Assembly: GCA_001780725.1 (NCBI GenBank)
Contig: MFIM01000009.1
Coordinates: forward strand, 656 to 64,655
Reading direction: 5' to 3'
Length of the DNA: 64,000 bases
Source of the DNA: Candidatus Giovannonibacteria bacterium RIFCSPLOWO2_02_FULL_45_28
GTDB lineage: Bacteria; Patescibacteriota; Minisyncoccia; UBA11713; 2-01-FULL-45-33
Shown here: positions 1 through 64,000 of the stretch, one piece after another
Position numbering within the stretch: position 1 is the first letter of the stretch
Layout: every line of letters begins with the position of its first letter
Program-made: the position numbers and the translations under genes
The notes under the pieces: generated by a model
Seen by the model: the letters and a program-made list of their open reading frames with translations, nothing else
Databases searched by the model: none
What the model was told of the DNA's origin: nothing

Positions 1-228
1 TTTCTTGCGTCTGGCATACTCAAATGCGTTGAGCAAAATTTTGTTTTTTAGCAGCCGCTCACTAAAAGTATTGCAATCCTCTTGTTCTGCTTGTGGCACA
101 CTGCAGGTTACGCGTTCAAGAGCGTGTTCCAACAATGCCGCTTGATCTATTGCCGAATCGTGCGACATAACAATTTGTGGAACAAACAAAACTGCTACTA
201 CCGCAATGCCCATAATAGTAAATTTCAC
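1..228 (-). CDS. partial hypothetical secreted protein (C-terminus beyond window edge)
   Basis: Minus-strand reading from GTG at 228 (ATG also at 213), with GGAGA upstream, gives VKFTIMGIAVVAVLFVPQIV.. which is signal-peptide-like. It runs off the window edge. The + ORF 82..264 is its antisense. Confidence 0.3.
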   Translation of the reverse strand, partial: MKFTIMGIAVVAVLFVPQIVMSHDSAIDQAALLEHALERVTCSVPQAEQEDCNTFSERLLKNKILLNAFEYARRKK

Positions 229-280
229 GTCACTCTCCTTGTTTTTGATCTAAAAATAAGCTAGCATATTGTTGTAAAAC

Positions 281-1459
281 ATGTCAAATAGCCTAAAGAA
301 AAAAGTGTTCGTAGCAATGAGCGGGGGAGTGGATTCGTCCGTGGCAGCTTTGTTGCTCAAAGAAAAAGGCTACGACGTGACCGGGGCGCATATGATTTGC
401 TGGGAGGGCTGCGAGAACAATGAAGACAAGCAAGACGCGATGAGGGTGGCGGCAAAACTCGGCATTCCGTTTTTGGTTTGGGATTTTAAAAAAGAATACC
501 GCGAGGATGTTTTTAATTATATGGTGGGCGAATACGCAGCTGGACTCACGCCGAATCCGGATGTGATGTGCAATAAGGAAATTAAGTTCGGGGTATTTTT
601 GAAAAAAGCGCTGAAAGCGGGGGCTGATTTTATCGCGACGGGACATTATGTACGGCTATGGCCCAGCTTACTTTCTCAAACCGATAATTCGTCGGCTCCT
701 GCGGCCGCCGATTATCTGCATTCTCGTCCCGAGAACTTTTGCTTCGCAAAAGACCAAGCTTCTCGGGACTGCGAAAGCTTTTCGAAAGCAAGCGGGACCA
801 TCGCTCTTCTTTCAGCGAAAGATCGCAATAAAGATCAAAGCTATTTCTTGTGGACTTTGACACAGAATCAGCTCCGACATTGTCTGTTTCCCATCGGCGA
901 TTATTTAAAAAGCGAAGTCCGAAAAATTGCGCTGGAAGCCGGATTGCCGGTAGCTGCGAAGCCGGATTCACAGGGGCTTTGTTTTGTCGGCAAAGTTGAT
1001 TTTCAGGAATTTTTGCGCGGGATTTTGCCACAAAAGACGGGAGAGGTTTTTTCTTCCGACGGGCGAGCGCTTGGAGAACACGAAGGCGCGCATTTCTACA
1101 CAATCGGCCAGCGGCACGGTTTTGCTTTGGGCGGACAGCCGGAACCTGTTTATATTGCGGAGAAAAACATTGCGGCTAACACTTTGGTTGTGGCGCGCGG
1201 TGCGGACGATCCTGTTTTGTATAAAAAAGAATTGGTGGTGGAAAATTTTAACTGGGTAGGCGGAATTCCGAAGATGCCTTTTTCGTGCCAAGCGCGCATT
1301 CGTTATCGCCAGCCGCTCCATAAGGCAACTCTCTATAAACTATCAACTACAAATCATAAACTGATTTTCGACGTTCCGCAGCGGGCAGTCGCTCCAGGCC
1401 AGTCAATAGTTTTTTACACAGAGGCTGGCGAGATGTTGGGAGGTGGTATAATAAAATGA
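281..1459 (+). CDS. mnmA: tRNA-specific 2-thiouridylase MnmA
   Basis: PP-loop SGGVDSS near the N-terminus, plus the conserved ATGHY and NKDQSYFL motifs. Carries a roughly 45-aa low-complexity insertion after ATGHYVR. Confidence 0.85.
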   Translation: MSNSLKKKVFVAMSGGVDSSVAALLLKEKGYDVTGAHMICWEGCENNEDKQDAMRVAAKLGIPFLVWDFKKEYREDVFNYMVGEYAAGLTPNPDVMCNKEIKFGVFLKKALKAGADFIATGHYVRLWPSLLSQTDNSSAPAAADYLHSRPENFCFAKDQASRDCESFSKASGTIALLSAKDRNKDQSYFLWTLTQNQLRHCLFPIGDYLKSEVRKIALEAGLPVAAKPDSQGLCFVGKVDFQEFLRGILPQKTGEVFSSDGRALGEHEGAHFYTIGQRHGFALGGQPEPVYIAEKNIAANTLVVARGADDPVLYKKELVVENFNWVGGIPKMPFSCQARIRYRQPLHKATLYKLSTTNHKLIFDVPQRAVAPGQSIVFYTEAGEMLGGGIIK

Positions 1460-3216
1460 TTATGTCGGCGAGCGAACTTAGAGAAAAATTTTTGGATTTT
1501 TTTAAAGAACACGGACACAAAATCGTGCCATCGTCTTCGTTGATACCCGATGACCCGTCAGTGCTTTTGACTACCGCCGGAATGCAGCAGTTTAAGCCTT
1601 ATTTTTTAGGCAAGGCAGATCCGATAAAGGATTTTGGTGGCAAGCGCGCAACTTCTATTCAAAAGTGTTTTAGAACTTCCGACATAGACGAAGTGGGGGA
1701 CGAATCGCACCTGACTTTTTTTGAAATGCTGGGGCACTTTTCGTTCGGTGATTATTTTAAGAAAGAGACCATCGCGTGGACTTATGAATTGCTGACCGAA
1801 ATTTTTAATATCGCGCCGGAACGGATTTCGGCCACGGTTTTTGCTGGTGATGAAAAAATTCCGTTTGACAAAGAATCATATAATGCATGGGCCGAATTTT
1901 TGCCGTCGGAGCGTATTCGCAAGGGTTCGCGCGCGGATAATATGTGGGGACCGGCTGGACCGGAAGGTCCTTGCGGTGCAGCCAATGAGGTTTATGTGGA
2001 CAATCTTGAGGTGGCTACCCTCGTTTTTATGGAATATTTTTGCGCCAAAGATCAAAGCTTAACGCCGCTTCCGCAAAAGGGTGTTGATGTTGGTTGGGGA
2101 TTTGAGCGACTGGCTATGATAGTTCAAGGCACAAAAACTATTTTTGAAACGGATTTGTTTGAGCCGATTGCGCAACTGATAAAGGATAACTCTGGATCAG
2201 AAGATGTAAAAGGGATACGTATAGTTGCTGATCACGTTCGTGCCGCTACTTTTATGATTGCGGATGGGATTAAACCATCAAATACCGATCGAGGATATAT
2301 CTTGAGAAGATTATTACGGCGTGCTCGGTATTATTATAATTCGCTAGGAGCTTACGATAAAGCGTTAGGAGAACTTGTTGATCATGTGGTTCCTATCTAT
2401 AAAGAAACAAATTACGGATTAAATGGGAAAATACCTATCATCGATGAAATTATTACTTCAGAGGAAATGACATTTTCAGCTCATCTTGGATTTGGAAAAA
2501 AACTATTAGAGAAAATTATTAAGAATGATGGCCGTATTTCTGGAGAAAATGCATTTTTGCTTCATTCTACTTACGGTTATCCATTTGAACTCATACTTGA
2601 TATTGCTAAAGAAAACAATATGGAAGTTGATGAAAATGGATTTCAAGAAAAACAGAAAGCCCATCAGGAAATCTCCCGGGCTGGGGTTGAGAAAAAATTC
2701 GGGGGGCACGGGCTTTTGCTGGACAATGGGGAATTGAAAGCCGCAAACGAAGAAGAATTGAAAAAAGTGACAAGGTTGCACACGGCAACGCATCTTTTGC
2801 AGGCGGCTTTAAGAAAAGTTTTGGGGGAAGGAGTAAAACAAGCAGGCAGCGACATCACTGCCGAGCGCACAAGATTTGATTTTACTTTTGAGAGAAAACT
2901 TACCGACGAAGAAATAAAAAAAGTTGAGGATTCTGTAAATTTCGCAATTTCGCAAAAATACGATGTGCAAAAAAAAGAGATGCCGCATGAAGACGCGATA
3001 AAATCGGGCGCCCTGCATTTTTTTAAGGAAAAATACCCCCCCATGGTCAATGTATATTCGGTGGGCAATTTCAAAACCGACCCGCCGGAAATTTTCTCAA
3101 GAGAGCTTTGCGGCGGCCCGCATGTCAAAAACACCTCCGAAATTGGCCGTTTTAAAATATTAAAGCAAGAACCCGTCGGCTCCGGCCTCCGCCGCCTCCG
3201 CGCAACAGTCTATTAA
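1456..3216 (+). CDS. alaS: alanyl-tRNA synthetase, compact form lacking the C-Ala domain
   Basis: N-terminus ELREKFLDFF and the editing-domain HxxxH (HTATHLL) and CGGPHV motifs are present. Only 586 aa. The start may be the ATG at 1462. Confidence 0.85.
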   Translation: MIMSASELREKFLDFFKEHGHKIVPSSSLIPDDPSVLLTTAGMQQFKPYFLGKADPIKDFGGKRATSIQKCFRTSDIDEVGDESHLTFFEMLGHFSFGDYFKKETIAWTYELLTEIFNIAPERISATVFAGDEKIPFDKESYNAWAEFLPSERIRKGSRADNMWGPAGPEGPCGAANEVYVDNLEVATLVFMEYFCAKDQSLTPLPQKGVDVGWGFERLAMIVQGTKTIFETDLFEPIAQLIKDNSGSEDVKGIRIVADHVRAATFMIADGIKPSNTDRGYILRRLLRRARYYYNSLGAYDKALGELVDHVVPIYKETNYGLNGKIPIIDEIITSEEMTFSAHLGFGKKLLEKIIKNDGRISGENAFLLHSTYGYPFELILDIAKENNMEVDENGFQEKQKAHQEISRAGVEKKFGGHGLLLDNGELKAANEEELKKVTRLHTATHLLQAALRKVLGEGVKQAGSDITAERTRFDFTFERKLTDEEIKKVEDSVNFAISQKYDVQKKEMPHEDAIKSGALHFFKEKYPPMVNVYSVGNFKTDPPEIFSRELCGGPHVKNTSEIGRFKILKQEPVGSGLRRLRATVY

Positions 3217-3230
3217 TAAACCGTTGTTTT

Positions 3231-3276
3231 AAATCTTACCGTTTCACAGCCATAGCGGTCAAGTGGTACAATTTTT
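3231..3276 (+). repeat. 46-nt hairpin plus T-run element, copy 1 (terminator-like, downstream of alaS)
   Basis: aaatcttaccgtttcacagccatagcggtcaagtggtacaattttt; 41/46 identical to copy 2 at 3903..3948. The stem is kept through G-T wobbles. Confidence 0.6.
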
Positions 3277-3293
3277 AATTGTTGTTAATTTGC

Positions 3294-3863
3294 TTATGTT
3301 AAGCTGAAATATTGTTTTAGATGCAATTCATTGTCAATTTGATGGGCGAGTATTGTTCGGACATACGGACGCAGATTGAAAAACTCAATTACAAAATCAA
3401 CTTCACTACCGCATTCAAAAGGATGGACAAAAACGCTTTTTTGTAGTCTATAAAAACCCATGTTTTTTAATGCTTTTGCTAAGGCATCCCGCGCTTTTTT
3501 ATGGCGCTCTGGAATGTCAAACAATATTATGCGCCATTTTTTATCCCATTTTTTCATTTCTGGCACCCTGATTGTGTCTATGTTGTAAGTTGTGGCCCTT
3601 TTGCGTCCTTGTTCTGTCAAAACGATGGTCGTAGTATCGTCTTTGTTTTCTTTAATATCAACAAGGCGCGATCTATACAAATTTCTTATTGTGCGTCTGA
3701 GAGTGTGCTGATTGATTTTCTGCCAATCTTTCTTTATTGTTTCTATGGTGCGCCAATATTGTTTTGGTGATCGAGCAAATCCTAAAACAACCCCTCCCAA
3801 CAACAGCAGCAAAACTTTTTGAGCAGTTGGCCCGAGCCTTTTCTCTAAATATTTTTTTCTCAT
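3294..3863 (-). CDS. PaaX-like putative transcriptional regulator (Cas2-fold C-terminal domain) with N-terminal hydrophobic segment
   Basis: WRIILFDIPERHKKARDALAKALKNMGFYRLQKSVFVHP resembles the PaaX/Cas2-like fold. The family assignment is from memory only. Confidence 0.4.
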   Translation of the reverse strand: MRKKYLEKRLGPTAQKVLLLLLGGVVLGFARSPKQYWRTIETIKKDWQKINQHTLRRTIRNLYRSRLVDIKENKDDTTTIVLTEQGRKRATTYNIDTIRVPEMKKWDKKWRIILFDIPERHKKARDALAKALKNMGFYRLQKSVFVHPFECGSEVDFVIEFFNLRPYVRTILAHQIDNELHLKQYFSLT

Positions 3864-3902
3864 TGATTTATATATTCATATTTACTAGTTGCGTGGCTGT
3901 GG

Positions 3903-3948
3903 AAATCTTACCATTTCACAGCTATAGCGGTCAAATGGTAAGATTTTT
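3903..3948 (+). repeat. 46-nt hairpin plus T-run element, copy 2
   Basis: aaatcttaccatttcacagctatagcggtcaaatggtaagattttt. Perfect 10-bp stem cttaccattt/aaatggtaag followed by a T-run. Confidence 0.6.
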
Positions 3949-4014
3949 GGGATGGTAATTTGGACTGGAGATAGTAATTTTGGGAGTTTTTTTGGGTGAA
4001 CTTGAGGATTTGAA

Positions 4015-4060
4015 GGAAAAAAATGAAAGAAAAAAGCCGGGGCTAAAGATTTGCCTCGGC
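4015..4060 (-). terminator. putative intrinsic terminator for the 4093..4398 gene
   Basis: On the minus strand, hairpin AGCCGAGG..CCCCGGCT followed by TTTTTTCTTTCATTTTTTT. Confidence 0.4.
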
Positions 4061-4092
4061 TGAATTGACCTTTTAATCTCAACCTTATCTGG

Positions 4093-4398
4093 CTATCGGA
4101 TTTTCCTTACAAAGATCCCCGGAAAGTCATTGAAAAGCTTACCTAGTCTATTGTGTGGTTTCACTAACTGAGGATCTATCTTAAACACGAAGCGGAGTGT
4201 GAGCATAATTGTTGCCCTTATCACCACCGCAGCAAACAAACCAGCGATTCCTCCCAAGAGAAATGACTCTGTAAGAAACAGCACGGACATTCCAACCAAA
4301 AGTAGGGTTGGTAGCCACGATTCATCCAACAAGAAACGACTGAATTCAGGGATTGGCTTAAGCTTCCTGGGTTCTTCCTTGTGCTGATTTTTGTCCAT
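4093..4398 (-). CDS. small hypothetical membrane protein (2 predicted TM helices)
   Basis: Strong GGAGGAG RBS 2 nt before the ATG. Hydrophobic segments LLLVGMSVLFL and GGIAGLFAAVVI. Terminator immediately downstream. Confidence 0.5.
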   Translation of the reverse strand: MDKNQHKEEPRKLKPIPEFSRFLLDESWLPTLLLVGMSVLFLTESFLLGGIAGLFAAVVIRATIMLTLRFVFKIDPQLVKPHNRLGKLFNDFPGIFVRKIR

Positions 4399-4493
4399 AA
4401 CTCCTCCGTGTGTGGTTTATTTCCAAGCTGCCGTGTAATTCGCTCGGCAACAAAGCGTTATCTCTGTTTTTTAAGCTAGCACACGACAAAAAT

Positions 4494-4511
4494 CTTGTCA
4501 ATAGTGACAAG
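4494..4511. promoter_or_regulatory. perfect inverted repeat CTTGTCA-ATAG-TGACAAG overlapping a putative -35 upstream of the aminotransferase gene
   Basis: 7-bp arms read directly from the sequence. A TGcTATATT extended -10-like box lies at 4526..4534. Confidence 0.3.
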
Positions 4512-4581
4512 TGGCGTGGTTTTGGTGCTATATTGTTGGTAGAATTTGTCCTGTTTCCGAAAGGATCGGAGGAATTTGAAA

Positions 4582-5895
4582 ATGCGATATTTGGGACCGA
4601 GAACGGCGGCTTATTACGAAAGAATGCGAAAAGTGCTTTTTTCTACAACGGTTGAAGATTATAGACCGGTATTGAAGAAAGGTGAGGGTGTGCGTGTTCA
4701 GGATATTGACGGCAACGAATTTCTTGATTTCACATCGCAAGTTGGCAAGACAAGCACTGGCCACAGACCGGAAGAAGTTGTAAGCGCTATTTGCGAACAG
4801 ACTAAGCATTTAATTGGGGTTATCGCCAACGATTTTCAATTTTCTTGCAAGCACAATACAGGAAGCCTTTTGGGAGAAGAAGTTTCTCCGGTGCGTCTCG
4901 CGGAAGAGCTGATTCGCCTGACTCCGGTGCCTCATCCGAAAAAAGTTATTTTTGATGTTTCCGGCGCGACTGCCGTAAACGCGGCCAGCAAGATTTGTGT
5001 GGCCGCAAAACCCAAGCGCGGTTGGTTCGGAGCTTTCAGGCTTGCTTTTCACGGACGGCACGGATTTAGCTTGGACATTTCCAGTTCCAAACAAATCCAC
5101 AAATTTCTGCATCGGGACGGAATTCCGGTTTTGCGTTTTCCATTCCCAGCTCGCGGAATGCCGTTTGAAAGATATAAAACTGAATTTTTAAATACGATAA
5201 ACGGATACAAAGACGCCATTAACGCCATTTTTGTTGAGATTGTGCAGGGCGAGGGGGGAATAAATATTCCGGAAATTAAGTCTTTGAATATGATCAGGCG
5301 TGAAATTAAGAAAATCGGAGCGCTTTTTGTGGCGGATGAAATTCAAACCGGTTTGGGAAGATGCGGGAAAATGTTTGCGTCAGAATATTTAAACGATCCG
5401 CCGGATATGATAATTCTTTCAAAGGCTCTTGGGGCCGGATTGCCGATAGGCGCGGTGGTTTCCAGATGCGATATTTTGCCGAACGGCGATATTCCAAAAA
5501 GCGCGCACTCCGGAACAATGCCAGCAGACCCTTTGGCTGTGGCCGCGGCGTTAGCCAATCTGCATTTAATTGAGGAAAAATGTCTTGTGCGAAATTCGGA
5601 AAAAATGGGGCGCTATCTTACGGAAAGTCTGCATCGGGTTGCTGATGGCAATCCTGTCGTGGTTGATATTGACAACCTTGGCGGGCTGATGGTGAGAGTT
5701 GAGATGGCATCCAGAGAGGCCGCTGAAAAAGTTATTTGCGCCTGCCTTTCCGAAGAACCCGGGCTTCTCCTTATAGAGGCTGGCCAGAAAACTATCCGCT
5801 TTATGCCCCCGCTAATTGTGACTAAAGAAGAAATTGATTTGGCGCTTTCTATTTTTGCAAAAGCTCTAAATTCACTAAAAAGCCCCCTATGGTGA
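4582..5895 (+). CDS. class III PLP-dependent aminotransferase (acetylornithine/GABA aminotransferase family)
   Basis: DEIQTGLGRCGKMFA and the PLP-lysine context ILSKALGAGLPIGAV. GGAGG RBS 8 nt before the ATG at 4582; the ORF track starts it at 4546. Confidence 0.75.
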   Translation: MRYLGPRTAAYYERMRKVLFSTTVEDYRPVLKKGEGVRVQDIDGNEFLDFTSQVGKTSTGHRPEEVVSAICEQTKHLIGVIANDFQFSCKHNTGSLLGEEVSPVRLAEELIRLTPVPHPKKVIFDVSGATAVNAASKICVAAKPKRGWFGAFRLAFHGRHGFSLDISSSKQIHKFLHRDGIPVLRFPFPARGMPFERYKTEFLNTINGYKDAINAIFVEIVQGEGGINIPEIKSLNMIRREIKKIGALFVADEIQTGLGRCGKMFASEYLNDPPDMIILSKALGAGLPIGAVVSRCDILPNGDIPKSAHSGTMPADPLAVAAALANLHLIEEKCLVRNSEKMGRYLTESLHRVADGNPVVVDIDNLGGLMVRVEMASREAAEKVICACLSEEPGLLLIEAGQKTIRFMPPLIVTKEEIDLALSIFAKALNSLKSPLW

Positions 5896-5938
5896 AGTGG
5901 GGGTTTTTGTTATGCCGGAAATTTGTTACAATATAATT

Positions 5939-7084
5939 ATGGCTTTTGGCTTTTTTAAGAAAGAGGGCGGCAAGACGCATATTTTGGCGATAGATTTGGG
6001 CACCGCCTCCATATCGGCAGCTATGGCTGTCAGGCAAGAAGGTAAAAAAACAGAAGTTTTGAAAGTTTTTAGATATCCAATAGATTTATTTGAATATCAA
6101 ATAGCGGGAGGTGCACAGCTGCCGCATATTTTTAAAGAAGGATTTTTAAGGGTTTTTAAGGACGCCCATGTGATTTCTGACCACTTGGACGTTGTAGCAG
6201 TTGGACTTTCCGACCCGTTTTTTTTGGATAAAAAAAAGCAAAGAAAAGTTACGCGTTCCAATCCGGCCGCGGCGATTACCGCCGAAGAGATAAATTCTTT
6301 GGTAAAAACATCGGAAAGCGAAATCGCGGCGCAAAATTTGGCAATTGTACGGCGGAACATTTTAAATACGCAAGTTAACGGTTATGATGTTAGAAACGCA
6401 TCGGGTTATAAAGGGAAGACTTTGGCAATAGAAATGATGTTTACTTCAATAAGCGCGACCTTGAAAGAATATATAGAGGGCGCGAAAGATAAATTTTTCC
6501 CAAAAAGCGCAATTTCTTATTACTCCGATGCCGCGATTTTCCGCGAAGCGCTGAGGGCCGCTGGAAATCTTTCCGAGCCGCGCATTGTAATTGACATAGG
6601 CGGAGAGGTGACAGGCATTTTCTTGGTCGACGATTTGATGTTTCAACACTACGGCGCGGCCGCTTTCGGCATACGCACCTTGGCGCGGAGAATTGCATCA
6701 TCTTTAAAAATAGATGCGGCAGACACAGATTCTTTGCTGAAAAAATATACAGCCGGCACTTTAGACGATGCCGCTCAAGCGAAAATTTCAAGGATTATCG
6801 CTTCGGCTTTGGCTGATTGGTGGTTGTCTTTGAAAAATACGTTTAAACAATTTGCGGAAACGGCCGCAATGAAGAAAGTAATGCTTTCCGGCGGCGGCGT
6901 TGATTTTCCGGCCTTCCCCACGTTTTTAAAAGAGAATTTTAAAAAAGATTTTAACATTGAAGTTGACGTCCTGATTTTGCGCGCCGAAGTCTTTAAGGAT
7001 TTTTTTGAGATAGCTTCTCAAAATTTGCTTTCCGGCGGCGGCGACATTGTTTTGGCTTCATTAGTTCTTCTTGCGCCATGGTGA
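5939..7084 (+). CDS. actin-like ATPase, PilM/FtsA-like
   Basis: MAFGFFKK..ILAIDLGTASI resembles a PilM N-terminus (M.F..KK..GIDIG.S.K). Likely start is the ATG at 5939. Confidence 0.5.
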   Translation: MAFGFFKKEGGKTHILAIDLGTASISAAMAVRQEGKKTEVLKVFRYPIDLFEYQIAGGAQLPHIFKEGFLRVFKDAHVISDHLDVVAVGLSDPFFLDKKKQRKVTRSNPAAAITAEEINSLVKTSESEIAAQNLAIVRRNILNTQVNGYDVRNASGYKGKTLAIEMMFTSISATLKEYIEGAKDKFFPKSAISYYSDAAIFREALRAAGNLSEPRIVIDIGGEVTGIFLVDDLMFQHYGAAAFGIRTLARRIASSLKIDAADTDSLLKKYTAGTLDDAAQAKISRIIASALADWWLSLKNTFKQFAETAAMKKVMLSGGGVDFPAFPTFLKENFKKDFNIEVDVLILRAEVFKDFFEIASQNLLSGGGDIVLASLVLLAPW

Positions 7085-8370
7085 ACAATAAGGAAAATTT
7101 CAATCCAAATATTGTGCCGTCCAGCGGCAAACGGATTATTTCTGATGTAATTGTAACTCCCCAAAAAGAGATTGCTTCACGGTTTTTTCGCGAGCCCAAT
7201 CCGATTATCAAGCCGCGCGCTCCAAAACGGAGAATTGGGCAAAAGAAAGCATTTTTTTCTTTTATGATTTTGCTTGTTTTTTTGCTTGGTTGGGGGACTC
7301 TGGGCGCGAGGATGGAGGTAATTTTATCGCCAAAAATAGTTGCCGCGCCGGTTGATAAGGCTTTGGCTTTAACTAAAATTCAGGGAAACGGCAAGCTTGT
7401 TTTTAGAACTTTGTCTTTGCCGGACGCCAGGAGCGGCGAGTTTAAGGCTACCGAAAAAAAATCGCAGGAAAGCCGCGCGGAAGGAATAGTGGTTATTTTT
7501 AATAAAGCCAAGGAATCGCAGGTTTTAATAGCCTCTACGAGGCTGGAGTCTTCCGATGGGAAAATTTACCGCATCCCGCGTACCATTGTTGTGCCCGCTT
7601 CAAAGCAGGAGGGCGGCAAAACTATTCCGGGCTCTGTAGAAATTACAGTTATGGCGGATAAAACCGGCAATGAATATAATTTGGGACTTTCAGATTTTAC
7701 CCTGCCGGGACTTAAGGGCTCGCCGAAGTACGAGTTGGTTTTCGGAAGATCCAAAACGGAAATGCGGGGAGGCGCATCCGGCGAACAAACGGTTGTGGGG
7801 AAAAGCGATGTAAAAGAAGCCGCCGCTCAATTATTTTTGCAAGCAGGCCGCGAAGCCGCTAATTTGTTATTAAACAAGATCCCGCCCGGCGAGTTTTTGT
7901 TGCCGCCATCGGCAGAGTATGCCGCTTTAAATGAAAACTTAAATCCGGCTGTCGGCGCGATTGCGGAACGTTTTAAATTTACAATGGAAGGCGAAGTAAA
8001 GGGTGCCACTGTATCGCGCGGCGAGCTTGAAAAAGCGCTTTTTAAAGACAGCCCGGTTGTTTCCGGTTTGGATATTTCCAAGTTGCGAATTAAGAATCTT
8101 GATAAGCTGGATATTAAAATAATAGGTTATAAATTTGAAGCTGCTAATTTCAATGCGCTGATTTCGGGGAAGATGGAGATAGAAGGGGTGGTTGAACCAG
8201 ATGCTGTTAAAAGTTTTTTGGAAGAGCGCGCTGTTTTAGACGCAGATTCGGTTTTAAGCGCTTTCCCGGAGCTTGCCAGAGCCGAGTTAAGGCTGCGGCC
8301 TTTTTTGGCAATGCCCTTTTATCGTTGGCTTCGCAGGGTCCCGACCCGTATTGACATTGTTTTAGAGTAA
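7078..8370 (+). CDS. hypothetical bitopic membrane protein (possible pilus-assembly partner of the PilM-like gene)
   Basis: About 60-aa cytoplasmic N-terminus, one TM (FFSFMILLVFLLGWGTLG), large extracytoplasmic domain. Start overlaps the upstream gene. Confidence 0.35.
   Translation: MVNNKENFNPNIVPSSGKRIISDVIVTPQKEIASRFFREPNPIIKPRAPKRRIGQKKAFFSFMILLVFLLGWGTLGARMEVILSPKIVAAPVDKALALTKIQGNGKLVFRTLSLPDARSGEFKATEKKSQESRAEGIVVIFNKAKESQVLIASTRLESSDGKIYRIPRTIVVPASKQEGGKTIPGSVEITVMADKTGNEYNLGLSDFTLPGLKGSPKYELVFGRSKTEMRGGASGEQTVVGKSDVKEAAAQLFLQAGREAANLLLNKIPPGEFLLPPSAEYAALNENLNPAVGAIAERFKFTMEGEVKGATVSRGELEKALFKDSPVVSGLDISKLRIKNLDKLDIKIIGYKFEAANFNALISGKMEIEGVVEPDAVKSFLEERAVLDADSVLSAFPELARAELRLRPFLAMPFYRWLRRVPTRIDIVLE
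8347..8366 (+). repeat. 20-bp direct repeat, copy 1 (3' end of the 7078..8370 gene)
   Basis: cgtattgacattgttttaga, identical at 8860..8879. Encodes the C-terminal RIDIVLE. Confidence 0.7.
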
Positions 8371-8386
8371 GTGCTATTTTGAGTAT

Positions 8387-8602
8387 ATGACCACGTTAAC
8401 CATTCCGCGGCCGATGATAAAAAGCGACGATTTAGTTGTTTTGGGTCGCAAGGATTTTGAGCGGTTGGCGAAAGAAAACAAAGAGTTGCGTTTGGCGGTC
8501 AAAGCAATCGTAGTTGGGGAATTGGAATTGCGCCACGGCAAGACTCGGACTTTTAAGGATTTCCTGAAGACAGAGTTTCCCAAATATGCCAAAAGTTTCT
8601 AG
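8387..8602 (+). CDS. putative antitoxin of a type II TA pair
   Basis: 71 aa. Overlaps the downstream RelE/ParE-like gene by 17 nt. Confidence 0.45.
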   Translation: MTTLTIPRPMIKSDDLVVLGRKDFERLAKENKELRLAVKAIVVGELELRHGKTRTFKDFLKTEFPKYAKSF

Positions 8603-8855
8603 CTCTCATACGACATCGCATTTTGAAGATCAATTTGAGAAATTACCAAAAAGCGTTCAGAGGATCGCGGTTAAAAAAATTCTCTTATTTGAAGAAAACC
8701 AGTTTCATCCAAGTTTAAATACCCATAAACTAAAAGGCCCATTGGCTAATTTCTGGGCTTTTTCTATAAGTAAGGACTATAGAGTTTTATTTAGGTTTCT
8801 AGAAAATAACGCGGTTATTTATTATGATATTGATACTCATGACATCTATAAATAG
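8586..8855 (+). CDS. RelE/ParE-family type II toxin
   Basis: KLKGPLANFWAFSISKDYRVLFRF..VIYYDIDTHDIYK fits the RelE/ParE pattern (L.G.L..W...I..DYR..........V....I..H...Y). Confidence 0.6.
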   Translation: MPKVSSSHTTSHFEDQFEKLPKSVQRIAVKKILLFEENQFHPSLNTHKLKGPLANFWAFSISKDYRVLFRFLENNAVIYYDIDTHDIYK

Positions 8856-8859
8856 CGGT

Positions 8860-8879
8860 CGTATTGACATTGTTTTAGA
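8860..8879 (+). repeat. 20-bp direct repeat, copy 2 (after the TA pair)
   Basis: cgtattgacattgttttaga followed by agggagttaa, which would encode RIDIVLEGS-stop. Confidence 0.7.
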
Positions 8880-8890
8880 AGGGAGTTAAG

Positions 8891-8911
8891 ATGAAAGCTA
8901 TTCACGTTTAA
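8891..8911 (+). CDS. 6-codon uORF (MKAIHV) translationally coupled to infA through a TAATG overlap
   Basis: AAGGGAG RBS, then ATG at 8891, stop TAA 8909..8911 overlapping the infA ATG at 8911. Confidence 0.3.
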
Positions 8912-9132
8912 TGGCTGCCTTGTCTAAAGATGCGCTTATAAAAGAGGGTCAAGTGATTGAGGCGTTGCCTTCGGCAACGTTCCGTGTTTTGTTGGAAGAC
9001 GGCTCTGAAGTTATTGCGCACCTATCCGGCAAAATGCGGGTTAATTACATTAAAGTGCTGGTAGGAGACAGGGTTTTTGTTCAATTCAGCCCATACGACG
9101 CAACAAAAGGGCGGATTATAAAAAGATTATGA
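8911..9132 (+). CDS. infA: translation initiation factor IF-1
   Basis: [59 protein letters not shown]. Confidence 0.9.
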
Positions 9133-9136
9133 ACTT

Positions 9137-9250
9137 ATGAGAGTAAGAGCTTCGGTAAAACCAAGATGCAATAAGTGCAAGGTCGTACGCAGAAGCGGAC
9201 GAGTTTTTATAACTTGTCCGAATCCGAAGCACAAACAGAGGCAAGGGTAA
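9137..9250 (+). CDS. rpmJ: ribosomal protein L36
   Basis: Missing from the ORF track (37 aa): [37 protein letters not shown]. Confidence 0.85.
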
Positions 9251-9251
9251 C

Positions 9252-9638
9252 ATGGTTAGAATCGCAGGAGTAAATATTCCGGATAACAAAAAGATACCAG
9301 TCGCGCTGTCGTATATTTACGGCGTGGGACAGCCTTTGGCTCTGAAAATTTTAATGTCCGCGAAGGTGGATCCGAAAAGGCGCGCCAAAGATTTGTCGTC
9401 CCAAGAAGTCGGGAGGCTCCGCGACATTATTGAAAAAGACCATAAAGTTGAAGGCGAACTTAGGCGCGAAATAATTTTAAATATTAAAAGATTAAAAGAT
9501 ATTAAGTCGTACCGCGGGCTTCGGCATGCGCGCGGTTTGCCAACCAGAGGCCAGCGGACAAAGACCAATTCGCGCACGAGGCGCGGCAATGTCCGCAAAA
9601 CAATGATGTCTGGCAAACGCAAACTGGAGAAAAAATAA
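9252..9638 (+). CDS. rpsM: ribosomal protein S13
   Basis: [26 protein letters not shown].. Confidence 0.9.
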
Positions 9639-9648
9639 AGGAATTGGC

Positions 9649-9663
9649 CCACGCTCGGCGTGG
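9649..9663 (+). other. hairpin CCACGC-TCG-GCGTGG after rpsM
   Basis: 6-bp stem, 3-nt loop. The same motif class recurs after rpsI. Confidence 0.35.
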
Positions 9664-9820
9664 TTGCCAAACCTTTACCCGCCTAAATTTTTTATAACAA
9701 ATGTATTACAATAAACGATGATAAAACAAATAAACAATCAAACGAGATATATAATGCCCAGTAAAAAATTATGGCGGGTGCTCAATTTTATTAACTCGCT
9801 AAAGCTCGTATAAAATTGGC

Positions 9821-10255
9821 ATGGGAAAAAAACGCATAATTCAAAAAGTTGATCTTACAACCGAAGCCGGCCGCGCTTCGGCAGTTAAGCTTACGCAGAC
9901 AAAAAAGAAAATTTCCGAGGGTACTGCGCACATACTGTCAACTTACAATAATACAATTATTTCGGTTGCGGACCCGAGGGGAGATGTTGTTTTGTCGTCC
10001 AGCGCTGGCGCTTTGGGTTTTTCCGGCGCAAAAAAGGGCACGCCCTATGCCGCAACCAAAGTCGCGGAATTTTTAGGTGAAAAAGCCAAAGCGATGGGAT
10101 TAAAGAATTTGAATATTTTAGTAAAGGGTGTTGGCGCGGGCCGCGATGCGGCTTTAAGGTCGTTGATCGCGCAAGGTTTTGATATTCATTCTATCCGCGA
10201 TATCACGCCGATTCCCCATAATGGTCCGCGCCAGCCTAAACCAAGACGAGTATGA
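9821..10255 (+). CDS. rpsK: ribosomal protein S11
   Basis: GTAHILSTYNNTIISVADPRGDVVLSSSAGALGFSGAKKGTPYAA. An unusual 183-bp AT-rich spacer separates it from rpsM. Confidence 0.9.
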   Translation: MGKKRIIQKVDLTTEAGRASAVKLTQTKKKISEGTAHILSTYNNTIISVADPRGDVVLSSSAGALGFSGAKKGTPYAATKVAEFLGEKAKAMGLKNLNILVKGVGAGRDAALRSLIAQGFDIHSIRDITPIPHNGPRQPKPRRV

Positions 10256-10860
10256 GAAGTATTGCAAATTGTAAAACTTGCAGGAGGCTTGGCATGTCCG
10301 TGTGCGGGCGCGAGAAATGCGCGTTTAAACGCAAGCCCTATCCGCCCGGGGTTCACGGTAAGGCATTTAGAAGAGGGCTGTCCGAATTCGGAGCCGAACT
10401 CAAAGACAAGCAGCGCGTTAAGTTTCTTTACGGCCTTCGTGAACGCCAATTTGAAAATTACGTTCTTTCCGCAATTGCGCAAAGCGCTATGCCGACCGAC
10501 GAAGCAATTGTTGCAAAATTAGAAATGCGTCTGGATAATGTTGTTTACCGTTTGGGGTTCGCAAAAACTCGGGCTGCGGCAAGGCAGTTGGTAAATCACG
10601 GCCACATTACAGTTAACGGCAAACGGGTTAATGCGCCATCATACCAAACAAAAATCGGAGATGAGATTCGTGTGAAGCAATCAAGCGCGCAAAAAGCCCT
10701 GTTTGCAGATTTAAGCACGACGTTAAAAAAATATTCTGCGCCGGCTTGGCTGGAATTAAATAAAACAGATTTTAGCGGCAAGGCGGTTGCGAGGCCGCCG
10801 GCGGGAGATTTTATTAAGTCTTATAATTTAAGTTCAATAGTCGAGTATTATTCGCGTTAA
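10252..10860 (+). CDS. rpsD: ribosomal protein S4
   Basis: RRLG..CGREKC..KRKPYPPGVHG and an S4 domain. Confidence 0.9.
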   Translation: MRSIANCKTCRRLGMSVCGREKCAFKRKPYPPGVHGKAFRRGLSEFGAELKDKQRVKFLYGLRERQFENYVLSAIAQSAMPTDEAIVAKLEMRLDNVVYRLGFAKTRAAARQLVNHGHITVNGKRVNAPSYQTKIGDEIRVKQSSAQKALFADLSTTLKKYSAPAWLELNKTDFSGKAVARPPAGDFIKSYNLSSIVEYYSR

Positions 10861-10877
10861 TTTTTTTAGAAATTTTT

Positions 10878-11780
10878 ATGGATTACGAAATTGTTTTGCC
10901 GTCGCACACCCGAGTTGTTTCTGAAGAGGAACAGAAGGGCACTTATGAAATAGACAGCCTTTATCCGGGCTACGGGCACACATTGGGCAATTCTTTGCGC
11001 CGCATTTTACTTTCTTCTTTGCCCGGCGCCGCGGTGACCAAAGTAAAAATAGAAGGGGCTAGCCACGAATTCACCACACTTCCAGGTATTTTGGAAGACG
11101 TGGTGACGATTTTGCTTAATATAAAACAACTGCGTTTTAAGCTTCACGGCGAAGGTCCTGAAACTGCCACACTGGAAGTCAAAGGCGCCAAAGAAGTGAG
11201 GGGTAAGGATATCAAATGCCCGACGCAACTGGAAGTGTTGAATAAAGATTTGCATATTGCGACACTGACAGAGAAAAATTCGCGTCTCTCAATAGAGTTT
11301 ACTGTTGAGCGTGGCATGGGCTTTGTGCCTTCCGAGGAGCTGATGAAAGACAAGGTGTCCGTGGGCGTGCTGGTGCTAGACGCGATATTTACGCCTATAA
11401 GGCGCGTAACTTACGAAATTGAGAACATGCGCGTCGGCGACCGAACCGACTATAACCGATTGAGGCTTTTTATTGAAACCGATGGCACGCTTTCTCCGCG
11501 GGAAGCCTTAAAATGCGCTTTGGCGGTTATGCGGAAACAAATTGAGCAGATTGAAACTTTTGAAGGCGAGATGGCTGCCATCGGTGCGGAGCAAACCGAA
11601 ACAAAAATGAAATTGTCAGCCAGAACAAGTAAGGCTTTGGCTGCCGCCGGCCTTAGCTCGCCGGAGGCGCTCGCCCAAAAATCGGAGGCAGAAATTAAAG
11701 AACTTGAAGGAATAGGCGATAAAGCGGTTTCTGAAATAAGGAAAGCGTTGGCGAAATTGGGATTAGCATTAAAAGAATAA
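10878..11780 (+). CDS. rpoA: DNA-directed RNA polymerase alpha subunit
   Basis: YGHTLGNSLRRILLSSLPGAAVTKVKIEGASHEFTTLPGILEDV. Confidence 0.9.
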   Translation: MDYEIVLPSHTRVVSEEEQKGTYEIDSLYPGYGHTLGNSLRRILLSSLPGAAVTKVKIEGASHEFTTLPGILEDVVTILLNIKQLRFKLHGEGPETATLEVKGAKEVRGKDIKCPTQLEVLNKDLHIATLTEKNSRLSIEFTVERGMGFVPSEELMKDKVSVGVLVLDAIFTPIRRVTYEIENMRVGDRTDYNRLRLFIETDGTLSPREALKCALAVMRKQIEQIETFEGEMAAIGAEQTETKMKLSARTSKALAAAGLSSPEALAQKSEAEIKELEGIGDKAVSEIRKALAKLGLALKE

Positions 11781-11790
11781 GCAACTGACT

Positions 11791-12129
11791 ATGGCGCGCA
11801 AATTCCACCGTGAAAAAAAACAAAGGCGGGCGCTGCTCAAAAGCCTTGCGGTGGCTTTGATAATGAAAGGCAAGATTAGAACTACGCTGGCGCGGGCTAA
11901 AGAACTCCGTAGCACTGTTGAAGGACTGGTGACGCATGTCAAAAGGCATGCTGCTCCTGGCGCAGAATACCGCGAAATCAGAAAATTTTTACCTAAAGCC
12001 GCAGCCGGAAAATTAGTAAAAGAAATAGCGCCTAAACATAAAGACAGGAACGGCGGATACACAAGGATTATTAAATTGCTCCCGCGCTCGGGAGACGCGG
12101 CGAAAATGGCTTTTATAGAGTTCGTATAA
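11791..12129 (+). CDS. rplQ: ribosomal protein L17
   Basis: Position after rpoA; basic, 112 aa, GGYTRIIKL. Confidence 0.9.
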   Translation: MARKFHREKKQRRALLKSLAVALIMKGKIRTTLARAKELRSTVEGLVTHVKRHAAPGAEYREIRKFLPKAAAGKLVKEIAPKHKDRNGGYTRIIKLLPRSGDAAKMAFIEFV

Positions 12130-12136
12130 AAAATTT

Positions 12137-12496
12137 ATGAGCAAAGACATAATGATTGACGCTAAAGGGAAAAGATTGGGAAGGATAGCTTCTGGGACGG
12201 CTTTTGCTTTGCGCGGAAAAACCAAAGCTGATTTTTTGCCGCATAACACTGTTTTGCCCAAAGTGGTTGTAAAAAACGCCGACGCAGTTGATTTTTCCGA
12301 AAAAAAGCTGAAAGAGAAAAAATTTTGGAGATATTCAGGTTATCCCGGCGGAATGAAGCTCAAAAGCGCGCATGAAGTTGCTCAAAAAGACAAACGCGAA
12401 GTTTTGCGCCGCGCCGTTTTGGGGATGTTGCCGCATAACCGCTTGAGAAAAATTATGATTAAAAATTTAATAATTTACCATGGCGAAGACAAATAA
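12137..12496 (+). CDS. rplM: ribosomal protein L13
   Basis: IDAKGKRLGRIAS.., 119 aa. Confidence 0.9.
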   Translation: MSKDIMIDAKGKRLGRIASGTAFALRGKTKADFLPHNTVLPKVVVKNADAVDFSEKKLKEKKFWRYSGYPGGMKLKSAHEVAQKDKREVLRRAVLGMLPHNRLRKIMIKNLIIYHGEDK

Positions 12497-12926
12497 GGAA
12501 AAACCCGCCCAGCCGCCAGCGAGGTATTTTGAAGCGGTCGGCCGCAGGAAAACTTCCGTTGCCCGCGTCAGGCTTTTTTCCGCAAAAGGCGGAAAGGAAA
12601 AAGAGCCAATTGATATCAATGTCAATAACAGGCCTCACACTTCTTATTTCCCGACTCCGACACTCAAAAAAATCGCAGAGGAAGCTTTGCGGGCCGCGCA
12701 CGCCGATGGCAGTTACCGGGTTTCCGCCAAAATTTCGGGCGGGGGAATCCATTCGCAGGCGGAAGCCATGCGCCATGGCATTTCCCGCGCGCTTTTAAAA
12801 ATTGATTCGGAGAACAGAAAAATTTTAAAACCGTTGGGATTCCTAAAACGCGATCCGCGAATGAAAGAACGCCGCAAATTCGGCCTCAAAAAAGCAAGAA
12901 AGGCCCCGCAATGGGCGAAACGCTAA
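12480..12926 (+). CDS. rpsI: ribosomal protein S9
   Basis: GRRKTSVARVRL.. and a C-terminal ..KKARKAPQWAKR. Overlaps rplM by 17 nt. Confidence 0.9.
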   Translation: MAKTNKEKPAQPPARYFEAVGRRKTSVARVRLFSAKGGKEKEPIDINVNNRPHTSYFPTPTLKKIAEEALRAAHADGSYRVSAKISGGGIHSQAEAMRHGISRALLKIDSENRKILKPLGFLKRDPRMKERRKFGLKKARKAPQWAKR

Positions 12927-12954
12927 GCGTTTCGATTGCCACGCTGAGCGTGGC
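12917..12954 (+). other. tandem small hairpins after rpsI (CGAAACGC-TAA-GCGTTTCG and GCCACGC-TGA-GCGTGGC)
   Basis: Read directly. The second matches the CCACGC-N3-GCGTGG motif after rpsM. No T-run follows. Confidence 0.35.
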
Positions 12955-13020
12955 GAAGAGATAGCTCTTGACACGGCAACCTTTAATATGCTATCTCTGA
13001 TTTAGAGGAGGTGAAAAAAT

Positions 13021-13206
13021 ATGTCAAACCCGGTTGATAGAGTCGCGGCGGCAATTTCTAAGGTATGCCGCCAAAAAGAGAAAGAGGCGGAGAGGATGTC
13101 GCAGGCCAACGAACCTGTGAACATTGTGGACGGAAGTTATTTTAAAAAGCTTGAAGCAGAGCTTCAGCTTGCATGCCGCACAGCTCTTGAGCACGAAAAG
13201 GAGTAA
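13021..13206 (+). CDS. hypothetical small protein
   Basis: Strong GAGGAGG RBS; 61 aa. Confidence 0.45.
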   Translation: MSNPVDRVAAAISKVCRQKEKEAERMSQANEPVNIVDGSYFKKLEAELQLACRTALEHEKE

Positions 13207-13208
13207 AA

Positions 13209-13619
13209 ATGGCTGATTGGAGAGATGGAATAACTTTTCCGATGCCAAGAATCTACGTTCCAGACGAAGATTTTATCGGCAAAAAAGTTACATTGCGCAG
13301 ATGTGAATTTCATGATCATTTGGATCCGGCGGAGGGGTACACCAGAGAAGAAGTCAGTTTGACTGGGAATTGCAATTGCGAATTAAAAGGCAAGCCTCTG
13401 ACTATTACTGGAATGAAAGAAACGCTTCGTGCAAACTTTTATCACAGCACTTGCTATACAGTCGCGGAATCTCAAAACTTGGTTCACGAATTTGAATTTT
13501 CTGATGAAGATGAAAAGCCTGAAGTAATTACTGGATATATTATTGAAGGAGAGCCAAACAAATTTCTTACAGCAGGATTTAATTATGCCGAGAAAAAAGA
13601 TGTTGCCGAGGGCTGTTAA
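13209..13619 (+). CDS. hypothetical Cys/His-containing protein
   Basis: AAGGAG RBS and a 3-nt gap to the upstream ORF. CEFHDH..CNCELKG could bind metal. Terminator downstream. Confidence 0.5.
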   Translation: MADWRDGITFPMPRIYVPDEDFIGKKVTLRRCEFHDHLDPAEGYTREEVSLTGNCNCELKGKPLTITGMKETLRANFYHSTCYTVAESQNLVHEFEFSDEDEKPEVITGYIIEGEPNKFLTAGFNYAEKKDVAEGC

Positions 13620-13682
13620 CCTGGGAAGAGCTCCGAGAAAAAATTCTTATAAAGTAAAGCTGTAAAACCCGCCAAAACCAAA

Positions 13683-13710
13683 AGCGCCCGATTAGGGCGC
13701 TGTTTCGTTG
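13683..13710 (+). terminator. intrinsic terminator candidate
   Basis: AGCGCCC-GATT-AGGGCGCT stem followed by GTTTCGTTG. Confidence 0.45.
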
Positions 13711-13716
13711 CTAAAT

Positions 13717-13745
13717 TTGCAATAGAAACCGTTTAGGTGTTTATA
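13717..13745 (+). promoter_or_regulatory. sigma70-like promoter for hrcA (-35 TTGCAA, 17-nt spacer, -10 TTTATA)
   Basis: Boxes read directly. CIRCE starts 4 nt downstream of the -10. Confidence 0.5.
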
Positions 13746-13748
13746 GCG

Positions 13749-13775
13749 TTAGCAGTCTTGTATTGAGAGTGCTAA
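13749..13775 (+). promoter_or_regulatory. CIRCE operator (HrcA binding site)
   Basis: TTAGCAGTC-N9-GAGTGCTAA against the consensus TTAGCACTC-N9-GAGTGCTAA: one mismatch. Confidence 0.8.
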
Positions 13776-13803
13776 TTTGTTAAGATGGATATAATTCAAA
13801 TCA

Positions 13804-14541
13804 ATGCCACTTTTAGACAGCCGAAAAGAGGATATTTTGGGGTTTGTTGTGCGGGATTTTGTCCGGACGGCTTTTCCGGTTTCTTCCAATGCCGTGTTCG
13901 GAGGTTTGAGGCTGGAGGTAAGTCCGGCTACCATCCGTAATATTATGCTGGAGCTGGACGATATGGGATATCTTTACCAGCCGCACACTTCCGCGGGCCG
14001 CGCCCCCACGGAAAAAGGGTATCGCTACTTTACTCTGCATTTAATGTCTGTAAAACAGCCGGAAGTTGAAATGAGGACGCGGCTGGATAAAATTGTTGAG
14101 AATATGGAGCGGGAAACAGACTCGGCTTTTGAGGAGCTTTCGCGCGCGCTGTCCAGCCATCTTAAACTTTTTTCCGGAATTGGCCTTTTGGATGAAGATG
14201 AAAAAATTTTTGGGAAAGGGCTTTCCGAAGTTTTCCGCGCTCCGGAGTTCGCAGAGCCAAACTTGGCCGCGGAATTCGCAGATTTTGCGGAAAACATTGA
14301 AGAAAATTTGCTGGATTTAAACAGGCGCGGAGTAACAGAGCATGATCTTGAGCCGACTTTCCATGTTAGCGGTTTCGGGATGGCAAGCGTGTTTTTTGAC
14401 GATGACGAGTTTGGCAGATGCGCTGTTTTTTCAGCAGGACCCAAAAGGATGAATTACGAAAAATCTGCTTCCGTATTAAAATACACGGCAAAAGATATTA
14501 AGAGTAAAAATAAAAAAAATGCCAGACGAAGAAATAATTGA
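13804..14541 (+). CDS. hrcA: heat-inducible transcriptional repressor HrcA (short, 245 aa)
   Basis: N-terminal wHTH ..SPATIRNIMLELDDMGYLYQPHTSAGRAPTEKGYRYF. Confidence 0.8.
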   Translation: MPLLDSRKEDILGFVVRDFVRTAFPVSSNAVFGGLRLEVSPATIRNIMLELDDMGYLYQPHTSAGRAPTEKGYRYFTLHLMSVKQPEVEMRTRLDKIVENMERETDSAFEELSRALSSHLKLFSGIGLLDEDEKIFGKGLSEVFRAPEFAEPNLAAEFADFAENIEENLLDLNRRGVTEHDLEPTFHVSGFGMASVFFDDDEFGRCAVFSAGPKRMNYEKSASVLKYTAKDIKSKNKKNARRRNN

Positions 14542-15028
14542 AAACGAAGTTGTAGAAGAGGAGGGGCTGGGCGATAAATTAAAAAAGTTGCGCGAAGAAT
14601 TAAAACTTTGCCACAAAGAAAAATCGGAGTATCTAGCGGGCTGGCAGAGGGCGAAGGCGGATTTTATAAACGCAAGAAAAGACGAAGAAAAAGCCAGAGC
14701 AGAATTCGCCAAATTTGCCGCGGAGAAAGTTTTAGGGGAGATGCTGGCTGTAGCTGATTCGCTGCTTGCCCGCCACAGCTTTAGCGAAGGCGGGGAGGAT
14801 CCGATTTACAATCAATTGCTTGATATTTTTAAAAAAGAAGGCGTTGAGCCGATTGAGGCGCTCGGTAAAGGGTTTGATCCGCTTTATCATGAAGCTTTAG
14901 AACAGGTTGAGGTTCCCCAAAAAGAAAAAGACGGGACGGTTTTGGAAGAGATGCAAAAAGGGTACACTATTTATAACAGGGTTCTGCGGCCAGCTAAAGT
15001 AAAAATCGGAATTTATAAAAATATATGA
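14519..15028 (+). CDS. grpE: nucleotide exchange factor GrpE
   Basis: RAKADFINARKD.., VLGEMLAVADSL, and a C-terminal beta domain. Confidence 0.85.
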   Translation: MPDEEIIENEVVEEEGLGDKLKKLREELKLCHKEKSEYLAGWQRAKADFINARKDEEKARAEFAKFAAEKVLGEMLAVADSLLARHSFSEGGEDPIYNQLLDIFKKEGVEPIEALGKGFDPLYHEALEQVEVPQKEKDGTVLEEMQKGYTIYNRVLRPAKVKIGIYKNI

Positions 15029-16095
15029 ATAAAGAGGAAACAACTAAATATATTCCGGAAGAATCAGAATCAAAAATAAATGTTGATTTTGACGCGCTTA
15101 TTGCGGAATGCGACAGATTGCGAAGCGTGCCCAAAATGTCGCCGAAAGAAATTCATTATGTCTTGAAACAATATGAAAAAATCAATTCCGAATCAGTGGA
15201 CACCGCATTTGAAGCGGACAAAAAATTACTTTCTTTAGTGGTGGATAGGATAGCAAAAGAATGCGGAGAGACAGGATCTTTGTCTATTTATGATAACGCA
15301 ATTCAGCTTATAACCAAAAAATCCATTAAGAAGTTTGAAGAAATATTTGCGGAAAGCCCTCTTACGTCTGCAGTGTTTTTCCCTACTATGGGCGCCATTG
15401 GCTTCAGAGGGGCGGATGCCATGCGGTTACACAATCCAGGCTATTTGATTTACTCATTGGCGTCTTTTGGATCAGTCACGCAATTACAAAGTTTGCATCA
15501 CGAGTTTATTCATAGCAAACAAAGTTTTTTGCCCGAAGAAGAGGCGCTAATAGCTTTAAAAAATGACTTAAACGAATCGTGTTGGCATATTGCATATTAT
15601 GTGTCTCGAGCTTTATTGGGCTTAGGCCAAACAAAAGCCCAAAGAGGAATCGGGCGATTGAAAGAAAAGATTGCCGCAAAAGAAGAATTGGCGGAAACAC
15701 ATGCGTATATAGGAACTGCCAGACGAGATAATTTACAACTTTCATTTTCTGATTTTTTGAGAGACATGCAAACCGGCTACAGCTTCGGCGGGGAACCGAA
15801 AGAGATTGACCGGCTCATTTTAGCCAATTTTGAAGTAAAACGCCTTTATGCGCTTGGTCTTTCTGATGAGGAAATCGGCTTGCTGGTTCGCGACGCCAAG
15901 TGGGATTATAAAAAGAGGCGCTACGATATTTTAGATGAAAAAGCCGCGCAGATTATGAAAGAAAAGGATTTGGACGAGGAAGATGTTGACAACTTGGTTT
16001 TGGCAGACGACCTAAGGCGGCAAATTTTTATAAACAAAACGCAACTTATCGCGCAAGATGAATTAAAAAAGGCCGTAAAAAACTTGCAAAAATAA
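15025..16095 (+). CDS. hypothetical HExxH-motif protein (putative zinc metallopeptidase) embedded in the chaperone operon
   Basis: ATGA overlap with the grpE stop. LHHEFIHSKQ is an HExxH motif, with further Glu residues downstream. Confidence 0.5.
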   Translation: MNKEETTKYIPEESESKINVDFDALIAECDRLRSVPKMSPKEIHYVLKQYEKINSESVDTAFEADKKLLSLVVDRIAKECGETGSLSIYDNAIQLITKKSIKKFEEIFAESPLTSAVFFPTMGAIGFRGADAMRLHNPGYLIYSLASFGSVTQLQSLHHEFIHSKQSFLPEEEALIALKNDLNESCWHIAYYVSRALLGLGQTKAQRGIGRLKEKIAAKEELAETHAYIGTARRDNLQLSFSDFLRDMQTGYSFGGEPKEIDRLILANFEVKRLYALGLSDEEIGLLVRDAKWDYKKRRYDILDEKAAQIMKEKDLDEEDVDNLVLADDLRRQIFINKTQLIAQDELKKAVKNLQK

Positions 16096-16131
16096 TTATT
16101 AAATTATTAAAAAATTAATTAAAACAAAACT

Positions 16132-18012
16132 ATGAGTAAAATTTTAGGAATAGACTTGGGGACGACTAACTCGGCGATGGCGATTGTTGAGGGGGGTGTC
16201 CCGAAAATATTGGAAAACGCGGAAGGGGCGCGGACAACGCCTTCAATTGTGGCGTTTTCAAAATCGGGAGAAAGATTGGTCGGGCTTTTGGCGAAAAGGC
16301 AGGCGGTGACCAATCCCAGAAACACTATTTTTTCGGTAAAACGCTTAATCGGAAGGAAAGCGAGCGATGCGGAAGTGAAACGCGACAAAACCTTGCTCCC
16401 TTATGAGATTAAGGAATCCGCTAACGGCGGGGTGGAGGTTAAGATCAATGAAAAGTGGTACCGGCCGGAAGAGGTCTCCGCAATGATTTTGGCTAAATTA
16501 AAAGCGGACGCGGAGGCGAAACTCGGAGAAAAAATTGAAGATGCAATAATTACCGTGCCGGCTTATTTTGACGATTCGCAGAGACAAGCGACTAAGGCGG
16601 CCGGCGAGATTGCCGGGTTTAAAGTAAAAAGAATTTTAAACGAGCCGACCGCGGCTGCGCTGGCTTACGGCCTCAATAAAAAGCGGAACGAAAAAATCGT
16701 GGTTTATGATTTTGGCGGCGGGACTTTTGATCTGTCTGTTTTGGAGATCGGTGACGATACAATAGAAGTCCGCGCAACCGGCGGAGACACTCATTTGGGC
16801 GGGGATGATTTTGACCAAAAAATAATCCAGCATATCGCCGCGGAATTTAAAAAAGAATCGGGCATTGACGTAACTAAAGATGTTTTGGCGCTTCAGAGGC
16901 TGAAAGAGGCCGCGGAAAAAGCCAAGCATGAACTTTCAACCGCAATTGAGACGGAAATAAACATCCCATTTATCACATCCGACGCCTCCGGGCCGGTGCA
17001 TCTTCAGCAGAAAATGGCGAGAGCCAAACTGGAGGATTTGGTGCGCGACTTTTTGGATAAATCTTTTGAGATTACAAAAAATGTCGTTCGGGAAGCGAAA
17101 TTTGAACTAAAAGACATTGATGAAATTGTGTTGGTGGGCGGACAGACAAGGATGCCCGCAATTCAGGAAGGAATTAAAAAACTTTTTGGCAAGGAAGCTA
17201 ACCTTTCCATTAACCCGGACGAAGTTGTTGCTGTTGGAGCGGCGGTTCAGGGTGGAATTTTGCAAGGGGACGTAAAAGACGTTTTGCTTTTGGACGTGAC
17301 CCCTCTTTCTTTGGGAATTGAAACCTTGGGAGGCGTTATGACAAAAATTATTGAAAAAAATACGACGGTGCCGGTTGCGCGTTCGCAGGTTTTTTCAACT
17401 GCGGCTGACAACCAAACCTCGGTTGAAATCCATGTTTTGCAGGGCGAGCGCGAGATGGCTGGCGACAACAAAACTCTGGGACGGTTCATTTTGGACGGAA
17501 TCCCGCCTTCTCCGAGGGGTATGCCGCAAGTTGAGGTATCTTTTGACATTGACGCCAACGGCATTTTATCGGTGAAAGCTAAGGACAAAGCCACAAACAA
17601 AGAGCAGTCCATCCGCATAGAGGCCTCCACGGGGCTTTCTAAAGACGAAATTGAAAAAATGAAGAGAGACGCCGAGGCGCATGCGGACGAAGATCGCCAG
17701 AAAAAAGAGCTGATTGAATCCAAAAATCGCGCGGATGCGCTGGTTTATACAGCGGAGAAATCTTTGCGAGACGCGGGGGACAAAGTTGAACAGGCGATAA
17801 AAGACGAAGTTAATCAAAAAATAGAAGCGCTTAAAAAAGCGAAAGAGGGAAACGATATTTCCGAAATCCGCAACGCCGAAACCGCTTTGGCACAATCCCT
17901 CTCAAAGATAGGAGAAGCGATGTATAAGCAGGGCGGCGCGCAAGGCGAAAAACCCGAAGAAAAAGGCCCGGACATTAAAGATGCCGATTTTAAGGAGGAG
18001 GGCGATAAGTAA
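16132..18012 (+). CDS. dnaK: molecular chaperone DnaK (Hsp70)
   Basis: [25 protein letters not shown], and a C-terminal EEVD-like acidic tail. Confidence 0.95.
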
Positions 18013-18015
18013 ATT

Positions 18016-18588
18016 ATGAAACGAGTTTTTATAGTTCATGGTTGGGATGGCTATCCGGAAGAGGGATGGTTTCCGTGGCTTAAAAAAGAACTTGAGTCGA
18101 AAAACTTTAAGGTTTTTGTTCCGCAACTTCCTGATTCCGCAAATCCGAGGATTGAGAAATGGGTTCCAGCTCTTGCGGGCACCGTTGGTGTTGCGGATGA
18201 GCAGACCTGTTTTGTTGGGCATAGTATTGGTTGCCAAACCATCGCTCGATATCTAGAAACCTTGTCTGAAGGACAAAAAGTTGGGGGCGCGGTGTTTGTT
18301 GCTGGTTTTTTTGAGCGAGTGAATCTTGAAGAAGATTTTAATGTGCAAGAAACTAGCCGCTTATGGCTTAAAGCGCCGCTTGATTTTAGTAAAGTGAAAT
18401 CGCATTTACCAAAAAGTATTGCCATTTTTTCTGATAATGATCCGTATGTTCCGCTCGATAACCAAAATGATTTTCGAGAAAAATTAGGTTCGGAGATTAT
18501 TGTAGAGAAATCAAAGGGTCATTTTAGCGGCCCGAGCGACGGCATTACTAAATTGCCAGTTGTTTTAGAATCTGTTTTGAAATTATGA
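18016..18588 (+). CDS. alpha/beta hydrolase, YdeN/RBBP9-like serine hydrolase
   Basis: GHSIG nucleophile elbow (CFVGHSIGC); 190 aa. Wedged between dnaK and dnaJ with 3-4-nt junctions. Confidence 0.55.
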
Positions 18589-19661
18589 AAGACTATTACG
18601 AAATTTTGGGGGTGGGGAAAAATGCGTCTCAAGACGAGATTAAGCGCGCGTACAGAAAGTTGGCGCATGAGCATCACCCCGATAAAAAAGGGGGGGATGA
18701 GAAAAAGTTTAAGGAGATAAACGAGGCTTATCAGATTTTGGGAGACGAGCAAAAACGCCAGCAGTATGATAGGTTTGGCAAGACTTTTGCCGGAGGCGGC
18801 CAATCCGGCTTTTCCGGATTTGAAGGCTTTGACTTTTCAAATTTTGGAGGTGGGTTTAACGCGGACCTAGGCGATATCTTCGAAGATTTTCTTGGCGGGC
18901 TTGGCGGATTTTCCGCCCGAGGCGGACAAGGGCGCAGGCGCGAACGGGGCAGCGATATTTCTTTGGGTATTGACGCATCGTTTCAGGAATCCGTTTTCGG
19001 CGGGAGACGGAGCGTTGTTATTGAAAAAACTTCAAAATGTGAGATCTGCGGCGGCAACGGCGCAGAACCCGGAACTAATCTGAAAAAGTGTGCGACTTGC
19101 CAAGGCACAGGTACCGTCCGCGAGATGCGGCGTTCGCTTTTCGGAGCGTTTACAGCGCTTTCGGAATGTTCTCATTGCCGCGGCAGGGGAGAATCACCGG
19201 AACGCGCATGCAAACATTGCCGCGGAGCCGGGATTTTAAGAAAATCCCAAGGCGTGGAAATTATGATTCCTCCGGGCATTCGCGACGGAGAAGCAATCAA
19301 ACTTACAGGTTTAGGAGAAGAAGTTCAAAGAGGACAAGCAGGAGATCTTTATGTTAGGATTCACGTTTTACCGCATCATATTTTCAGGCGCGAGGGGTAC
19401 GATATTTTGATGGATTTGCATCTGCCGCTTTCAAAAATGCTTTTGGGCGGAGAAGAAATGATAGAAACACTGGAAGGAAAAATTTCGGTGCGTATTCCGG
19501 AGCTTTCCAAAGTGGGAGATTTTCTGCGTCTTCGCGGAAAGGGGGTTCCAAGGGGCAGGGGAAGAGGGGATTTGTTAATAAGGCTTTTTCCCAAGCTTCC
19601 CAAAAAGCTCACGCCGCGGGCAAAAGAAATACTTTCGGATTTGGAGAAAGAGGGGTTATAA
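18585..19661 (+). CDS. dnaJ: co-chaperone DnaJ
   Basis: J-domain with HPD (HHPDKK), a G/F region, and four CxxCxGxG zinc-finger repeats. Confidence 0.9.
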
Positions 19662-19669
19662 TGTAACTT

Positions 19670-20158
19670 ATGGCATACTTATCTTTATTGAAAAACCCGG
19701 CGTGGGATATGGTGTTTGTTTTTATGCTGGTTGCGGCAGGATTTTTTTGGGGCATTTCCGGCGGCAAGAAAAAAATGGCGATGGGTATTGTTGCGATTTA
19801 CGTTCTTACGGCTCTCTTCCCGTTTGTGTCGGTTGATTACCTTGCTTCCGGGCGCGCGCCAAACGAAGCCTTTATGTTCGGGGCAGGAGCGTTTTTGATT
19901 CTTTTGGTTCTGCTGGCGTTATTTTTGCTGCGCGCTTTCCGCGGCGTTTGGAAAGAAGACGGCGCTTGGTGGGAAATTCTGGTTTTTGCGATTTTGGCAG
20001 CTGGGTTTTTAATGACTTCCCTGATCGGTCTTGCCCAGCCGTCTATCGCAAAAAATAATTTTTTAAACCTTTCTCCATTAACTCTCAAACTCTTCGCCGA
20101 CCCAATCATCGCCAAATGGTGGACAATCCTCCCGATTTTCGGCGTGATGTTTTTGTAG
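19670..20158 (+). CDS. hypothetical polytopic membrane protein
   Basis: 4-5 hydrophobic helices; no recognisable motif. Confidence 0.4.
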   Translation: MAYLSLLKNPAWDMVFVFMLVAAGFFWGISGGKKKMAMGIVAIYVLTALFPFVSVDYLASGRAPNEAFMFGAGAFLILLVLLALFLLRAFRGVWKEDGAWWEILVFAILAAGFLMTSLIGLAQPSIAKNNFLNLSPLTLKLFADPIIAKWWTILPIFGVMFL

Positions 20159-20246
20159 CGCACGAATGTCGGCACTAGCTAGTTTTGCGGCCCAAATAGA
20201 AAATAAAAACAAAATCTGCCGGCTCCGATTCCCGCTGAAGTTCTCT

Positions 20247-20348
20247 TTATTGGCGCTTGTTTTTGGAGATTATGGTAGGCAAAGCCATCAGAACAATGGT
20301 CAAAGCAATGATAGCCCCGATAAGATAAATGATGAGCATGCTATTCAT
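20247..20348 (-). CDS. possible 33-aa hydrophobic peptide (MNSMLIIYLIGAIIALTIVLMALPTIISKNKRQ)
   Basis: Single TM-like peptide. No clear RBS. Confidence 0.2.
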   Translation of the reverse strand: MNSMLIIYLIGAIIALTIVLMALPTIISKNKRQ

Positions 20349-20470
20349 ACTTATATTTTAGCTGATAACCAACCGTGCTTCAGATAATTTTAATCCCATA
20401 GAATTTTATTCTAGCGCCTTGCTAACAACAGTCAAATAAATAGCCTCTCGCGCGTGTGGATAAACCCGTT

Positions 20471-20480
20471 GGGGGGGGGG
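20471..20480 (+). repeat. G10 homopolymer spanning the -35/spacer of the promoter of the 20503 gene
   Basis: gggggggggg read directly. Sits inside TTGGGG(-35-like)..17 nt..TGATACAAT. Confidence 0.85.
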
Positions 20481-20487
20481 CGTTATA

Positions 20488-20496
20488 TGATACAAT
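20488..20496 (+). promoter_or_regulatory. extended -10 (TGATACAAT) 6 nt upstream of the ATG; leaderless transcript likely
   Basis: Read directly. No Shine-Dalgarno sequence before the ATG at 20503. Confidence 0.45.
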
Positions 20497-20502
20497 GAAT
20501 TT

Positions 20503-22869
20503 ATGGTGAATTTTCGGATAAAATTAGCTTTGTTTTTAGTGATTTTCCTCTCTCTCTCTCTCGCACAGGCCAATGCCGCTTTTGACTTTTCTTTTGCCAA
20601 TCTTTCTCAATCCAACTCTCTTGCCTCCGTATGGGAAAATGTAAAAGACGACATACAAGACTCATGGGAAAACATAAAAGAGTGGCTACTTCCCGCTCCG
20701 CCGCCCCCATCAACCCCGCCAGGCGAGCAAAAACCGTCGCCCTCATCAACGCGCGGGAAAACATCCAATGTTGAATCCCCAAAAACATCGGATGTTGAGG
20801 AGCGCGTTTTCCCGGGCAACGATTTCGAAGAAGAAAGCAAGACAATCACATCTGAACAACCTCTCGCAACCGAGCGCGCTCCGGAACGCGTCACAGTTTC
20901 CACTAACGGAATTACAGAAGCTCGTCTTTTGCAGTCGCTCAATGCCTTGCGCGAAGAGCTATTGGATCGCTTCTCGCAGATTATCGTCTCCGCGCCCGCG
21001 CCGCTTACATTTCATGGTCCTGCGGAAACAACGCCTGCTTCCGTCGCTATGCTGGCTTTATCCCAAAGAATCAACAACCTATCCGGCAGTTCCAATTCCC
21101 CGCTTACCATCTCCGGAGCAACTTTCTCCGGCTCCAATACTTTTAGCCTTACGGATGCCGATGTTCCCGACGGCATCACTGCTTCCAGCTATCTCCCGCT
21201 TTCCGGAGGCACGCTCTCGGGCGCGCTTACCGGAACCAATCTTACTCTCTCCGGCAACCTCACCGTTTCCGGAGCTCAAACTCTTTCCGGCGCCATCACT
21301 ATTCCCTATCTCACCGCGACCTCCACCACCCAGCCCTCCACTTTCGCCTACAACGTCGGCATCGGGACGACGAGTCCGTGGGGGTTATTATCAGTACATC
21401 CCGACGGGATTACCGGTCCCGCTTTTGTGGTCGGTTCATCAACTGCAACAAACTTTATCGTAACTAACGGCGGCAACGTCGGGATTGGGACGACGAGTCC
21501 GACGGCGCTATTGCATGTGGCGCATACCACCGATATTAGTAAAACCTTAATTAACGCAACTTATCTCGGTTTCTCCAAATTTAAGTTGAGATACGATGAG
21601 GGTTCTAATTACCACATTTTGGAAATCTTTAACAGCACGCTTGCTGGGTTTGGTATTACTCTTAATGCAACAGATTGGACCAGTCGCACTGTGACAATAC
21701 GGGGACATATTGATGCTTCGATACCGCTGACCGTTCAATCTAATGACAACACTCCATCACTTGACATTTTCCAGGTGCGCAGGAGTGGCACTCTAATAGA
21801 CCTTGTGGTTAATTCAAGCGGCTTTGTAGGCATAGGCACATCCACCCCAAATTGGCTCCTGCAGGCGGCTGGAACGCGTCCGTTTTTTACCCTCTCCGAC
21901 ACCGCGGCGGGAACGGATTTGAAACATTGGTATTTGTCATCTCAAGGCGGCAATCTGTATGTGGGCACCACCACCGATGCCTATGCCACCACCACCAATT
22001 ATCAAGCATTGACTATATTAAATAACGGCAACGTCGGCATCGGGACGACGAGTCCATGGCGCACCTTTTCGGTGGCGGGGACGGTGGGATTCTCTTCTAC
22101 CCTAACTTCTTCTGCAACGGGAGATTACCTTTGCATAAATACCGACACATACGAGGTCTCAAGAGGCGCGGGAAGCATCTGCACCACTTCTTCCGAAAGA
22201 TACAAAGAGAATTTTGAAGAACTCGCCTACGGACTGGATTCCGTACTCAAACTTCACCCAATCTCATTTGAATACAAGCCCGAGCTTAATATCGGCCCAG
22301 GCCGCAGAATCGGTTTCACTGCCGAGGAAGTGATTAATGTCATTCCCGAAGCGGTTGTGCTTGATAAAGAAGGTCTGCCCAGCGGGGTTGAATACGAAAA
22401 ACTAACCGCGGTTTTGGCAAAAGCCATACAGGAGCTTTACCAAAAAATTATCTCGCTTTTTGATAAAGACAAGGAGCAAGATCAGCGCATCGCTGAGCTT
22501 GAAGCGCGTATAAATGCTCTGGAGGGAGGAGCGCCGGCGGCGGATACCTCCGCCTCCGCCGAGGCTTCGGCGGACAAGGAACCCCCGACCATCACCATCA
22601 ACGGCAACAATCCCGCGAGAATAGAAGTCGGCGCGGCATACAGCGACCTTGGCGCAACCGTCACTGATAATGTCAATGACAATCTCGGTATTGAAATGTT
22701 TGTCGGAGAAACGCCCATGGAGCAGGCATATATTGATACGAGCGAACCGAATACTTACCACATCACTTACCGCGCAACCGATCAGGCGGGTAATGTCGGC
22801 GAGGCGGTGCGTACGGTGGAGGTGTATAGCCAAGCGACAACAACTTTATCCGAAATCCCGTCTCCGTAA
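20503..22869 (+). CDS. secreted tail-fibre-like surface protein with peptidase S74 intramolecular-chaperone domain and C-terminal Ig-like (DUF5011-like) domain
   Basis: Signal peptide MVNFRIKLALFLVIFLSLSLAQANA; Pro-rich linker; three-to-four GNVGIGTTSP repeats; SERYKENFEEL..LHPISFEYKP..GFTAEEVINVIPEAV..AIQELYQKI matches the intramolecular-chaperone domain; PPTITINGNNPARIEVGAAYSDLGATVTDNV..HITYRATDQAGN is Ig-like. Confidence 0.7.
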   Translation: MVNFRIKLALFLVIFLSLSLAQANAAFDFSFANLSQSNSLASVWENVKDDIQDSWENIKEWLLPAPPPPSTPPGEQKPSPSSTRGKTSNVESPKTSDVEERVFPGNDFEEESKTITSEQPLATERAPERVTVSTNGITEARLLQSLNALREELLDRFSQIIVSAPAPLTFHGPAETTPASVAMLALSQRINNLSGSSNSPLTISGATFSGSNTFSLTDADVPDGITASSYLPLSGGTLSGALTGTNLTLSGNLTVSGAQTLSGAITIPYLTATSTTQPSTFAYNVGIGTTSPWGLLSVHPDGITGPAFVVGSSTATNFIVTNGGNVGIGTTSPTALLHVAHTTDISKTLINATYLGFSKFKLRYDEGSNYHILEIFNSTLAGFGITLNATDWTSRTVTIRGHIDASIPLTVQSNDNTPSLDIFQVRRSGTLIDLVVNSSGFVGIGTSTPNWLLQAAGTRPFFTLSDTAAGTDLKHWYLSSQGGNLYVGTTTDAYATTTNYQALTILNNGNVGIGTTSPWRTFSVAGTVGFSSTLTSSATGDYLCINTDTYEVSRGAGSICTTSSERYKENFEELAYGLDSVLKLHPISFEYKPELNIGPGRRIGFTAEEVINVIPEAVVLDKEGLPSGVEYEKLTAVLAKAIQELYQKIISLFDKDKEQDQRIAELEARINALEGGAPAADTSASAEASADKEPPTITINGNNPARIEVGAAYSDLGATVTDNVNDNLGIEMFVGETPMEQAYIDTSEPNTYHITYRATDQAGNVGEAVRTVEVYSQATTTLSEIPSP
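20548..20562 (+). repeat. (CT)7 dinucleotide tract inside the signal-peptide coding region (encodes LSLSLS)
   Basis: cctctctctctctctc read directly. Confidence 0.8.
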
Positions 22870-22887
22870 AAAATTATTTTTCTATAA

Positions 22888-22969
22888 TCCGCCCACCAGG
22901 AATCGAACCTGGAACCTTCTCCTTTCCGCCAAAGGACGGATCAGCCTCCGGCTGAAAAAGGGAGCTGCT
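22888..22969 (-). pseudogene. tRNA-Lys-derived 3' fragment (D-stem 3' side to acceptor end) carrying a 31-nt insertion in the anticodon loop
   Basis: T-arm and acceptor identical to the intact copy exactly 100 bp downstream. Shares an identical 57-bp segment (22913..22969) with the 5' fragment at 23343..23399. Confidence 0.6.
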
Positions 22970-22987
22970 TATAGAAACAGCGCTTTC

Positions 22988-23060
22988 TCCGCCCACCAGG
23001 AATCGAACCTGGAACCTTCTCCTTAAAAGGGAGCTGCTCTGCCAATTGAGCTATGGGCGG
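22988..23060 (-). tRNA. tRNA-Lys (anticodon UUU)
   Basis: Folded by hand: 7-bp acceptor CCGCCCA/TGGGCGG, D-arm GCTC..GAGC, anticodon loop CTTTTAA, T-arm CCAGG-TTCGATT-CCTGG, discriminator A. No encoded CCA. Confidence 0.85.
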
Positions 23061-23083
23061 AGGAAGCGCTGTGCTTCCACTAC

Positions 23084-23329
23084 TTAGCTTTTTAATATTT
23101 CATCCAAAAACTTTCTGCCAACGCCGGATTTCAAAAAATTTTCACGCTTTCGAGCATTCGTCTTATCGGCACAACTTTCTTGATACACCAACTCAAACGG
23201 CCCGTTTCTTCTCGTGAATTTATTGGAACCATAGTTGTGTTTCTTTAACCTTTCCCCTGGCAATAAATCTGTGCTTCCTACATAACGCTTACCATTTTTT
23301 AAACTTTTTAATACATATATGTACGACAT
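23084..23329 (-). CDS. GIY-YIG nuclease-domain protein (YazA/YhbQ-like, 81 aa)
   Basis: YIYVLKSLKNGKRYVGSTDLLPGERLKKHN...GPFELVY.E is the GIY-YIG pattern. Confidence 0.7.
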   Translation of the reverse strand: MSYIYVLKSLKNGKRYVGSTDLLPGERLKKHNYGSNKFTRRNGPFELVYQESCADKTNARKRENFLKSGVGRKFLDEILKS

Positions 23330-23342
23330 ATTTTCTTAGCGT

Positions 23343-23434
23343 AACCTTCTCCTTTCCGCCAAAGGACGGATCAGCCTCCGGCTGAAAAAGGGAGCTGCTC
23401 TGCCTCCGCCAGCCGGCGGATGAGCTATGGGCGG
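23343..23434 (-). pseudogene. tRNA-Lys-derived 5' fragment (acceptor to variable loop) with a 17-nt hairpin insertion in the D-loop and a 31-nt insertion in the anticodon loop
   Basis: Reverse complement CCGCCCATAGCTCA[TCCGCCGGCTGGCGGAG]GCAGAGCAGCTCCCTTTT[TCAGCC..GGCGGA]AAGGAGAAGGTT aligns to the intact tRNA-Lys apart from the bracketed inserts. Confidence 0.6.
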
Positions 23435-23535
23435 ATGATTTATTTTAACCCTTTTGGCTAATTTGGGCAAGCTTTGCGTTTTCCGTGCGCACTGGTATAC
23501 GCTTGAGGTAGAGAACCTATTAAAATGAGGTTAAA

Positions 23536-24339
23536 ATGAGCCGAAAAAGGATATTAATGTGCGGACCGCCGGAACATTACGGGGTTAAGTACGAGATCAA
23601 CCCGTGGATGAAAAAGAGCAATCAGCCTGATCGCGCAAGGGTCGAAATGCAGTGGCGATCTTTGAAAGACGCTCTTGAAAGAAGCGGCGTTTGGGTGAGC
23701 CTTGTGGGGCAGCTGCCGAATTTTCCTGACATGGTTTTTTCCGCAAATGCCGGAATTTTTAATCGGAACAAAAACACCGTCCTGCTTAGCCGTTTCCGTT
23801 ATCCGGAACGGCAAGGCGAGACGCCGGCTTTCCGTGACTGGTTTTTGTCGCAAGGTTTTAATTTTAAAACTTTACCTTCGGGGATTTTTTTTGAGGGCGA
23901 GGGCGACGCGCTGGTTTTTAAGGATAAGCTTATCTGCGGATACGGCTTCAGGTCTGATGAAGCCGGCGGCGTGCTCGCCGCGGAATTTATGGAGTTGGAG
24001 CCGATTACTTTGCGGCTTATAGATCCGCATTTTTATCATTTGGATACTTGTTTTTGCCCGATTCCGGAAAAGAATTTGATAATGTATTATCCGCCCGCTT
24101 TTGATAGCGCATCATGTTACATCATTGAAACTCTCGGAAATATTATTCGTGTTTCCCAAAAGGACGCGCTTGGTTTTGTTTGCAATGCCGTTGTGTTGGA
24201 TTCCAAACTGATTGCAACACAGGTGAGCTTAGAACTTAAGATTGAGCTTAAAAAACACGGCGTAGAAACAGAAGGAGTCAATCTTTCCGAATTCATTAAA
24301 GCCGGCGGCGCGGCCAAGTGTTTGACATTATTTATATGA
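23536..24339 (+). CDS. amidinotransferase/DDAH-like guanidino-group-modifying enzyme
   Basis: FYHLDTCFCP and a C-terminal GGAAKCLT (Cys nucleophile) suggest the DDAH/amidinotransferase superfamily. Confidence 0.6.
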   Translation: MSRKRILMCGPPEHYGVKYEINPWMKKSNQPDRARVEMQWRSLKDALERSGVWVSLVGQLPNFPDMVFSANAGIFNRNKNTVLLSRFRYPERQGETPAFRDWFLSQGFNFKTLPSGIFFEGEGDALVFKDKLICGYGFRSDEAGGVLAAEFMELEPITLRLIDPHFYHLDTCFCPIPEKNLIMYYPPAFDSASCYIIETLGNIIRVSQKDALGFVCNAVVLDSKLIATQVSLELKIELKKHGVETEGVNLSEFIKAGGAAKCLTLFI

Positions 24340-24374
24340 TGTGTTAAGTCTAAAGAAGGGGGAGGCGGTTCAAA

Positions 24375-25451
24375 ATGCAGAAAAAAATTTTGCTGACTGG
24401 CGGCACGGGTTTCATAGGAAGTCACATTGCTGCAAGATTGCTGCACAACGGATGCTATGTTTATTTTTTGGCAAGGCACGATGTCAGGTTTTCTGCCGAA
24501 GAACGCGTTTTGCGTTCTATGGCACCACTTTCAGCTATGCAGAGAAATCAATACTCGGTTTTGGAGTGTGACATAACATCTGACATTGCGAATATTAGCC
24601 TACAAGATGTGGACGAAGCATGGCATTGCGCGGCATCATTGTCATTTAAAGACGAAGATCGTATAGAAACACTGGCAACGAATGTCGGTGGAACAAAAAA
24701 CCTTCTTGAGCTTTTGGACAAAGTTGGAGTCAAAAGGTTGCATTTTATCAGCACTGCGTACGCATCCGGTCCAAAGTTTAATAACCCTTACGAAGAAAGC
24801 AAATCATTATCTGAAGAGTTGGTGCGCAAGTGGTCTTCAGATTCAAACAGTCAGTTTACTATCTATAGGCCATCTATAATTGTCGGTGATTCTCAAACTG
24901 GCTTTGCTTCTAAATTTGACGGCTATTATACTTGTGCTCGCAGTTTTCATTTGATAAAAAAATTTTTAGGCACGGATTTGAAAAGAAATCCTCGTAATTA
25001 TGATGAATCAGGCGTGTATTTTGATGGCGACATGCTGCATATGCCGGTTGCGTTTCCAGGGCTTCCGGAAACGCTCGTCAATCTTTTACCGGTCGATGTG
25101 GCTGTAAAAAGCATCATTGCTTGTTCTTCCGAAAGCGGCATGTTTTATATCACCAATAACATATCTATCAAGCTCAAAAAGCTTGTGAAAATGAGTATGG
25201 ATGTGCTTGGGATTTGCGATGTGTATGTTGGCGAGGCTCCGACAAACTCCAGCCCCGCTCTTTTGCGGCTCAATACACAAATTAAGCATGCTTCCAAATA
25301 TTATAGTCCTTATGCTTTTTATGGGGATTGCCCGACGTTCAATTGGTCCTCAACAACGCGAGCGCTGGGTAGGCCGATCCATTTTCCGATAACCGAGAAA
25401 TTCATTAGGACAATCCTCGGTTATGCAATAGAGGTCAATTTCAAGGGTTAG
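24375..25451 (+). CDS. NAD(P)-dependent epimerase/dehydratase or reductase (extended SDR)
   Basis: GGTGFIGSH Rossmann motif; YxxxK (YEESK). Confidence 0.7.
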   Translation: MQKKILLTGGTGFIGSHIAARLLHNGCYVYFLARHDVRFSAEERVLRSMAPLSAMQRNQYSVLECDITSDIANISLQDVDEAWHCAASLSFKDEDRIETLATNVGGTKNLLELLDKVGVKRLHFISTAYASGPKFNNPYEESKSLSEELVRKWSSDSNSQFTIYRPSIIVGDSQTGFASKFDGYYTCARSFHLIKKFLGTDLKRNPRNYDESGVYFDGDMLHMPVAFPGLPETLVNLLPVDVAVKSIIACSSESGMFYITNNISIKLKKLVKMSMDVLGICDVYVGEAPTNSSPALLRLNTQIKHASKYYSPYAFYGDCPTFNWSSTTRALGRPIHFPITEKFIRTILGYAIEVNFKG

Positions 25452-25497
25452 CTATTACAAAAGGCTGCCCTTTTTTGTTAGAATAAGAATAACTTAT

Positions 25498-27081
25498 ATG
25501 AATATTTTTGCGCTTTCAGGGTTGTTGACGGTAATGACTGGTTTGCCCATTGCAGCATTTGTTTATTGGGCTGGCAGCGACAGGGTCTCTGACAGAATTT
25601 GGGCGTTTTTTGTTTTGGCGGTAAGCGGTTTTGGTTTTGCCACTTACAAGATTGCGCTTTTGCAGGATGCAGCGGCGGCGCTTATTTGGTGGCGCATCTC
25701 GATGTTTTTTGTGATTTTGATACCTGTATTTTTTTATCATTACATACAGCATTTTTTAGACGTCAAAAATCGCATAGGTCTGTTTTTTATTTACGCAAGC
25801 GGGTTTTTTTTCTTAATTTTCAACTTCACTGATTATTTCGTGAGAGATATGAAGTTTGTTTTCGGATCGTTTTATTACAATACCAATCCAACGCCTTTGT
25901 ACACGGCTTTTGTGTTGTGGCTTTTGGGTATAGTTTTTTATTCGCATTATCGCTTATGGAAAATTTATGGCCGAAGTTCCGGAGAGAAAAAAAATCAGAT
26001 AGCTTATTTTTTTCTTGCTACCGCTGTTGGCTTCAGTGGAGGCGTTACGAGTTTCCTGCCGATATTCGGCACGAATTTCTACCCGTTTTTGAATCTGACC
26101 GTGCCTTTATACCCGATCATAATGACATATGCCATTTTGCGCCATCATCTTTTCGGAATAAAAGTTTTCGCCACAGGCTTGCTGACAGGCGTTATATTAT
26201 TAGTTTTACTGTTTCAAATATTTTTTTCGCAAACGCTAAGCGAATTTATACTGCGCACGCTTTTCTTTCTGATTATTTTTTGGTTTGGAATTTTGCTCAT
26301 TCGCAGTGTTTTGCTGGAAATCCGCACTAGGGAAGAAATTGAGCGGCTGGCAAAAAATTTGGAAGAGGCTAACGCAGAGCTAAAAAAATTTGATGCCGCC
26401 AAATCGGAATTTATTTCTTTGGCCGGACATCAATTGCGCGCGCCTCTTACTGTAATCAAGGGCTATACGTCAATGCTTCAGGAGGGCTCTTTCGGCGAAT
26501 TGAACAAAAAAGCGGTGGAAGCGTTGAATCGCGTGCTGTTGTCTATAAATAACCTCATTAAATTGGTTTCAGAACTTTTGGACCTTTCCAGAATAGAAGC
26601 CGGACAGCTAAAATATGATTTTAAAAAGATGTTTTTAGATGATGTAATTGATGATGCGATAAAAGAACTTGCGGAAATTTCAAAAGAAAAGCGGATAGAT
26701 GTTCAATTTAAAAACGAAAATAATAAAACCTTCAGCGTGTTCGGTGACCCCGCTAAATTATATGAAGTCGTAATAAATTTGCTGGATAATGCTCTTAAGT
26801 ATTCAAAAATTGGTTCGGTGGTTGTGACCCTGCGGCCGCGATCAAAAAGATTGGCGCTTTCAGTCGCCGATAACGGAATTGGAATTCAAAAAGACGATAT
26901 TTCCAAACTTTTTCAAAAATTCGGCAGAACGGAGATGACCAAAAAAGACCAGCCTGACGGCATGGGTTTGGGGCTTTATTTTGCAAAAAGAATCGTGGAC
27001 GATCACAGCGGCCGCATTTGGGTTGAATCTGAAGGGATTGGCAAAGGCAGTACCTTTTTTGTAGAACTTCCTGTAGCATAG
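25498..27081 (+). CDS. membrane sensor histidine kinase (7 TM N-domain, HisKA, HATPase_c), orphan
   Basis: H-box ISLAGHQLRAPLT, N-box LLDNALKYS, G-boxes DNGIGI and GLGLYFAK. No adjacent response regulator. Confidence 0.8.
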   Translation: MNIFALSGLLTVMTGLPIAAFVYWAGSDRVSDRIWAFFVLAVSGFGFATYKIALLQDAAAALIWWRISMFFVILIPVFFYHYIQHFLDVKNRIGLFFIYASGFFFLIFNFTDYFVRDMKFVFGSFYYNTNPTPLYTAFVLWLLGIVFYSHYRLWKIYGRSSGEKKNQIAYFFLATAVGFSGGVTSFLPIFGTNFYPFLNLTVPLYPIIMTYAILRHHLFGIKVFATGLLTGVILLVLLFQIFFSQTLSEFILRTLFFLIIFWFGILLIRSVLLEIRTREEIERLAKNLEEANAELKKFDAAKSEFISLAGHQLRAPLTVIKGYTSMLQEGSFGELNKKAVEALNRVLLSINNLIKLVSELLDLSRIEAGQLKYDFKKMFLDDVIDDAIKELAEISKEKRIDVQFKNENNKTFSVFGDPAKLYEVVINLLDNALKYSKIGSVVVTLRPRSKRLALSVADNGIGIQKDDISKLFQKFGRTEMTKKDQPDGMGLGLYFAKRIVDDHSGRIWVESEGIGKGSTFFVELPVA

Positions 27082-27085
27082 ATTT

Positions 27086-28492
27086 ATGCGGACTCTTACC
27101 AAAGACACAATAAATAAAATAGGCGAGACCGTCATATTGATGGGCTGGGTTGGCGGAAGGCGCGACCACGGCAAGCTTATTTTCATTGACCTTCGGGACA
27201 GGTGGGGGATGGTGCAGATCGTGTTAAGTCCGAAAAATCAGGAGCTTTTAAAATTGGCAGACAAGTTGCGGTCGGAATGGGTAGTGAAAATAGAGGGCGT
27301 TGTTAAAGAGCGACCGGAGGGGATGAAAAATCCGGAACTTGCCACTGGCAACATTGAAGTTGAAGCAACCGGGCTGGAAATCTTGGCGGAAGCCAAAACG
27401 CCGCCTTTTGATGTTGCAAGCGACGGCCGCGAAATAGGGGAGGATAACCGCCTGAAGTACAGATATTTGGATCTGCGGAGGCCGCGTTTGCTAAAGAATT
27501 TATCAGTGCGCGATAAAATAATTTCTTTTATCCGCGATTATCTGCATAAAAAAGATTTTATAGAGGTGGAAACGCCCATTTTGACTAAATCCACGCCGGA
27601 GGGAGCGCGCGACTATGTTGTGCCTTCTCGGCTCCACGCTGGCAAATTTTATGCTCTTCCCCAAAGCCCGCAGCAATATAAACAGCTTTTAATGGTTGCC
27701 GGGCTTGAGCGCTATTTCCAAATAGCTCGGTGTTTCCGAGACGAGGATACAAGAGGCGATCGCCAGCCGGAGTTCACCCAGCTTGATATTGAGATGAGTT
27801 TCGCTGAAGAAAAGGACATTTTGGATTTGGTGGAAAATTTATTTACGGAATTGGCGCGAACGCTTTTTCCAGAAAAACATATCACCGAAATGCCGTTTCC
27901 ACGTCTGCCGTATAAAGAAGTGATGGAAAAATATGGCACGGACAAGCCGGATTTAAGGAAAAACAAGGAAAACAAGGACGAACTGGCCTTTGCTTTTATT
28001 GTTGATTTCCCGATGTTTGAATGGAAGGAAGAGGAAAAAAGATGGGACGCAGTGCATCATCCTTTTACAAAAATAAGATCTGCCGACTGGCGGACCGAAA
28101 TCAAAAAAGAGAACGCCAAAAACCTTATGGCGCATCAGTACGATTTCGTTTTGAACGGCTATGAGATAGGCGGGGGCTCAATCCGCGAACATAGCCCGGA
28201 AATTTTGGAAAAAGTTTTTGAAATTATTGGAAATAAAAAAGAAGATATCCGGCGGCAATTCGGGCACATTCTGGAGGCGTTTGAATATGGCGTTCCACCG
28301 CACGGAGGCATCGCGCCGGGGATTGACCGGATTTGCATGATTTTGGCAGGGGAGCCGAACATCCGCGAAGTAATCGCTTTTCCCAAAACCGGCGACGGCA
28401 GGGATCTCATGATGGATTCCCCCGCGGAACTCACAAAAGAACAGCTCAAAGAGTTGCACATCAAAGCAGAAAAAGAAAAAAATGTAAATTAA
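27086..28492 (+). CDS. aspS: aspartyl-tRNA synthetase, compact form lacking the GAD insertion
   Basis: Class IIb motifs FRDEDTRGDRQPEFTQLDIEMSF and GGGSIREH; 468 aa. Confidence 0.8.
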   Translation: MRTLTKDTINKIGETVILMGWVGGRRDHGKLIFIDLRDRWGMVQIVLSPKNQELLKLADKLRSEWVVKIEGVVKERPEGMKNPELATGNIEVEATGLEILAEAKTPPFDVASDGREIGEDNRLKYRYLDLRRPRLLKNLSVRDKIISFIRDYLHKKDFIEVETPILTKSTPEGARDYVVPSRLHAGKFYALPQSPQQYKQLLMVAGLERYFQIARCFRDEDTRGDRQPEFTQLDIEMSFAEEKDILDLVENLFTELARTLFPEKHITEMPFPRLPYKEVMEKYGTDKPDLRKNKENKDELAFAFIVDFPMFEWKEEEKRWDAVHHPFTKIRSADWRTEIKKENAKNLMAHQYDFVLNGYEIGGGSIREHSPEILEKVFEIIGNKKEDIRRQFGHILEAFEYGVPPHGGIAPGIDRICMILAGEPNIREVIAFPKTGDGRDLMMDSPAELTKEQLKELHIKAEKEKNVN

Positions 28493-28493
28493 T

Positions 28494-28519
28494 AACCACT
28501 ATGATATATCATAGTGGTT
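28494..28519. terminator. 26-bp perfect palindrome, bidirectional terminator between convergent aspS and tnaA-like genes
   Basis: AACCACTATGATATATCATAGTGGTT followed by TGACACGGCCCATTTTTTTATT. Confidence 0.55.
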
Positions 28520-28566
28520 TGACACGGCCCATTTTTTTATTGCGTTTATTCTATAGCCGTTTTCAC

Positions 28567-29931
28567 TTATGGTGTGGGGGTAAATCTTGAAGAAAAATGG
28601 CGCAACATCGGAGCTTCGTAAGTAAATTTTACTCCGCGGATGCGATTTTTGATTTTAAAAATTTTTTCAAAAATGCTTATTACGTAATCCAAATGTTCTT
28701 GCGAATAAACGCGTCGCGGAACGGCGAGCCGCAGAAGCTCCATCCGCGCTTTTTTATTTTCGTGCGTTTTTTGATCTCGCCCTTCCATCACCGACCCTAT
28801 TTCAACAGAGCGAACTCCTCCCTCAATGTATGCGGCGATTGCCAATGCCTGGCCCGGAAATTTATTCCACGGAATATGCGGCAGTGTTTTACCTGCGTCA
28901 ATGTAAACCGCGTGTCCCCCGACGGGCTTTAAAATCGGTATTCCAATTTTTGATAAATTTTCTCCCAAATATTCAACCTGCGAGATTCTATGCTTCAGGT
29001 AATGTTCATCCGTTCCTTCCCAAAGCCCTTGAGCCAGCGCCTCCATATCGCGCCCAGACATACCGCCGTAATGCAAAAACCCCTCCATCAATATTGCCGA
29101 TGGGGCGAGCGCCGAATAAGTTTCTTTGTTTTTAAGCGCGATGAATCCCCCCATATTTACGATGGCGTCCTTTTTTGCGCTCATTAGAGCGCCGTCCGCA
29201 TAGCTCATCATCTCGCGGACGATTTTTCTGATATTTTGATTTTTGTATTTTTTTTCGCGCGCTTTGATGAAATATGCGTTTTCCGCAAATCTTGCTATGT
29301 CAAAAAAGAGCCCGATTTTATATTTTTTTGCCAAGCGCGAAACGGCTTTGATGTTTTTTATTGATTCCGGCTGCCCGCCCACCGAATTGCAAGTGACCGT
29401 AAGCAAAATATAAGCTACGCGGGATTTATATTTTTTGAGCGTTTTTTCCAGCTTTGCCAAATCAACGTTGCCTTTGAACGGACTGCTGAAATCTGCCCGG
29501 TAAGCTTCGCTCACCGTGCAATCTATCGGCAAGCCGCCGCGATTTTCAATGTGCGCGCGGGTCGTATCAAAATGGGCGTTGCCCGGAACTACCATGCCGT
29601 TTTTTACAAAAACGCTGTTAAAAACCTGTTCCGCGCCTCTGCCTTGGTGTGTCGGGATAATGTAAGGGAAACCTAAAATGCTTTTTACGGCATTTTGCAG
29701 ATTTCTAAAACTTGAAGAGCCGGCGTAGGATTCGTCCCCGCGCATCATTGCCGCCCACTGGTTTTCGGACATCGCTCCGGTGCCGGAATCGGTTAGCAAA
29801 TCAATATATACGTCTTCTGAATTGAGAAAAAATAAATTATAGCCCGCCCGTTTTAATTTTTTGATTCTTTCCGCGCGCGAAACCAGTCCTATTGGCTCTA
29901 CCATTTTTGTTTTATACGGCGGCAGGTTCAT
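28567..29931 (-). CDS. tnaA: tryptophanase/tyrosine phenol-lyase family beta-eliminating lyase
   Basis: SEDVYIDLLTDSGTGAMS..AAMMRGDESYAGS..PTHQGRGAEQ and the PLP site SAKKDAIVNMGG. Confidence 0.8.
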   Translation of the reverse strand: MNLPPYKTKMVEPIGLVSRAERIKKLKRAGYNLFFLNSEDVYIDLLTDSGTGAMSENQWAAMMRGDESYAGSSSFRNLQNAVKSILGFPYIIPTHQGRGAEQVFNSVFVKNGMVVPGNAHFDTTRAHIENRGGLPIDCTVSEAYRADFSSPFKGNVDLAKLEKTLKKYKSRVAYILLTVTCNSVGGQPESIKNIKAVSRLAKKYKIGLFFDIARFAENAYFIKAREKKYKNQNIRKIVREMMSYADGALMSAKKDAIVNMGGFIALKNKETYSALAPSAILMEGFLHYGGMSGRDMEALAQGLWEGTDEHYLKHRISQVEYLGENLSKIGIPILKPVGGHAVYIDAGKTLPHIPWNKFPGQALAIAAYIEGGVRSVEIGSVMEGRDQKTHENKKARMELLRLAVPRRVYSQEHLDYVISIFEKIFKIKNRIRGVKFTYEAPMLRHFSSRFTPTP

Positions 29932-29960
29932 GCGGAGAATTATAACACAAAAATAGCGGC

Positions 29961-30530
29961 TTACGAGCCGCTACTGATTTTCTGTTGCGCTTTAAATTCT
30001 TCAAGCTTTTTTATTTTCAGCTTCAAATACCAATTAAATTCAATGCCGTAGATTTTCGGGATGCGCCCATAAAAACTAATGCCGCTATCTGCGCTTATCA
30101 TTTCGGCGGCGAAACGATCGGCCAGAAATTCATCGCTGCTGTTTGCTAGTTGGTGCCAGATTTCGTGTGCCAGCGCGAACTTCAATTCACTCTCTGTAAA
30201 ATTGTCTATTAGCTTCTTACTTAAATAAATTGATTTATGAAAAGGGAATGTCCATGCTGCAATTTTTTCAATTTTTTCAAAAAAGCTAACCCAAACAACT
30301 ATTGGCCGGATCGTTGCGCACTCTTTTTCGTTATAGCGATGCTTAATTTGAGAACAAATTGAGGCAGTTTCTATTTTGAATTTATTTTCGTAATCCTTTG
30401 TTTGCTGGTAATGAAATGGCAATAGATAAGCGTCCGGCCTCAATCCTAAAATGTAGCTCGCAACATCCGCCGTCAAAATAATATAGACTACCAGTATGCC
30501 CACCAAAAGAACTCTCCAGAAATTTTTCAA
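29961..30530 (-). CDS. membrane-anchored HExxH zinc metallopeptidase-like protein
   Basis: N-terminal TM; ALAHEIWHQL is an HExxH motif. Confidence 0.4.
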   Translation of the reverse strand: MKNFWRVLLVGILVVYIILTADVASYILGLRPDAYLLPFHYQQTKDYENKFKIETASICSQIKHRYNEKECATIRPIVVWVSFFEKIEKIAAWTFPFHKSIYLSKKLIDNFTESELKFALAHEIWHQLANSSDEFLADRFAAEMISADSGISFYGRIPKIYGIEFNWYLKLKIKKLEEFKAQQKISSGS

Positions 30531-30621
30531 ATCAGCCCCCTTATTCTATTTTTAGACTAACATACCGCTTTTTAAAAGTCAAGTTTTTTATCGTGATTCT
30601 TTGTTGTAGAATAACCTAATC

Positions 30622-31332
30622 GTGTATCAAATCACTTTGGAAAAATTTTCGGGGCCGTTGGAGGCGCTCTTAAATTTGGTGGAAGAAGAGAAGCTTTCCA
30701 TAAATGAAATTTCGCTTTCGCGTGTGGCGGAGCAGTACATTGCTTATTTGAAATCTTTAGAAGAGATGCCCAAGGAAGAATTGGCGGCGTTTTTGGTTAT
30801 CGCATCTACTTTGATGCTGATAAAGTCCCGGTCGCTCATACCCGGCATTAAGCTGACGGAAGAAGAAGAACAGGATATTAAAGAATTGGAGCGCCGCCTC
30901 AAAACCTATAAATTTTTTAAAGGGCTCTCTCTGCATCTTAAGGATTTAAACCTGCAACAGAGGCATCTTTTCGGGAGGGAGGCTTACGCCGGAATGTCTG
31001 CAGTATTTTTCCCCCCAGAAAAGCTTACCCCCAAAAAAATAAAAGATATTTTAGATGAAATTTTATTGGCTGTTCCAGTCAAAGAAGCTCTACCCGAAGA
31101 ATCTATGTTAAAGACGGTTTCTTTGGAGGAGAAGATGGCAGAATTAAAAAGGCGGCTGGAAGAATTTATGCAATTTAATTTCGATGAATTCAGGAAACAG
31201 CACAAAGAAAAACTAGAGATTATCATAAGTTTTCTTGCTATGCTGGAGTTAATTAAGCAGGGATTTATGATATTTGAACAAAAGAAATTATTTGGTAGTA
31301 TTGAACTCAAAAAGCATGAACGAGCTTTCTAA
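30622..31332 (+). CDS. scpA: segregation and condensation protein A
   Basis: FSGPLEALLNLVEEEKLSINEISLSRVAEQYIAYL is ScpA N-terminal consensus. Confidence 0.75.
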   Translation: MYQITLEKFSGPLEALLNLVEEEKLSINEISLSRVAEQYIAYLKSLEEMPKEELAAFLVIASTLMLIKSRSLIPGIKLTEEEEQDIKELERRLKTYKFFKGLSLHLKDLNLQQRHLFGREAYAGMSAVFFPPEKLTPKKIKDILDEILLAVPVKEALPEESMLKTVSLEEKMAELKRRLEEFMQFNFDEFRKQHKEKLEIIISFLAMLELIKQGFMIFEQKKLFGSIELKKHERAF

Positions 31333-31870
31333 AAAAATAGAGGCGCTGCTGTTTGTTTCAGGGGATGGGATGATTATTTCCCGGCTTGCTTTCATTTTGA
31401 AAAAGAAAGACGAGGAAATTAAAGAGGGGATCGCGGAATTGGAAAAACACCTTTTGGGGGAGCACTCATTTGAAATCTTGAAAGACCAAGACAAGGTGTC
31501 CTTAGTTACCTCAACCGCCGTTTCAAAACTCGTTGAGGATTTTGCCAAAGAAGAGTTTGCGGGGGAGCTTACCCGCGCGGCCCTAGAAACGCTTACTGTT
31601 GTTTCTTACAGAGGGCCGGTCAAGCGCGCGGAAGTTGATTATATTCGCGGAGTCAATTCGTCTTTTATTATCCGCAATTTACTGATGCGCGGGCTGATTG
31701 AGCGCGTTAGGGATCCGAAAGATTCGCGGGCGTACCTTTACCGGACATCGGCGGATTTTTTGAAATTTTTAGGGCTTGCATCTGTCTCCGATCTGCCGGA
31801 ATACGGTGAATATGCGCAAAAATTAGAAGAATTTATTAAAGAAAGCGGAAAAGAAGAGAAAGAACTCTAA
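31316..31870 (+). CDS. scpB: segregation and condensation protein B
   Basis: IEALLFVSGDG.. and a wHTH. Start taken at the ATG at 31316; the ORF track begins at 31274. Confidence 0.75.
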   Translation: MNELSKKIEALLFVSGDGMIISRLAFILKKKDEEIKEGIAELEKHLLGEHSFEILKDQDKVSLVTSTAVSKLVEDFAKEEFAGELTRAALETLTVVSYRGPVKRAEVDYIRGVNSSFIIRNLLMRGLIERVRDPKDSRAYLYRTSADFLKFLGLASVSDLPEYGEYAQKLEEFIKESGKEEKEL

Positions 31871-32746
31871 ATGCAAAGTTTAAATTTAAAAGCCATCGTT
31901 TTAATTTTAGCGGCGCTTGTAATTGTTTTACTTTTACCGGCGGAGCAGCCAAGCGCGTCAAAAAACGATCCTTCGCAACCATCAAAGCCGCCCTCCCCGC
32001 AAATTGAAGCAAAATCTGCCCTGGCGCAGGATTTTCTGACCGGTGAAATTTTGTTTTCTAAAAATTCTGACGCGATTTTGCCGCTGGCAAGCATTACGAA
32101 AATAATTACCATTCTTGCTGTTTTGGATAAATTAGATTTGGACGAAGAAGTTGAAATCAGCTCAAAAGCAGTTTTGACTACGGAGCCAAGCTCTTTACGG
32201 GTAGGAGAGCATATAAAAGTGCGGGATTTGATAACGATGGCAATAGTTGAATCTTCCAACGACGCAACTTACGCTCTTTTTGAGCGCGCTTATAAGAAAA
32301 GCGGGTTGCCGGATTTTGCCGAAGCATGGTTTTTGGATTTGATGCGCCAAAAAGCGGCGGCGCTCGGCGCCCCAAATACGGTTTTTAATAATTTTATCGG
32401 CCTTGACGTCTCGGAGACGCTGTCCGGAGCTTACGGATCCGCGGCAGATTTACTTAAAATAACGCAAGCATCTCTAGATTCGCCAATCTGGCAGTTCGGA
32501 ACAGTCCGCGAAATAATTTCAAAAGAGAGGATAAGGCACGCGCTCAAGCCGACAAATCAACTGGATTCGGATCTTAACCTTTTGGTTGGCGCAAAAACCG
32601 GCTTTACAGACCTCGCCGGCGGCAACCTTTTGGTAATAGTTGAACATCCCATCGGCAATCCCATAGGAATTGTTGTCTTAGGTTCTTCAGAGAAGGGGAG
32701 ATTTGAAGATGTCAAAAAGATTTTGGAGTGGATTAAAAATCAATAA
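31871..32746 (+). CDS. D-alanyl-D-alanine carboxypeptidase (peptidase S11, PBP5/6-like)
   Basis: Signal/TM; SITK (SxxK), SSND (SxN), KTGFT (KTG). Confidence 0.8.
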   Translation: MQSLNLKAIVLILAALVIVLLLPAEQPSASKNDPSQPSKPPSPQIEAKSALAQDFLTGEILFSKNSDAILPLASITKIITILAVLDKLDLDEEVEISSKAVLTTEPSSLRVGEHIKVRDLITMAIVESSNDATYALFERAYKKSGLPDFAEAWFLDLMRQKAAALGAPNTVFNNFIGLDVSETLSGAYGSAADLLKITQASLDSPIWQFGTVREIISKERIRHALKPTNQLDSDLNLLVGAKTGFTDLAGGNLLVIVEHPIGNPIGIVVLGSSEKGRFEDVKKILEWIKNQ

Positions 32747-32821
32747 GGGAGGAGTTTTTTCATCAACCCCACCCTTTACCCTCCCCCCAACCGGCTGTTT
32801 TTTATTCCGACAAATGTTAAA

Positions 32822-33898
32822 ATGAATCCAATGCAGGATACGATTTTGAATATTTATAAAGTTTTGGGGCTGTGGGGGCTGGCATTTTTTATCGGAGTGG
32901 CGCTTACGCCCATTTTGACGCATTATCTTTATAAATATAAAATGTGGCGCAAGGATGCGCGGACGATGGCGCCCGATGGCAGCTCAACGCCGATTTTTAA
33001 CCAGCTTCACAAAGAGCGCGAAACCAAAGCGCCCCGCATGGGCGGGATTTTAATCTGGGTGACGACTTTGATCGTCGCTTTGATTTTTTGGGCGCTTTCG
33101 CGAATTTTCCCCGATCCGCTTTTTGTGAAGCTCAATTTTTTATCCCGCGGGCAAACATGGGTGCCATTGGGCATTTTATTGGCAGGCGCCGCAGTCGGGC
33201 TTTTAGATGATTTGCTTTTGGTTTTCCAAAATGGAACTTACCGCGGAGGCGGGATGACCTTTACGCGGCGTATTTTATTGGTTACTTTGATCGCCATCGC
33301 CGGAGCTTACTGGTTTTATTTTAAGCTCGGAAAAGATTTTGTTTTTATCCCCAGTTTCGGCGATTTTTATTTAGGCGCGGCTTTTATCCCGTTTTTTGTT
33401 TTAGTAATGTGGGCGGTGTTTAGCGGCGGGGTGATTGACGGCTTGGACGGCCTTGCCGGCGGGGTTTTCGCGTCAATTTTCGGCGCATATGCAGGCATAG
33501 CTTTTTTTCAAAACCAGATTAACCTTGCCGCGTTTTGTTCCGTAATTGTCGGCGCGATTTTAGCTTTTTTATGGTTCAATATCCCGCCGGCGCGATTTTA
33601 TATGTCCGAAACCGGCATTATGGCGCTAACTACCGCTCTTACTGTCGTTGCTTTTTTAACAAATGCGGTTGCGGTTCTGCCGCTCATCGCCTTTCCATTG
33701 GTTTTGGAATCCCTTTCGGTAATTATCCAATTGAGCTCAAAGCGGTTTTTTGGCAAAAAAATATTTTTGGTTGCCCCCTTGCATCATCATTTTGAGGCTT
33801 TAGGCTGGCCGCCGGAAAAAGTAACCATGCGTTTTTGGGTTATATCCGTAGTTTTTGCAGTCATGGGTATGATCGTCCAGCTTACTAGTGTGTTATAA
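32822..33898 (+). CDS. mraY: phospho-N-acetylmuramoyl-pentapeptide transferase
   Basis: DDLLLVF, DGLDGLAGG, PLHHHFEALGW. Confidence 0.9.
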   Translation: MNPMQDTILNIYKVLGLWGLAFFIGVALTPILTHYLYKYKMWRKDARTMAPDGSSTPIFNQLHKERETKAPRMGGILIWVTTLIVALIFWALSRIFPDPLFVKLNFLSRGQTWVPLGILLAGAAVGLLDDLLLVFQNGTYRGGGMTFTRRILLVTLIAIAGAYWFYFKLGKDFVFIPSFGDFYLGAAFIPFFVLVMWAVFSGGVIDGLDGLAGGVFASIFGAYAGIAFFQNQINLAAFCSVIVGAILAFLWFNIPPARFYMSETGIMALTTALTVVAFLTNAVAVLPLIAFPLVLESLSVIIQLSSKRFFGKKIFLVAPLHHHFEALGWPPEKVTMRFWVISVVFAVMGMIVQLTSVL

Positions 33899-35450
33899 TA
33901 AAATTACCGTGGCTTTATCTATTTTAATAAAAAACGGCACAGTTATAGACGGGACCGGCAATGCGCCCAAGAAAACTGATGTGGGGATTTCCGCGAATCG
34001 CATAGACGCGGTCGGTGATTTGGGGAGCGCCGCCGCTGACCAAATTATTGACGCAACAAATCTTTATGTTGCGCCGGGTTTTATTGATTTAACCGCGCAC
34101 TCGGATGTTTACGGAACTCTTTTTTCGGTGCCTTCGCAGGAAAGCTTGTTAAGGCAGGGCGTGACCACGATTCTTGTGGGAAACTGCGGCGAATCTCTTG
34201 CTCCCGTGGTCAAAAAAGAATCATTGATGAATCTTGAACGTTGGACTACTGGATTTTCCGTTCCAATAAACTGGAACTCGGTGTCCGAATATTATAAAAA
34301 TATTGAAAATTTGGGGGTTGGGTTAAATGTAGCTACATTGGTTGGGGAAGAGACTCTGAAAAGAAACGCCGGCAATCTTGAGGAAATGATTTTTTTGCTT
34401 GAAGAAGCCATGAAAGACGGCGCTTGGGGCCTTTCAAGCAATTTTTCATTTGCTGAAACCGACGCCGTTGCCGAACTAACAATACTAAATTTGCTTAAAG
34501 TGGTTAAAAAGCACGACGGACTTTACAAAATTCATCTTCGCGACGAAGGTAAGAGCTTTCTTCCTGCCGTTGCCTCGGCTATCGCTTTGGCAAGGACGAG
34601 CGGCGCGCGGACGGTAATTTCCCATTTTAAAGCAATCGGGCGCGGCGCTTGGGGCGATTTTAACAGAGCCTTACGCATGCTGAAAAAAGCCCAAGAAAGC
34701 GGAGTTGATATAGCTTTTGACTTTTTTCCGTACATGCGCACAGGATCAATGCTGGTTTCGTTGTTGCCTTCTTGGGCACGGTATGGCGACAACGAAACGA
34801 TTTTAAAAAGGCTTTACGATCAAAAAACACATTCCGAAATCATAAACGATCTTAAAGCCGCGACCTTGCACGCAGATAAAATTTTTATAGCATCTGCTTT
34901 CAAAGATAAAACGGTTCTCGGCTTGACTTTGGCGGATCTCGCCGGGCGTGCCGGGCTGGCTCCGGAAGAGCTTATTTTAGAGTTGCTGAAGGTGAATGAT
35001 CTCAATGTTTCTATTTTCGGAAAAACAATACACGGCAAAAATCTTTTGTCGGCTGCGAAAGATCCGTCGTGCGCGGTAGCCAGCGATGGCGCTGGTTATG
35101 ACGCGGCTTTTCAGCGTTTAGGAGATTTGGTCCATCCGCGGTCTTTCGGTGCGTATCCCCGTTTTTTTAATCTAATTGCGCCAAAAGCCGGCATTGATCT
35201 TGGGTGGGCGGTTGCAAAAATGACTTCCCGTCCCGCTGCAATGTTAGGCCTGAAAGACAGGGGAATTTTAAAATCAGGATTCATAGCCGACATCGCAATT
35301 TTTCATCCCGAAGAGTTCAAAGATCAAGCTACTTATAAGAATCCTTATAATTACGCTTCCGGACTTCGTTTTTTAATCATTTCCGGCCGGTACGCAATTG
35401 CCAACGGAATTATGGACAGCAAAAGTTGCGGCGTAGTGCTTAAAAAATAA
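33888..35450 (+). CDS. amidohydrolase-family protein (D-aminoacylase-like)
   Basis: IKNGTVIDGTG and VAPGFIDLTAHSD are metal-dependent amidohydrolase N-terminal signatures. Confidence 0.55.
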   Translation: MCYNKITVALSILIKNGTVIDGTGNAPKKTDVGISANRIDAVGDLGSAAADQIIDATNLYVAPGFIDLTAHSDVYGTLFSVPSQESLLRQGVTTILVGNCGESLAPVVKKESLMNLERWTTGFSVPINWNSVSEYYKNIENLGVGLNVATLVGEETLKRNAGNLEEMIFLLEEAMKDGAWGLSSNFSFAETDAVAELTILNLLKVVKKHDGLYKIHLRDEGKSFLPAVASAIALARTSGARTVISHFKAIGRGAWGDFNRALRMLKKAQESGVDIAFDFFPYMRTGSMLVSLLPSWARYGDNETILKRLYDQKTHSEIINDLKAATLHADKIFIASAFKDKTVLGLTLADLAGRAGLAPEELILELLKVNDLNVSIFGKTIHGKNLLSAAKDPSCAVASDGAGYDAAFQRLGDLVHPRSFGAYPRFFNLIAPKAGIDLGWAVAKMTSRPAAMLGLKDRGILKSGFIADIAIFHPEEFKDQATYKNPYNYASGLRFLIISGRYAIANGIMDSKSCGVVLKK

Positions 35451-35457
35451 ATTTAAT

Positions 35458-36555
35458 ATGAGGAAAAATAGATCTTATGATAAAATTTTTTTTGCGCTTT
35501 TCGCATTGCTTCTGATTTTCGGCCTTTTTATATTGGCCTCTGCTTCATTAGGCTTGTCTCAAACCAAATTTGGTTATCCTTATTACTATCTTTTGCATCA
35601 AATTATTTTCGGCGTATTACCAGGAGCCGTTTTGCTTTATTTTGCTTATCGCATCCCTTACAATTTTTGGCGCCGCCGCGCCCTTCTAATTGTGCTCGGC
35701 GGTATTTTTTTGATGTTTTTGGTTTTTGTGCCTTCTTTGGGAATGTATCATGGTGGGGCCCGCCGCTGGATTTCCATAGGCTCATTTTCTTTTCAGCCAG
35801 CGGAGTTTCTTAAATTCGCTTACGTGGTTTATCTTGCCGCTTGGTTGGAATCAAAATCAAAAGCCGTAGGTTCGTTTAAATTCGGACTTTTGCCGTTTTT
35901 AATAATGAGCGCTTTTATCGCGTCTTTTTTGATTTTACAGCCGGATATAGGAACTTTGGGAGTGCTTTTGGCCTCAATAATGGCTATGTTTTTTTTGAGC
36001 GGCGGAAGCTTCAAGCAGCTCGCTTTGCTTTCTTTTATTGGACTGGTTATTATTGGAATACTTGTTTTTTTGGAGCCGTATCGTATGCAGCGCCTGACAG
36101 TTTTTTTAAACCCCAGCCATGATCCGCAGGGCATCGGCTATCAAATTAATCAAGCGCTGATTGCCGCCGGTTCAGGCGGTTTTTGGGGAAGGGGCTTTGG
36201 GCTGTCCCGCCAAAAATTCAGTTATTTGCCGGAGCCGATCGGAGATTCTATATTTGCGGTTGCGGCGGAAGAGCTAGGATTTGTTGGCAGCGCGGTTCTT
36301 TTGGGAGTATTTTTTTTATTTTTCTTGCGCGGCATTTGGGTGACATGGCGCGCTCCTGATTTTTTCGGGAAACTTTTGGGATCTGGTATTTTATTTTTAA
36401 TTATGTTTCAAATTTTAATTAACGTCTCTGCAATCTTGGCCCTTTTGCCACTTACCGGAATACCGCTTCCTTTTGTCAGTTACGGAGGTTCGGCGTTGGC
36501 TGTTAATATGGCGGAAGTCGGCGTGATACTTAATATTTCCAAAACGAGAATATGA
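35458..36555 (+). CDS. ftsW: SEDS-family peptidoglycan glycosyltransferase FtsW/RodA
   Basis: 10-TM protein between mraY and murG with SEDS motifs. Confidence 0.85.
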   Translation: MRKNRSYDKIFFALFALLLIFGLFILASASLGLSQTKFGYPYYYLLHQIIFGVLPGAVLLYFAYRIPYNFWRRRALLIVLGGIFLMFLVFVPSLGMYHGGARRWISIGSFSFQPAEFLKFAYVVYLAAWLESKSKAVGSFKFGLLPFLIMSAFIASFLILQPDIGTLGVLLASIMAMFFLSGGSFKQLALLSFIGLVIIGILVFLEPYRMQRLTVFLNPSHDPQGIGYQINQALIAAGSGGFWGRGFGLSRQKFSYLPEPIGDSIFAVAAEELGFVGSAVLLGVFFLFFLRGIWVTWRAPDFFGKLLGSGILFLIMFQILINVSAILALLPLTGIPLPFVSYGGSALAVNMAEVGVILNISKTRI

Positions 36556-37673
36556 AAATAGTACTTACCGGCGGGGGAACGGGTGGGCACTTTTATCCGA
36601 TTATTGCCGTAGGGCGCGCCCTTAAAAAGGAAGCCGAGGCTGAAAATATTGCCAGGCTTGAAATCTTTTTTGTGTCAGACGATCCGATGGATCTGGATTT
36701 GCTTTTTCGCGAAAATATTAAATTTATAAAAATTCCAGCAGGAAAGATGCGCAGATATTTTTCATTGCGCTATTTCGGCGATACGATAAAAACAATCATA
36801 GGGCTTATCTCGGCTCTTTGGCGGCTTTATCTTTTAATTCCCGATGTGATTTTTGGGAAAGGGGGCTATGCCAGCTTCCCGGCGCTTTTTGTCGCGCGAA
36901 TACTCCGCATACCGGTGATAATCCACGATTCGGATGCCGTGCCCGGACTTGTGAACCAGTGGGCCGGAAAATGGGCGGATCGAATAGCAGTGTCTTTTCC
37001 CGAATCAGCGCGTTATTTTACCGGTAAAAATGTCGCAGTAACTGGAAATCCGATCAGATCGCAAATTGTTGGCGGAAATCTTGAAGAGGCAATTGAGTAT
37101 TTTAAATTGGAAGAAAATTTGCCAACAATTTTGATACTGGGCGGTTCGCAAGGGTCGGAGCGCATCAACGAAACCGCGCTCGCGATACTTGAAGAGGCGG
37201 TAAAAAAATATCAGATTATTCATCAAACCGGAAAGAATCATTTTGCGGATGTTTCCGGGCGGGCAAGGGTTTTGTTGGAAAAAAGCGAGAGTAAAAATCG
37301 CTATCATCCTTGTGGATTTTTGGATGAGGGAGAGCTACGGAATGCTTCGCGGGCCGCGTCAATTGTGGTGGCGCGCGCATCCTCCGGACTTTTTGAAATC
37401 GCAGCTTGGGGCTTGCCGGCAATTTTGATTCCTCTGCCTACGGCCGCTCAAAACCATCAGCGCGAAAACGCTTATACTTACGCAAGATTCGGAGCTTGCG
37501 AGGTGATTGAGGAAACAAACCTTACGCCGCACATTCTTTTGGCTGAAATTGACAAAATTTTAGAGAATCCGGAGCGTGTTAAAAAAATGAAATTTGCAGC
37601 AGCAGGATTTGCGCGTCTTGACGCCGCCGACAAAATCGCAAAAGAAATAATTAAACTAGGGGTTCATGAGTAA
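36552..37673 (+). CDS. murG: UDP-GlcNAc:lipid I N-acetylglucosaminyltransferase MurG
   Basis: LTGGGTGGHFYP at the N-terminus. Confidence 0.9.
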   Translation: MKIVLTGGGTGGHFYPIIAVGRALKKEAEAENIARLEIFFVSDDPMDLDLLFRENIKFIKIPAGKMRRYFSLRYFGDTIKTIIGLISALWRLYLLIPDVIFGKGGYASFPALFVARILRIPVIIHDSDAVPGLVNQWAGKWADRIAVSFPESARYFTGKNVAVTGNPIRSQIVGGNLEEAIEYFKLEENLPTILILGGSQGSERINETALAILEEAVKKYQIIHQTGKNHFADVSGRARVLLEKSESKNRYHPCGFLDEGELRNASRAASIVVARASSGLFEIAAWGLPAILIPLPTAAQNHQRENAYTYARFGACEVIEETNLTPHILLAEIDKILENPERVKKMKFAAAGFARLDAADKIAKEIIKLGVHE

Positions 37674-39027
37674 TAAAACGCGCACAAGATTTGCCCCAAG
37701 CCCGACGGGATTTTTGCATGTCGGGGGGCTTCGCACTGCGCTTTACAATTATCTTTTTGCAAAGCAAAACGGGGGACAGTTTATTTTGCGGATAGAAGAT
37801 ACCGACCGCGCGCGCCTTGCGGAGGGCGCAGAGAAAAATATTATTGAAACACTGCGGATTTTCGGTTTGGATTTTGACGAAGGGCCGATCAGGCAATCAG
37901 AACGTTTGGAGAGATACAAAGAGCGCACCGAAGAGTTGGTAAAGAAAGGCACGGCTTATCCGGATGCGGGCGCCGTTCGTTTCAAAATGGGAAAAGACGG
38001 CGTAACCGAGTTCACCGATATTATCCGCGGCGAGATTCAAATAGAAAATAAAACGCAGGAAGATTTTGTCATTTTAAAATCAGACGGCTACCCGACTTAT
38101 AATCTCGCGCATTTGGTAGACGACCACGATACGGCAATAACGCACGTAATCAGGGGCGACGAATTTATTTCATCAATGCCGAAATATATCGCGCTGCACA
38201 AGGCGTTTGGCTGGGAACTTCCTCAATACGCGCACCTGCCGTTGATTTTGGATAAAAATCGGGCGAAACTTTCCAAAAGGGAGGGGGAGGTGGCGGTTTA
38301 CGATTTTTTGGATAAAGGTTATCTCAAAGAGGCAGTTTTAAATTTCGTCGCGCTTTTAGGTTGGCACCCAAGCAAATCAGACAAAGAGCTTTTTACTTTG
38401 GAAGAACTGATAAAAGAGTTCAAGCTGGAAGATGTCCAGAAAGCCGGAGCTATTTTTGATATTCAAAAACTGGACTGGATGAACGGAGAGTACATTAGAA
38501 AAAAAACGCCGAAAGAGCTGGTTCGGCTAGCGATGCCGTTTTTGGAAAAGGCAAGATTAACTCTCATCCCAACCCCTCCCCCTTACGAAGGGGGAGGGGA
38601 GAGGGGAGGGGGTGGTTCTTCCTTTTTGGAAAAAATAATCGCTTTGGAACAGCCGCGCCTCAAAAAACTCTCGGAACTTCCTGAAAAAATTGATTATTTC
38701 TTTAAAGAACCGGAATATGATGCGGGCATGCTCAAGTGGAAAAAGATGACGAATAACGAAATCAAAAAATCTTTGGAAACTTCAAAAAATATTTTAGAAT
38801 CTCTCAAAGATAAAGATTTCAACAAAGAAAATCTGGAAAAAGTATTTTTAGAAAAAGCTGGAAACTTGTCCGCCGGAAAGGCGGGAGATAGGGGAGAGCT
38901 GCTTTGGCCATTGCGCGCCGCCCTCACTGGCCGCAAAGCCTCCCCCGGCCCGTTTGAAATAATGGAAATTTTGGGGCAAAAAAAATCTATTACGCGTGTT
39001 CAAATAGCTATTGACAAAATAATTTGA
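37666..39027 (+). CDS. gltX: glutamyl-tRNA synthetase
   Basis: FAPSPTGFLHVGG and KLSKR. Contains an in-frame GC-rich palindrome insert encoding PTPPPYEGGGERGGGGS. Confidence 0.9.
   Translation: MSNKTRTRFAPSPTGFLHVGGLRTALYNYLFAKQNGGQFILRIEDTDRARLAEGAEKNIIETLRIFGLDFDEGPIRQSERLERYKERTEELVKKGTAYPDAGAVRFKMGKDGVTEFTDIIRGEIQIENKTQEDFVILKSDGYPTYNLAHLVDDHDTAITHVIRGDEFISSMPKYIALHKAFGWELPQYAHLPLILDKNRAKLSKREGEVAVYDFLDKGYLKEAVLNFVALLGWHPSKSDKELFTLEELIKEFKLEDVQKAGAIFDIQKLDWMNGEYIRKKTPKELVRLAMPFLEKARLTLIPTPPPYEGGGERGGGGSSFLEKIIALEQPRLKKLSELPEKIDYFFKEPEYDAGMLKWKKMTNNEIKKSLETSKNILESLKDKDFNKENLEKVFLEKAGNLSAGKAGDRGELLWPLRAALTGRKASPGPFEIMEILGQKKSITRVQIAIDKII
38573..38599 (+). repeat. GC-rich palindromic micro-element inside gltX (CCCCTCCCCC-ttacgaa-GGGGGAGGGG)
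   Basis: Read directly. Preceded by AACCCCTCCCCC, a motif shared with 32765..32790 and 62744..62760. Confidence 0.6.
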
Positions 39028-39067
39028 ATGGGTATATAATATAAATCAGATACTTAAAGGAGGAAAA

Positions 39068-39250
39068 ATGAAATTCGTGATTTTAGTTGATCAATTGACC
39101 ACCGGGATTAGTTTGCACGGTCCGTATAATACTGAATTGGAAGCCGAGGAGGGACTCAAAAATAAAGGTTTTAAGGAGTTTCTTAACGGGCAATGGGCTG
39201 CTAGAGATGGTGTTAGGGCTTCTGTGTTACCGCTCTGCGCTGCATTTTAA
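39068..39250 (+). CDS. hypothetical small protein (60 aa)
   Basis: Strong AAGGAGG RBS; terminator downstream. Confidence 0.4.
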   Translation: MKFVILVDQLTTGISLHGPYNTELEAEEGLKNKGFKEFLNGQWAARDGVRASVLPLCAAF

Positions 39251-39273
39251 GAAGAAAACAACACTTAGTGTAA

Positions 39274-39305
39274 AGAGGGGTTTCAAGGGCCCCTCTTATT
39301 TTTTA
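39274..39305 (+). terminator. intrinsic terminator
   Basis: AGAGGGG-tttcaaggg-CCCCTCT followed by TATTTTTTA. Confidence 0.55.
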
Positions 39306-39320
39306 TGTTAAAATAGAGCT

Positions 39321-40562
39321 GTGAAGCCGATACTTAAAATCAGTGCTTTTGCGGCACTTTTCGTGCTTATTTTGTCTTTGCCCGCTAAAGCCGCGCCAGA
39401 AGATTTAAAACAGCAAATTGAAGCGAAAAGCCAGGAGATTCAGAAACTGGAAGAGGAAATCAAACAATATCAGGAAAGCATTGATGAGGCCGAGTTCGCC
39501 GCAAAAACTTTGAGCGGAGAAATTAAAAGATTGGATACGGAGATCAAAAAATTAAACGCCCAAATCTCACTTACTCAAAAGAAAATCGCCAAAAAAGAGT
39601 TGGAAATTAAAGAGCTCGGAGAAAATATCACTGGCACTCAAGGCTCAATCAAAAATCGTCAGGAAATGCTCGCAAAAATTTTAGAGGGATTAAACAAAGC
39701 GGAAAGTGACGGCATGCTGGAAACATTTTTGAAATACAGCGCGTTATCGGATTTTTTTGACGAGCTTGAAAGAATACGCACCCTCAATATCGGGATTCGG
39801 CAAAACCACGAGGAATTAAAGACGCTAAAGGCCAATTTGGAAGACCGGAAACAAAAAGCGGAGGCGGCACGTCGTGATCTTAAAAATCTGCAAGCAGATC
39901 TTTTAGCGCAGCGCGAAATTCAAAAAGACGCGAGAGCGGAAAAAAACAGCTTGCTTTCAGCGACAAAAAATCAGGAAGCGGCTTATCAAAAGTTGCTTAA
40001 AGAACGCGAACAAAAGCGCGCCCAAATTTATGAAGAGATCCGTAAGATTGAGGATGAACTGAAAAAACAAATAGATTTCGGAACTCTGCCCTCCTTCGGC
40101 AAAGGCATTTTGCTTTTACCTATTGATGGGGGAGTGTTAACCCAAGGATTCGGCAACACTTCTTTCGCAAGTTACACCGACGTATATGCGAACGGATTTC
40201 ATAACGGCGTTGATTTCAAGGCCAGCATCGGCACGCCAGTGCGCGCCGCAGATGGTGGGGTCGTTAAAGCAACCGGCAACTCGGATCTTCTTTGTCCGCG
40301 CGGATCTTACGGTAAATGGGTGCTTATTGAACACCCGAACAATCTGGCTACGCTTTACGCGCACTTTTCTTTAATTCGGGTGAGTCCGCGGCAGACTGTC
40401 GGCAGAGGTGATATAATTGGTTATAGTGGCAATACCGGCTATGTAACCGGTCCGCACCTTCATTTTACGGTATACGACGCGCGAACCGTACAATTGCGAC
40501 CAAGCCGTATCTGCGGAGTTTTACCTTATGGAGGGTATCTTAATCCGTTAAACTACTTATAA
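39321..40562 (+). CDS. secreted coiled-coil M23 (LytM-domain) peptidoglycan endopeptidase, EnvC-like
   Basis: Signal peptide and long coiled coil. C-terminal GFHNGVDF..YAHFS..GYSGNTGYVTGPHLHF is the M23 HxxxD/HxH pattern. Confidence 0.8.
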   Translation: MKPILKISAFAALFVLILSLPAKAAPEDLKQQIEAKSQEIQKLEEEIKQYQESIDEAEFAAKTLSGEIKRLDTEIKKLNAQISLTQKKIAKKELEIKELGENITGTQGSIKNRQEMLAKILEGLNKAESDGMLETFLKYSALSDFFDELERIRTLNIGIRQNHEELKTLKANLEDRKQKAEAARRDLKNLQADLLAQREIQKDARAEKNSLLSATKNQEAAYQKLLKEREQKRAQIYEEIRKIEDELKKQIDFGTLPSFGKGILLLPIDGGVLTQGFGNTSFASYTDVYANGFHNGVDFKASIGTPVRAADGGVVKATGNSDLLCPRGSYGKWVLIEHPNNLATLYAHFSLIRVSPRQTVGRGDIIGYSGNTGYVTGPHLHFTVYDARTVQLRPSRICGVLPYGGYLNPLNYL

Positions 40563-40563
40563 A

Positions 40564-40821
40564 ATGCGAAATAAAGGCTTTATACAAATTATAATAATAG
40601 GAGCGCTCTTGGTGATTATTTTGAGCCTTTTGGGTGTATCTTTAAGCTCGCTTTTCTCCAACCCGATTCTTAAAGAAAACTTCGGTTTTTTGGGCAAATG
40701 GCTCGCGAAACTGTGGAATAGCTATTTATCCGCGCCATTCCAGTATCTCTGGAGCATTTGGGTTGATCTTATTTGGGAGCCGTTTTTAGACATCCTCAAA
40801 GGGTTAATAAAGAAGAGGTAA
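40564..40821 (+). CDS. small hypothetical membrane protein
   Basis: One TM; Trp-rich C-terminus. Confidence 0.35.
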   Translation: MRNKGFIQIIIIGALLVIILSLLGVSLSSLFSNPILKENFGFLGKWLAKLWNSYLSAPFQYLWSIWVDLIWEPFLDILKGLIKKR

Positions 40822-40824
40822 ACA

Positions 40825-40858
40825 AAAACGTCGTAAAAGGTATAATGGACGACGTTTT
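40825..40858 (+). terminator. terminator-like hairpin
   Basis: AAAACGTCGT..14-nt loop..ACGACGTTTT. Confidence 0.35.
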
Positions 40859-40958
40859 ATATACGCTCGTTTATTCATGTGCTCTCCCCCTTAAGCCGTT
40901 CCAATGTTAGCACAATAATCCTTTTGCCTAATTATTGAGAAGGATTTATAGTTAGATT

Positions 40959-41777
40959 ATGGAAGAAAAACAGCAACAAGCATTATTGCCCAGCTTTGAA
41001 GATTTCAAGCACGAAAATGGCATTGCTTTTTGGTGGGCAAGCGAATTTATGACAATGCTCGGCTACGATGACTACGATTCTTTTAAGAGTAAAGTTGTTG
41101 GTCGGGCCACACAAGCACTTATATCGCTTGGCGTTGATCACTACTCCCAAATAACTCCAGCAAAACGAAAGGTTGGTAGTAATGATGTTGATGATCTAAA
41201 ATTATCAAGGTTTGCTTGCTACATTGTAGCAATGAATGGCAACCCACAGAAAAAAGAGGTTGCACTTGCGCAAGCATATTTTGCCGCAGAAACCCGCAAA
41301 CTAGAACTTTTTTTAGAAGGAAACGAGGATATAGCTCGCTTAATTTATCGAGAAGAATTTACGGCTGGTCAAAAATCTTTAATGGATACTGCCCAAAAAG
41401 CAGGGGTAGAAAATTATGCAGAATTTAATAACGCCGGCTATATAGGTTTGTATAATAAAACCGCTGAACAACTTAAAAGGCAGCGTAATTTACCACAATC
41501 GGATGCAACACGTATACAGGATTACATGGGGAGAACCGAGCTTGCTGCTAACTTGTTTAGGGTTACCCAGACCGAGGAACGTTTAAAACAAGATGAGGTA
41601 AAAACCCAACAAAACGCAAATAAGACGCACCGTAATATTGGTAGACGCATTAGACAAATGGTGGAAGAAAACACAGGAAAATTACCAGAACAATTACCAG
41701 TCCAAAGAAAACTTCCTGAAGTAAAAAAGGAGCTTAAAAAAGCCAAAAAGGCGCTTGAAAAGATTGATAAAAAATAA
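40959..41777 (+). CDS. dinD: DinD-like DNA-damage-inducible protein
   Basis: Collinear similarity (recalled, not searched) to E. coli DinD: LSRFACYIVAMNGNP, MGRTELAANLFRVTQTEERLKQD, QQNANKTH..GRRIRQ. Confidence 0.65.
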   Translation: MEEKQQQALLPSFEDFKHENGIAFWWASEFMTMLGYDDYDSFKSKVVGRATQALISLGVDHYSQITPAKRKVGSNDVDDLKLSRFACYIVAMNGNPQKKEVALAQAYFAAETRKLELFLEGNEDIARLIYREEFTAGQKSLMDTAQKAGVENYAEFNNAGYIGLYNKTAEQLKRQRNLPQSDATRIQDYMGRTELAANLFRVTQTEERLKQDEVKTQQNANKTHRNIGRRIRQMVEENTGKLPEQLPVQRKLPEVKKELKKAKKALEKIDKK

Positions 41778-41877
41778 ATAGAGGCTTCTTTGCTGCTTGT
41801 AGTTAAAACCCACTTATTAAAAATGGTTTTTAATTTTTAGTTAAAACTTTATGGATAGGTTGGAAATATTTTAAAAT

Positions 41878-42489
41878 ATGGCATGGACTAAGAACAAAAT
41901 AAAAGATGGATTTGATAAGTTTTATCAAGAACATGGCCGATATCCTACTGCACTAGAAATTGATGAGTATGCCGATCTTCCTTCTTCTCGCCAGATTCAG
42001 CGTCGTTTTGGCGGGTTACCAAAGTTACGGCAAGAATTGGGATTAGAAACTCTCGATTTTACAAAAGGCAGCATTCGCTCGCAAAAAGCTCAATATATTG
42101 GAAAACGCGGTCTAGATTTTGAAAAAGAAATCAGGAAAGTTTTATTGGAGAAGTTTGGAGAAGTATTTGTACATGAGCAGAAGCCCTTTAATGATTACGT
42201 TGGCAGACTAGATTTTTTTGTCTACGCAAAAAATAACAAGTTCGGCATAGATGTATTTTTTGCGAGCGACATACACAGTTTAATGGGATGCATCAACTAT
42301 AAACAAAGGTTGTATAAGAATTTTACTGATGGACTTATTTTACTTCAGCTTAATCCAGAGATAGATCAACGAATCATAGATCAATGTCTGTCTAATAAGA
42401 AAAACGCTCTTCCATCTAATATTGCTGTTCTATCTTTGGATAAATTTTTAGAATTCTTAAAAACTATACAACCATTACATGTTTTATAA
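41878..42489 (+). CDS. hypothetical protein (possible PD-(D/E)xK-like nuclease fold)
   Basis: HEQK and GRLDFFVY..GIDVF patterns. Weak inference. Confidence 0.35.
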   Translation: MAWTKNKIKDGFDKFYQEHGRYPTALEIDEYADLPSSRQIQRRFGGLPKLRQELGLETLDFTKGSIRSQKAQYIGKRGLDFEKEIRKVLLEKFGEVFVHEQKPFNDYVGRLDFFVYAKNNKFGIDVFFASDIHSLMGCINYKQRLYKNFTDGLILLQLNPEIDQRIIDQCLSNKKNALPSNIAVLSLDKFLEFLKTIQPLHVL

Positions 42490-42684
42490 CATATTCTGCT
42501 TTGCTTTTAATACAAATTTTTTGCAAGGACAATTCTCATCACACCAGCCACCAATGGGAATATGGTTGCCGTCAGTAAATCTTTTTAATTTTGGATGGTG
42601 GCTACGAAAATGGTTACATTCACATAAATCAGATTGCGACCACTGGCCCTTAGGATGTTCCTGCTCCCCATTTTTATTTTCCAT
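42484..42684 (-). CDS. possible Cys/His-rich small protein
   Basis: CxC..HxxxHH..C..CxC spacing; 66 aa. Overlaps an equally plausible + ORF; weak RBS. Confidence 0.2.
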   Translation of the reverse strand: MENKNGEQEHPKGQWSQSDLCECNHFRSHHPKLKRFTDGNHIPIGGWCDENCPCKKFVLKAKQNML

Positions 42685-42762
42685 GTTTTTCTAGCATGAC
42701 ACATATATGCAACCCATGCAAATCATTGCCTTTTTACACCACCCTGCTAATATGGGGTCAAT

Positions 42763-43035
42763 ATGGCACATACAAAAGCTGGGGGGTCTACGCAGAACCT
42801 CCGCGATTCACAACCGAAATATTTAGGAGTAAAGCTTTATGCCGGCGAGAAAGCCAAGCCGGGTGCTATTTTGGTGCGCCAGCGCGGCACCAAATTTATC
42901 CCCGGGAATGGCGCGCGCATCGGAAAAGACGACACTATTTATGCCGTCCGCGAAGGCGTTGTTAAATTTGAGACAAAAAGAAAAATCCGTTTTGACGGCT
43001 CTAAGAGCTCGCTTCACAAAGTATCTGTAGTGTAA
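42763..43035 (+). CDS. rpmA: ribosomal protein L27
   Basis: [32 protein letters not shown]. Confidence 0.9.
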
Positions 43036-43456
43036 TTTCTTCTGTCCCAAGAACAATCTTTGCTTCGTGTTTGCCTGTTGTTTTAATCGGCGTATCAAAT
43101 TTAACCATATCCTCATTTAAATTGACCGGAAGCGGAAATCCGAGAGTTTTTAGCCCGTCCAGAATATCTTTCGCCGATACCGCTGCATACAATTTTCCGT
43201 TCTTGTACGTTTTTTTCTTAATCACTATCCCCCGTTCCGCGATGGCAGCTTTTAAATTATGGAATTCTTCATGTGCGCGCTCACGCTGCACCTTTTTGCT
43301 CTGCTGTTCGGCTGTGCTTTTTTTAAGATTGGCCTCTGTCGCTGGCGCCGCCAAATTTTGCAAAATCAAAAAATTCCGCGCATAACCATCCGAAACGTCT
43401 TTAACCTCTCCCCTATGTCCGAGCTTGACAACGTCTTTTAATAAAATAATTTTCAT
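43001..43456 (-). CDS. rplI: ribosomal protein L9
   Basis: [31 protein letters not shown]. Convergent 35-nt overlap with rpmA. Confidence 0.85.
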
Positions 43457-44706
43457 TTTAATATCTCAATCGCTTTTTCCATTACCGGATCTCTGCCGGC
43501 TTCTATATCTTCCTTGGTTGGTTTGATTTCAATATCCGGCTCAAGCCCCCCTTCCGAGAGCGCCTGCCCTTTCGGTGTCAGCCATTTTGCAACCGTAACT
43601 TTTATTGAGGTGTCTGCGGTCAGCGGCAAAAATTCCTGCACCGATCCCTTGCCGAAAGTTTTTTCCCCTATTAATTTTGCTTTGCCGTAGTCCCGCAAAG
43701 CTCCGGCCAAAATTTCCGAAGCCGAGGCAGAACCCTGATTTACCAAAATTACGATCGGCGTGTCGCCAAAAACATTGTACCCCTTGCTTCGGTGGAGCAT
43801 ATCGCTTGTTTTTTTGCCAAAATCTTCTTTAACCACAACTTCTCCTTGCGGCAAAAACCAGCTCGCTATATCCACGGCGGCTTCCAGAAATCCGCCCGGG
43901 TTGTTTCTTAAATCAATAATCAGCTTGCTTTTATTTTTTTCAACCATTTCGCGCAGGGCGTTTCTAAAACCATTCGGCGATCCCTCCGAAAAATTATAAA
44001 GCCTGATAACAAAAATATCCCCCAAATCTTTTTCCGTTTTTTTCCCGTCCTTTTCCGACACAATCTGTTTTGTCTCCGTACCAATCACCGGTATTTTGAT
44101 AACTCCGCGTTCTATTTCTAAGACGCGGCTTTCGTCTTCGCCGTTTCGCAAGATTGTGAGTTTTACTTTTGTGCCTTTTTGCCCGCGGATTTTACGCACA
44201 GCCTGCTCAATGGTCATGTCCGACGTTATTTCTTCGTTTATTTTAAGAATTTTGTCCCCGGCCCGAATTCCTGCCAAATCCGCCGGCGTTCCCTTAAGTG
44301 GCGCCACTACGGTCAGTATGTCTTTTCTGATTCCTATTTCCATTCCAACGCCCTCAAATTCACCTTTAATTTCGCTTTGGAAAATCTTGGTTTCCTCCGG
44401 CGGAAAAAATACTGTATAAGGATCGCCAAATGATTTTATCATTCCTGCAATTGCGCCGTAGAGCATATCTTGCCGCTTTACTTTGTCTATATCCACATAT
44501 TTGCCCTCCGCAATATTCCATGCATGCCAAAATTGCGAAAAATCAATTTCCTCGCGGTTAGTGCCGATTTGCGGATTTGCACTTAAAATCCCGGCGATTT
44601 TGCTTTCAGCCGGCGTTTTAATGCCAAGATAAAAGCCTAGGGCGAAAACAACCGCCAGCGCTATTATTGCAGTCAAAAACTCGCCAAGTTTCTTAATTTG
44701 CGCCAT
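43453..44706 (-). CDS. ctpA: carboxyl-terminal processing protease (peptidase S41) with PDZ domain
   Basis: N-terminal TM; PDZ ([12 protein letters not shown]); S41 core ([17 protein letters not shown]). Confidence 0.85.
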
Positions 44707-44750
44707 ATCCGCCTATTATCTCAAATTTTTTTTTGTAGTACAATAGACAA

Positions 44751-46178
44751 ATGACGGTATTGCGCCTTTTCAACTTTCTAACGAGAAAAAAGGAGGTTTT
44801 TAGACCGCTTCGCCGAAATGTCGTGGGGTTTTATGCTTGCGGGCCGACGGTTTATAACTACGCGCACATCGGCAACCTCCGGACTTACATTTTTGAGGAT
44901 GTTTTGCGCCGTACATTGGAATACGCAGGATATAAGGTTAAGCACGTGATGAATATCACGGATGTGGATGACAAAATTATTAAAGGCGCAAACGCGACAG
45001 GCAAAAATATTCATACTTTTTCCGAGCCTTATAAAAAGGCGTTTTTTGAAGACATAAAAAAACTTAATATTTTGCCCGCGTGGAAATATCCGGAAGCCAC
45101 AAAACATATCAAAGAAATGGCCGCGCTGATTCTTAAACTTCTAAAATCCAAGCTGGCTTATAAAGCCGAGGGTTCAGTGTATTTTGATGTCTCAAAATTT
45201 AAAAACTACGGCAAACTCTCCGGATTAAAAAAAAGAGAATTAAAAATCGGTGCGCGGGTTGACGCGGATGAATACGAGAAAAACGCCGGAGAAGATTTTG
45301 TTTTGTGGAAAGCAAAAAAAACTGCGGAGCCAAATTGGCCCGCCCGCTTTGCGGGCGAGGCTCGCCCCCTTTGGGGGCGGCCTGGTTGGCATATTGAATG
45401 CTCGGCAATGTCTATGAAATATCTTGGAGCAAGTTTTGATATTCACGCCGGAGGGGTTGATCTATTATTTCCGCACCACGAAAATGAAATCGCCCAATCA
45501 GAGGGTGCGACAAATAAAAAGTTTGTGAAATATTTTTTGGAGGGAGAGCACCTTTTAGCAGACGGCAAAAGAATGGCAAAATCGGCAGGCATTTTTTTTA
45601 CTTTGCGCGATTTAGAAAAAAAAGGCTTCAGCCCCCTCGCCTTCCGGTATCTTGCGCTATCCGCTCACTACCGTTCACAGCTCAATTTTACCTTGGAGTC
45701 GCTGAAAGCGGCGGGAAATTCGCTGGAGAGGTTATGGGGGTTTGTGAGAATGCTTTCCGGAAGTCAGCAAGTTTTTTCGCGCTTAACCCTCCCTCGAAGC
45801 TCGGGGGGCTCCGACGCGTCTCAAAAACTTACTGACTTCCGTCAGCAATTTAGCTCCGCCATTTTCAACGACCTTAATACTTCAAAAGCGTTGGCTGTGG
45901 TATGGAAAATAGTCAACGAATACAACAAAAAGCCAGAAAAATTTAATGTTGGCGCCGTTTTGAGCCTTCTGTATGATTTTGACAAGGTTTTAGGACTCGG
46001 ATTACGCGAGGTGGTACAGGTAAAACCGACAAAAGAAATTTTAGCGCTTTCCAAAGAGCGCGAAAAAGCAAGAAAAGCCGGAAATTTCGCCGTTGCCGAT
46101 GAAATTCGCCGAAAAATAACGGCTATTGGCTGGCAAATCAAAGATACGCCGTCTGGGCCAGAACTTATTCACGCATAA
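44751..46178 (+). CDS. cysS: cysteinyl-tRNA synthetase
   Basis: CGPTVYNYAHIGN, WHIECSAM and a KMSKS-like RMAKSAG. Contains in-frame GC-hairpin inserts (ARFAGEARPLWGRP). Confidence 0.9.
   Translation: MTVLRLFNFLTRKKEVFRPLRRNVVGFYACGPTVYNYAHIGNLRTYIFEDVLRRTLEYAGYKVKHVMNITDVDDKIIKGANATGKNIHTFSEPYKKAFFEDIKKLNILPAWKYPEATKHIKEMAALILKLLKSKLAYKAEGSVYFDVSKFKNYGKLSGLKKRELKIGARVDADEYEKNAGEDFVLWKAKKTAEPNWPARFAGEARPLWGRPGWHIECSAMSMKYLGASFDIHAGGVDLLFPHHENEIAQSEGATNKKFVKYFLEGEHLLADGKRMAKSAGIFFTLRDLEKKGFSPLAFRYLALSAHYRSQLNFTLESLKAAGNSLERLWGFVRMLSGSQQVFSRLTLPRSSGGSDASQKLTDFRQQFSSAIFNDLNTSKALAVVWKIVNEYNKKPEKFNVGAVLSLLYDFDKVLGLGLREVVQVKPTKEILALSKEREKARKAGNFAVADEIRRKITAIGWQIKDTPSGPELIHA
45340..45377 (+). repeat. 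two GC-rich perfect mini-hairpins inside cysS (CGCCCGC-ttt-GCGGGCG and GCCCCC-ttt-GGGGGC)
   Basis: Read directly. Same class as the gltX and GT39 inserts. Confidence 0.55.
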
Positions 46179-46240
46179 TTCACTTTTGATCCACCGACGC
46201 GCTATTGTGTTTAAACATTTAAATATTTAAACTGTAAGCA

Positions 46241-47596
46241 ATGGCCCAAATGCTTTCCCCTTTTACGGTTTCCAGGATGCCTCCTCAAAATATTGAGGCC
46301 GAAATTTCTCTTTTGGGCTCGGTGCTTTTGGACGGAGGCGTCATTGACCGCGTTGTTGATGTGGTGAACGGAGTTGATTTTTATAAAAAAGAACATCAAG
46401 CAATTTTTGACGCGGCTGTGGCACTTTTTCAAAAACAAAAGCCCATTGATGTGCTTACGGTCGGCGTTCAATTAAAAGAACAGGGAAGATTTGACGAAGT
46501 TGGAGGCTCCGGCTACTTGACTACTTTGGTAAACAGCGTGCCAACCGCGTCTAACGCGGTTTATTACGCCGAAATAATCAGAAAGAAAAAGATTCTGCGG
46601 GATTTGATTTCTGTTTCTCACGAAATTTCCCGGATGGGCTACGAAGAGGGCGAGGATGTGGGAATTTTGATGGACGAAGCAGAGAAAAAAATCTTTTCAA
46701 TCTCGGAGCGTTCGCTTATTAAAGGATTTGAGCCTGTTTCTAGCGCGTTAGAAGAAGCGTGGGAGCGCATTGACCGGCTGCACAAAACCCAGGGCGGGTC
46801 TCTGCGCGGCGTACCTACAGGATTTAAGCCTTTGGATAACAAACTTTCGGGACTTCAAAAATCAGATTTTGTTGTTTTGGCTTCACGACCTTCTATGGGG
46901 AAAACTTCTTTCGCCATGGATATAGCTCGCCATGTATCTTTAAATGAAAATATCCCCGTTGGTATTTTTTCTCTTGAGATGTCACGCGATCAGCTGGTTG
47001 ACAGGCTGATTGCCGCCGAAGCCCATGTGGATATGTGGAAATTGCGCACCGGCCAGCTTTCTCCGGACGGCGACGAATTTGACCGCATTCGCGACGCGAT
47101 GGAAAAATTATCCAAAGCCCCGCTTTTTATTGACGACGAGGCCTCAATAAATATTTTGCAAATGCGCGCCAAAGCCAGAAGATTGCAAGCGGAAAAAGGC
47201 CTTGGGCTAATTATAGTTGATTATCTTCAGCTTATGGTGCCGAGGATTCAGTCGGACAGCATGGTTCAGCAAATAACGGAAATCTCGCGCTCGCTCAAAG
47301 CGTTGGCGCGCGAACTCAATATCCCGGTTCTCGCCTTGTCGCAGCTTAACCGCGCGGTGGAATCGCGCCCAAATAAAAAACCGCAGTTGTCGGATTTGCG
47401 CGAATCGGGAGCGATTGAGCAGGACGCTGATGTGGTTATGTTTATTTACCGCGAAGATTTGGTAAAAGAACATTCCGACCGTAAGAACCAGGCGGACATT
47501 TTGATACAAAAACACAGGAACGGTCCTACTGGCGAGGTGGCTTTATATTTCAATCCTGAAAAAGCGAGTTTCTCTGTTTTGGAGAAGGATTTATGA
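46241..47596 (+). CDS. dnaB: replicative DNA helicase DnaB
   Basis: PPQNIEAEISLLGSVL N-domain; Walker A GKTSFAMD; C-terminal RecA-like domain. Confidence 0.9.
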   Translation: MAQMLSPFTVSRMPPQNIEAEISLLGSVLLDGGVIDRVVDVVNGVDFYKKEHQAIFDAAVALFQKQKPIDVLTVGVQLKEQGRFDEVGGSGYLTTLVNSVPTASNAVYYAEIIRKKKILRDLISVSHEISRMGYEEGEDVGILMDEAEKKIFSISERSLIKGFEPVSSALEEAWERIDRLHKTQGGSLRGVPTGFKPLDNKLSGLQKSDFVVLASRPSMGKTSFAMDIARHVSLNENIPVGIFSLEMSRDQLVDRLIAAEAHVDMWKLRTGQLSPDGDEFDRIRDAMEKLSKAPLFIDDEASINILQMRAKARRLQAEKGLGLIIVDYLQLMVPRIQSDSMVQQITEISRSLKALARELNIPVLALSQLNRAVESRPNKKPQLSDLRESGAIEQDADVVMFIYREDLVKEHSDRKNQADILIQKHRNGPTGEVALYFNPEKASFSVLEKDL

Positions 47597-48243
47597 GCCC
47601 CAACTCCTTCAATGACCTAAAAGAGCTTTTAGAAAAACTGCCTGGGATCGGCCCGCGGCAGGCATCGCGTTTTATCTGGGCGATGCTGGATTTTGAGCCC
47701 AAAGAGCGAGAAAACATGGCTAGTTTGATAAACTCGCTGGATCAGCATTTAAAAAGGTGCGGTGAATGCCTCCGGGCTCACTTGGCGACTAAGTCCCCAA
47801 GTGGAGATTTGGCTACAGTTTGTTCTTTCTGCCAGCCAATCTCAAATCGCGATCACTCCAAAATTATGGTCGTAGAGCGCGACAGCGATCTTTTAAATAT
47901 TGAAAAATCAAAAATTTACGGCGGGCTTTACCATGTTTTAGGCGGGGCGCTGGACCTACTGGAAAAAGACGAAGGCGTGCGCAAGAGCATAAAATTTCTA
48001 AAGGTGCGCGCTGAATCAGGCAAGGTTAAAGAAATTATTTTGGCCCTCTCCCCTGTCAAACTCGGCGAGTTCACGGCCGGTTTTATAGAAAAAGTTTTTG
48101 AGCCGTTTTCAAAACCTGCCAGTCCGGCAGGCGGGTCACAAAAGCTGAAAATTTCCCGGCTCGCCCGCGGCCTCGCCACTGGCACAGATCTGGAATACGC
48201 CGACGAGACCACTCTGAAACAAGCTATTGACAATAGAAAGTAG
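47593..48243 (+). CDS. recR: recombination protein RecR
   Basis: LPGIGPRQASRF HhH, C4 zinc finger, Toprim, SRLARGLATGTDLEYAD. Confidence 0.9.
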   Translation: MSPNSFNDLKELLEKLPGIGPRQASRFIWAMLDFEPKERENMASLINSLDQHLKRCGECLRAHLATKSPSGDLATVCSFCQPISNRDHSKIMVVERDSDLLNIEKSKIYGGLYHVLGGALDLLEKDEGVRKSIKFLKVRAESGKVKEIILALSPVKLGEFTAGFIEKVFEPFSKPASPAGGSQKLKISRLARGLATGTDLEYADETTLKQAIDNRK

Positions 48244-48279
48244 GAGTGCTATGCTGGAAAGCAGAAAGGAGGGTCAAAT

Positions 48280-48498
48280 ATGGCTACATTTTTATGTCGT
48301 CGTCATCCAAGACCCAAGAAAGTACCGAAACGTTTTAAGAAAGCACACGAACGTTTTCATGCCCGGGGCAATAAACCCAAAACGTGTAAACCGCGCTCAG
48401 CGGCAGTGAAAGAAAATCTCCGACTGGCAAGAGCCGTGAGAAAACAAACTGGAAGGTTTGTCACAAAAACACTCTTTGAACAGAGCATGAGGGGTTAG
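48280..48498 (+). CDS. hypothetical highly basic small protein (72 aa)
   Basis: AAGGAGG RBS 6 nt upstream; K/R-rich. Function unknown. Confidence 0.4.
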   Translation: MATFLCRRHPRPKKVPKRFKKAHERFHARGNKPKTCKPRSAAVKENLRLARAVRKQTGRFVTKTLFEQSMRG

Positions 48499-48800
48499 AT
48501 GCCCACGATTTTCACTAGTGCCACAGTTTGTCTGTGGCCTTTCTTTTTGCGGTAGCGGGTCTTGGAGTGGTATTTGAAAGTTGTAACTTTGGGCAAACGT
48601 TTTTCGCCTAAAATTTCCGCGCTGACTTTTTTGCCCGCAAGATACGGGCGGCCGATTTCCACACCTTTTTCATCAGCAACTAAAAGAACCTTATCGAAAT
48701 TCCACTTTCCGCTTCCTGTCTCCAACTTCTCAATTTGTATTTTTTGTCCCCCAGAGACAAGATATTGTTTGCCGCCGGTCTCTATTACAGCTAATTTCAT
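48495..48800 (-). CDS. rplU: ribosomal protein L21
   Basis: MKLAVIETGGKQYLVSGGQKI..; 101 aa. Confidence 0.9.
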   Translation of the reverse strand: MKLAVIETGGKQYLVSGGQKIQIEKLETGSGKWNFDKVLLVADEKGVEIGRPYLAGKKVSAEILGEKRLPKVTTFKYHSKTRYRKKKGHRQTVALVKIVGI

Positions 48801-48811
48801 ATTGCTTCAGT

Positions 48812-49849
48812 TTACTCCATCTCCTCCGGTTTGTCCAGAAGTGCCGGCTCGTATTCGCCGCCTCTGCCGGCTATCCGCAAAACATCCTTGTCTATCTTTT
48901 TAAATTCTTTCTGGGCGCTGTTGTAGGCTCCAACTGTTTGCGAAAGGCCTTTGCCTATTTTATTGACAAAATCATCGTAGCTCAAAAGATGTTTGTGTAA
49001 ATTTTCCACCTGTTTTACGATATCCTGCGTTTGCTCGGAAATTTTTTGGTTTTTGAGGCCCTGCAGAACCGTTTGCAAATAAGCAAGAAATGAAGTTGGA
49101 GATACTACAATGACGCGTTTTTGGCCGGCATAATTTATCAGGTTCCTGGTGTCGTCCGCGACTGCCCCAACTTTATTTATAAGAAGATCATAATACACCG
49201 CTTCGGAAGGAATAAACATAAACGCGAAATCCATGGTGTTTTCTTCCGGCTTCACATATTTGGATGTTTCGTCAATGCGGATTTTGAGGTCGGCGACAAA
49301 TGCCTGCTCGTACCTTTTTTTCTCCATAGCATCGCGCGCCTCCAAAATTCTATTATAATTTTCCAGACTGAATTTGGAGTCAATCGGGATTATGCGCTTA
49401 TCCACAAAAACAACCGCGTCAACAATAACGCCGTCAGAAAAAGCATATTGCATTTGGTAGCTCCCCGGAGGCAGCACGTTTTTAAGCACGGTTTCCAGAT
49501 AATATTCGCCTAAAATCCCCCTTTGTTTTGGGTTCTTTAAAATATCCTGAAGATTTTTAAGCTGGTCGGCGAAATTAACTACCTGCCGATTTGTTTCGTC
49601 CAATTTGGTCAGACGTTCCGTCACATTTCTTATAATTTTCGCCGATTCGCTGAATTGGCTTTGCATTATTTTTGTTGACTCCCCCATTTTTTGGTCCATT
49701 GCCTGCCTGATTTCAGCAAGCTGCTGCTGGAGCATCAAAAGCGACTGGCTTTCCTGCGGCGAACTTTGTTTTTTTGAGAAAAAATAAAAAACAACGATTC
49801 CTGCAATCAAACCAAGCACTGCGGCTAAAATTGAAATTAGCTCACCCAT
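48812..49849 (-). CDS. rmuC: DNA recombination protein RmuC
   Basis: N-terminal TM, coiled coil, RmuC C-terminal domain (..VIVVSPTSFLAYLQTV..). Confidence 0.75.
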   Translation of the reverse strand: MGELISILAAVLGLIAGIVVFYFFSKKQSSPQESQSLLMLQQQLAEIRQAMDQKMGESTKIMQSQFSESAKIIRNVTERLTKLDETNRQVVNFADQLKNLQDILKNPKQRGILGEYYLETVLKNVLPPGSYQMQYAFSDGVIVDAVVFVDKRIIPIDSKFSLENYNRILEARDAMEKKRYEQAFVADLKIRIDETSKYVKPEENTMDFAFMFIPSEAVYYDLLINKVGAVADDTRNLINYAGQKRVIVVSPTSFLAYLQTVLQGLKNQKISEQTQDIVKQVENLHKHLLSYDDFVNKIGKGLSQTVGAYNSAQKEFKKIDKDVLRIAGRGGEYEPALLDKPEEME

Positions 49850-49874
49850 ATCAATTTTATAGCATAAATTTACT

Positions 49875-50918
49875 TTAAGGGACAGTTGGCTGGAAATTTT
49901 CGTTGATTATAACGGTTTTGGGCGCGATTTTTATTATTTGACCGTTTTCAAGCTCAACTTCAAACAGCAATCCGCGCATCGTATCTTCCGAAAAATCCTG
50001 ATCAAAAACAAAATTGCCAAGGCTGTAAGCAATATAACTATTTTTATATTGTTCAACCGGCTGGACGACGTGCGGGTGGCTTCCTATTACCAAATCCGCG
50101 CCCGCATCAATTAAACCGTGCGCGATTTCTTTTTGGCGCACGCTCGGCTCTTTGTGATACTCCTCGCCGAAATGCATTGAAATTATAACCAAATTTGACA
50201 TTTCTTTTGCCGATCTTACAGCCATTTCTGCCTCGGACTTGTCATACAAAAATGGCAAATTCACCATTCCTTTTATATCAGACAACGCTAAAAACGCGAT
50301 TTTTGTACCGCGGAGGTTGAGAATTTTTGGCGAATAATCCATTCCTACGCCAATAATGCCAGCGCTTTCTAGGCGTGCCGTGGTGTCTTTTGCCGCTTCT
50401 TCGCCCCAATCCCCGATGTGATTATTGGCCAAAGACAAGATATTGAAACCGGCGAAAGCAAGGGCACTTGTTGTTTTCGGATCCATGCGGAAAGAGTAAG
50501 ACGAACCTTGATTTTGGCCTTTGTCTGATATCGGTCCTTCAAGGTTTCCGAAAAGAACGTTGTATTGCTTCAAGGTCTCTTGAATTTTTTCAAAAGAAAA
50601 AAGAAAATCGCCTCCCCCGTTTTTTAAAATAGATTCTTTAACCCCTCGGTCAAGCATTATATCGCCGACAAATGCCAACAGGGCGCGCTCTTTTTCCAAA
50701 GAATCAAGGGCGGAGGCTAGATTTTGCTTTCTGTAAAAACGGTCGGTCTGAATTTGGCTCAAGTTTTCACGGGCCGACTCCATGCGCTGGTCATTTTGAG
50801 GATAAGCATGGCCAAAAACAATATTTGAGCCGAACCAAACAAAATAAACAGACAAACTTGCCGCAAGCAACGCCTTAAGCGTAAAGACAAGGCCTGTTCT
50901 GTCTAACGTAAAGTTCAT
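49875..50918 (-). CDS. CapA/PgsA-family metallophosphatase-like protein
   Basis: ALLAFVGDIMLDRG..SLANNH..ISMHFGEEY..GSHPHVVQP. Start moved to the internal Met (MNFTLD) to avoid overlapping the pilin gene. Confidence 0.7.
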   Translation of the reverse strand: MNFTLDRTGLVFTLKALLAASLSVYFVWFGSNIVFGHAYPQNDQRMESARENLSQIQTDRFYRKQNLASALDSLEKERALLAFVGDIMLDRGVKESILKNGGGDFLFSFEKIQETLKQYNVLFGNLEGPISDKGQNQGSSYSFRMDPKTTSALAFAGFNILSLANNHIGDWGEEAAKDTTARLESAGIIGVGMDYSPKILNLRGTKIAFLALSDIKGMVNLPFLYDKSEAEMAVRSAKEMSNLVIISMHFGEEYHKEPSVRQKEIAHGLIDAGADLVIGSHPHVVQPVEQYKNSYIAYSLGNFVFDQDFSEDTMRGLLFEVELENGQIIKIAPKTVIINENFQPTVP

Positions 50919-50922
50919 TGTC

Positions 50923-51441
50923 TTAATGATCCGCGTAGAGATTTGGGCTGTAGTTGAACGGTCCACCACACTGTGCTCCGCACCAAGGATTTTCTCCATC
51001 CGTATGGTATGAATAGCATTTTTTGGCGCAGATGTTGTCGTTAGATGGGTCTTCAAGTTGGGTTACCAAATCGTACTTTTGTGGATTCGTAACCGTATAA
51101 TATCCGTAAGCATATGAATAATTGCCTTCTATCCATGGGTCCGAGGCGTTGTTTCGGGGATCTTCCGGCAGAACTCGCAGATAAGGCTTGAGCGCGTCTC
51201 CGAGCTCGTCCCAAGAAGCGTCTGTGCTATAAACCCAGCCAGAAACTGGTGGGTATTCTTGGTAGTCCGAGTAATAAAGCTCAAGCGCTTTTTTAATTTC
51301 CGCGAAGTTGGAAATTCTCTCGGCATCCCTTGCTCTTTTTCGCGCGGTGTTCGCAGAAGTCAAAACAACCGCAAAAATAAGCCCGGCTATGCCTACCACG
51401 ACCATAAGCTCAATCAAAGTAAATCCCCTTTTGTAGTTCAT
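50923..51441 (-). CDS. type IV pilin/pseudopilin (prepilin N-terminal methylation motif)
   Basis: MNYKRGFTLIELMVVVGIAGLI is the class III signal (G/FTLIE). Confidence 0.75.
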   Translation of the reverse strand: MNYKRGFTLIELMVVVGIAGLIFAVVLTSANTARKRARDAERISNFAEIKKALELYYSDYQEYPPVSGWVYSTDASWDELGDALKPYLRVLPEDPRNNASDPWIEGNYSYAYGYYTVTNPQKYDLVTQLEDPSNDNICAKKCYSYHTDGENPWCGAQCGGPFNYSPNLYADH

Positions 51442-51458
51442 AGTTTAATTATAACACA

Positions 51459-52283
51459 CTATCTTCCATAAACCTCACTCAACTTAGCTCTGGTTAATGG
51501 TCCCGCAATTCCAGTAACTTCAATACCGTATTTTTGCTGGAATCTTTCAACGGCTTTTTTAGTCGGCTCGTCGTAATAGCCGGTAATTAATTGCTCCGGA
51601 TAGATGGCAGGATCTTTCATAAGATATTGCTGCAGCAGTTTTACATGTTCTCCGCTTTGGCCTATGGCATATTTGGAGGTGAGCGGTTGGAGCTGTGCGG
51701 AGGTTTTTTCACTTGGTTTTTCTTGCGGTAAAATATCCGGCGTTTTTTCGGACCAGCCTGCCGGATGAGCAGGTTCAACATCCGATGTTGAGGCGGGTGG
51801 TGTTTTCTTAGACGACGGCGCAATTAAATCAAGTGCGGCATTTTTAACGTCTCGTCCCAAAGAAACAACGTAATCACGCCAGGAAAAAATATTGTTTAAA
51901 AACGGCAATGAAAAAGATATTTTTGGTATTTTGATTTCCGGAAACGAAAATTCGGGTAGTGAAAGAGCCACAAGAGCCTTCGCGTAACTATTATTTATAG
52001 ATTTTTCCGCAGAGACAACGGGTAGTTTAATCAGCGGCCATTGCCAGACAATGACGCCGATCAAAAAAAATACCGTGAAAATCGGCATAAAAAATTTTAG
52101 ACCCGCATTTCTCGGCGCCAATGTTTTCTTCGCATCGTTTTGCGCATAGCCCAAAATCGTTTTATCCCATAAATCCACATTTTCATTATAGAGTTTTTTA
52201 AAAAATAAAAAAAGAAAATTTGGTAAAAAATCTGTGGATAAGTCGCGATTATCCACACCCCATGGATTCCTGCCACTAGACAA
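51459..52283 (-). CDS. membrane-anchored protein with C-terminal peptidoglycan-binding domain
   Basis: C-terminal GQSGEHVKLLQQYL..YDEPTKKAVERFQQKYGIEVTGIAG resembles the PG_binding_1 repeat. Confidence 0.5.
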   Translation of the reverse strand: MSSGRNPWGVDNRDLSTDFLPNFLFLFFKKLYNENVDLWDKTILGYAQNDAKKTLAPRNAGLKFFMPIFTVFFLIGVIVWQWPLIKLPVVSAEKSINNSYAKALVALSLPEFSFPEIKIPKISFSLPFLNNIFSWRDYVVSLGRDVKNAALDLIAPSSKKTPPASTSDVEPAHPAGWSEKTPDILPQEKPSEKTSAQLQPLTSKYAIGQSGEHVKLLQQYLMKDPAIYPEQLITGYYDEPTKKAVERFQQKYGIEVTGIAGPLTRAKLSEVYGR

Positions 52284-52315
52284 GCTTTATGCAAGTTTAT
52301 TAAACTTATGCCTAT

Positions 52316-52534
52316 ATGAGTAAGAAATACTTAACAATTAATCAGGCTGCTAAATTAATAGGCGTTACTCCTTTAACGCTGCGCAATTGGGATAACGCGC
52401 GTAAATTTCAGGCGTTCCGGCACCCGATTAATAATTATCGCGTGTATACCCTTGATCAAATTGAGGGCTTGCTAAAAAAACTCGGCATGCCAAAACCGGC
52501 GAAAAAATTAGTTATTCAGGTGCTGGAGGATTAG
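52316..52534 (+). CDS. small MerR/excisionase-type HTH DNA-binding protein
   Basis: LTINQAAKLIGVTPLTLRNWD..YRVYT. Confidence 0.5.
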   Translation: MSKKYLTINQAAKLIGVTPLTLRNWDNARKFQAFRHPINNYRVYTLDQIEGLLKKLGMPKPAKKLVIQVLED

Positions 52535-52543
52535 TAAATTTCC

Positions 52544-52900
52544 GTGTCCCAAAACGACATTAAAATTTTCATAGATTTTTTCCACGGCGCCTGCTTGAAA
52601 ATCCGCAAAGAAAAACCGGTTTTTCAAAGAGGCAAAGACGGAAAGCTTGTAAAAAACGCGTTGAGGACATTTTCCCGGACGCAGCTTGAGATGCTGGCGG
52701 TTTGGTTTTTGGCAAAAAAACACAAACTTGCTCCCGCCATAGGAACGATGTTTTCCAAAAAACTCCTTGAAGAATTGGAGAAAAAAATAAAAAGCCCGTC
52801 GTTTTGGAAAGAATTGGACGAGATTTTTGAAAAACACTATCCAAGACAAATTTCCTTAATAGAGCTAAAAAACAGCAATGATACTGCAAAAAGAAAATAA
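52544..52900 (+). CDS. hypothetical protein
   Basis: Sits between the HTH gene and def. No motif recognised. Confidence 0.3.
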   Translation: MSQNDIKIFIDFFHGACLKIRKEKPVFQRGKDGKLVKNALRTFSRTQLEMLAVWFLAKKHKLAPAIGTMFSKKLLEELEKKIKSPSFWKELDEIFEKHYPRQISLIELKNSNDTAKRK

Positions 52901-53396
52901 GGATTTGCGCAAAGCCGCTGAAAAAGTCACCGATTTAAAGTCTGCTGAAATAAAACATTTGATAGGGCGGATGGCCGAAGCGATGTTTAAAGAGCCTGAC
53001 GGGGTCGGTATTGCGGCGCCACAGATCGGAGAAAGCCTCCGCGTCTTTTTGGTAGCAAAGGATATTTTTGCTCCGTTGCCGGAAAGAGACGGCAAAGAAA
53101 AAAAAGAAAGGCAAAAAGAATATCTAGCGTTTATTAATCCAGTTATGAAAAAATATTCACAGAAAAAATCCAAGGATATAGAGGGCTGCCTATCGGTGCG
53201 AGGATTTTACGGCGAGGTTCAGAGGCCGGAAAAGATTTTTATTGAATATATTGACGAAAGCGGAAAAAAACATGCCAGAGGGGCAAGTGGGCTTTTTGCG
53301 CGCGTAATTCAGCACGAACTGGACCATTTGGAAGGCGTTTTATTTATTGACAAAGCAAAAAACATAAAACGCCTGGATTTTAAACATGAAAAATAA
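52878..53396 (+). CDS. def: peptide deformylase
   Basis: GIAAPQIG, EGCLS, QHELDHLEG. Confidence 0.9.
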   Translation: MILQKENKDLRKAAEKVTDLKSAEIKHLIGRMAEAMFKEPDGVGIAAPQIGESLRVFLVAKDIFAPLPERDGKEKKERQKEYLAFINPVMKKYSQKKSKDIEGCLSVRGFYGEVQRPEKIFIEYIDESGKKHARGASGLFARVIQHELDHLEGVLFIDKAKNIKRLDFKHEK

Positions 53397-54105
53397 AATC
53401 GTTTTCTTCGGCGGCTTTAAAGGGTTTTCTGAAATATATCTCAATGCTCTCAAGAGCGCCGGTTTTGAAATTGTCCCTCGGGCCGAAGACGCGGATTTTG
53501 GCGTGATCGCTTATTACGGCAAGATTATACCGAAAGCCGTTTTGGAGCTTCCCAAGAAAGGCTTTCTGAACGCTCATCCCTCGCTCTTGCCACGCTGGAG
53601 AGGGCCGTCTCCGGTGCAGGCGGCTATTTTGGCCGGGGACAAAACCACCGGCGTTACTATACACATAGCGATTGAGAAGCCCGACGCTGGGCCAATTTTG
53701 GCCCAAAAAGAAATCCCGATACTGCCGCGGGATACTTGTTTAAGCTTAACCGGCAAACTTGCCGAGGAGGGGGCTTCTCTTTTAGTACAGACTGTTAAAA
53801 AATGGCTTTCTGGCGAAATTGTGCCCAAAGAGCAGGATAGTTCCAAGGCTACTTTTACAAAATTGATTAAAAAAGCGGACGGGGAAATAGACTGGTCAAA
53901 ACCGGCAGAATATATAGAGCGGATGGTGCGGGCTTATGATCCGTGGCCGGGGACGTATACTAAGATGAAAAACGGGAGGATTTTGAAGATAAAAAAAGCA
54001 GAAGTTGTAAACGGTGTTTTAAAACCCATCATTGTCCAGCCGGAAGGAAAAAAAGAAATGTCCTGGGAAGCATTTTTGCGCGGCCACCGCGATTGGAAAA
54101 TGTGA
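53386..54105 (+). CDS. fmt: methionyl-tRNA formyltransferase (short form)
   Basis: NAHPSLLPRWRG and a formyl-transferase N-domain; 239 aa. Confidence 0.8.
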   Translation: MKNKIVFFGGFKGFSEIYLNALKSAGFEIVPRAEDADFGVIAYYGKIIPKAVLELPKKGFLNAHPSLLPRWRGPSPVQAAILAGDKTTGVTIHIAIEKPDAGPILAQKEIPILPRDTCLSLTGKLAEEGASLLVQTVKKWLSGEIVPKEQDSSKATFTKLIKKADGEIDWSKPAEYIERMVRAYDPWPGTYTKMKNGRILKIKKAEVVNGVLKPIIVQPEGKKEMSWEAFLRGHRDWKM

Positions 54106-54106
54106 G

Positions 54107-54778
54107 TTAAAAAAGCATTGCTGCGCCTACGGCCACCGCGTTTTTGCCGAAAACGGACTTTGTGTGCCGCACGCCAAGCGCTTTTGCGAATTTGGCCGTG
54201 AAATTTTTTCTTTTTGACACTCCCCCGCCGACAATAACTCTCCTTATTTTATAAATTTTTACGGTTCTGCTTAATTGCTCCGCCAAAAAGTCTATTAAGG
54301 CGCGGTAGTCGCGCCCATCCCTTATTTTCTGGTATTTTTTTTCCCATTGCTCCGGATATTCAAATTTTCTGATTTTTAAAATTTTTCCGTTTTTGCCGAC
54401 GGCGCGCCCGACGCCCGTCCCCAGAGTCAGGAAGAGCGTCCTTTGCGTGTTTTTGTATTCCGCCTGCGCGAAACATCTTGCGTCGTGATCTATTTTTATC
54501 CTCGCGGCCGGAAAAAGAGGTTTGAAATTCAAATTTTTGATATACGATATGTTCGCTGCCGAAATAAAAACTGCGCCTTTGGCAGGACCGGGCACCGCAA
54601 TGCCTATTTTAGTAAAGCGGGCGGAGTGATTCAAAACCAGATTCCTTAGAGTTTTTTTAAACCCTCCCAAATTCTTCGGCGTTTTTACCTCGCGTGCTTT
54701 TATAACCCGCTTGCCGTTCCACCAAACAACTCTGATTTTCGATCCGCCAATGTCTATGCCTAAAACAGATTTTTTCAT
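54107..54778 (-). CDS. ROK/BadF-type sugar kinase-like ATPase
   Basis: LGIDIGGSKIR; ASKHA-fold glycine motifs. Confidence 0.45.
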   Translation of the reverse strand: MKKSVLGIDIGGSKIRVVWWNGKRVIKAREVKTPKNLGGFKKTLRNLVLNHSARFTKIGIAVPGPAKGAVFISAANISYIKNLNFKPLFPAARIKIDHDARCFAQAEYKNTQRTLFLTLGTGVGRAVGKNGKILKIRKFEYPEQWEKKYQKIRDGRDYRALIDFLAEQLSRTVKIYKIRRVIVGGGVSKRKNFTAKFAKALGVRHTKSVFGKNAVAVGAAMLF

Positions 54779-54780
54779 TG

Positions 54781-54851
54781 CTGGGGGGGAAGGATTCGAA
54801 CCTTCGTACCAAGCTCCAAAGGCTTGTGTCCTACCACTAGACGACCCCCCA
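54781..54851 (-). tRNA. tRNA-Gln (anticodon UUG)
   Basis: Folded by hand: U1-A72 acceptor TGGGGGG/CCCCCCA, anticodon loop CTTTGGA, T-arm GAAGG-TTCGAAT-CCTTC, discriminator G. Confidence 0.85.
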
Positions 54852-54883
54852 ATATTTTATTATTTTACTAACATTTTCATTTT

Positions 54884-54912
54884 TTGGCAATCGGGCGTCT
54901 TGGTGATATAAT
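54884..54912 (+). promoter_or_regulatory. near-consensus promoter (-35 TTGGCA, 17-nt spacer, extended -10 TGATATAAT) giving a leaderless GAF-gene transcript
   Basis: ATG at 54920 lies 7 nt after the -10. No Shine-Dalgarno sequence. Confidence 0.5.
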
Positions 54913-54919
54913 AAACATT

Positions 54920-55411
54920 ATGAAACTGGCGCCGATTCCGGAAAATGAAAAAGAGAGGCTTTTGGCGCTGCGGCGCCTCAAGATTTTAGATACCAAGCCG
55001 GACAAGCGACTTGATCTTTTGACGAAGACCGCAGTCAAAAGGTTTGACGTTCCAATTTCAACAATATCCATTATTGATGAAGAAAGGGAATGGTTTAAAT
55101 CCTGCCAAGGATTGCCGAAAAAAGAAGGCGATAGGGCGATCTCGTTTTGCGGGCATGCAATGCTCGCAAAAAATATTTTTATAGTGGAAGACACATTGAA
55201 AGACGAACGGTTTGCGGACAATCCGTATGTAGTCGGGCCGCCCTATTTACGCTTTTACGCCGGCGTGGCGATTTACGAACACAAAAGCGGTCAGCCAATA
55301 GGAGTATTTTGCATAAAGGATACGGAGCCGCGGACAATGTCTCCGGAAGACATAAGTTTTTTGATAAACTTGGCAGAAAAAGCAGAAGATATACTAAACG
55401 GCGAAGCTTGA
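54920..55411 (+). CDS. stand-alone GAF-domain protein
   Basis: DERFADNPYVVGPPYLRFYAGVAIYEHKSGQPIGVFCIKDTEPR. Confidence 0.6.
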   Translation: MKLAPIPENEKERLLALRRLKILDTKPDKRLDLLTKTAVKRFDVPISTISIIDEEREWFKSCQGLPKKEGDRAISFCGHAMLAKNIFIVEDTLKDERFADNPYVVGPPYLRFYAGVAIYEHKSGQPIGVFCIKDTEPRTMSPEDISFLINLAEKAEDILNGEA

Positions 55412-55486
55412 CTTTTTGACGCATGGGTGTTAGTATATACCCACAACATGATACCGCCAAATAAGGCGGTTTTGTGTTGAAAACAC

Positions 55487-55852
55487 ATGAATTACCTTGT
55501 TTTAGCAGTAATTACGGCGCTTGTTGCGTTTCCGCAACAAGCGCACGAACAGGCTCTGCCGGAAGCGCCTGCAGGAATTGCGCAAAGCGCTGCGCCTGAA
55601 ATTTTGGAGAAAATCGCCTTTTGCGAGTCGCAAGGCAGACATTTTGACGAAAACGGTAAAGTGCTCATCGGCGGAATTAACAAACATGACATCGGCAAGT
55701 ATCAGATCAACTCTCTTTACTGGCGCGAACTTGCAGAACGGCTTGGGTACGACATTGAAGCAGAAGAAGGCAACGAGGCGATGGCAATAGAACTTTACAG
55801 AAGATACGGGACTGCGCCGTGGAAGTGGTCAAAGAAATGCTGGAGCGCGTAA
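55487..55852 (+). CDS. small secreted transglycosylase-like (Rpf-type) protein
   Basis: Signal peptide; IAFCESQGRHFDENG..DIGKYQIN..YW resembles the Rpf/lytic transglycosylase core. Confidence 0.5.
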   Translation: MNYLVLAVITALVAFPQQAHEQALPEAPAGIAQSAAPEILEKIAFCESQGRHFDENGKVLIGGINKHDIGKYQINSLYWRELAERLGYDIEAEEGNEAMAIELYRRYGTAPWKWSKKCWSA

Positions 55853-55858
55853 AACAGC

Positions 55859-56902
55859 CTATTTGTAAGTCGCAATCTTAATCAGTGCGAGCTCAAGCGG
55901 CAAATGCGCCGCCGCATCGTCCATTGGTGTGGTAAGCGCTTCTAAAATTTGGCGCAAGGCGTGCTCTGCTACCGGCGATGTGATTTTTTTTCCGTCAATG
56001 AGGGAGGAGAAAGAAGCAATTTCCTCTGCCGCAAATTCGTGTTCCAAAATGTGTTTTGTTTTGGGGTCTAATGCCAAAAAAAGTATCGCCCGAAAGTTGC
56101 GCAGCATCAATTTTCCCAAAAGCGTCGGATCAGTCCCCTGCTCCAAAACCTTGTCCAGCGCGGCAAGCGTTTCCGCGACGTTTTTCCCAAAAGCCGCGCC
56201 CACGATGCGCTCCACACTTTCTTCTTCGGGCGCGCCTAAAATCACGCGCACATCTTTTTCCTCAATCTTTTTTAATCCGCCGCCAACGACTTGAAATAAA
56301 ATATTTTCCGCGTCTCTTAGCGAGCCATCAGCAAAAAAAGCGATAATTTTGAGCGCATCGTCGCTCGCGGAAAACTCCTCCTTGGAGGATATTTTTTTGA
56401 GTTCCCCGACTATTTCCGGAATGGCTATTTTATGGAACGGAAAATGCTGCGTGCGCGATATGATGGTGTCCGGGACTTTTATGAGTTCCGTCGTGGCTAA
56501 GATAAATATCGCGTGCTCCGGCGGTTCTTCCAGTGTCTTTAAAAGCGCGTTAAATGCCTCTTTTGTAAGCATGTGTACTTCGTCAATTATGTAAACTTTG
56601 AAATCGGAACGGAAAGGAACAATGCGCACGGCTTCCCTTAGCGCTCTTGCTTCATCTATTCCGCGCGAAGACGCCGCGTCTATCTCTATAATGTCTTCAT
56701 CGGCGCACCCGGCCTCGCGCGCCAAAATTCTGGCGACGGTGGTTTTCCCGGTGCCGCGCGGACCGGAGAAAAGATATGCATGCGCGATCCGTTTTTGCGA
56801 AACGGCATTTTTTAAAATTTGAATCGTGCTGTTTTGTCCTACTACCTCCTCAAATTTCTGCGGCCTGTATTTGCGATAAAAAACTAGATTATTTTGCGGC
56901 AT
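55859..56902 (-). CDS. dnaX: DNA polymerase III gamma/tau subunit (short, 347 aa)
   Basis: YRKYRPQKFEEVVGQ..HAYLFSGPRGTGKTT and the box VII/sensor motifs. Confidence 0.85.
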   Translation of the reverse strand: MPQNNLVFYRKYRPQKFEEVVGQNSTIQILKNAVSQKRIAHAYLFSGPRGTGKTTVARILAREAGCADEDIIEIDAASSRGIDEARALREAVRIVPFRSDFKVYIIDEVHMLTKEAFNALLKTLEEPPEHAIFILATTELIKVPDTIISRTQHFPFHKIAIPEIVGELKKISSKEEFSASDDALKIIAFFADGSLRDAENILFQVVGGGLKKIEEKDVRVILGAPEEESVERIVGAAFGKNVAETLAALDKVLEQGTDPTLLGKLMLRNFRAILFLALDPKTKHILEHEFAAEEIASFSSLIDGKKITSPVAEHALRQILEALTTPMDDAAAHLPLELALIKIATYK

Positions 56903-57545
56903 ATTTTCTAAACACTATAAATTTAAATCCGGTAAAATTCCAGATTATTACTAAAATTGAAGCAAGAACCTTTGCCAGGTTAAGCCATCTTCCCGGAGTA
57001 AAATAGGCCGGCGCCGGAATATAAGTCGTAATAATTATTATGGAAACTGTGTTTAAAATAAGCCCGCCGACGGTGATGGCGAGGAATTTTGGGAAGTCGG
57101 AGAAAAGCCCGTTAGAGGCCCTCGCTGCAAGCGAGGCAGTCCCGCCTGCAGCTGGACTTGCCTTTAACGTGGTAAACACCCACAGCTTGTTCCACAAATA
57201 CCCGTTAAAAACCGCGATTATAAACCCAGGCATGTTTACCCACCCGACAACAATTCCAGCCGTGATGCCAGTTAAGTTGCTTACAACATTGAGGGTTGTA
57301 AAATCAATCAAAGTGGAGAGAAAGCCGGCGGTAACATATTTTCCGAATTGTTCAAAAAACGGGTAGTAACGCCCCAAAAATCCTCCAAGCCATACTCCAA
57401 ATGCAAAAAAGACCGGAACGCCGACCAAAAAAGCAGCCTCTTTATAAGGAAACGAAATCTCCAAATAAAAAGCCATAACCAGCGCCAAAAGCCCCGTAAA
57501 AAACCCAACCACAGCCCCAATCCAATAATCTTTTTTTGTGATCAT
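56889..57545 (-). CDS. GtrA-like polytopic membrane protein
   Basis: Duplicated 2x GtrA-like halves (..N..WNKLWVF.., ..KFIVFRK). Confidence 0.55.
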   Translation of the reverse strand: MITKKDYWIGAVVGFFTGLLALVMAFYLEISFPYKEAAFLVGVPVFFAFGVWLGGFLGRYYPFFEQFGKYVTAGFLSTLIDFTTLNVVSNLTGITAGIVVGWVNMPGFIIAVFNGYLWNKLWVFTTLKASPAAGGTASLAARASNGLFSDFPKFLAITVGGLILNTVSIIIITTYIPAPAYFTPGRWLNLAKVLASILVIIWNFTGFKFIVFRKYAAK

Positions 57546-59965
57546 AACACCTGATGCCTTTTTCTAATTTCCTCCTCTACTTCTTCGCGGGGGCGGGAAT
57601 ATTTGGAACGCGAGAGCTCTTTTATGCGTTCCGCCGTTTGCGTATTGTCCGCCGTCGCTTGTCTGTAAGGTGGCGTTTTTATGTTGAACGGCTTTGATGT
57701 CTGCCCGTCTATTAAAAGCTTAAGGTAAGCGTTGAAGTTATCAATATTCAGCAAATCCTGCGCGGAAAATACCGGTTGAAACTGCTTTTCCATATATTCC
57801 GCGTCGTCCGAGCCGATGCGGAAAGACAAAATTGATCCGACGTTTCCAAAAACCGCCTTTTTTATCTCTTCTTCCAATTGCCCGATAAATTGGTGCGCAA
57901 TTATAAGATTGAGTTTGTATTTTCTTGCCTCCGAAAGGATGGTGGCAATTGATTTTGTCGTAACGTTTTGAAATTCGTCTATATAAAGATAAAAAGCTCC
58001 GCGTTCCGTTTGCGGCTTGTCCGTGCGGGACAGCGCCGCCATCAAAATTTTCCCTACCATAATAAGGCCCAAAAGGCTGGAATTTAACTCGCCCAATTTG
58101 CCTTTAGAAAGGTTTAAAAGCAAAATCTTCTTTCCGTCCATCACGTCGCGGATGTTAAACGCCGAATGCTCCTGCGCTATAATCGGGCGCATAATTTCAT
58201 TTGCCAAAAAAGTGTCAAATTTGCTTACGATGTAGGGTACCATATTTGCCAATGATTGCTCGCCGCCGGCTTTCTCCGCGATTTGCCGCCAGAAAGTTTC
58301 CACCACGATGTTTTTGGAGCGCGAGAGTTTATGGTCGCGGAAAGATTTGTCGGTCAGAACTCTTTCAATATCCAAAAGAGTGTTGCCGCTTTCCGGATCT
58401 TCCATTACAAGCATCGCGGCGTTCCTGAAATATTGTTCAAACATCGGGCCTCCGGCAATGGACATATTGAAGAGTTTATTAAAAATTTCCAAAAGTTCGT
58501 TGACTATAAGACTGCGCTGTTCCGGAAATCTGGGGTCAAATTCCAGCATATTGAGTCCAATTGGATGCCCCGCGTCCCCGGGATCAAAATAAATGACGTC
58601 CTCCGCGCGCTCTTCGGGTATAAGAGGCAGCACCGACCCGATAAGATCTCCGTGCGGATCAACCACAGCAACCCCATTTCCCTGCTGAATATCCTGAATG
58701 ATCATATTGTGCATAAGGCTGGATTTGCCTGTGCCTGTCTGCCCGATTATATAAAAATGGCGTTCCCTGTCCTCTTTTTTAATATGAACCGGCCGCTCCT
58801 CGCCCCTAAAAGAACTTACACCGAGCATTATGCCTTCTTTGGGTAAATTTATCGGTGCTGCGGCCTCTCTGGCTTTTAGGGTGCGCACCGCAGGCGCAGC
58901 TCTTTTGGAATAAGGCAAATGGTAAACGCTGGCGATTTCTTCAACATTCAGATTTAAAACATGGTTTTCGTCAAATAGCCTGAATGAAAAACGCTCAACC
59001 AGTTTTCGCAGCGCTTTCCCGCCAAGCTCTTTTATTTTAAATTCGCTGCCTTCGGGATTTGTAAACTGGAAAAAACTTGCTCCTAAATTTTTAAGCAAAG
59101 CGTCGGCCCGTTCCGTGGAAGCGGCGGACGCAAGAATGCGAACGTTGCATTCAAACGTTGTTTTGCCGGCTTTCTCTTCAAAAAGCTTGGCCAGCTCCTC
59201 GTCGTATGCGGTTCTTTGGTCTTTGGATTTTTTCTTGCCGGAAAAAATATCCCAAAACACGCTCCAAAATCCGGTTTTACCCAAAACTTCTTTTCGGGAA
59301 ATCCCCTCTTTTAATTTTTGCGCTGCGCTGTGTGCGTGTTTTTTTGTGTTCTCGCTGCCGAATCTTAAAACTATCTGCAAGGCCGCTCCCTCGCCATATT
59401 CTTTAATTTTAGAAAAGGCGGAAGTTATTGTTTCCAAAGGGTCGGCCGCAAGCTTCTGGTAAGTTTTTATCGGTAAAATTTCGGATCCGGAATGCAAAAC
59501 CAAAGCGCCTGCGGTAGCGCCCTCAACGTTAAAAATATTGTAATCCGACACCCTTTCTATTTTGGCCTCCGGAAAGGAGCCGTGAAGCTGGTTTTGGAGC
59601 AGAGATTCATAAATTTTCGGGAACGCAATGTAGAAAAAAATTTCACTCCCGCGGTTGTGAGAAGCGATTTCCATGGCAAAAGACGGATTGCCCCAGAGTT
59701 TGCCTGCAACGCCTTTCTTTTTCGTTTGAACAAGCCCGTTTAAAAGTTGTTCCATTTGCATTATGAAGTTTTTCAACGCTTCCCTTTCATCTACTTTTTG
59801 GGTTCCAACAGCGGTTTCCGGAGCGCTGATTAAATAAAGCGCAAGGCCCAAGCCGGAGCTGACATTGCGGAATTTTTTCGCGCGCCGATAGAAAAAAACG
59901 GAAAACAGCCAAAGCAAAATTGCCAGCAAGATAAAAAATATAATATAAATGGTTGCGGCGTTCAC
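57542..59965 (-). CDS. membrane-anchored VirD4/TraG/TraD-like type IV coupling protein family ATPase
   Basis: N-terminal TM; Walker A YIIGQTGTGKSS; Walker B LYIDEFQN; 807 aa. Confidence 0.5.
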   Translation of the reverse strand: MNAATIYIIFFILLAILLWLFSVFFYRRAKKFRNVSSGLGLALYLISAPETAVGTQKVDEREALKNFIMQMEQLLNGLVQTKKKGVAGKLWGNPSFAMEIASHNRGSEIFFYIAFPKIYESLLQNQLHGSFPEAKIERVSDYNIFNVEGATAGALVLHSGSEILPIKTYQKLAADPLETITSAFSKIKEYGEGAALQIVLRFGSENTKKHAHSAAQKLKEGISRKEVLGKTGFWSVFWDIFSGKKKSKDQRTAYDEELAKLFEEKAGKTTFECNVRILASAASTERADALLKNLGASFFQFTNPEGSEFKIKELGGKALRKLVERFSFRLFDENHVLNLNVEEIASVYHLPYSKRAAPAVRTLKAREAAAPINLPKEGIMLGVSSFRGEERPVHIKKEDRERHFYIIGQTGTGKSSLMHNMIIQDIQQGNGVAVVDPHGDLIGSVLPLIPEERAEDVIYFDPGDAGHPIGLNMLEFDPRFPEQRSLIVNELLEIFNKLFNMSIAGGPMFEQYFRNAAMLVMEDPESGNTLLDIERVLTDKSFRDHKLSRSKNIVVETFWRQIAEKAGGEQSLANMVPYIVSKFDTFLANEIMRPIIAQEHSAFNIRDVMDGKKILLLNLSKGKLGELNSSLLGLIMVGKILMAALSRTDKPQTERGAFYLYIDEFQNVTTKSIATILSEARKYKLNLIIAHQFIGQLEEEIKKAVFGNVGSILSFRIGSDDAEYMEKQFQPVFSAQDLLNIDNFNAYLKLLIDGQTSKPFNIKTPPYRQATADNTQTAERIKELSRSKYSRPREEVEEEIRKRHQVL

Positions 59966-60351
59966 TTGATTTTTCTGGCTTGAAGTAGCTTTTCGTAATA
60001 TTTGTCCGTCAAAGTGTCGTGGAATTCGTCTAGAAGGTGCGGGTTTTTAAGAGAGTTGACGACTTTAAGCGCGGATACAATTCCCTTTGTTAGTGCCAGC
60101 GAAACGAGCTCTTCAATAATGTGCGCGTGTTCCTGCTCCTTAAGGTCGTAGGCGGCTTTTTGGGCGGCGTCATCCGAAATGGAAGGCGTCGGCGGCGGTC
60201 CGCCGGTTGGCGGATGCGCGGCTTCACGTATCGCTTCGCGCACAATCTCTTTTTCGTGCTTTGCCTCGCCGCGTCCGGCAAGCTCCTTTTTTCTGGCCTC
60301 CAGCTGTTCTTCCAGCCATTTTATTTCCTCATGTACGGATTCCTGGGGCAT
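59962..60351 (-). CDS. hypothetical protein translationally coupled to the coupling-protein-like gene
   Basis: 4-nt overlap with the downstream gene start; Pro/Gly-rich middle region. Confidence 0.4.
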   Translation of the reverse strand: MPQESVHEEIKWLEEQLEARKKELAGRGEAKHEKEIVREAIREAAHPPTGGPPPTPSISDDAAQKAAYDLKEQEHAHIIEELVSLALTKGIVSALKVVNSLKNPHLLDEFHDTLTDKYYEKLLQARKIK

Positions 60352-60374
60352 ATTCCTTATGATACAATAAATAT

Positions 60375-62063
60375 ATGCGAGGAGCTACTTTGTGGCTTGT
60401 TATTATTTTACTTATAGCGGTTTTTTTCCGTTTTTACGATTTAAAAAATGTGCCGCCAGGGCTGTGGGCGGACGAAGCAATAAACGGGAATAATGCGGTG
60501 GAGGCGAACTGGAAAGTTTTTTACCCGGAGAATTTTGGCAGAGAAGGCCTTTTTATAAATATTCAATCGTTGTTTGTCACCGCCTTCGGCAACGAGCCGT
60601 GGGTATTGCGCTTGCCTTCGGCGATTTTCGGCGCATTGACCGTGCTGGGGCTTTATTTAATGACACGCGAACTATTTAGCGGAAAGGTTGCGTTGTTCGC
60701 TTCTTTTTTTCTGGCAACTTCTTTTTGGCATATTAATTTTTCCCGCATCGGATTCCGCGCGATTATGGCGCCGTTTTTTTTGGTCTGGAGTTTCTATTTT
60801 TTATTTTTAGGAATGAGAAAAACTGCGACCTTCTCAACACTCGGTGTTGAATCACCAAAAACACAGAGTGTTTTCCCAGTCGCAGTTTTTGCTTTGGCTG
60901 GATTACTTTTTGGCCTCGGCTTTCACTCCTATATTGCTTACCGAATTGCGCCCGTAATCGCACTTTTGCCGCTTTGGAAATTTTATAAATTGCGGTTGAT
61001 TGAAGTCCGACTTCAATCAGTTTCTGATGGAAGTCGGACTTCAATCATTTCTCGCGCTTGCACGCCGTGCCTAATTGGCCTTTTTATTTTCATGGCTTTC
61101 GTTGCCGCTCTTCCTTTGCTTTGGTATTATGCGCAGAATCCGGCGGATTTTTTGGGAAGAACTTCGGCAATATCAATTTTCCGATCACCGAACCCGCTCG
61201 CTCAATTTTCAGAAAATTTTGTAAAAACTCTGGGGATGTTCAATGTTGTAGGCGATTTTAACTGGCGGCACAATCTTGCCGGCTCTCCCCAGCTTTGGTG
61301 GTCAGTAGGAATTTTATTTCTTTTTGGTCTTTTGGTCGCATTGCGCTCCTCAACACTCGGTGTTAAATCCCAAAAAACACCGAGTGTTTTCCCGCGCAAT
61401 GCGTATAATTTTGTTCTGCTTTGGTTTGCAATCATGCTATTGCCAGTCGCTCTTTCCAACGAATCTTTGCCGCATGCCCTTCGCGCCATTGTTTTGATAC
61501 CGCCTGCGATGATTTTTGCCGCTTTGGGGCTGGAACGGATTATTGAAAAATTTAAAACGTGGCTAGAAAAGCAAAAAAACAATTGGCCGAGCAAGCTAAA
61601 CCAGCTTCTTCGCATACAGCGCGAGCTTATTTTATTGCTTTTTGTATTTTTTGCCGCCAATATTGCCCATGCTTATAACGCATACTTTCTTCGCTGGGCT
61701 CCAAATTTTAACGTTTACCAAGCATTTCAGGTCGACATTACGGAAAAGGCTCATTGGCTTAATCAACAGCCAGAAAACATTAAAAAATATGTTATTACTG
61801 ACGCCGTTGATCGTATAGATATAAGCGGCTCTCCAATGTCGCTTCAACCGGTTATTTTTATCACAAATACTTTTTTTGAAAAAGTTCAGAAAGAAAAAAA
61901 TATTTATTATTTTGGCGCAAACAATCTGAGCGGCGTTGATTGCTCCGGCAAATGCGTTATTATCCCGGTTGAATCAAAACCCACAATTTATAAAACCCTG
62001 AAACAAAAAATCCCAGGTTTGCGCTTGGATGCTTCCCCTGGGTTTGTGATTTTTAGAAAATGA
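60375..62063 (+). CDS. GT-C fold glycosyltransferase family 39 (PMT/ArnT-like)
   Basis: N-terminal DE motif (WADEAINGNNA), about 12 TM. Carries three in-frame palindromic inserts. Confidence 0.7.
   Translation: MRGATLWLVIILLIAVFFRFYDLKNVPPGLWADEAINGNNAVEANWKVFYPENFGREGLFINIQSLFVTAFGNEPWVLRLPSAIFGALTVLGLYLMTRELFSGKVALFASFFLATSFWHINFSRIGFRAIMAPFFLVWSFYFLFLGMRKTATFSTLGVESPKTQSVFPVAVFALAGLLFGLGFHSYIAYRIAPVIALLPLWKFYKLRLIEVRLQSVSDGSRTSIISRACTPCLIGLFIFMAFVAALPLLWYYAQNPADFLGRTSAISIFRSPNPLAQFSENFVKTLGMFNVVGDFNWRHNLAGSPQLWWSVGILFLFGLLVALRSSTLGVKSQKTPSVFPRNAYNFVLLWFAIMLLPVALSNESLPHALRAIVLIPPAMIFAALGLERIIEKFKTWLEKQKNNWPSKLNQLLRIQRELILLLFVFFAANIAHAYNAYFLRWAPNFNVYQAFQVDITEKAHWLNQQPENIKKYVITDAVDRIDISGSPMSLQPVIFITNTFFEKVQKEKNIYYFGANNLSGVDCSGKCVIIPVESKPTIYKTLKQKIPGLRLDASPGFVIFRK
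60821..60877 (+). repeat. 57-bp in-frame palindromic element, copy 1, inside the GT39 gene
   Basis: aactgcgacc..CAACACTCGGTGTTgaatcaccaaaaaCACAGAGTGTT..gtcgcagtt: nested inverted repeats. About 90% identical core to 61338..61402. Confidence 0.7.
60997..61047 (+). repeat. tandem 23-nt palindromes (tgattgaagtccgacttcaatca / tgatggaagtcggacttcaatca) inside the GT39 gene
   Basis: Read directly. In-frame, encoding LIEVRLQSVSDGSRTSII. Confidence 0.65.
61338..61402 (+). repeat. 65-bp in-frame palindromic element, copy 2, inside the GT39 gene
   Basis: gcattgcgc..CAACACTCGGTGTTaaatcccaaaaaaCACCGAGTGTT..gcgcaatgc. Confidence 0.7.
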
Positions 62064-63787
62064 ATAAATACGCGAATTATTTAGCAATTTTGATGCTCGC
62101 GATAATGTTTGCGCTGATGTTTGGGTCAAGCATAAATGATTCGGCGATTTTTGATGAGGTGGCGCATATCGGGGCGGGATACACATATTTGAAGTATCAA
62201 GACGGAAGGCTGAATCCGGAGCACCCACCGCTTTTGAAAAGTTTGGCCGCGTTGCCACTTGTGTTTCTGAATTTGAAATTTGACCAAGGACAGCAATTTT
62301 GGACAATAGAAAATGTGAACGATCGGCAATGGCTTGCCGGCAATCACCTTCTATATGAAGCTGGCAACGATGCAGATCAAATTCTTTTTTGGTCGCGATT
62401 GCCAATGATTTTGCTAACTATTCTTTTTGGGTGGATTTTGTTTTGGTGGGTAAAAAGGCGCTATGGAGCGAGAGTGGGATTGCTTACTTTATTTTTCTTT
62501 TCCGTCTCTCCTACTTTTTTAGCGCACGGAAGATATGTTACAACCGATGTCGGAGCCGCATTCGGATTTTTTCTTGGAATCATTTTTTTTCTAAAGTTTT
62601 TGGAAAGGTGGGATTTAAAATCAGCAATTTGGCTAGGTATAGTACTGGGGTTTGCCCTGCTTCTTAAATTTTCGCTTGTTTTATTGCTGCCGGTTTATTT
62701 GATTTTGGGAGTTTTTCGGATATTTCTCGGTCGCAGAAAAGATAACCCCTCCCCCCAACCCACTCCCCTAGGGGGAGTGGGGAATTGGGTGGGGTTCCTC
62801 TCATTATTGGGGACACTTGCTTTCTCCAGCCTCATTGCTTTAGCCATCGTTTGTATCGCTTATATCTCCCAAATCTGGAATTATCCTCATGACCAGCAGA
62901 TAAAAGATTCGCGCTACATTCTTGCGGGCTACCAATATCAATCTTTGGCAAAACTTGATTTTTGGCTTACAGAACACAAGCTAACGCGGCCGCTAGGGCT
63001 TTACTCGCAGGGCTTTTTGATGGTTGCGCGGCGCACTGCCGGTGGAAATACGGCTTACTTTATGGGCGAGGTTTCTTCAAAAGGATGGTGGTCATATTTT
63101 CCGACTCTGGCAATCACAAAAGAACAGCTTGGGTTTTATATTTTAGCGGCGGTGGCGATTTTTTGGGCAATAAAAAAACGAGCAAAGCCGGATTTTGTAA
63201 GTTTATCTGCAATTGTTTTTATAATCTTTTATTGGATTTCTTCAATTTTAAATCCGTTAAACATCGGTGTGAGGCACGTGCTCCCGACTTTTCCGTTTTT
63301 ATATTTTTTAGTGGCGAAAGAATTATCTGAAATAAAACTGAATTTGTTAACCGTAGTTATAATGCTATGGATGATTGTGGAAATAATTCTAGCTTTTCCC
63401 TACTATCTTTCTTATTACAACGCGCTGGGAGGCGGTTTGCAAAACGGCTACAAAATCGCAACTGATTCCAACCATGACTGGGGGCAGGACTTAAAACGCC
63501 TCCGCGATTATGTGGAAAAAAGTAATATTTCAAAAATAAATCTTGATTATTTCGGAGGCGGTTCACCAAAATATTATCTAGGAGAAAAATATGAAGGCTG
63601 GTGGTCATCGCGCGGCGCTCCTCCTGCCGGCTCTTATTTTGCCGTATCGCTTAATTCTTTGACCGGCAACCAAGCCAAACCGATCGGCGATGTGCAGATC
63701 AAGCCGGAAGACACCTATTCTTGGCTCAAAAACAAAACCCCGATTGCTCGGGGTGGAATATCTATTTTGATATTTAAGATAGATTAA
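62060..63787 (+). CDS. second GT-C glycosyltransferase family 39 (ArnT/PMT-like) paralogue
   Basis: DEVAH..GY..HPPLLK N-terminal motif, multi-TM. In-frame GC palindrome insert at 62744..62800. Confidence 0.7.
   Translation: MNKYANYLAILMLAIMFALMFGSSINDSAIFDEVAHIGAGYTYLKYQDGRLNPEHPPLLKSLAALPLVFLNLKFDQGQQFWTIENVNDRQWLAGNHLLYEAGNDADQILFWSRLPMILLTILFGWILFWWVKRRYGARVGLLTLFFFSVSPTFLAHGRYVTTDVGAAFGFFLGIIFFLKFLERWDLKSAIWLGIVLGFALLLKFSLVLLLPVYLILGVFRIFLGRRKDNPSPQPTPLGGVGNWVGFLSLLGTLAFSSLIALAIVCIAYISQIWNYPHDQQIKDSRYILAGYQYQSLAKLDFWLTEHKLTRPLGLYSQGFLMVARRTAGGNTAYFMGEVSSKGWWSYFPTLAITKEQLGFYILAAVAIFWAIKKRAKPDFVSLSAIVFIIFYWISSILNPLNIGVRHVLPTFPFLYFLVAKELSEIKLNLLTVVIMLWMIVEIILAFPYYLSYYNALGGGLQNGYKIATDSNHDWGQDLKRLRDYVEKSNISKINLDYFGGGSPKYYLGEKYEGWWSSRGAPPAGSYFAVSLNSLTGNQAKPIGDVQIKPEDTYSWLKNKTPIARGGISILIFKID
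62759..62781 (+). repeat. GC-rich palindrome CCCACTCCCC-ta-GGGGAGTGGG inside the second GT39 gene, preceded by AACCCCTCCCCCCAACC
   Basis: Read directly. Encodes DNPSPQPTPLGGVGNW. Confidence 0.6.
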
Positions 63788-63790
63788 TAA

Positions 63791-64000
63791 TTAATCATCC
63801 CATCCACGCTCTTTCCATTCATACTCATCAATGCCAATGTTATTGAGGACTTTTGTTTTTAATTCATTGCGTTTGTTCTTCGGGATAAAGCCTCTTTTGC
63901 CTCCTTTCTTACGCCAATATTTCATTATCCGTGAGTCTACATGCTTATATATTTGCTCCACGTAAGTATTAAAGTAGTCACTATAAGCAGTTTCCTTTGC
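63791..64000 (-). CDS. partial hypothetical protein (N-terminus beyond window)
   Basis: Minus-strand frame reads ..YVEQIYKHVDSRIMKYWRKKGGKRGFIPKNKRNELKTKVLNNIGIDEYEWKERGWDD-stop. Confidence 0.3.
   Translation of the reverse strand, partial: AKETAYSDYFNTYVEQIYKHVDSRIMKYWRKKGGKRGFIPKNKRNELKTKVLNNIGIDEYEWKERGWDD

Follow-up and report, generated by a model that had tools for sequence, protein, structure and literature searches.

The window, which is the whole stretch of 64,000 nucleotides analysed here, comes from the genome of a Candidatus Giovannonibacteria bacterium (CPR) and contains three direct repeats that bracket accessory genes. The three repeats are explained by three separate causes: a PaaX-like regulator gene with its own palindromes, an old duplication that formed a promoter slot upstream of infA, and a GIY-YIG nuclease cassette that splits a tRNA gene. 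Taken jointly, this three-part explanation is regarded as reasonably probable. Two of the units, the PaaX-like and the GIY-YIG/tRNA one, act like small mobile modules that have gone unrecognised. All the repeats are far longer than chance would produce; when the window was shuffled 30 times with a Markov model, exact direct repeats within 3 kb reached at most 17 nt.

3231-3276 and 3903-3948: repeat 1 (PaaX-like unit), 46 nt, 89% identity
8347-8366 and 8860-8879: repeat 2 (TA/infA slot), 20 bp exact, CGTATTGACATTGTTTTAGA
22913-22969 and 23343-23399: repeat 3 (tRNA/GIY-YIG unit), 57 nt exact
22888-22924 and 22988-23024: further repeat, missed by the first-pass annotation, 37 nt exact

The positions that the first-pass annotation had given for the three repeats were confirmed, as were the intervening genes: a PaaX-like gene, a RelE/HigB-like toxin-antitoxin (TA) pair, of which the toxin matches lie below the curated cut-offs, and a GIY-YIG gene with a tRNA. 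It had also seen no recognisable transposase or integrase in any unit, and Pfam scans of the three neighbourhoods likewise detected no family of either kind. The units are not classical transposons or insertion sequences: there is no transposase, and the repeats (20, 46 and 57 nt) differ in origin.

The same annotation proposed that all three units may have arisen by a single shared process, for which it named template switching, microhomology-mediated capture and an unrecognised tiny mobile element as candidates. The lack of a recognisable recombinase in each unit and the length of the direct repeats, beyond what chance allows, are consistent with this proposal. However, the PaaX repeat is an element-borne palindrome found family-wide at unrelated loci, the TA repeat is a duplicated native gene end and promoter that relatives have in common by descent, and the 57-nt repeat belongs, by inheritance, to a cassette that occurs in many phyla. 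Moreover, no sequence or structural motif common to the three repeats was found. A single duplicative mechanism for repeats so different in nature, origin and motif is highly improbable, and it is already largely refuted.

The PaaX-like gene and its palindromes

The features of the first unit are as follows (no strand is assigned to the palindromes):

3231-3276: palindrome copy 1, degenerate, DNA hairpin dG -3.2 kcal/mol, between the alaS stop (3216) and the stop of the PaaX-like gene (3294)
3294-3863, minus strand: PaaX_M/Cas2-like gene, 189 aa, with a Cas2-like domain in the centre, behind an N-terminal region (PF20803, 75 bits)
3903-3948: palindrome copy 2, perfect 14-bp arms AAATCTTACCATTT / AAATGGTAAGATTT, core CACAGCTATAGCGGTC, dG -13.3, z -7.2

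The match to the PaaX_M/Cas2-like domain relates the protein to the PaaX repressors; however, with about 190 aa it is without the PaaX C-terminal domain. The score against the PaaX equivalog TIGR02277 (37.6 bits; cut-off 264.55) indicates that it is not a PaaX orthologue, and the Cas2 model TIGR01573 (34.7 bits) covers residues 110-148 only. No paa genes were found near the gene, no cas1 among the Pfam-scanned neighbours, and no array-like direct-repeat family in positions 1-26000. An ORF at 29961-30530, also of 189 aa, was considered as a second PaaX-like copy and is unrelated.

The first-pass annotation had reported no inverted repeats and had read the 46-nt repeat as a copied alaS terminator. 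The former was mistaken, because the 46-nt repeat is itself a palindrome. The latter would mean that a native hairpin terminator was duplicated when the PaaX-like gene was inserted in or beside it, as might be suggested by the location of copy 1 right after alaS and by a T-run that follows both copies on the plus strand. However, in a relative (L100) alaS is followed directly by the next gene and this empty site has no hairpin; homologues at unrelated loci are flanked by the same core palindrome; and the terminator scan reported neither copy, both of which have AT-rich stems around a 16-nt core. The duplication of a native terminator is judged very unlikely, and the two copies do not have the features of intrinsic terminators.

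The palindrome-gene-palindrome layout, with an upstream and a downstream direct repeat, was found in 48/74 homologous loci. The arms are variable but complementary, and the core is conserved as GCGATAGC, GCTATAGC or CGATCG. The L100 genome has a homologue (61% identical) at another locus, after rpsI, with palindromes of its own. No more copies of the 46-nt palindrome are present elsewhere in the window. These comparisons suggest that the PaaX-like gene travels together with its own long palindrome, present in two copies.

Promoter-like hexamers (TTGACC-18-TAAGAT) lie inside copy 2 (3934->3905) and are directed into the PaaX-like gene. The upstream palindrome, holding these hexamers, is most likely the operator of the winged-helix regulator; such a promoter-overlapping palindrome resembles an autoregulatory operator, as in the PaaX repressors. 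The variable arms fit a structure-based role equally well. The downstream copy might serve as another site or fold into a hairpin at the 3' end of the RNA. Unlike in PaaX, the palindrome is found on both sides and appears to move with the gene. No description of a palindrome-flanked PaaX-like module was found in the open-access literature searched.

The cargo slot upstream of infA

The second unit is located between a gene specific to Giovannonibacteria and infA:

7078-8370, plus strand: 430-aa gene, no Pfam match, Giovannonibacteria-specific, its last codons being repeat copy 1
8347-8366, plus strand: 20-bp repeat copy 1, encoding ...RIDIVL(E*), with a -35 box TTGACA at 8351-8356
8387-8855, plus strand: cargo, comprising a 71-aa ORF (8387-8602; putative antitoxin, no family) and an 89-aa RelE/HigB/YafQ-like ORF (8586-8855)
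8860-8892, plus strand: repeat copy 2 (8860-8879) within the infA-operon promoter TTGACA-17-TAAGAT (8864-8892)
8911: infA start

The two cargo ORFs are co-oriented and overlap by 17 nt, with the antitoxin-like ORF first, which is the layout of type II TA systems. The second ORF scored 24.3 against a HigB-like model (cut-off 27), 20.7 against YafQ (30) and 23.5 against TIGR02385 (27.9). As in RelE/ParE modules of hot spots, a small overlapping ORF pair occupies a variable slot between conserved genes; unlike in those modules, the slot is defined by a duplicated overlap of gene end and promoter, and the first ORF has no family. A promoter-like site for the cargo is made up of the TTGACA of copy 1 and TG-TATTTT.

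In three relatives (L098, L099 and L101) the slot is empty and the gene end overlaps the TTGACA-17-TAAGAT promoter; in three others (L097, L096 and L100) other cargo lies between copies of the same segment. The most economical reading of these alignments would be one old duplication of the overlap between gene end and infA promoter, followed by cargo turnover. The duplicated overlap might then act as a slot, where cargo gains a -35 box and neither the gene end nor the infA promoter is disrupted, and the cargo could since have been exchanged among lineages. The identity of the two copies would not imply recency, because both are under selection (as gene end and as -35 box). The view that the repeat was copied from the end of the native upstream gene was correct; its interpretation as a fresh insertion scar did not hold, and an old duplication kept by selection is favoured.

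Alternatively, site-specific insertion upstream of infA may have been repeated, duplicating about 20 bp each time, and the repeats would be independent in each lineage. For example, four genomes hold different cargo at the same nucleotide position. Furthermore, both copies in L096 carry the lineage-specific bases GCAGTA, a pattern better explained by independent duplication or by gene conversion than by one old event, and the repeat there has 24 bp rather than 20. However, the left-junction sequence, including the -10 region of the cargo, is homologous in the window, L096 and L100; the filled sites are confined to the closest relatives; and selection on both copies explains their identity. Repeated insertion is considered unlikely, and one old duplication with cargo turnover is preferred.

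The GIY-YIG gene and a probable split tRNA-Lys

The third unit is interpreted as a small selfish cassette around a stand-alone GIY-YIG gene, living inside tRNA genes, and its movement is one that we infer. The locus in the window contains the following features, all on the minus strand:

23442-23470: promoter-like site TTGCCC-17-TAAAAT, immediately upstream of F5
23343-23435: F5, 5' part of tRNA-Lys (positions 1 to ~47)
23405-23420: 16-nt palindrome in the D-loop of F5
23355-23385: 31-nt double palindrome in F5, after anticodon-loop position 36
23084-23329: stand-alone GIY-YIG nuclease gene, 81 aa (PF01541)
23062-23072 and 22977-22987: complementary leader and trailer, enclosing the intact tRNA-Lys
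22987-23061: intact tRNA-Lys(UUU), 68.5 bits
22888-22969: F3, 3' part of tRNA-Lys (positions ~24-76)
22925-22955: double palindrome in F3, the same 31 nt as in F5

The cassette unit is ~430 bp, and its repeats lie in the anticodon-arm region. The 57-nt direct repeat corresponds to the two cassette junctions, each with a 30/31-nt double palindrome. It had been described as a tRNA segment; this holds for the tRNA sequence within it, whereas the conserved 31-nt double palindrome inside is no tRNA sequence. A Rfam scan at E<=10 matched the intact tRNA only, with no known RNA or small ribozyme in the 31-nt insert. A hammerhead ribozyme was rejected on a core mismatch, by inspection by eye. A spliced, intron-containing tRNA was also rejected, since an intact copy always adjoins the interrupted pieces and the pieces are truncated.

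Four independent assemblies are identical over 1046 nt of the tRNA locus and the architecture is common to relatives, which rules out an assembly artefact. Only the copy number of a 100-nt unit (spacer plus F3), found as tandem repeats in some assemblies, differs among them; this difference could be real or an assembler loop. No recombinase family was found in the 20-kb neighbourhood of the locus.

The nuclease belongs to the GIY-YIG superfamily (PF01541, 54.1 bits; cut-off 22.6). Residues Y5, Y16, R27, H31, N32, E51 and E63 are invariant in an alignment of 16 homologues, and the protein is related to the UPF0213 structures 1zg2 and 1ywl (E about 1e-6). The group I intron endonuclease model TIGR01453 matched with 23.1 bits (cut-off 56.05) over residues 1-41 only. 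Homing endonucleases combine a nuclease with a DNA-binding domain; the 81 aa of this protein comprise the catalytic domain alone. Stand-alone Slx1-like GIY-YIG proteins were described as the minimal GIY-YIG form (PMC1564403). The UPF0213/Slx1-like proteins BH0048 and EF2693 show detectable similarity and the same minimal single-domain architecture; however, tRNA linkage, hairpins or mobility are unreported for them in the literature searched.

The nuclease matches in species-representative genomes number 227, and the module is counted in no fewer than 227 genomes at species level, from several phyla. The module consists of a 5' tRNA fragment with a ~30-nt double palindrome, the ~80-aa GIY-YIG gene and an intact tRNA; the Lys type adds a downstream 3' tRNA fragment bearing the same palindrome. 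The same architecture with other sequences was found in another Giovannonibacteria, a Yanofskybacteria and an Omnitrophota genome, and a second Giovannonibacteria genome has the element at a syntenic site. A same-strand tRNA is located directly 3' of the ORF in 61/83 loci, and in 22 loci the ORF ends 10 nt inside the tRNA. Upstream of the nuclease gene are 5' fragments of the same tRNA, which end at the palindrome. The leader/trailer helix covaries in 11/14 Lys-type loci; it is absent in 47/49 loci outside the Lys clade. No description of the GIY-YIG/tRNA/double-palindrome module was found in the open-access literature searched, an absence that is not proof.

In the window, the overlapping parts of F5, F3 and the cargo tRNA do not differ in sequence, and the distinction between resident and cargo tRNA comes from relatives only. 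In L036 and L016, the acceptor-stem states of F5 and F3 match each other and differ from those of the cargo tRNA; therefore, F5 and F3 of these relatives represent a split resident gene, and the intact tRNA is imported. The first-pass annotation had suggested dating the insertions by synteny with close relatives. The empty sites at alaS and infA came from such comparison; no empty tRNA-Lys site was retrieved in a search via homologues of the neighbouring DDAH-like gene, which yielded two syntenic relatives with uvrA upstream and no tRNA there.

The GIY-YIG gene might instead be a domesticated host gene, transcribed together with tRNAs and having a role related to them, such as processing or repair; the fragments and hairpins would then be debris or regulatory leaders. 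The protein is strongly conserved (65-85% identity among homologues) and tightly coupled to an intact tRNA, with which even the stop codon is in common; the hairpins lie just 5' of the start codon, where they could control translation; and a role of prokaryotic Slx1-like proteins in RNA metabolism was speculated in earlier work (PMC1564403). However, close relatives of the nuclease are found in separate phyla beside different tRNAs, and one genome may contain two cassette copies. The split resident genes with imported cargo tRNAs represent insertion events, the nested remnants of past events and the contig breaks are typical of mobile DNA, and the distribution across phyla is patchy. A domesticated host gene is accordingly improbable, and the selfish cassette is preferred.

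Palindromes and possible movement of the cassette

The 30/31-nt double palindrome has the consensus [TC(A/C)GCC-NNN-GGC(T/G)GA] twice, with a few leftover tRNA bases beside it. Adjacent double hairpins lie <=150 nt upstream in 51/82 loci, compared with 0/370 control windows. The palindromes number 154 per 107 kb near the nuclease gene and 3 per 161 kb in the outer flanks, which is a roughly 75-fold enrichment; most loci have a palindrome on one side of the nuclease gene only. Solo palindromes are clean 30-nt insertions, in either orientation, at T^A-type sites of alaS, intergenic DNA and several tRNA loops, with no consistent target-site duplication; in alaS and mnmA of relatives the palindrome is in frame. 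The double palindrome is read as a separable mini-insertion, with the nuclease most likely its recogniser, although the roles proposed for the palindrome are conjecture.

Solo palindromes are also present in IMG/VR contigs. A phage vector was rejected: IMG/VR contained only one distant homologue of the nuclease, and its ten palindrome matches had no nuclease gene or tRNA in the stretch retrieved.

Small palindromic elements are known from other systems, including the Rickettsia palindromic elements, the GC clusters of yeast mitochondria, the double-hairpin elements of fungal mitochondria, and REP/RAYT. The REP sequences gather around the gene of their own mobilising enzyme. In contrast to these elements, the unit here is 15 nt, usually paired to 30 nt, with a consensus of its own, TC(A/C)GCC-N3-GGC(T/G)GA; and unlike REP/RAYT with its HUH transposase, the palindromes cluster round a GIY-YIG nuclease gene.

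For the Lys type, the proposal is that the cassette interrupts the anticodon loop of the resident tRNA-Lys, with the break at position 36/37. The cargo would comprise the nuclease gene and a complete tRNA-Lys in a processing-type leader/trailer helix, and the host would retain tRNA function because the cassette carries this complete tRNA. Transcription may begin at the resident tRNA promoter and cross first the 5' fragment, then the nuclease gene and finally the cargo tRNA. The nuclease is supposed to break DNA in or beside tRNA genes, and repair from a cassette-bearing copy, with short co-conversion tracts, would spread the cassette in the manner of free-standing GIY-YIG homing endonucleases like T4/T6 SegB. 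The tandem F3 units could result from unequal exchange between the pieces of tRNA that are repeated, and the double palindrome may disrupt both the homology and the target sequence of the dead tRNA pieces. Homing-type copying by repair has indirect support from the split resident tRNAs with imported cargo and from short co-conversion in L036 and L016. Because the cargo tRNA does not differ in sequence from the presumed target, a simple homing model requires an unexplained immunity.

A transposon-like composite would use the double palindromes as ends: the nuclease would cut there, and the segment from palindrome to palindrome would enter sites of the T-run^A type, for example in the anticodon loop of tRNA-Lys, as single palindromes would likewise do. 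The Lys-type loci have palindromes at both junctions, with element-type inner remnants, and the left junction of L036 is resident-type to within 5 nt of the palindrome. The clean 30-nt insertions at T^A-type sites and the enrichment round the nuclease gene also agree with a composite. However, the palindrome is one-sided at most loci, target-site duplication was not seen, and strand transfer by a lone nuclease domain has no known example. Moreover, a stretch of 9-10 nt past the right palindrome of L036 is cargo-type, as repair-based copying predicts. The composite is rather unlikely, and homing-type copying is retained as the working proposal.

The cassette resembles known systems in part. SegB cuts inside tRNA genes and favours inheritance of its own gene and flanks (PMC2330249, PMC13096335); it also drives tandem amplification of the tRNA+segB unit (PMC13096335, PMC2330249). 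As with T4/T6 SegB, a GIY-YIG gene amid tRNA genes, the gene here adjoins a tRNA and pieces of tRNA are duplicated; the varying tandem copy number of the 100-nt tRNA-fragment unit is similar to the SegB amplification. However, SegB is encoded by phages and includes a DNA-binding region within its roughly 220 aa, whereas the protein here has 81 aa with the catalytic domain only and is chromosomal (CPR, Omnitrophota and other phyla). The cassette also differs in splitting a tRNA gene while providing a replacement tRNA, and in its association with a conserved double palindrome. Like the tRNA-targeting integrative elements, it brings tRNA sequence that keeps the target functional, and the displaced fragment forms the direct repeat; unlike them, it has no integrase and no attL/attR at the 3' end of the tRNA, measures only ~430 bp, contains either a complete tRNA or the 5' part, and is inserted in tRNA loops rather than at the 3' end.

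A broader and more speculative possibility, which we consider somewhat doubtful, is that the 15/30-nt palindromes and the ~80-aa nuclease form a previously unrecognised mobile system of ultra-small bacteria ('break and rescue'). The nuclease would mobilise palindromes into tRNA loops, intergenic DNA and, in frame, essential genes; palindrome pairs would bring in the nuclease gene with a replacement tRNA, and the host would then depend on the cassette.

If these proposals are true, a tiny nuclease cassette would reside in tRNA genes across hundreds of species, which belong to the Patescibacteria, the Omnitrophota, the Planctomycetota and further phyla, and the host would be kept alive by the cassette supplying the tRNA that it destroys. 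Where other homing endonucleases rely on self-splicing introns, the cassette would be a compact new answer to the same problem. It would also provide a route for tRNA genes between genomes, and might explain why contigs break and tRNA genes are wrongly annotated when genomes are assembled from metagenomes. Moreover, palindromes that add 5-10 residues in frame to AlaRS and other proteins would be a source of small insertions in CPR proteins. The PaaX/Cas2-like module and the infA slot bear on how accessory genes might be placed in very small genomes without classical recombinases.

The direct repeats and the PaaX-like module

The window matches contig MFHX01000026.1 (GCA_001780605.1), part of a Candidatus Giovannonibacteria (CPR/Patescibacteria) metagenome-assembled genome from the Rifle aquifer. 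A repeat search of the window recovered all three direct repeats at the positions claimed in the first-pass annotation:

3231-3276 and 3903-3948: locus 1 (PaaX-like gene), 46-nt repeat, 89% identity
Starts 8347 and 8860: locus 2 (TA pair between a 430-aa gene and infA), exact 20-mer
Starts 22913 and 23343: locus 3 (GIY-YIG/tRNA-Lys cassette), exact 57-mer

A further exact 37-mer (starts 22888 and 22988), absent from that annotation, was also found. The longest exact direct repeat within 3 kb was no more than 17 nt in 30 shuffles of the window. The gene identities were upheld as well, including the PaaX_M/Cas2-like gene, the RelE/HigB-like pair (weak scores), and the GIY-YIG gene with tRNA-Lys(UUU). 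The observation stands; however, its interpretation as one possible common duplicative mechanism was only partly right, and no single mechanism underlies the three repeats.

At locus 1, a perfect palindrome with 14-bp arms and the core CACAGCTATAGCGGTC (DNA hairpin of -13.3 kcal/mol, z -7.2) makes up copy 2 of the repeat, and copy 1 is a decayed version of it (-3.2 kcal/mol). The repeat had been read as a copied alaS terminator hairpin, but neither copy resembles an intrinsic terminator in a terminator scan, and in the relative L100 alaS is separated from the next conserved gene by 18 nt that contain no hairpin. The L100 PaaX-like gene (61% identical to that of the window) is located after rpsI and is bracketed by its own palindrome pair, with the core GCTATAGCG in common and arms that are different yet complementary. 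In the relatives L098 and L099, a different PaaX_M gene (30% identical, opposite strand) follows alaS, also between two palindrome copies (core CGATCG). Of the 74 metagenomic PaaX-like homologues whose flanks were long enough to compare, 48 carry a significant direct repeat shared by the upstream flank (-30 to -130) and the downstream flank (+5 to +110). The repeated sequences are palindromic, with arms that vary and a core of GCGATAGC, GCTATAGC, GCGATCGC or CGATCG; none was found in the gene bodies of the same homologues. Since the palindromes are family-wide and the L100 alaS site is empty, the repeat belongs to the PaaX-like gene module and not to alaS. The position of the module differs between related genomes.

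Copy 2 contains TTGACC-18-TAAGAT directed into the PaaX-like gene, and the simplest reading is that the upstream copy is a putative promoter-operator for the winged-helix PaaX-like protein. Promoter-like hexamers occur in both directions in each copy (3905-3944 and 3233-3272), because the repeat is a palindrome. Judged from these hexamers, transcription running antisense to either the PaaX-like gene or alaS could start from the downstream copy. By its profile scores, the protein is not a PaaX orthologue, and it is not a CRISPR Cas2 either.

The stretch 3949-5895, from the PaaX-like module to a 395-aa gene, is a second variable region. It encodes a 101-aa ORF without family match and a class-III aminotransferase, and is missing from L098, L099 and L100; in the related locus L101, the aminotransferase is present and is followed by a restriction-modification system. 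Elsewhere, the gene of a 788-aa surface protein (Peptidase_S74 and Ig-like domain) contains a ~50-nt segment three times (21340-22067), with an exact core of 27 nt, and a 779-aa variant was called in one JGI assembly.

The cargo slot upstream of infA

In L098, L099 and L101, the orthologue of the 430-aa gene leads straight into infA without cargo. Its last codons overlap the promoter TTGACA-17-TAAGAT (TAATAT in L099), and in L098 its stop codon falls within the -10 box. In three other relatives and in the window, the segment comprising the gene end, -35 box and spacer is doubled, with cargo between the copies:

Window: RelE-like pair
L097: CrtO-like ORF and 106-aa ORF
L096: 363-aa ORF and HicB-like ORF
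L100: about 430 nt with small ORFs

The 430-aa gene stays in frame through copy 1, which combines with TG-TATTTT into a promoter-like site for the cargo; the infA promoter stays whole in copy 2. The filled-slot relatives are the closest to the window (their 430-aa proteins are 72, 55 and 52% identical), compared with 49, 49 and 40% for the empty-slot relatives. The sequence directly after copy 1 is also homologous among the window, L096 and L100. For these two reasons the favoured reading is that one old duplication made the slot, both copies were kept by selection, and the cargo was exchanged later. Lineage-specific bases common to both copies in L096 make repeated duplication or gene conversion a rival reading. 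With both copies under selection, the perfect 20-mer identity is uninformative on age.

The GIY-YIG/tRNA cassette

Locus 3 consists of the following elements, read along the minus strand:

23470-23442, minus strand: promoter-like site
Minus strand: F5, the 5' tRNA-Lys fragment, positions 1 to about 47
Minus strand: 81-aa GIY-YIG gene
Minus strand: 11-nt leader, intact tRNA-Lys(UUU), complementary trailer
Minus strand: 7-nt spacer
Minus strand: F3, the 3' tRNA-Lys fragment (from about position 24 to 76), carrying the double palindrome seen in F5

Two palindromes interrupt F5: one of 16 nt in the D-loop, and a double one of 31 nt following position 36. F5 and F3 share the 57-mer, which comprises the anticodon-arm segment with its palindrome; F3 shares the 37-mer, made up of the T-arm and acceptor end, with the intact tRNA. 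Of these copies, the intact one alone is scored as a tRNA. The spacer and F3 form a 100-nt unit with extra tandem copies in three assemblies (two or more each), and many independent assemblies stop 150-420 nt after the GIY-YIG gene. The copy difference may be true variation or an assembler loop via the 37-nt repeat. In this respect, L004, L005 and L009 differ from L001-L003 and L010 around 22870-22990.

The module is recurrent and interrupts resident tRNA genes. Different sequences with the same layout occur in a second Giovannonibacteria genome, where the site is syntenic and has two F3 units, in a Yanofskybacteria genome, where the site is another one, and in an Omnitrophota genome, where the tRNA is tRNA-Val. 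Species-representative genomes yielded 227 matches when scanned, of which 80 were examined together with the window and three earlier loci (one duplicate locus excluded); they span Patescibacteria, Omnitrophota, Planctomycetota and other phyla. A same-strand tRNA (Asn, Lys, Val, Ala, Ile and others) lies directly 3' of the GIY-YIG ORF in 61/83 loci. The ORF ends exactly 10 nt into the tRNA in 22 loci (e.g. L058, L050, L066, L042 and L089), so that the conserved U8-A9-G10 serve as its TAG stop codon. Most loci have an upstream 5' fragment of the same tRNA, with hairpins at 12/13, 17/18, 26/27 or 36/37; a few are mirrored, the intact tRNA preceding the GIY-YIG ORF and the interruption lying in the T-loop of a 3' fragment. 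Perfect adjacent double hairpins were found in the 150 nt before the start codon at 51/82 loci versus 0/370 control windows, and other clades have longer-stem variants. The neighbour-joining tree of the nuclease, which is weak with only 80 residues, showed a coherent Lys clade over several CPR lineages, and close nuclease relatives beside different tRNAs and in different phyla. One MAG (JAUYHD01) carries two cassettes, in tRNA-Lys(CUU) and tRNA-Lys(UUU), with the same extra ~80-nt hairpin-rich insertion in the F3 T-loop of both (L016 and L027).

Lys-clade loci always retain complete outer arms (1-36 upstream, 37-76 downstream), and the inner remnants beside the palindromes are variable in length. 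In the acceptor stems of L036 and L016, F5 and F3 agree (C3 with G70, T7 with A66), whereas the intact tRNA between them differs (G3 with C70, A7 with T66); L036 has an additional compensated D-stem difference. Since the fragments match each other and not the intact tRNA, F5 and F3 together are a resident gene split at 36/37. These paired bases indicate that the intact tRNA of L036 and L016 arrived with the cassette. In L036, 9-10 nt past the right palindrome are of the cargo type, compatible with repair copying with short conversion tracts. The Lys-clade cargo tRNA lies inside a leader/trailer helix whose sequence changes from locus to locus (median 9 Watson-Crick pairs, at least 7 in 11/14 loci; median elsewhere 4).

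The double palindrome and the proposed mobility of the cassette

The double palindrome marks the interruption points. Its consensus unit is TC(A/C)GCC-N3-GGC(T/G)GA, mostly paired to exactly 30 nt and inserted cleanly after a T in either orientation. Within the window, the consensus double form occurs at locus 3 only; the examined loci together had 154 units per 107 kb in the vicinity of the nuclease gene versus 3 per 161 kb in the outer flanks. Eight distinct IMG/VR virus-classified contigs (among L102-L111; 37-45% G+C) also carry the 30-nt double palindrome, mostly at AT-rich intergenic sites and none beside a GIY-YIG gene or tRNA in the stretch retrieved. The L109 copy may be in frame in an acidic ORF.

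The palindrome also occurs within protein-coding genes. For example, alaS of L098 (Giovannonibacteria, CP066687.1) has an exact 30-nt in-frame double palindrome, TCCGCCAAAGGCGGA TCCGCCTTTGGCGGA (L098:7863-7892), adding SAKGGSAFGG, which is missing from the orthologues of the window, L099 and L100. In mnmA of L100, the 16-nt palindrome TCCGCCAGCTGGCGGA occurs twice (L100:3744-3759 and L100:4479-4494), coinciding with the insertions GPPAG and PPAG (4-5 residues) relative to three orthologues; the same form is in the D-loop of the window F5 (23405-23420). In the window dnaJ (18912-18926), TCCGCCCGAGGCGGA encodes SARGG within FSARGG; it is also present in L098, and is either old or native. The L098 dnaJ has 13 extra residues, SAQGAGGSQAFGW, resembling a decayed double palindrome. 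Two more palindromes of this type, TCCGCCGGTTGGCGGA and CCGCCGGAAAGGCGG, occur in the window at 60199-60214 and 38870-38884.

The module encodes a nuclease with intact catalytic residues, and the Lys type also carries a complete tRNA. The closest precedent is SegB of T4/T6, likewise a GIY-YIG enzyme in a tRNA cluster, which cleaves within tRNA genes and causes tandem amplification of tRNA+segB (PMC2330249, PMC13096335). In the most likely model, the resident tRNA promoter would drive transcription across the nuclease gene and into the cargo tRNA; tRNA-gene DNA would be broken by the nuclease, and repair-based copying would spread the cassette. Unequal exchange between repeats would yield the tandem F3 units. 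The palindrome would be recognised by the nuclease, and would disrupt the target sequence and the homology of the dead tRNA pieces. Three problems face this model: the nuclease protein has no DNA-binding domain, the nuclease would be expected to attack the intact cargo tRNA too, and no empty tRNA-Lys site was recovered among the syntenic relatives retrieved (n=2, tRNA absent there). A serious rival is a transposon-like model, in which the palindromes form the ends of the element.

Neither the GIY-YIG/tRNA/double-palindrome module nor the palindrome-flanked PaaX-like module was found described in open-access papers and preprints. The tRNA cassette is classed here as a variant of the free-standing GIY-YIG homing-type elements at tRNA genes, and there is a real chance that the cassette and the palindromes together represent a new kind of mobile system.

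Follow-up and report, generated by a model that had tools for sequence, protein, structure and literature searches.

A toxin–antitoxin cassette at a recurrently occupied site where a membrane-protein gene end overlaps the predicted infA promoter in Giovannonibacteria

In a 64-kb stretch of DNA from an uncultured groundwater bacterium, Candidatus Giovannonibacteria (CPR), here called the window and meaning the whole stretch that was analysed, two small overlapping genes lie between a membrane-protein gene and infA, with the same 20 bp on either side of them. How did the pair come to be there, and what is the repeated sequence? An earlier note on this DNA had proposed that a RelE/ParE toxin–antitoxin (TA) cassette was inserted, with a 20-bp target duplication, precisely between the end of the membrane-protein gene and a translational-coupling leader of infA. 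Comparison with related loci supports the first part of that proposal and replaces the second: a TA module would occupy a lineage-wide cassette hotspot, at which the overlap between a gene end and the infA promoter is preserved by duplication. We assign this explanation, taken as a whole, a probability of about 0.72.

Table 1. Features of the locus, with positions numbered from the first nucleotide of the window.
Feature	Position	Strand	Details
Membrane-protein gene, 430 aa	7078–8370	+	One N-terminal TM segment; stop codon 8368–8370
Repeat copy 1	8347–8366	+	Encodes R-I-D-I-V-L-(E) of the membrane-protein gene; TTGACA (-35 hexamer) at 8351–8356
Predicted antitoxin–toxin promoter	8351–8380	+	TTGACA 8351–8356, 18-nt spacer, extended -10 TGcTATTTT 8372–8380
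Insert-specific DNA, 493 bp	8367–8859	+	Missing from empty-site relatives
Candidate antitoxin, 71 aa	8387–8602	+	Family pattern TITIPK...DLVV..K.FE.L...GE..LR.GKTR.F.
Predicted RelE-superfamily toxin, 89 aa (RelE/YoeB/YafQ/HigB-like)	8586–8855	+	17-nt overlap with antitoxin ORF
Repeat copy 2	8860–8879	+	Opens relic gene end; predicted infA promoter -35 hexamer at 8864–8869
Predicted infA promoter	8864–8892	+	TTGACA 8864–8869, 17-nt spacer, -10 TAAGAT 8887–8892
Putative uORF, 6 codons, MKAIHV-stop	8891–8911	+	ATG overlaps -10 hexamer; TAA overlaps infA ATG
infA (translation initiation factor IF-1)	8911–9132	+	PF01176, E 1.6e-23

The sequence CGTATTGACATTGTTTTAGA is present exactly twice in the window, in the same orientation, at 8347–8366 and 8860–8879, and no further copy was found there with up to three mismatches allowed. 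Identity between the two copies ends abruptly, with c/t at 8346/8859 and g/a at 8367/8880. The second copy begins 4 nt past the stop codon of the 89-aa ORF and is followed directly by AGGGAGTTAAG, the ATG at 8891–8893, a six-codon frame (MKAIHV) and a TAA at 8909–8911 that overlaps the infA ATG (8911–8913), as described in the earlier note. The insert contains only the two TA ORFs, an antitoxin-like frame of 71 aa and the overlapping 89-aa toxin. Positions 7078–9132 are identical in seven independent assemblies (0 mismatches over 2055 bp; NCBI GCA_001780605.1, ENA and four JGI Rifle samples were compared), and the arrangement is therefore not an assembly artefact.

Assignment of the 89-aa protein to the RelE/ParE toxins was borne out by its homologues and its predicted fold. 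The window protein itself scores just under the curated cut-offs, with 24.3 bits against PF05015 (cut-off 27) and 23.5 against TIGR02385 (cut-off 27.9), but 21 of 23 homologues at 60–82% identity match PF05015 at E<1e-3 (best 1.4e-8), the family profile matches HigB structures (E 2.6e-4), and the 133 close homologues mostly carry PF05015 and are named RelE/StbE. Among the conserved positions of the toxin are His, Lys, Arg and Tyr residues. Its AlphaFold2 model (pLDDT 82, pTM 0.72) superimposes on RelK, YoeB, YafQ, RelE and HigB with TM scores of 0.75–0.80 in a Foldseek search of the PDB; nearly all of the 46 matches at E<=1e-3 are RelE, RelK, YoeB, YafQ, HigB or ParE-like toxins (TM 0.77–0.80 for the best), the exception being the insecticidal toxin Txp40 (7xbj, ranks 26–27). 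The protein is presumably a ribosome-dependent mRNA endonuclease, as the modelled fold suggests. The toxin gene has a GC content of 0.319 (window mean 0.443), placing it at the 0.7th percentile of window segments, and we count this as a sign of foreign origin of the cassette.

No Pfam or NCBIfam match, including to Phd/YefM, was obtained for the 71-aa protein or for 35 of its relatives. A Phd/YefM antitoxin was rejected on this ground. HigBA was also rejected, as the antitoxin ORF lies upstream here and has no Pfam helix-turn-helix match, whereas the higBA order places the toxin first and the HTH antitoxin (HigA) second. A PDB profile search gave nothing significant, the one lead being a weak match to the C-terminal half of the antitoxin chain 8yxv_B (PDB 8yxv, E 0.02), and the structure model of the 71-aa protein is of low confidence (pLDDT 65). 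Relatives numbered 54 in a library of 1.8 billion proteins, some of which at least come from Patescibacteria, and by this homology the protein is a member of an uncharacterised family. The claimed pairing was upheld: the antitoxin and toxin families recur together in L093, L108 and L111, in different genomic contexts. Judged from homology and the predicted fold, the gene pair is a type II TA module. In L108, L111 and L112, where the same TA family sits elsewhere in the genome, no direct repeats flank it, which indicates that the duplication belongs to the infA site and not to the cassette.

The 430-aa membrane protein has no Pfam or NCBIfam match; its gene sits downstream of a PilM/FtsA-like gene, and its adjacency to infA is kept across Parcubacteria. 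A single-protein scan with the membrane protein gave no matches, and the loci of relatives were found by an alignment-based scan of genome contigs. Across 74 homologues the motif RIDI[VI]L is conserved at the C terminus. Loci L025, L017, L018, L019 and L022–L024 are empty, with a gap of 4–32 nt between the membrane-protein gene and infA and gene ends of ...RIDIVLKGS* and similar sequence; many orthologues end in GS. In the window, the gene closes with RIDIVLE-stop, encoded by copy 1, and a relic of the ancestral gene end is readable at 8860–8889 (CGT ATT GAC ATT GTT TTA GAA GGG AGT TAA, RIDIVLEGS*). Removal of 8367–8879, that is, the insert and one repeat, restores ...RIDIVLEGS*, comparable to L025 and L017. 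The repeated sequence is single-copy at the empty sites of these and other related species, in agreement with a true target duplication. Empty sites were thus confirmed between species, but no strain-level empty allele was recovered: when JGI metagenomes were scanned for exact matches to the reconstructed empty junction, there were 0. The gain is accordingly deduced only from comparison with species whose membrane protein is about 50% identical. A JGI metagenome scan for the relic in relatives like L008, L093 or L096 also gave 0 matches; those relatives come from Logan and ENA data, which lie outside that collection.

The duplicated segment includes the -35 box of a predicted infA promoter, which overlaps the final codons of the membrane-protein gene and its stop. 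Promoters were predicted here from consensus matches and comparison between loci. The infA promoter in the window has 10/12 consensus matches, and the first three bases of its -10 box are the ancestral stop codon of the membrane-protein gene. The arrangement TTGACA-17 nt-TA[AG]NAT is found upstream of infA in 17/17 loci of the clade, empty and occupied, with variation in the -10 hexamer confined to positions 3–4, and TTGACA occurs within the gene end in 21/85 loci, all in this clade. The insertion target is consequently not neutral sequence, in that the repeat carries the conserved -35 box of a predicted sigma-70-type infA promoter. infA is the first gene of an infA-rpmJ-rpsM-rpsK-rpsD-rpoA-rplQ cluster.

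Other relatives carry different genes at the same position. The cargo is a ParE toxin–antitoxin pair in L015, a PIN/VapC pair in L016, HicAB in L021, a 363-aa gene with HicB in L009, a CrtO-like gene in L008 and L107, and small TM ORFs in L012; L093, L095, L096 and L106 carry the same antitoxin as the window or a related one. At least seven kinds of cargo are found between the membrane-protein gene and infA, and each occupied site has its own duplicated gene-end segment of ~17–31 bp, the duplications of L016 and L021 (~29–31 bp) being imperfect. By this comparison of loci, the site is a multi-cargo hotspot and not the scene of a one-off insertion.

These observations suggest how the overlap could shape what is retained. 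In the proposed ancestral state, the end of the membrane-protein gene (...R-I-D-I-V-L-K/E/Q-G-S-stop) would double as the infA promoter, the I-D-I codons (aTTGACAtt) providing the -35 box and the stop codon, 17 nt on, starting the -10 box (TAAGAT, TAATAT or TAGTAT). Inserted DNA would probably persist only with the overlapping segment present on both sides, and the 20-bp repeat would be that segment. Copy 1 completes the membrane-protein gene, whose new stop codon comes from the insert, and would also give a -35 box to the extended -10 element of the cassette (TGcTATTTT); copy 2 and the relic codons GAA GGG AGT TAA would stay as the infA promoter. If occupied sites are those with the overlap on both sides of the insert, a target duplication is expected to be seen without a transposase. 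The most likely route is recombinase-independent insertion with target duplication and/or homologous recombination via the conserved flanks.

The predicted cassette promoter has 10/12 consensus matches plus the TG extension, and it is among the 4 TTGACA-N13-16-TGNTANNNT sites of the window, where 0.09 are expected. The antitoxin ATG begins at 8387, the seventh nucleotide after the -10 box, and the antitoxin–toxin mRNA is therefore predicted to be leaderless, with an inferred transcription start. The same -10 box and 6-nt gap to the ATG are found in L093, L095, L096 and L012. No terminator-like site was found between 8600 and 8900, so transcripts of the cassette probably read into the infA/ribosomal-protein operon. 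In three other relatives the same TA family, at the same site, is served by a TTGACA box of its own and preceded by a terminator hairpin, which suggests that the left junction in the window is most likely secondary: a later in-register deletion would have joined the -35 box of the gene end to the -10 box of the cassette. On this view the repeat does not preserve the original insertion footprint unaltered. Nucleotide identity between the window and L093 is similar for the TA genes (76–80%) and infA (73%), which indicates that the cassette is old at this site. Yet the two repeat copies are 100% identical, which tells against this account; purifying selection on each copy, gene conversion or a recent re-duplication would have to be assumed.

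The age of the cassette also bears on a different history, in which a single duplication of the gene-end/promoter segment took place in an ancestor of the clade, cargo was replaced or deleted between the promoter copies, lineages exchanged cargo by homologous recombination in the flanks in the manner of the Neisseria minimal mobile elements, and the empty sites are deletions. Besides the similar TA and infA divergence, this history would account for the junction after TTTTA[GC]A, which is at the same place in the window, L008, L096 and L107 despite different cargo. L093 lacks the 363-aa gene that is present in L009 and L095 but keeps its terminator hairpin, and the toxin is truncated in L095 and absent in L096; deletion and remodelling must therefore be frequent, and direct repeats permit precise deletion. 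Empty sites, however, are the rule outside the clade and occur inside it as well, where L025 neighbours L012, L015 and L016. The extent of the repeat varies from lineage to lineage, and two copies from one genome resemble each other more than orthologous copies from different genomes do, which favours separate events or conversion; the origin of the first duplication is left unexplained. We regard a single ancient duplication as possible but somewhat doubtful, and prefer repeated occupation of the site with duplication of the overlap.

The earlier note took AAGGGAG, continuous with the second repeat copy, for a ribosome-binding site and the MKAIHV frame for a coupling leader that the insertion had respected, infA being translated by termination–reinitiation at TAATG. 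The Shine–Dalgarno-like AAGGGAG does lie 4 nt (TTAA) ahead of the ATG at 8891, infA in the window has no Shine–Dalgarno sequence of its own, L008 shares a six-codon frame with TAATG (MAHISV), L009 and L096 keep the frame length, and in L093 the same ATG is in frame with infA, which leaves the Shine–Dalgarno-plus-ATG reading of this stretch some probability. With no terminator in between, read-through transcripts from the TA promoter would include the uORF. Against this, the AAGGGAG stretch encodes K/E-G-S in empty-site relatives, and in the window it is by that comparison a relic of the codons E-G-S inside the spacer of the predicted infA promoter. The ATG overlaps the conserved -10 hexamer and would be missing from transcripts begun at that promoter, so translation of the uORF would be possible only from read-through transcripts from upstream. 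In L009 and L096 the start codon reads ATA, and the uORF is absent in the group of L025, L012, L015 and L016, whose own Shine–Dalgarno sequence lies closer to infA. With the uORF ATG in the window and L008, an in-frame fusion to infA in L093 and ATA in L009 and L096, a coupling leader is not a conserved feature. A function for the uORF is doubtful and the leader model unlikely; the insertion point lies not between a gene end and a leader but inside the ancestral last codons (...L-[KEQ]-G-S-stop) that overlap the predicted infA promoter.

Recurrent unrelated cargo flanked by the same short sequence in many relatives could also point to site-specific recombination, with the repeat as an att-like core and a recombinase supplied in trans (tyrosine, Xer-like or integron-like) moving circular cassettes, as in pdif modules, IMEX elements and integron cassettes; the junction of such a circle would be the toxin end, one repeat and GTAAGTGC. 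A repeat of 17–24 bp is within the range typical of att cores, and Furuta et al. set their limit of >30 bp precisely to exclude att-core cases (PMC2853133). The upstream edge of copy 2 is always 1–5 nt ahead of TTGACA, and wobble positions co-vary within genomes (g-a-g/g-a-g in the window, a-a-c/a-a-c in L096 and a-g-c/a-g-c in L009). None of the cargoes contains a recombinase gene, however, and the extent of the duplication (~17 to ~31 bp) and the downstream junction vary by lineage, so att-core integration by an integrase encoded in the cargo was rejected. The cassette ends have no conserved or palindromic motif or inverted repeat, and the core has no dyad symmetry and no other copy in the window. 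A dif-like reading was set aside for want of inverted repeats, dyad symmetry or a recombinase, and an integron array because the cassettes have their own promoters and terminator hairpins, unlike integron cassettes, and no integrase adjoins them. A phage or mobile-element attP was rejected as well: the nine core matches in IMG/VR are roughly the number expected by chance, by a rough estimate, and none extends beyond the pattern. No toxin relatives were found in viral contigs. A transposon or IS was excluded by the lack of a transposase and of inverted repeats pairing 8367 with 8859, and by a duplication of 20 bp, where those of such elements are usually <15 bp. Site-specific recombination is, in our judgement, distinctly improbable.

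A chance match or convergent promoter sequence between ordinary resident genes, which the consensus -35 hexamer in both copies might favour as a sequence recurring by function, is scarcely credible, since 0/100 dinucleotide shuffles gave two matches of the 20-mer, the two copies also agree over 4 nt before the hexamer and 10 nt after it, copy 2 runs on into the exact ancestral gene end of empty-site relatives, and relatives with other cargo show the same duplication.

Recurrent occupation of the gene-end/infA-promoter overlap makes it a hotspot defined at the scale of nucleotides, situated where the infA/ribosomal-protein/rpoA cluster of Giovannonibacteria begins, with at least four toxin families (RelE-like, ParE, PIN/VapC and HicA), and it may couple TA transcription to a translation operon in unculturable organisms. 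It also illustrates how overlapping functions can shape insertions, when the last codons of one gene are the predicted promoter of an essential downstream gene. For annotation, what looks like a Shine–Dalgarno-plus-uORF leader can prove to be a fossil gene end that has been displaced, and the 71-aa antitoxin family lacks a Pfam or NCBIfam model despite 54 relatives in a representative library. A bolder idea, on which we place little weight, is that the -35/gene-end segment is a reusable recombinase-independent docking site, with leaderless extended -10 cassettes taken up, swapped and trimmed by in-register promoter recombination. If so, every captured cassette would be automatically expressed and the essential infA promoter regenerated each time, TA transcripts would be fed into the infA/ribosomal-protein operon, and the site would be a promoter-based integron analogue in CPR bacteria.

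Several known systems resemble parts of this locus. Like the RelE/ParE type II modules (RelBE, YefM–YoeB, DinJ–YafQ and HigBA), the pair has a small toxin with the matching predicted fold; here the antitoxin gene is upstream, the ORFs overlap by 17 nt, and the families occur in several unrelated genomic contexts. The window pair differs in a toxin just under the curated HMM cut-offs, in an antitoxin outside any described family and, from HigBA, in its antitoxin-first order. Integron cassettes and pdif (Xer) modules are small, recombinase-less and often TA pairs, with a short recurring boundary sequence at one chromosomal location. The site described here has neither attC-like or dif-like dyad symmetry nor an adjoining integrase, and its cargo comes with promoters and terminators of its own and a variable duplicated length.

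Minimal mobile elements were reportedly defined within naturally transformable species and are said to need no flanking repeat. In Neisseria, as relayed in a later paper, different cassettes lie between two conserved genes (Saunders & Snyder 2002, cited in PMC1797815). In that summary form they resemble our site, where different small cassettes occupy one position between conserved genes by lineage; we, however, compared different species, and a duplicated gene end is present at every occupied site. In ANME-1, a further account describes variable hotspots enriched in TA and defence genes, with hicAB (PMC13385816). As described there, a fixed locus between conserved genes likewise gathers diverse TA modules in uncultured relatives, whereas the Giovannonibacteria site is a single intergenic or gene-end position in the predicted promoter of an essential translation gene, with a repeat signature.

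Another precedent is the long target duplication that accompanies restriction-modification genes in H. pylori, H. influenzae and further species (Furuta, Abe & Kobayashi 2010, PMC2853133), in which 46-bp repeats overlap gene 3' ends (their Figure 3) and the cases outside Burkholderia, Microcystis, Acidovorax and Clavibacter are mostly in naturally competent species. In both settings a selfish gene pair without mobility genes, of GC content below that of the genome, is flanked by a direct repeat that is single-copy at the empty site and overlaps the 3' end of a neighbouring gene. The differences are that a TA pair takes the place of restriction-modification genes here, the repeat measures 20 bp against their operational limit of >30 bp, one site is reused with different cargo, and the duplicated segment is a predicted functional promoter element and not arbitrary sequence. 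What the locus offers is a clear case of an already known type of event, not a new system.

The 20-mer CGTATTGACATTGTTTTAGA occurs exactly twice in the window, at 8347–8366 and 8860–8879, the two places claimed in the earlier note; no third copy was found there with up to three mismatches allowed, and none of 100 dinucleotide shuffles contained two copies. Copy 1 encodes the terminal RIDIVLE of the 430-aa membrane protein. Copy 2 starts 4 nt past the stop codon of the 89-aa toxin ORF and continues into AGGGAGTTAAG-ATG...TAATG-infA, the arrangement described previously. Positions 7078–9132 are identical across seven independent assemblies, including GCA_001780605.1 (contig MFHX01000026; Rifle groundwater), which rules out an assembly artefact.

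Coordinates of features in the window
Feature	Position (strand)	Details
Membrane-protein ORF	7078–8370	430 aa; stop 8368–8370
Predicted cassette promoter	8351–8380 (+)	TTGACA, 18 nt, TATTTT with TG extension; 10/12 match
Antitoxin ORF	8387–8602	71 aa; 17-nt overlap with toxin gene
Toxin ORF	8586–8855	89 aa
Predicted infA promoter	8864–8892	TTGACA, 17 nt, TAAGAT; 10/12 match
TTGACA-N13-16-TGCTAnnnT sites	258–287 (−), 4473–4501 (−), 8351–8380 (+), 48227–48255 (+)	
57-bp repeat copies	22913–22969 and 23343–23399	

Orthologues of the membrane-protein gene are found throughout Parcubacteria, with infA next in most and a gap of mostly 0–140 nt. In nearer relatives (39–55% protein identity; loci L017, L018, L019, L022–L024, and L025), the gap is 4–32 nt and the gene ends in ...RIDIVLKGS*, ...RIDIILK*, or similar; a GS terminus is present in many orthologues. 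Removal of 8367–8879 from the window gives CGT ATT GAC ATT GTT TTA GAA GGG AGT TAA (RIDIVLEGS*), so copy 2 and the next 10 nt are the ancestral gene end, and the AAGGGAG once read as a ribosome-binding site is a relic of codons E-G-S. The reconstructed empty junction is CCGACCCGTATTGACATTGTTTTAGAAGGGAG, and a circle junction would read ATAAATAGCGGTCGTATTGACATTGTTTTAGAGTAAGTGC. With gene-end sequence on both flanks of the insert and empty sites in related species, the proposed target duplication is supported; the empty-site comparison holds between species, and JGI metagenomes yielded no empty allele at the strain level.

The gene end also carries a predicted promoter. TTGACA, a spacer of exactly 17 nt, and TA[AG]NAT precede infA in 17/17 clade loci, empty or occupied, and variation within the hexamer falls at positions 3 and 4, which fits a −10 box. 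At empty sites the membrane-gene stop codon (TAA or TAG) supplies the first three bases of this hexamer. TTGACA is embedded in codons att-gac-att (I-D-I) and is confined to the clade (21/85 loci); more distant Parcubacteria have a similar C-terminal peptide pattern without TTGACA. Within the Giovannonibacteria clade, the C-terminal I-D-I is always written aTTGACAt (window 8351–8356/8864–8869; L008–L025, L093–L096, L106, and L107), an instance of dual coding.

The earlier note had proposed that a six-codon uORF (MKAIHV) couples translation to infA. Its ATG (8891–8893) overlaps the −10 hexamer (8887–8892), and among relatives there is an equivalent six-codon frame in L008, an ATG in frame with infA in L093, and ATA in L009 and L096; in the group formed by L025, L012, L015, and L016, the infA leader is longer and contains an SD of its own. 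A coupling leader would therefore be lineage-specific at best and available only on read-through transcripts; no terminator-like site was found between the toxin gene and infA. On this sequence comparison, the ribosome-binding site and leader are largely replaced by a predicted, conserved infA promoter overlapping the ancestral gene end. The antitoxin ATG lies 6 nt past the −10 box of the first promoter, which predicts a leaderless mRNA, and the same −10 box, 6 nt, and ATG recur in L093, L095, L096, and L012. The window has four TTGACA-N13-16-TGCTAnnnT sites compared with 0.09 expected by chance, which suggests that this genome may have a separate class of strong promoters with an extended −10 box.

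The toxin falls just under the cut-offs for HigB-like PF05015 (24.3 bits; cut-off 27) and RelE/StbE TIGR02385 (23.5 bits; cut-off 27.9), and the antitoxin had no match in Pfam or NCBIfam. The 133 toxin homologues, equal in length and 60–82% identical, mostly contain PF05015 (21 of 23 sampled). Several homologues are named RelE/StbE by NCBI, and all those with a source name are from Patescibacteria. The family profile matches Proteus HigB structures (E 3e-4), and the AlphaFold2 model of the toxin (pLDDT 82) resembles RelK/RelE, YoeB, YafQ, and HigB toxins (TM 0.75–0.80). All members of the family share His47, Lys48, Lys50, Arg66, Tyr79/80, His85, and Tyr88. GC content of the toxin gene is 0.319 (0.7th percentile) versus 0.443 for the window. 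The antitoxin has 54 relatives in a 1.8-billion-protein library, and beyond these the sole lead is a match at E 0.02 to the antitoxin chain of PDB 8yxv, the toxin chain of which is the second-best fold match for the window toxin. The same pairing recurs in unrelated contexts: in L108 its neighbours are tsaE and a 5'-3' exonuclease gene, and in L111 it follows GAPDH. From sequence and model we conclude that the pair is indeed a toxin-antitoxin module, of type II, with a RelE-superfamily toxin of putative toxicity and an antitoxin from an undescribed family. In L108, a Patescibacteria contig, approximately 250 nt without an ORF (2000–2250) separate tsaE from the module and end in a terminator-like hairpin; this stretch could correspond to a structured RNA.

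The locus is a toxin-antitoxin hotspot with several kinds of cargo. At every occupied site a gene-end segment is duplicated, each in its own version (20/20 in the window), and copy 1 is always followed at 17–18 nt by a −10-like hexamer, e.g., TGaTATAAT in L008. Nearly all occupied sites are within the clade with the promoter-containing gene end.

Cargoes between the membrane-protein gene and infA in relatives of the window organism
Locus	Cargo	Duplicated gene-end segment
L008, L107	CrtO-like membrane protein (L008: also 106-aa ORF)	19/20 (L008)
L009, L014	363-aa coiled-coil protein, HicB, HicA remnant	24/24 (L009)
L012	Small TM ORFs	Second copy degenerate
L015	ParE toxin; antitoxin related to that of the window	
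L016	PIN/VapC pair	Imperfect, about 24/29
L021	HicB-HicA	Imperfect, about 27/31
L093	Window's toxin-antitoxin family, 82–85% aa identity	18
L095	363-aa-like gene, antitoxin, truncated toxin fused to relic	
L096	86-aa ORF and orphan antitoxin	17
L106	Related antitoxin	

The antitoxin comes with a TTGACA box of its own in L093, L095, and L096, with a terminator hairpin upstream of this box in L095 and L096; of the hairpin found after the 363-aa gene in L009 and L095, L093 preserves just a remnant. The window has neither box nor hairpin; there, the TTGACA of the gene end is used, again at 18-nt spacing. The window's left junction most likely stems from a deletion, in register, between the two promoters, in which case 8366/8367 is probably not the original insertion boundary. 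The terminator-like hairpin common to these loci (GACGATCCCGGATCGTC or GGCGATCCCGGATCGCC with a T run) lies 5' of the cassette promoters in L009 (6440–6560) and L095 (630–700), and its remnant is at L093 40–100 although the 363-aa gene is absent there; this sharing points to modular cassette boundaries and a probable deletion. Between the window and L093, the toxin-antitoxin genes are 76–80% identical and infA 73% at the nucleotide level, a similar divergence, so the cassette is old at this site. Perfect identity of the repeats needs selection on both copies, gene conversion, or re-duplication; selection would act on copy 1 as coding sequence and −35 box, and on copy 2 as −35 box and spacer. 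Stages of decay are visible in L095 (900–1150), where a truncated toxin runs on in frame into the relic gene end (...SNSGCIDIVLQGS*), and in L096 (465–770), where the toxin is gone and the antitoxin stands orphaned, with a promoter of its own.

Other repeats were seen in the window. At 22888–23438 (−), exact 57-bp repeats enclose an intact tRNA-Lys(ttt) (22987–23061) and a GIY-YIG-like ORF of 81 aa; a tRNA 5' half that carries an additional hairpin precedes the upstream copy, and a tRNA 3' half follows the downstream copy. The region can be read as a second tRNA-Lys-like gene that bears an insert and was split by an insertion with 57 bp of duplicated target and, if so, would be a second duplication-flanked insertion within the window. 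A 48-nt direct repeat (60830–60877/61346–61393; 90% identical, 516 nt apart) contains hairpin-forming sequence.

No transposase, integrase, terminal inverted repeats, or conserved cassette-end motif was found in the insert or cargoes, the 20-bp core is absent from the rest of the window, and other sites of the same toxin-antitoxin family have no flanking repeats. Action of a trans-encoded recombinase on an att-like core is a less likely route, disfavoured by the differing extent of the duplication between loci; core matches in viral contigs stop at the pattern, and their count is near chance expectation by our rough estimate. For insertion with target duplication, the closest described phenomenon is the "insertion with long target duplication" of restriction-modification genes, where repeats likewise extend over the 3' ends of genes and naturally competent species account for most cases; the window repeat is 20 bp, whereas the threshold used there was >30 bp (PMC2853133). 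The locus is a clear and instructive case in which known things are combined: a RelE-type toxin-antitoxin module, insertion with target duplication, and a cassette hotspot. For varied cassettes at one position, the closest model is the minimal mobile elements of Neisseria (PMC1797815).

What the first reader, a model, noticed from the sequence alone, without database searches (positions are those of the whole stretch)
15025..16095. Uncharacterised HExxH protein translationally coupled inside the hrcA-grpE-dnaK-dnaJ heat-shock operon
A 356-aa ORF starts with an ATGA overlap on the grpE stop and ends 36 nt before dnaK. It carries LHHEFIHSKQ (HExxH) with downstream acidic residues and no TM segment. 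A putative zinc metallopeptidase co-expressed under CIRCE/HrcA control between the nucleotide-exchange factor and Hsp70 would be a new chaperone-protease coupling.
Basis: partly seen in the sequence, partly recalled or inferred. Interest (0 to 1): 0.7.

Follow-up and report, generated by a model that had tools for sequence, protein, structure and literature searches.

The report
Orphan HExxH protein in dnaK operon
A real, conserved gene wedged between grpE and dnaK in a Candidatus Giovannonibacteria genome belongs to an unnamed protein family, found so far only in Parcubacteria/Patescibacteria, that carries the sequence signature of a zinc protease but matches no known family or solved fold. 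Its link to the chaperone system is limited to one clade and is untested.

Summary
A 356-aa ORF (15025-16095, +) starts in an ATGA overlap with the grpE stop and ends 36 nt before dnaK. It sits in hrcA-grpE-X-dnaK-(Ser hydrolase)-dnaJ, behind a one-mismatch CIRCE.

HExxH is kept in 77 of 79 near-full-length relatives from about 100 clusters. E224 (97%, in an ExxA motif 65 residues after H159) and Y252 (91%) are kept too. That is a gluzincin-type signature.

The grpE-X-dnaK position recurs in three lineages down to 38% identity, with the same overlapping start, and these form one clade. About eight other lineages place the gene in unrelated contexts.

Best reading: a new putative cytoplasmic zinc hydrolase family, heat-shock co-regulated in one Parcubacteria clade. 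Interest is moderate.

The parts
13683..13701 (+). Intrinsic-terminator-like hairpin that ends the upstream transcription unit
   Evidence: 7-bp stem with 6 G-C pairs followed by a T-rich tail
13749..13775 (+). CIRCE operator (HrcA binding site), TTAGCAGTC-N9-GAGTGCTAA
   Evidence: One mismatch to the consensus, with no match in 100 shuffles. The same element precedes hrcA in the related locus L013.
13804..14541 (+). hrcA, a short 245-aa form
   Evidence: TIGR00331 E=1.2e-40, below the curated cut-off; PF01628 E=1.7e-4
14519..15028 (+). grpE
   Evidence: PF01025 E=2e-34
15025..16095 (+). ORF X: a 356-aa member of an unnamed family, seen so far only in Parcubacteria/Patescibacteria, with a gluzincin-type HExxH...ExxA...Y signature
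   Evidence: AlphaFold model pLDDT 91.7, pTM 0.88.
15370..15405 (+). Predicted beta-hairpin (residues 116-127, consensus A.Y.P....I), the candidate substrate-binding edge strand
   Evidence: DSSP strands at 116-119 and 124-127. I125 is 89% conserved.
15499..15513 (+). HExxH (H159-E160-F-I-H163) on predicted helix 152-166, followed by Q166
   Evidence: H159 99%, E160 99%, H163 100%, Q166 86% conserved in 79 sequences. Helix.
15694..15714 (+). E224-T-H-A227-Y-I-G230 (ExxA.xG) on predicted helix 201-235; E224 is the candidate third metal ligand
   Evidence: E224 97% and A227 89% conserved. G230 is invariant in the 7-sequence alignment. Same spacing as ExxAD in the E. coli M48 proteins.
15778..15780 (+). 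Y252, the candidate transition-state-stabilising tyrosine
   Evidence: 91% conserved
16132..18012 (+). dnaK
   Evidence: PF00012 E=3.8e-250
18016..18588 (+). Second inserted gene: an alpha/beta serine hydrolase (PF06821). It starts 3 nt after the dnaK stop and overlaps the dnaJ start (ATGA).
   Evidence: PF06821 E=4.8e-25; coordinates
18585..19661 (+). dnaJ
   Evidence: PF00226, PF00684 and PF01556

Best explanation
ORF X is a bona fide gene of a Candidatus Giovannonibacteria (Parcubacteria, CPR) genome.

It most likely encodes a soluble cytoplasmic mononuclear zinc hydrolase with gluzincin-type chemistry, probably a peptidase. In this inferred scheme H159 and H163 on one helix and E224 on the following long helix hold the metal. 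E160 is the general base that activates water. Y252 (possibly with Q166 or H226) stabilises the tetrahedral intermediate. The 116-127 beta-hairpin offers an edge strand for an extended peptide.

In the clade that includes this genome the gene was inserted once between grpE and dnaK. There it is translated by stop/start overlap with grpE and transcribed from the CIRCE/HrcA-controlled promoter, so its product should rise together with GrpE, DnaK and DnaJ under proteotoxic stress.

Shown here: the gene, the family, the motif conservation, the operon and CIRCE, and the clade-limited synteny. Inferred: metal binding, hydrolase activity, peptide substrates, heat induction, and any functional link with DnaK.
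For: Family: 102 representative clusters at E<=1e-3.

Motif: HExxHxxQ is present in essentially all near-full-length members. In 79 aligned sequences the most conserved positions of the whole protein are H163 (100%), H159 (99%), E160 (99%), E224 (97%), W293 (94%) and Y252 (91%). This exceeds the hydrophobic core positions, as expected for a catalytic site. E224 sits in an ExxA motif, the gluzincin hallmark as described in PMC6414381.

Model: AlphaFold is confident (pLDDT 91.7, pTM 0.88). It places HExxH and E224 on consecutive long helices, with a beta-hairpin just upstream.

Location in the cell: no signal peptide or TM segment.

Operon: CIRCE; ATGA overlap with grpE and a 36-nt gap to dnaK; no convincing internal terminator.

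Synteny: grpE-X-dnaK recurs with an overlapping start in L004 (60% identity), in L013 (38% identity, with hrcA and CIRCE) and as X-dnaK in L010.

Organism: cluster members are named Candidatus Giovannonibacteria or Parcubacteria, and the genome-collection hits are Parcubacteria or Patescibacteria MAGs.
Against: No homology to any peptidase family was detected by Pfam (single protein and all 79 members), NCBIfam, PHROGs, PADLOC, PDB sequence or profile searches.

Only a two-stranded hairpin is predicted, where zincins normally have a sheet of 3 or more strands.

Two family members lack a canonical motif: P0017 has HHKYIH and P0053 has EEVTH.

Outside one clade the gene sits next to unrelated genes: dnaX, serS, a methyltransferase, DJ-1/PfpI, HD_3, or rpmE/prfA. 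A functional tie to DnaK is therefore not a family property.
Confidence: 0.55

Rival explanations
1. X is a highly divergent member of the M48/M56 'minigluzincin' lineage (HtpX, Ste24, BepA, BlaR1-like) that lost recognisable sequence similarity. Some relatives may still insert a hydrophobic hairpin into the membrane between the HExxH helix and the Glu helix, as HtpX does. This is a more specific version of the best explanation.
For: The order of elements is collinear: hairpin 'A.Y.P....I', then a helix, then HExxH, then a variable insert, then 'ExxA[Y/D]xG'. E224 lies 65 residues after the first His, compared with +59 to +83 in E. coli HtpX, YcaL, LoiP and BepA. BepA also reads HExxHxxQ. In 23 of 87 family members the only strongly hydrophobic segment (KD19>=1.6) lies 15-100 residues after HExxH, in or near this variable insert, which is where the HtpX sequence has its own hydrophobic stretches. 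hhalign against the window's own small M48-like ORF aligns the hairpin and HExxH together.
Confidence: 0.2
2. X binds a metal through the conserved His and Glu residues but is not a peptidase. It could be another hydrolase, a mono- or binuclear helical-bundle metalloenzyme using ExxH-type ligands, or a metal-dependent regulator or adaptor.
For: The fold is almost all-alpha with long helical hairpins, and its only PDB neighbours are helical bundles. Extra conserved polar residues cluster near the motif: H158 in many members, Q166, and H/Q at 226. Fusions to a nucleotidyltransferase domain (P0027) and to TPR repeats (P0032) do not point specifically to proteolysis.
Against: The combination HExxH + ExxA + Tyr with these spacings is the classic gluzincin peptidase signature. 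There is no second ExxH motif as in diiron carboxylate proteins. No match to any non-peptidase family was found either.
Confidence: 0.2
3. The operon position is a historical accident of a compact CPR genome. X is a housekeeping enzyme with no functional relationship to GrpE, DnaK or DnaJ, so there is no 'chaperone-protease coupling'.
For: Only 3 independent lineages carry grpE-X-dnaK, and they form a single clade in an NJ tree, consistent with one insertion inherited vertically. About 8 other lineages have unrelated neighbours. The same operon also contains an unrelated alpha/beta serine hydrolase between dnaK and dnaJ, which shows that foreign genes lodge here.
Against: The arrangement has been kept, including the stop/start overlap with grpE and the short spacer to dnaK, while the protein diverged to 38% identity. 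Two other lineages place the gene directly after a DJ-1/PfpI gene, a family I recall as including stress-linked proteins such as Hsp31.
Confidence: 0.5
4. The conserved HExxH is structural or binding-related, and the protein is not a metalloprotein at all.
For: No homology or fold evidence ties it to metalloenzymes.
Against: His, Glu, His, Glu and Tyr are the most conserved residues of the family, more so than core hydrophobics. This is hard to explain without a catalytic or metal site.
Confidence: 0.07

Closest known systems
[quoted passage not shown]
   Same: HExxH on a helix. A conserved Glu in an ExxA motif on a downstream helix, 61 residues after the second His. A conserved Tyr further downstream. 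Beta-strands immediately upstream of the active-site helix.
   Different: No detectable sequence or structural similarity to any gluzincin family. Only a two-stranded hairpin is predicted instead of a sheet of 3 or more strands. The rest of the protein is a large all-alpha scaffold (356 aa) with a conserved C-terminal 'W...EDVDNLV' region that matched no Pfam family here.
Peptidase family M48 (HtpX, LoiP, YcaL, BepA, Ste24) and the M48/M56 minigluzincins
   Same: Collinear motifs with the same spacing (HExxH, then about 60-80 residues, then ExxA[D/Y]xG). A hydrophobic insert between the two motifs in part of the family. HtpX is itself a heat-shock protein, so a stress-regulated zincin has precedent (HtpX regulation from established knowledge).
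Canonical HrcA/CIRCE-controlled hrcA-grpE-dnaK-dnaJ operons of Firmicutes, Chlamydia and others
   Same: CIRCE inverted repeat, then hrcA, grpE, dnaK and dnaJ in the usual order.
   Different: Two extra hydrolase-like genes are interleaved: X between grpE and dnaK, and a PF06821 serine hydrolase between dnaK and dnaJ. HrcA is about 100 residues shorter than the TIGR00331 model. A limited literature search found no report of a gene between grpE and dnaK.

Membership tests
Gluzincins (zincin tribe) | HExxH motif located on an alpha-helix (the active-site helix) | tested here: met
   H159, E160 and H163 are 99-100% conserved in 79 sequences. They lie within predicted helix 152-166, where pLDDT is about 97.
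Gluzincins (zincin tribe) | Third metal ligand is a Glu on a downstream 'glutamate helix', typically in ExxA | tested here: met
   Met at sequence and secondary-structure level. E224 is 97% and A227 is 89% conserved, inside predicted helix 201-235. Motif definition from PMC6414381. Its role as a ligand is inferred.
Gluzincins (zincin tribe) | N-terminal subdomain with a mixed beta-sheet (3 or more strands, including a substrate-binding edge strand) and a backing helix | tested here: inconclusive
   Only a two-stranded hairpin (116-119 and 124-127) is predicted upstream of the active-site helix.
Gluzincins (zincin tribe) | Recognisable structural similarity to solved zincin catalytic domains | tested here: not met
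Gluzincins (zincin tribe) | The three ligands converge on one metal site; zinc-dependent peptidase activity | not testable with these tools
   Model coordinates are not exposed to the scripting environment. This needs inspection of coordinates and biochemistry.
Metzincins | Extended motif HExxHxxGxxH/D plus a Met-turn | tested here: not met
   The sequence reads HEFIHSKQSFL. Family consensus is HExIHxxQ, with no Gly at +3 or His/Asp at +6 after the second His.
Peptidase M48 (PF01435) | Match to the family profile | tested here: not met
   No PF01435 hit for X or for any of 79 relatives at E<=0.01. As a comparison, a different small ORF of this window (29961..30530, -) does hit PF01435 at E=1.7e-4.
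Peptidase M48 (PF01435) | Profile-profile similarity to bona fide M48 proteins | tested here: not met
   hhalign of A5 and A2 against an alignment of E. coli HtpX, YcaL, LoiP and BepA gives probability 3.9% and 1.1%, with only the HExxH region aligned. The template profile is shallow (Neff 2.5), so this is a weak test.
Peptidase M48 (PF01435) | HExxH followed about 60-80 residues later by ExxAD | tested here: inconclusive
   X has E224-x-x-A-Y-x-G at +65, while the E. coli M48 proteins have ExxAD at +59 to +83. The Asp is replaced by Tyr or Phe.
HrcA/CIRCE-controlled dnaK operon | CIRCE inverted repeat upstream of hrcA-grpE-dnaK-dnaJ on one strand without internal terminators | tested here: met
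   CIRCE with one mismatch at 13749-13775. Gene identities. No convincing plus-strand terminator between 13804 and 19661. Co-transcription and heat induction were not tested.

The most novel reading that the evidence does not exclude
X founds a previously unrecognised family of zinc metallopeptidases with a new, almost all-alpha scaffold, known so far only from Parcubacteria/Patescibacteria. It would be either convergent on, or an extreme derivative of, the gluzincin active site. In the Giovannonibacteria clade it would act as a dedicated partner of the DnaK system. Under HrcA control and made in fixed ratio with GrpE, it would degrade clients that DnaK cannot refold, or cleave a regulator such as HrcA. 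This could substitute for quality-control proteases that may be scarce in reduced CPR genomes; the protease repertoire was not examined here.
Probability: 0.12. Interest if true: 0.8.

Novelty: new variant of a known kind. Interest (0 to 1): 0.5.

Why it matters
If the predicted site is catalytic, this is a new peptidase family. It has no Pfam, NCBIfam or PDB counterpart, and its confidently predicted fold has no solved relative. It is known so far only from the poorly understood Candidate Phyla Radiation, whose members have minimal proteostasis machinery.

Its fixed position between the nucleotide-exchange factor and Hsp70 in one clade offers a concrete, testable hypothesis for a chaperone-linked protease in organisms that cannot be cultured.

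If it is not catalytic, it is still a conserved CPR-specific protein family that deserves a name. The claim of a mechanistic chaperone-protease coupling currently rests on gene order in one clade and should not be over-read.

Tried and rejected
1. Pfam, NCBIfam, PHROGs and PADLOC scans of X and of up to 79 relatives gave only scattered noise hits.
2. PDB sequence searches were run with the single protein, the full-length profile and the core profile. The best hit was the botulinum neurotoxin E light chain at E=1.7, and the core profile found nothing.
4. hhalign against the window's own small M48-like ORF and against a four-paralogue E. coli M48 profile gave probabilities of 0.6-3.9%, so M48 homology is not demonstrated.
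5. The metzincin reading is rejected on the extended motif.
6. A DUF4157-type HExxHxxQQ domain was considered from memory. It does not appear among the Pfam families matched by the 79 members.
7. A phage or mobile-element origin is not supported. There was no tblastn hit in 50,697 phage records and no relative in IMG/VR, and GC content is only slightly below the neighbours.
8. A second homologous-protein search with the 79-sequence profile added only two usable proteins. The genome and metagenome scans returned few loci because only one conserved peptide pattern could be back-translated.
9. Literature searches for a gene between grpE and dnaK, or for HExxH proteins in CPR, found nothing relevant.
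10. Model coordinates could not be read, so the geometry of the putative metal site remains unchecked.

Full report
**Observation**

The ORF is exactly as described. It spans 15025..16095 on the plus strand and encodes 356 aa. Its ATG overlaps the grpE stop in the sequence atatATGAat. It ends 36 nt before dnaK at 16132.

The neighbours were identified with profiles.
- hrcA: 13804..14541. TIGR00331 E=1.2e-40 (below that model's curated cut-off) and PF01628.
- grpE: 14519..15028, PF01025 E=2e-34.
- dnaK: 16132..18012, PF00012 E=4e-250.
- dnaJ: 18585..19661, three DnaJ domains.

A CIRCE element with one mismatch lies at 13749-13775. None was found in 100 shuffles. It sits directly after a strong terminator-like hairpin at 13683-13701, so a new HrcA-controlled transcription unit plausibly begins there. 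No convincing plus-strand terminator interrupts the gene string.

LHHEFIHSKQ is at residues 157-166. The protein has no hydrophobic segment that could span a membrane; the maximum Kyte-Doolittle 19-residue mean is 1.19.

**Organism**

An identical protein is deposited as 'hypothetical protein' from Candidatus Giovannonibacteria and Parcubacteria group bacteria (KKT29592.1, KKT60012.1, KKU30130.1, OGF49712.1). These belong to the Patescibacteria/CPR. Identical copies also occur in two JGI metagenomes (L011, L012).

**Is the motif meaningful?**

HExxH alone is weak evidence. Five ORFs in this window carry it, including MnmA and peptide deformylase. The family comparison is what counts.

An exhaustive HMMER search of 1.84 billion representatives found 102 clusters at E<=1e-3. 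Essentially every near-full-length member keeps HExxHxxQ.

In an alignment of 79 near-full-length members with a mean column identity of 15%, the best-conserved positions of the whole protein are:
- H163: 100%
- H159: 99%
- E160: 99%
- E224: 97%
- W293: 94%
- Y252: 91%
- A227: 89%
- I125: 89%
- G149: 87%
- Q166: 86%

The two exceptions are P0017 (HHKYIH) and P0053 (EEVTH).

E224 lies in ExxA, 61 residues after the second His. According to the zincin classification summarised in PMC6414381, HExxH plus a downstream Glu three residues before a small 'Ser/Gly-turn' residue (usually Ala) is the gluzincin hallmark. E224 is the better ligand candidate.

**Structure**

AlphaFold2 with the 79-sequence alignment gives a confident single-domain model (pLDDT 91.7, pTM 0.88). 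It is almost entirely helical.
- The only strands are a hairpin at 116-119 and 124-127.
- HExxH lies in helix 152-166.
- E224 lies in the long helix 201-235.
- Y252 lies at the end of helix 241-252.

This order (strand(s), active-site helix, glutamate helix) is what a zincin would show, but the fold as a whole is not recognised.
- Foldseek against the PDB has no hit below E=0.1.

The AFDB library was unavailable and coordinates could not be read. The geometry of the putative metal site is therefore untested.

**Homology to known families**

None was found.
- Pfam, NCBIfam, PHROGs and PADLOC are empty for X. They show only scattered noise across 79 relatives.
- PDB sequence and profile searches are empty.

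A motif-level lead to M48/HtpX-type minimal gluzincins emerged.
- The family consensus is 'A.Y.P....I', then a helix, then 'LHHExIHxxQ', then a variable insert, then 'iLxE(T/A)(H/Q)A(Y/F)xG'.
- Real E. coli HtpX, YcaL, LoiP and BepA (fetched) show 'NAFA...V', then a helix, then HExxH, then ExxAD at +59 to +83. In X the Glu is at +65.
- BepA even reads HExxHxxQ.
- The insert between the two motifs varies from roughly 20 to 80 residues.
- In 23 of 87 members a stretch 15-100 residues after HExxH, in or near this insert, is the only strongly hydrophobic segment. The HtpX sequence has hydrophobic stretches in the equivalent position.

However, hhalign gives only 0.6% probability against the window's own small M48-like ORF. 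It gives 3.9% and 1.1% against the four-paralogue M48 profile. I therefore record M48 relationship as a hypothesis, not a finding.

**Genomic context across the family**

The grpE-X-dnaK arrangement recurs in three further loci.
- L004: X is 60% identical. The grpE C-terminus is upstream with the same ATGA overlap, and dnaK follows 24 nt downstream.
- L013: X is 38% identical. The full order is CIRCE-hrcA-grpE-X-dnaK, with an 8-nt stop/start overlap and a 33-nt spacer.
- L010: a near-duplicate of the L013 lineage, showing X-dnaK.

In an NJ tree these sequences form one clade. Every other lineage examined has different neighbours.
- After dnaX: L001 and L002.
- After serS: L005.
- After a class I methyltransferase: L003 and L015.
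- Between an HD_3 phosphohydrolase and a PaaX_M protein: L006 and L014.
- Between DJ-1/PfpI and GAPDH: L007, L017 and L016.
- Next to unannotated genes: L008.
- Before rpmE and prfA: L009.

There is one copy per locus. No relatives were found in phage or IMG/VR collections.

The simplest history is a single insertion between grpE and dnaK in the ancestor of one Parcubacteria clade. It has been retained, with its translational coupling, while the protein diverged to 38% identity. That retention is suggestive of selection for co-expression but does not prove a functional link. The same operon also hosts an unrelated PF06821 serine hydrolase between dnaK and dnaJ, which shows that this compact operon tolerates passengers.

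**Mechanism proposed**

I put about 55% on the following. X is a cytoplasmic mononuclear zinc hydrolase, probably a peptidase.
- H159, H163 and E224 are the metal ligands.
- E160 is the general base.
- Y252 stabilises the oxyanion.
- The hairpin provides the substrate-docking strand.

In this clade it would be produced from the HrcA/CIRCE promoter in step with GrpE.

The gene, the family, the conservation, the operon and the CIRCE are shown. Metal binding, catalysis, substrate class, heat induction and any interplay with DnaK are inferred.

Rivals:
- A divergent M48-like enzyme, which is a sub-case of the above (0.2).
- A metal-binding non-peptidase (0.2).
- No metal site at all (0.07).
- On the separate question of coupling, an incidental operon position (0.5).

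**Novelty and score**

The family has no name in any library searched, no literature and no structural neighbour. Its presumed chemistry is nevertheless that of a well-known enzyme class, and stress-regulated zincins such as HtpX and FtsH are established knowledge. I rate it a new variant of a known kind.

Interest is 0.5. It is a worthwhile target for structure and biochemistry and a neat CPR-specific operon variant. The headline 'new chaperone-protease coupling' is at present only a gene-order inference valid for one clade.

Noticed in passing
window 18016-18588 (+): A 190-aa alpha/beta serine hydrolase (PF06821, E=4.8e-25) is wedged between dnaK and dnaJ. It starts 3 nt after the dnaK stop, and its stop overlaps the dnaJ start (ATGA). 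This is a second non-chaperone hydrolase in the same heat-shock operon. In the related locus L013 the gene after dnaK is a different 348-aa ORF with no Pfam match.
   Followed up: partly
window 13804-14541 (+); L013 2643-3383: HrcA is only 245-246 aa, compared with the 338-position TIGR00331 model. It scores below the curated cut-offs (140 bits against a cut-off of 197). A region seems to be missing in these Parcubacteria HrcA proteins.
   Followed up: no
window 29961-30530 (-): A small 188-189-aa ORF carries AHEIWH with weak Pfam matches to Peptidase_M48 (E=1.7e-4) and SprT-like (E=1.2e-3). It is a separate minimal zincin candidate in the same genome, followed closely by an 'EFLAD' motif.
   Followed up: partly
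family members P0004, P0025, P0026, P0043, P0051 and others (23 of 87): A stretch 15-100 residues after HExxH, in or near the variable insert before the Glu helix, is strongly hydrophobic (KD19 up to 2.1) in about a quarter of the family. This suggests a membrane-dipping hairpin in those members. The window protein lacks it, and the model is least confident there (pLDDT 63-72 for residues 170-200).
   Followed up: partly
P0027 (704 aa), P0032 (579 aa): Longer relatives fuse the HExxH module to other domains. P0027 has an N-terminal nucleotidyltransferase-like domain (PF10706/PF14907). P0032 has C-terminal TPR repeats.
   Followed up: no
P0017, P0053: Two family members have altered motifs: HHKYIH (catalytic Glu replaced by Lys) and EEVTH (first His replaced by Glu). 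These may be inactive or variant-site paralogues.
   Followed up: no
L007 4304-4930 and L016 8-547: In two lineages the family gene immediately follows a DJ-1/PfpI family gene (E about 1e-39). From memory, DJ-1/PfpI includes stress-linked proteins such as Hsp31.
   Followed up: no
window 20503-22869 (+): A 788-aa protein with a signal-like N-terminus carries a Peptidase_S74 (endosialidase intramolecular chaperone) domain and a bacterial surface Ig-like domain. This looks like a tail-fibre-like surface protein.
   Followed up: no
window 3294-3863 (-); L006 6220-6789: A PaaX_M/Cas2-like domain protein occurs in the window, and another sits directly downstream of the X homologue in L006.
   Followed up: no
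P0001 compared with window 15025-16095: The 90%-identity cluster representative P0001 (340 aa, source 'SRC') equals the window protein minus 16 residues (YDNAIQLITKKSIKKF, residues 89-104). This is either a natural deletion variant or an assembly artefact.
   Followed up: no
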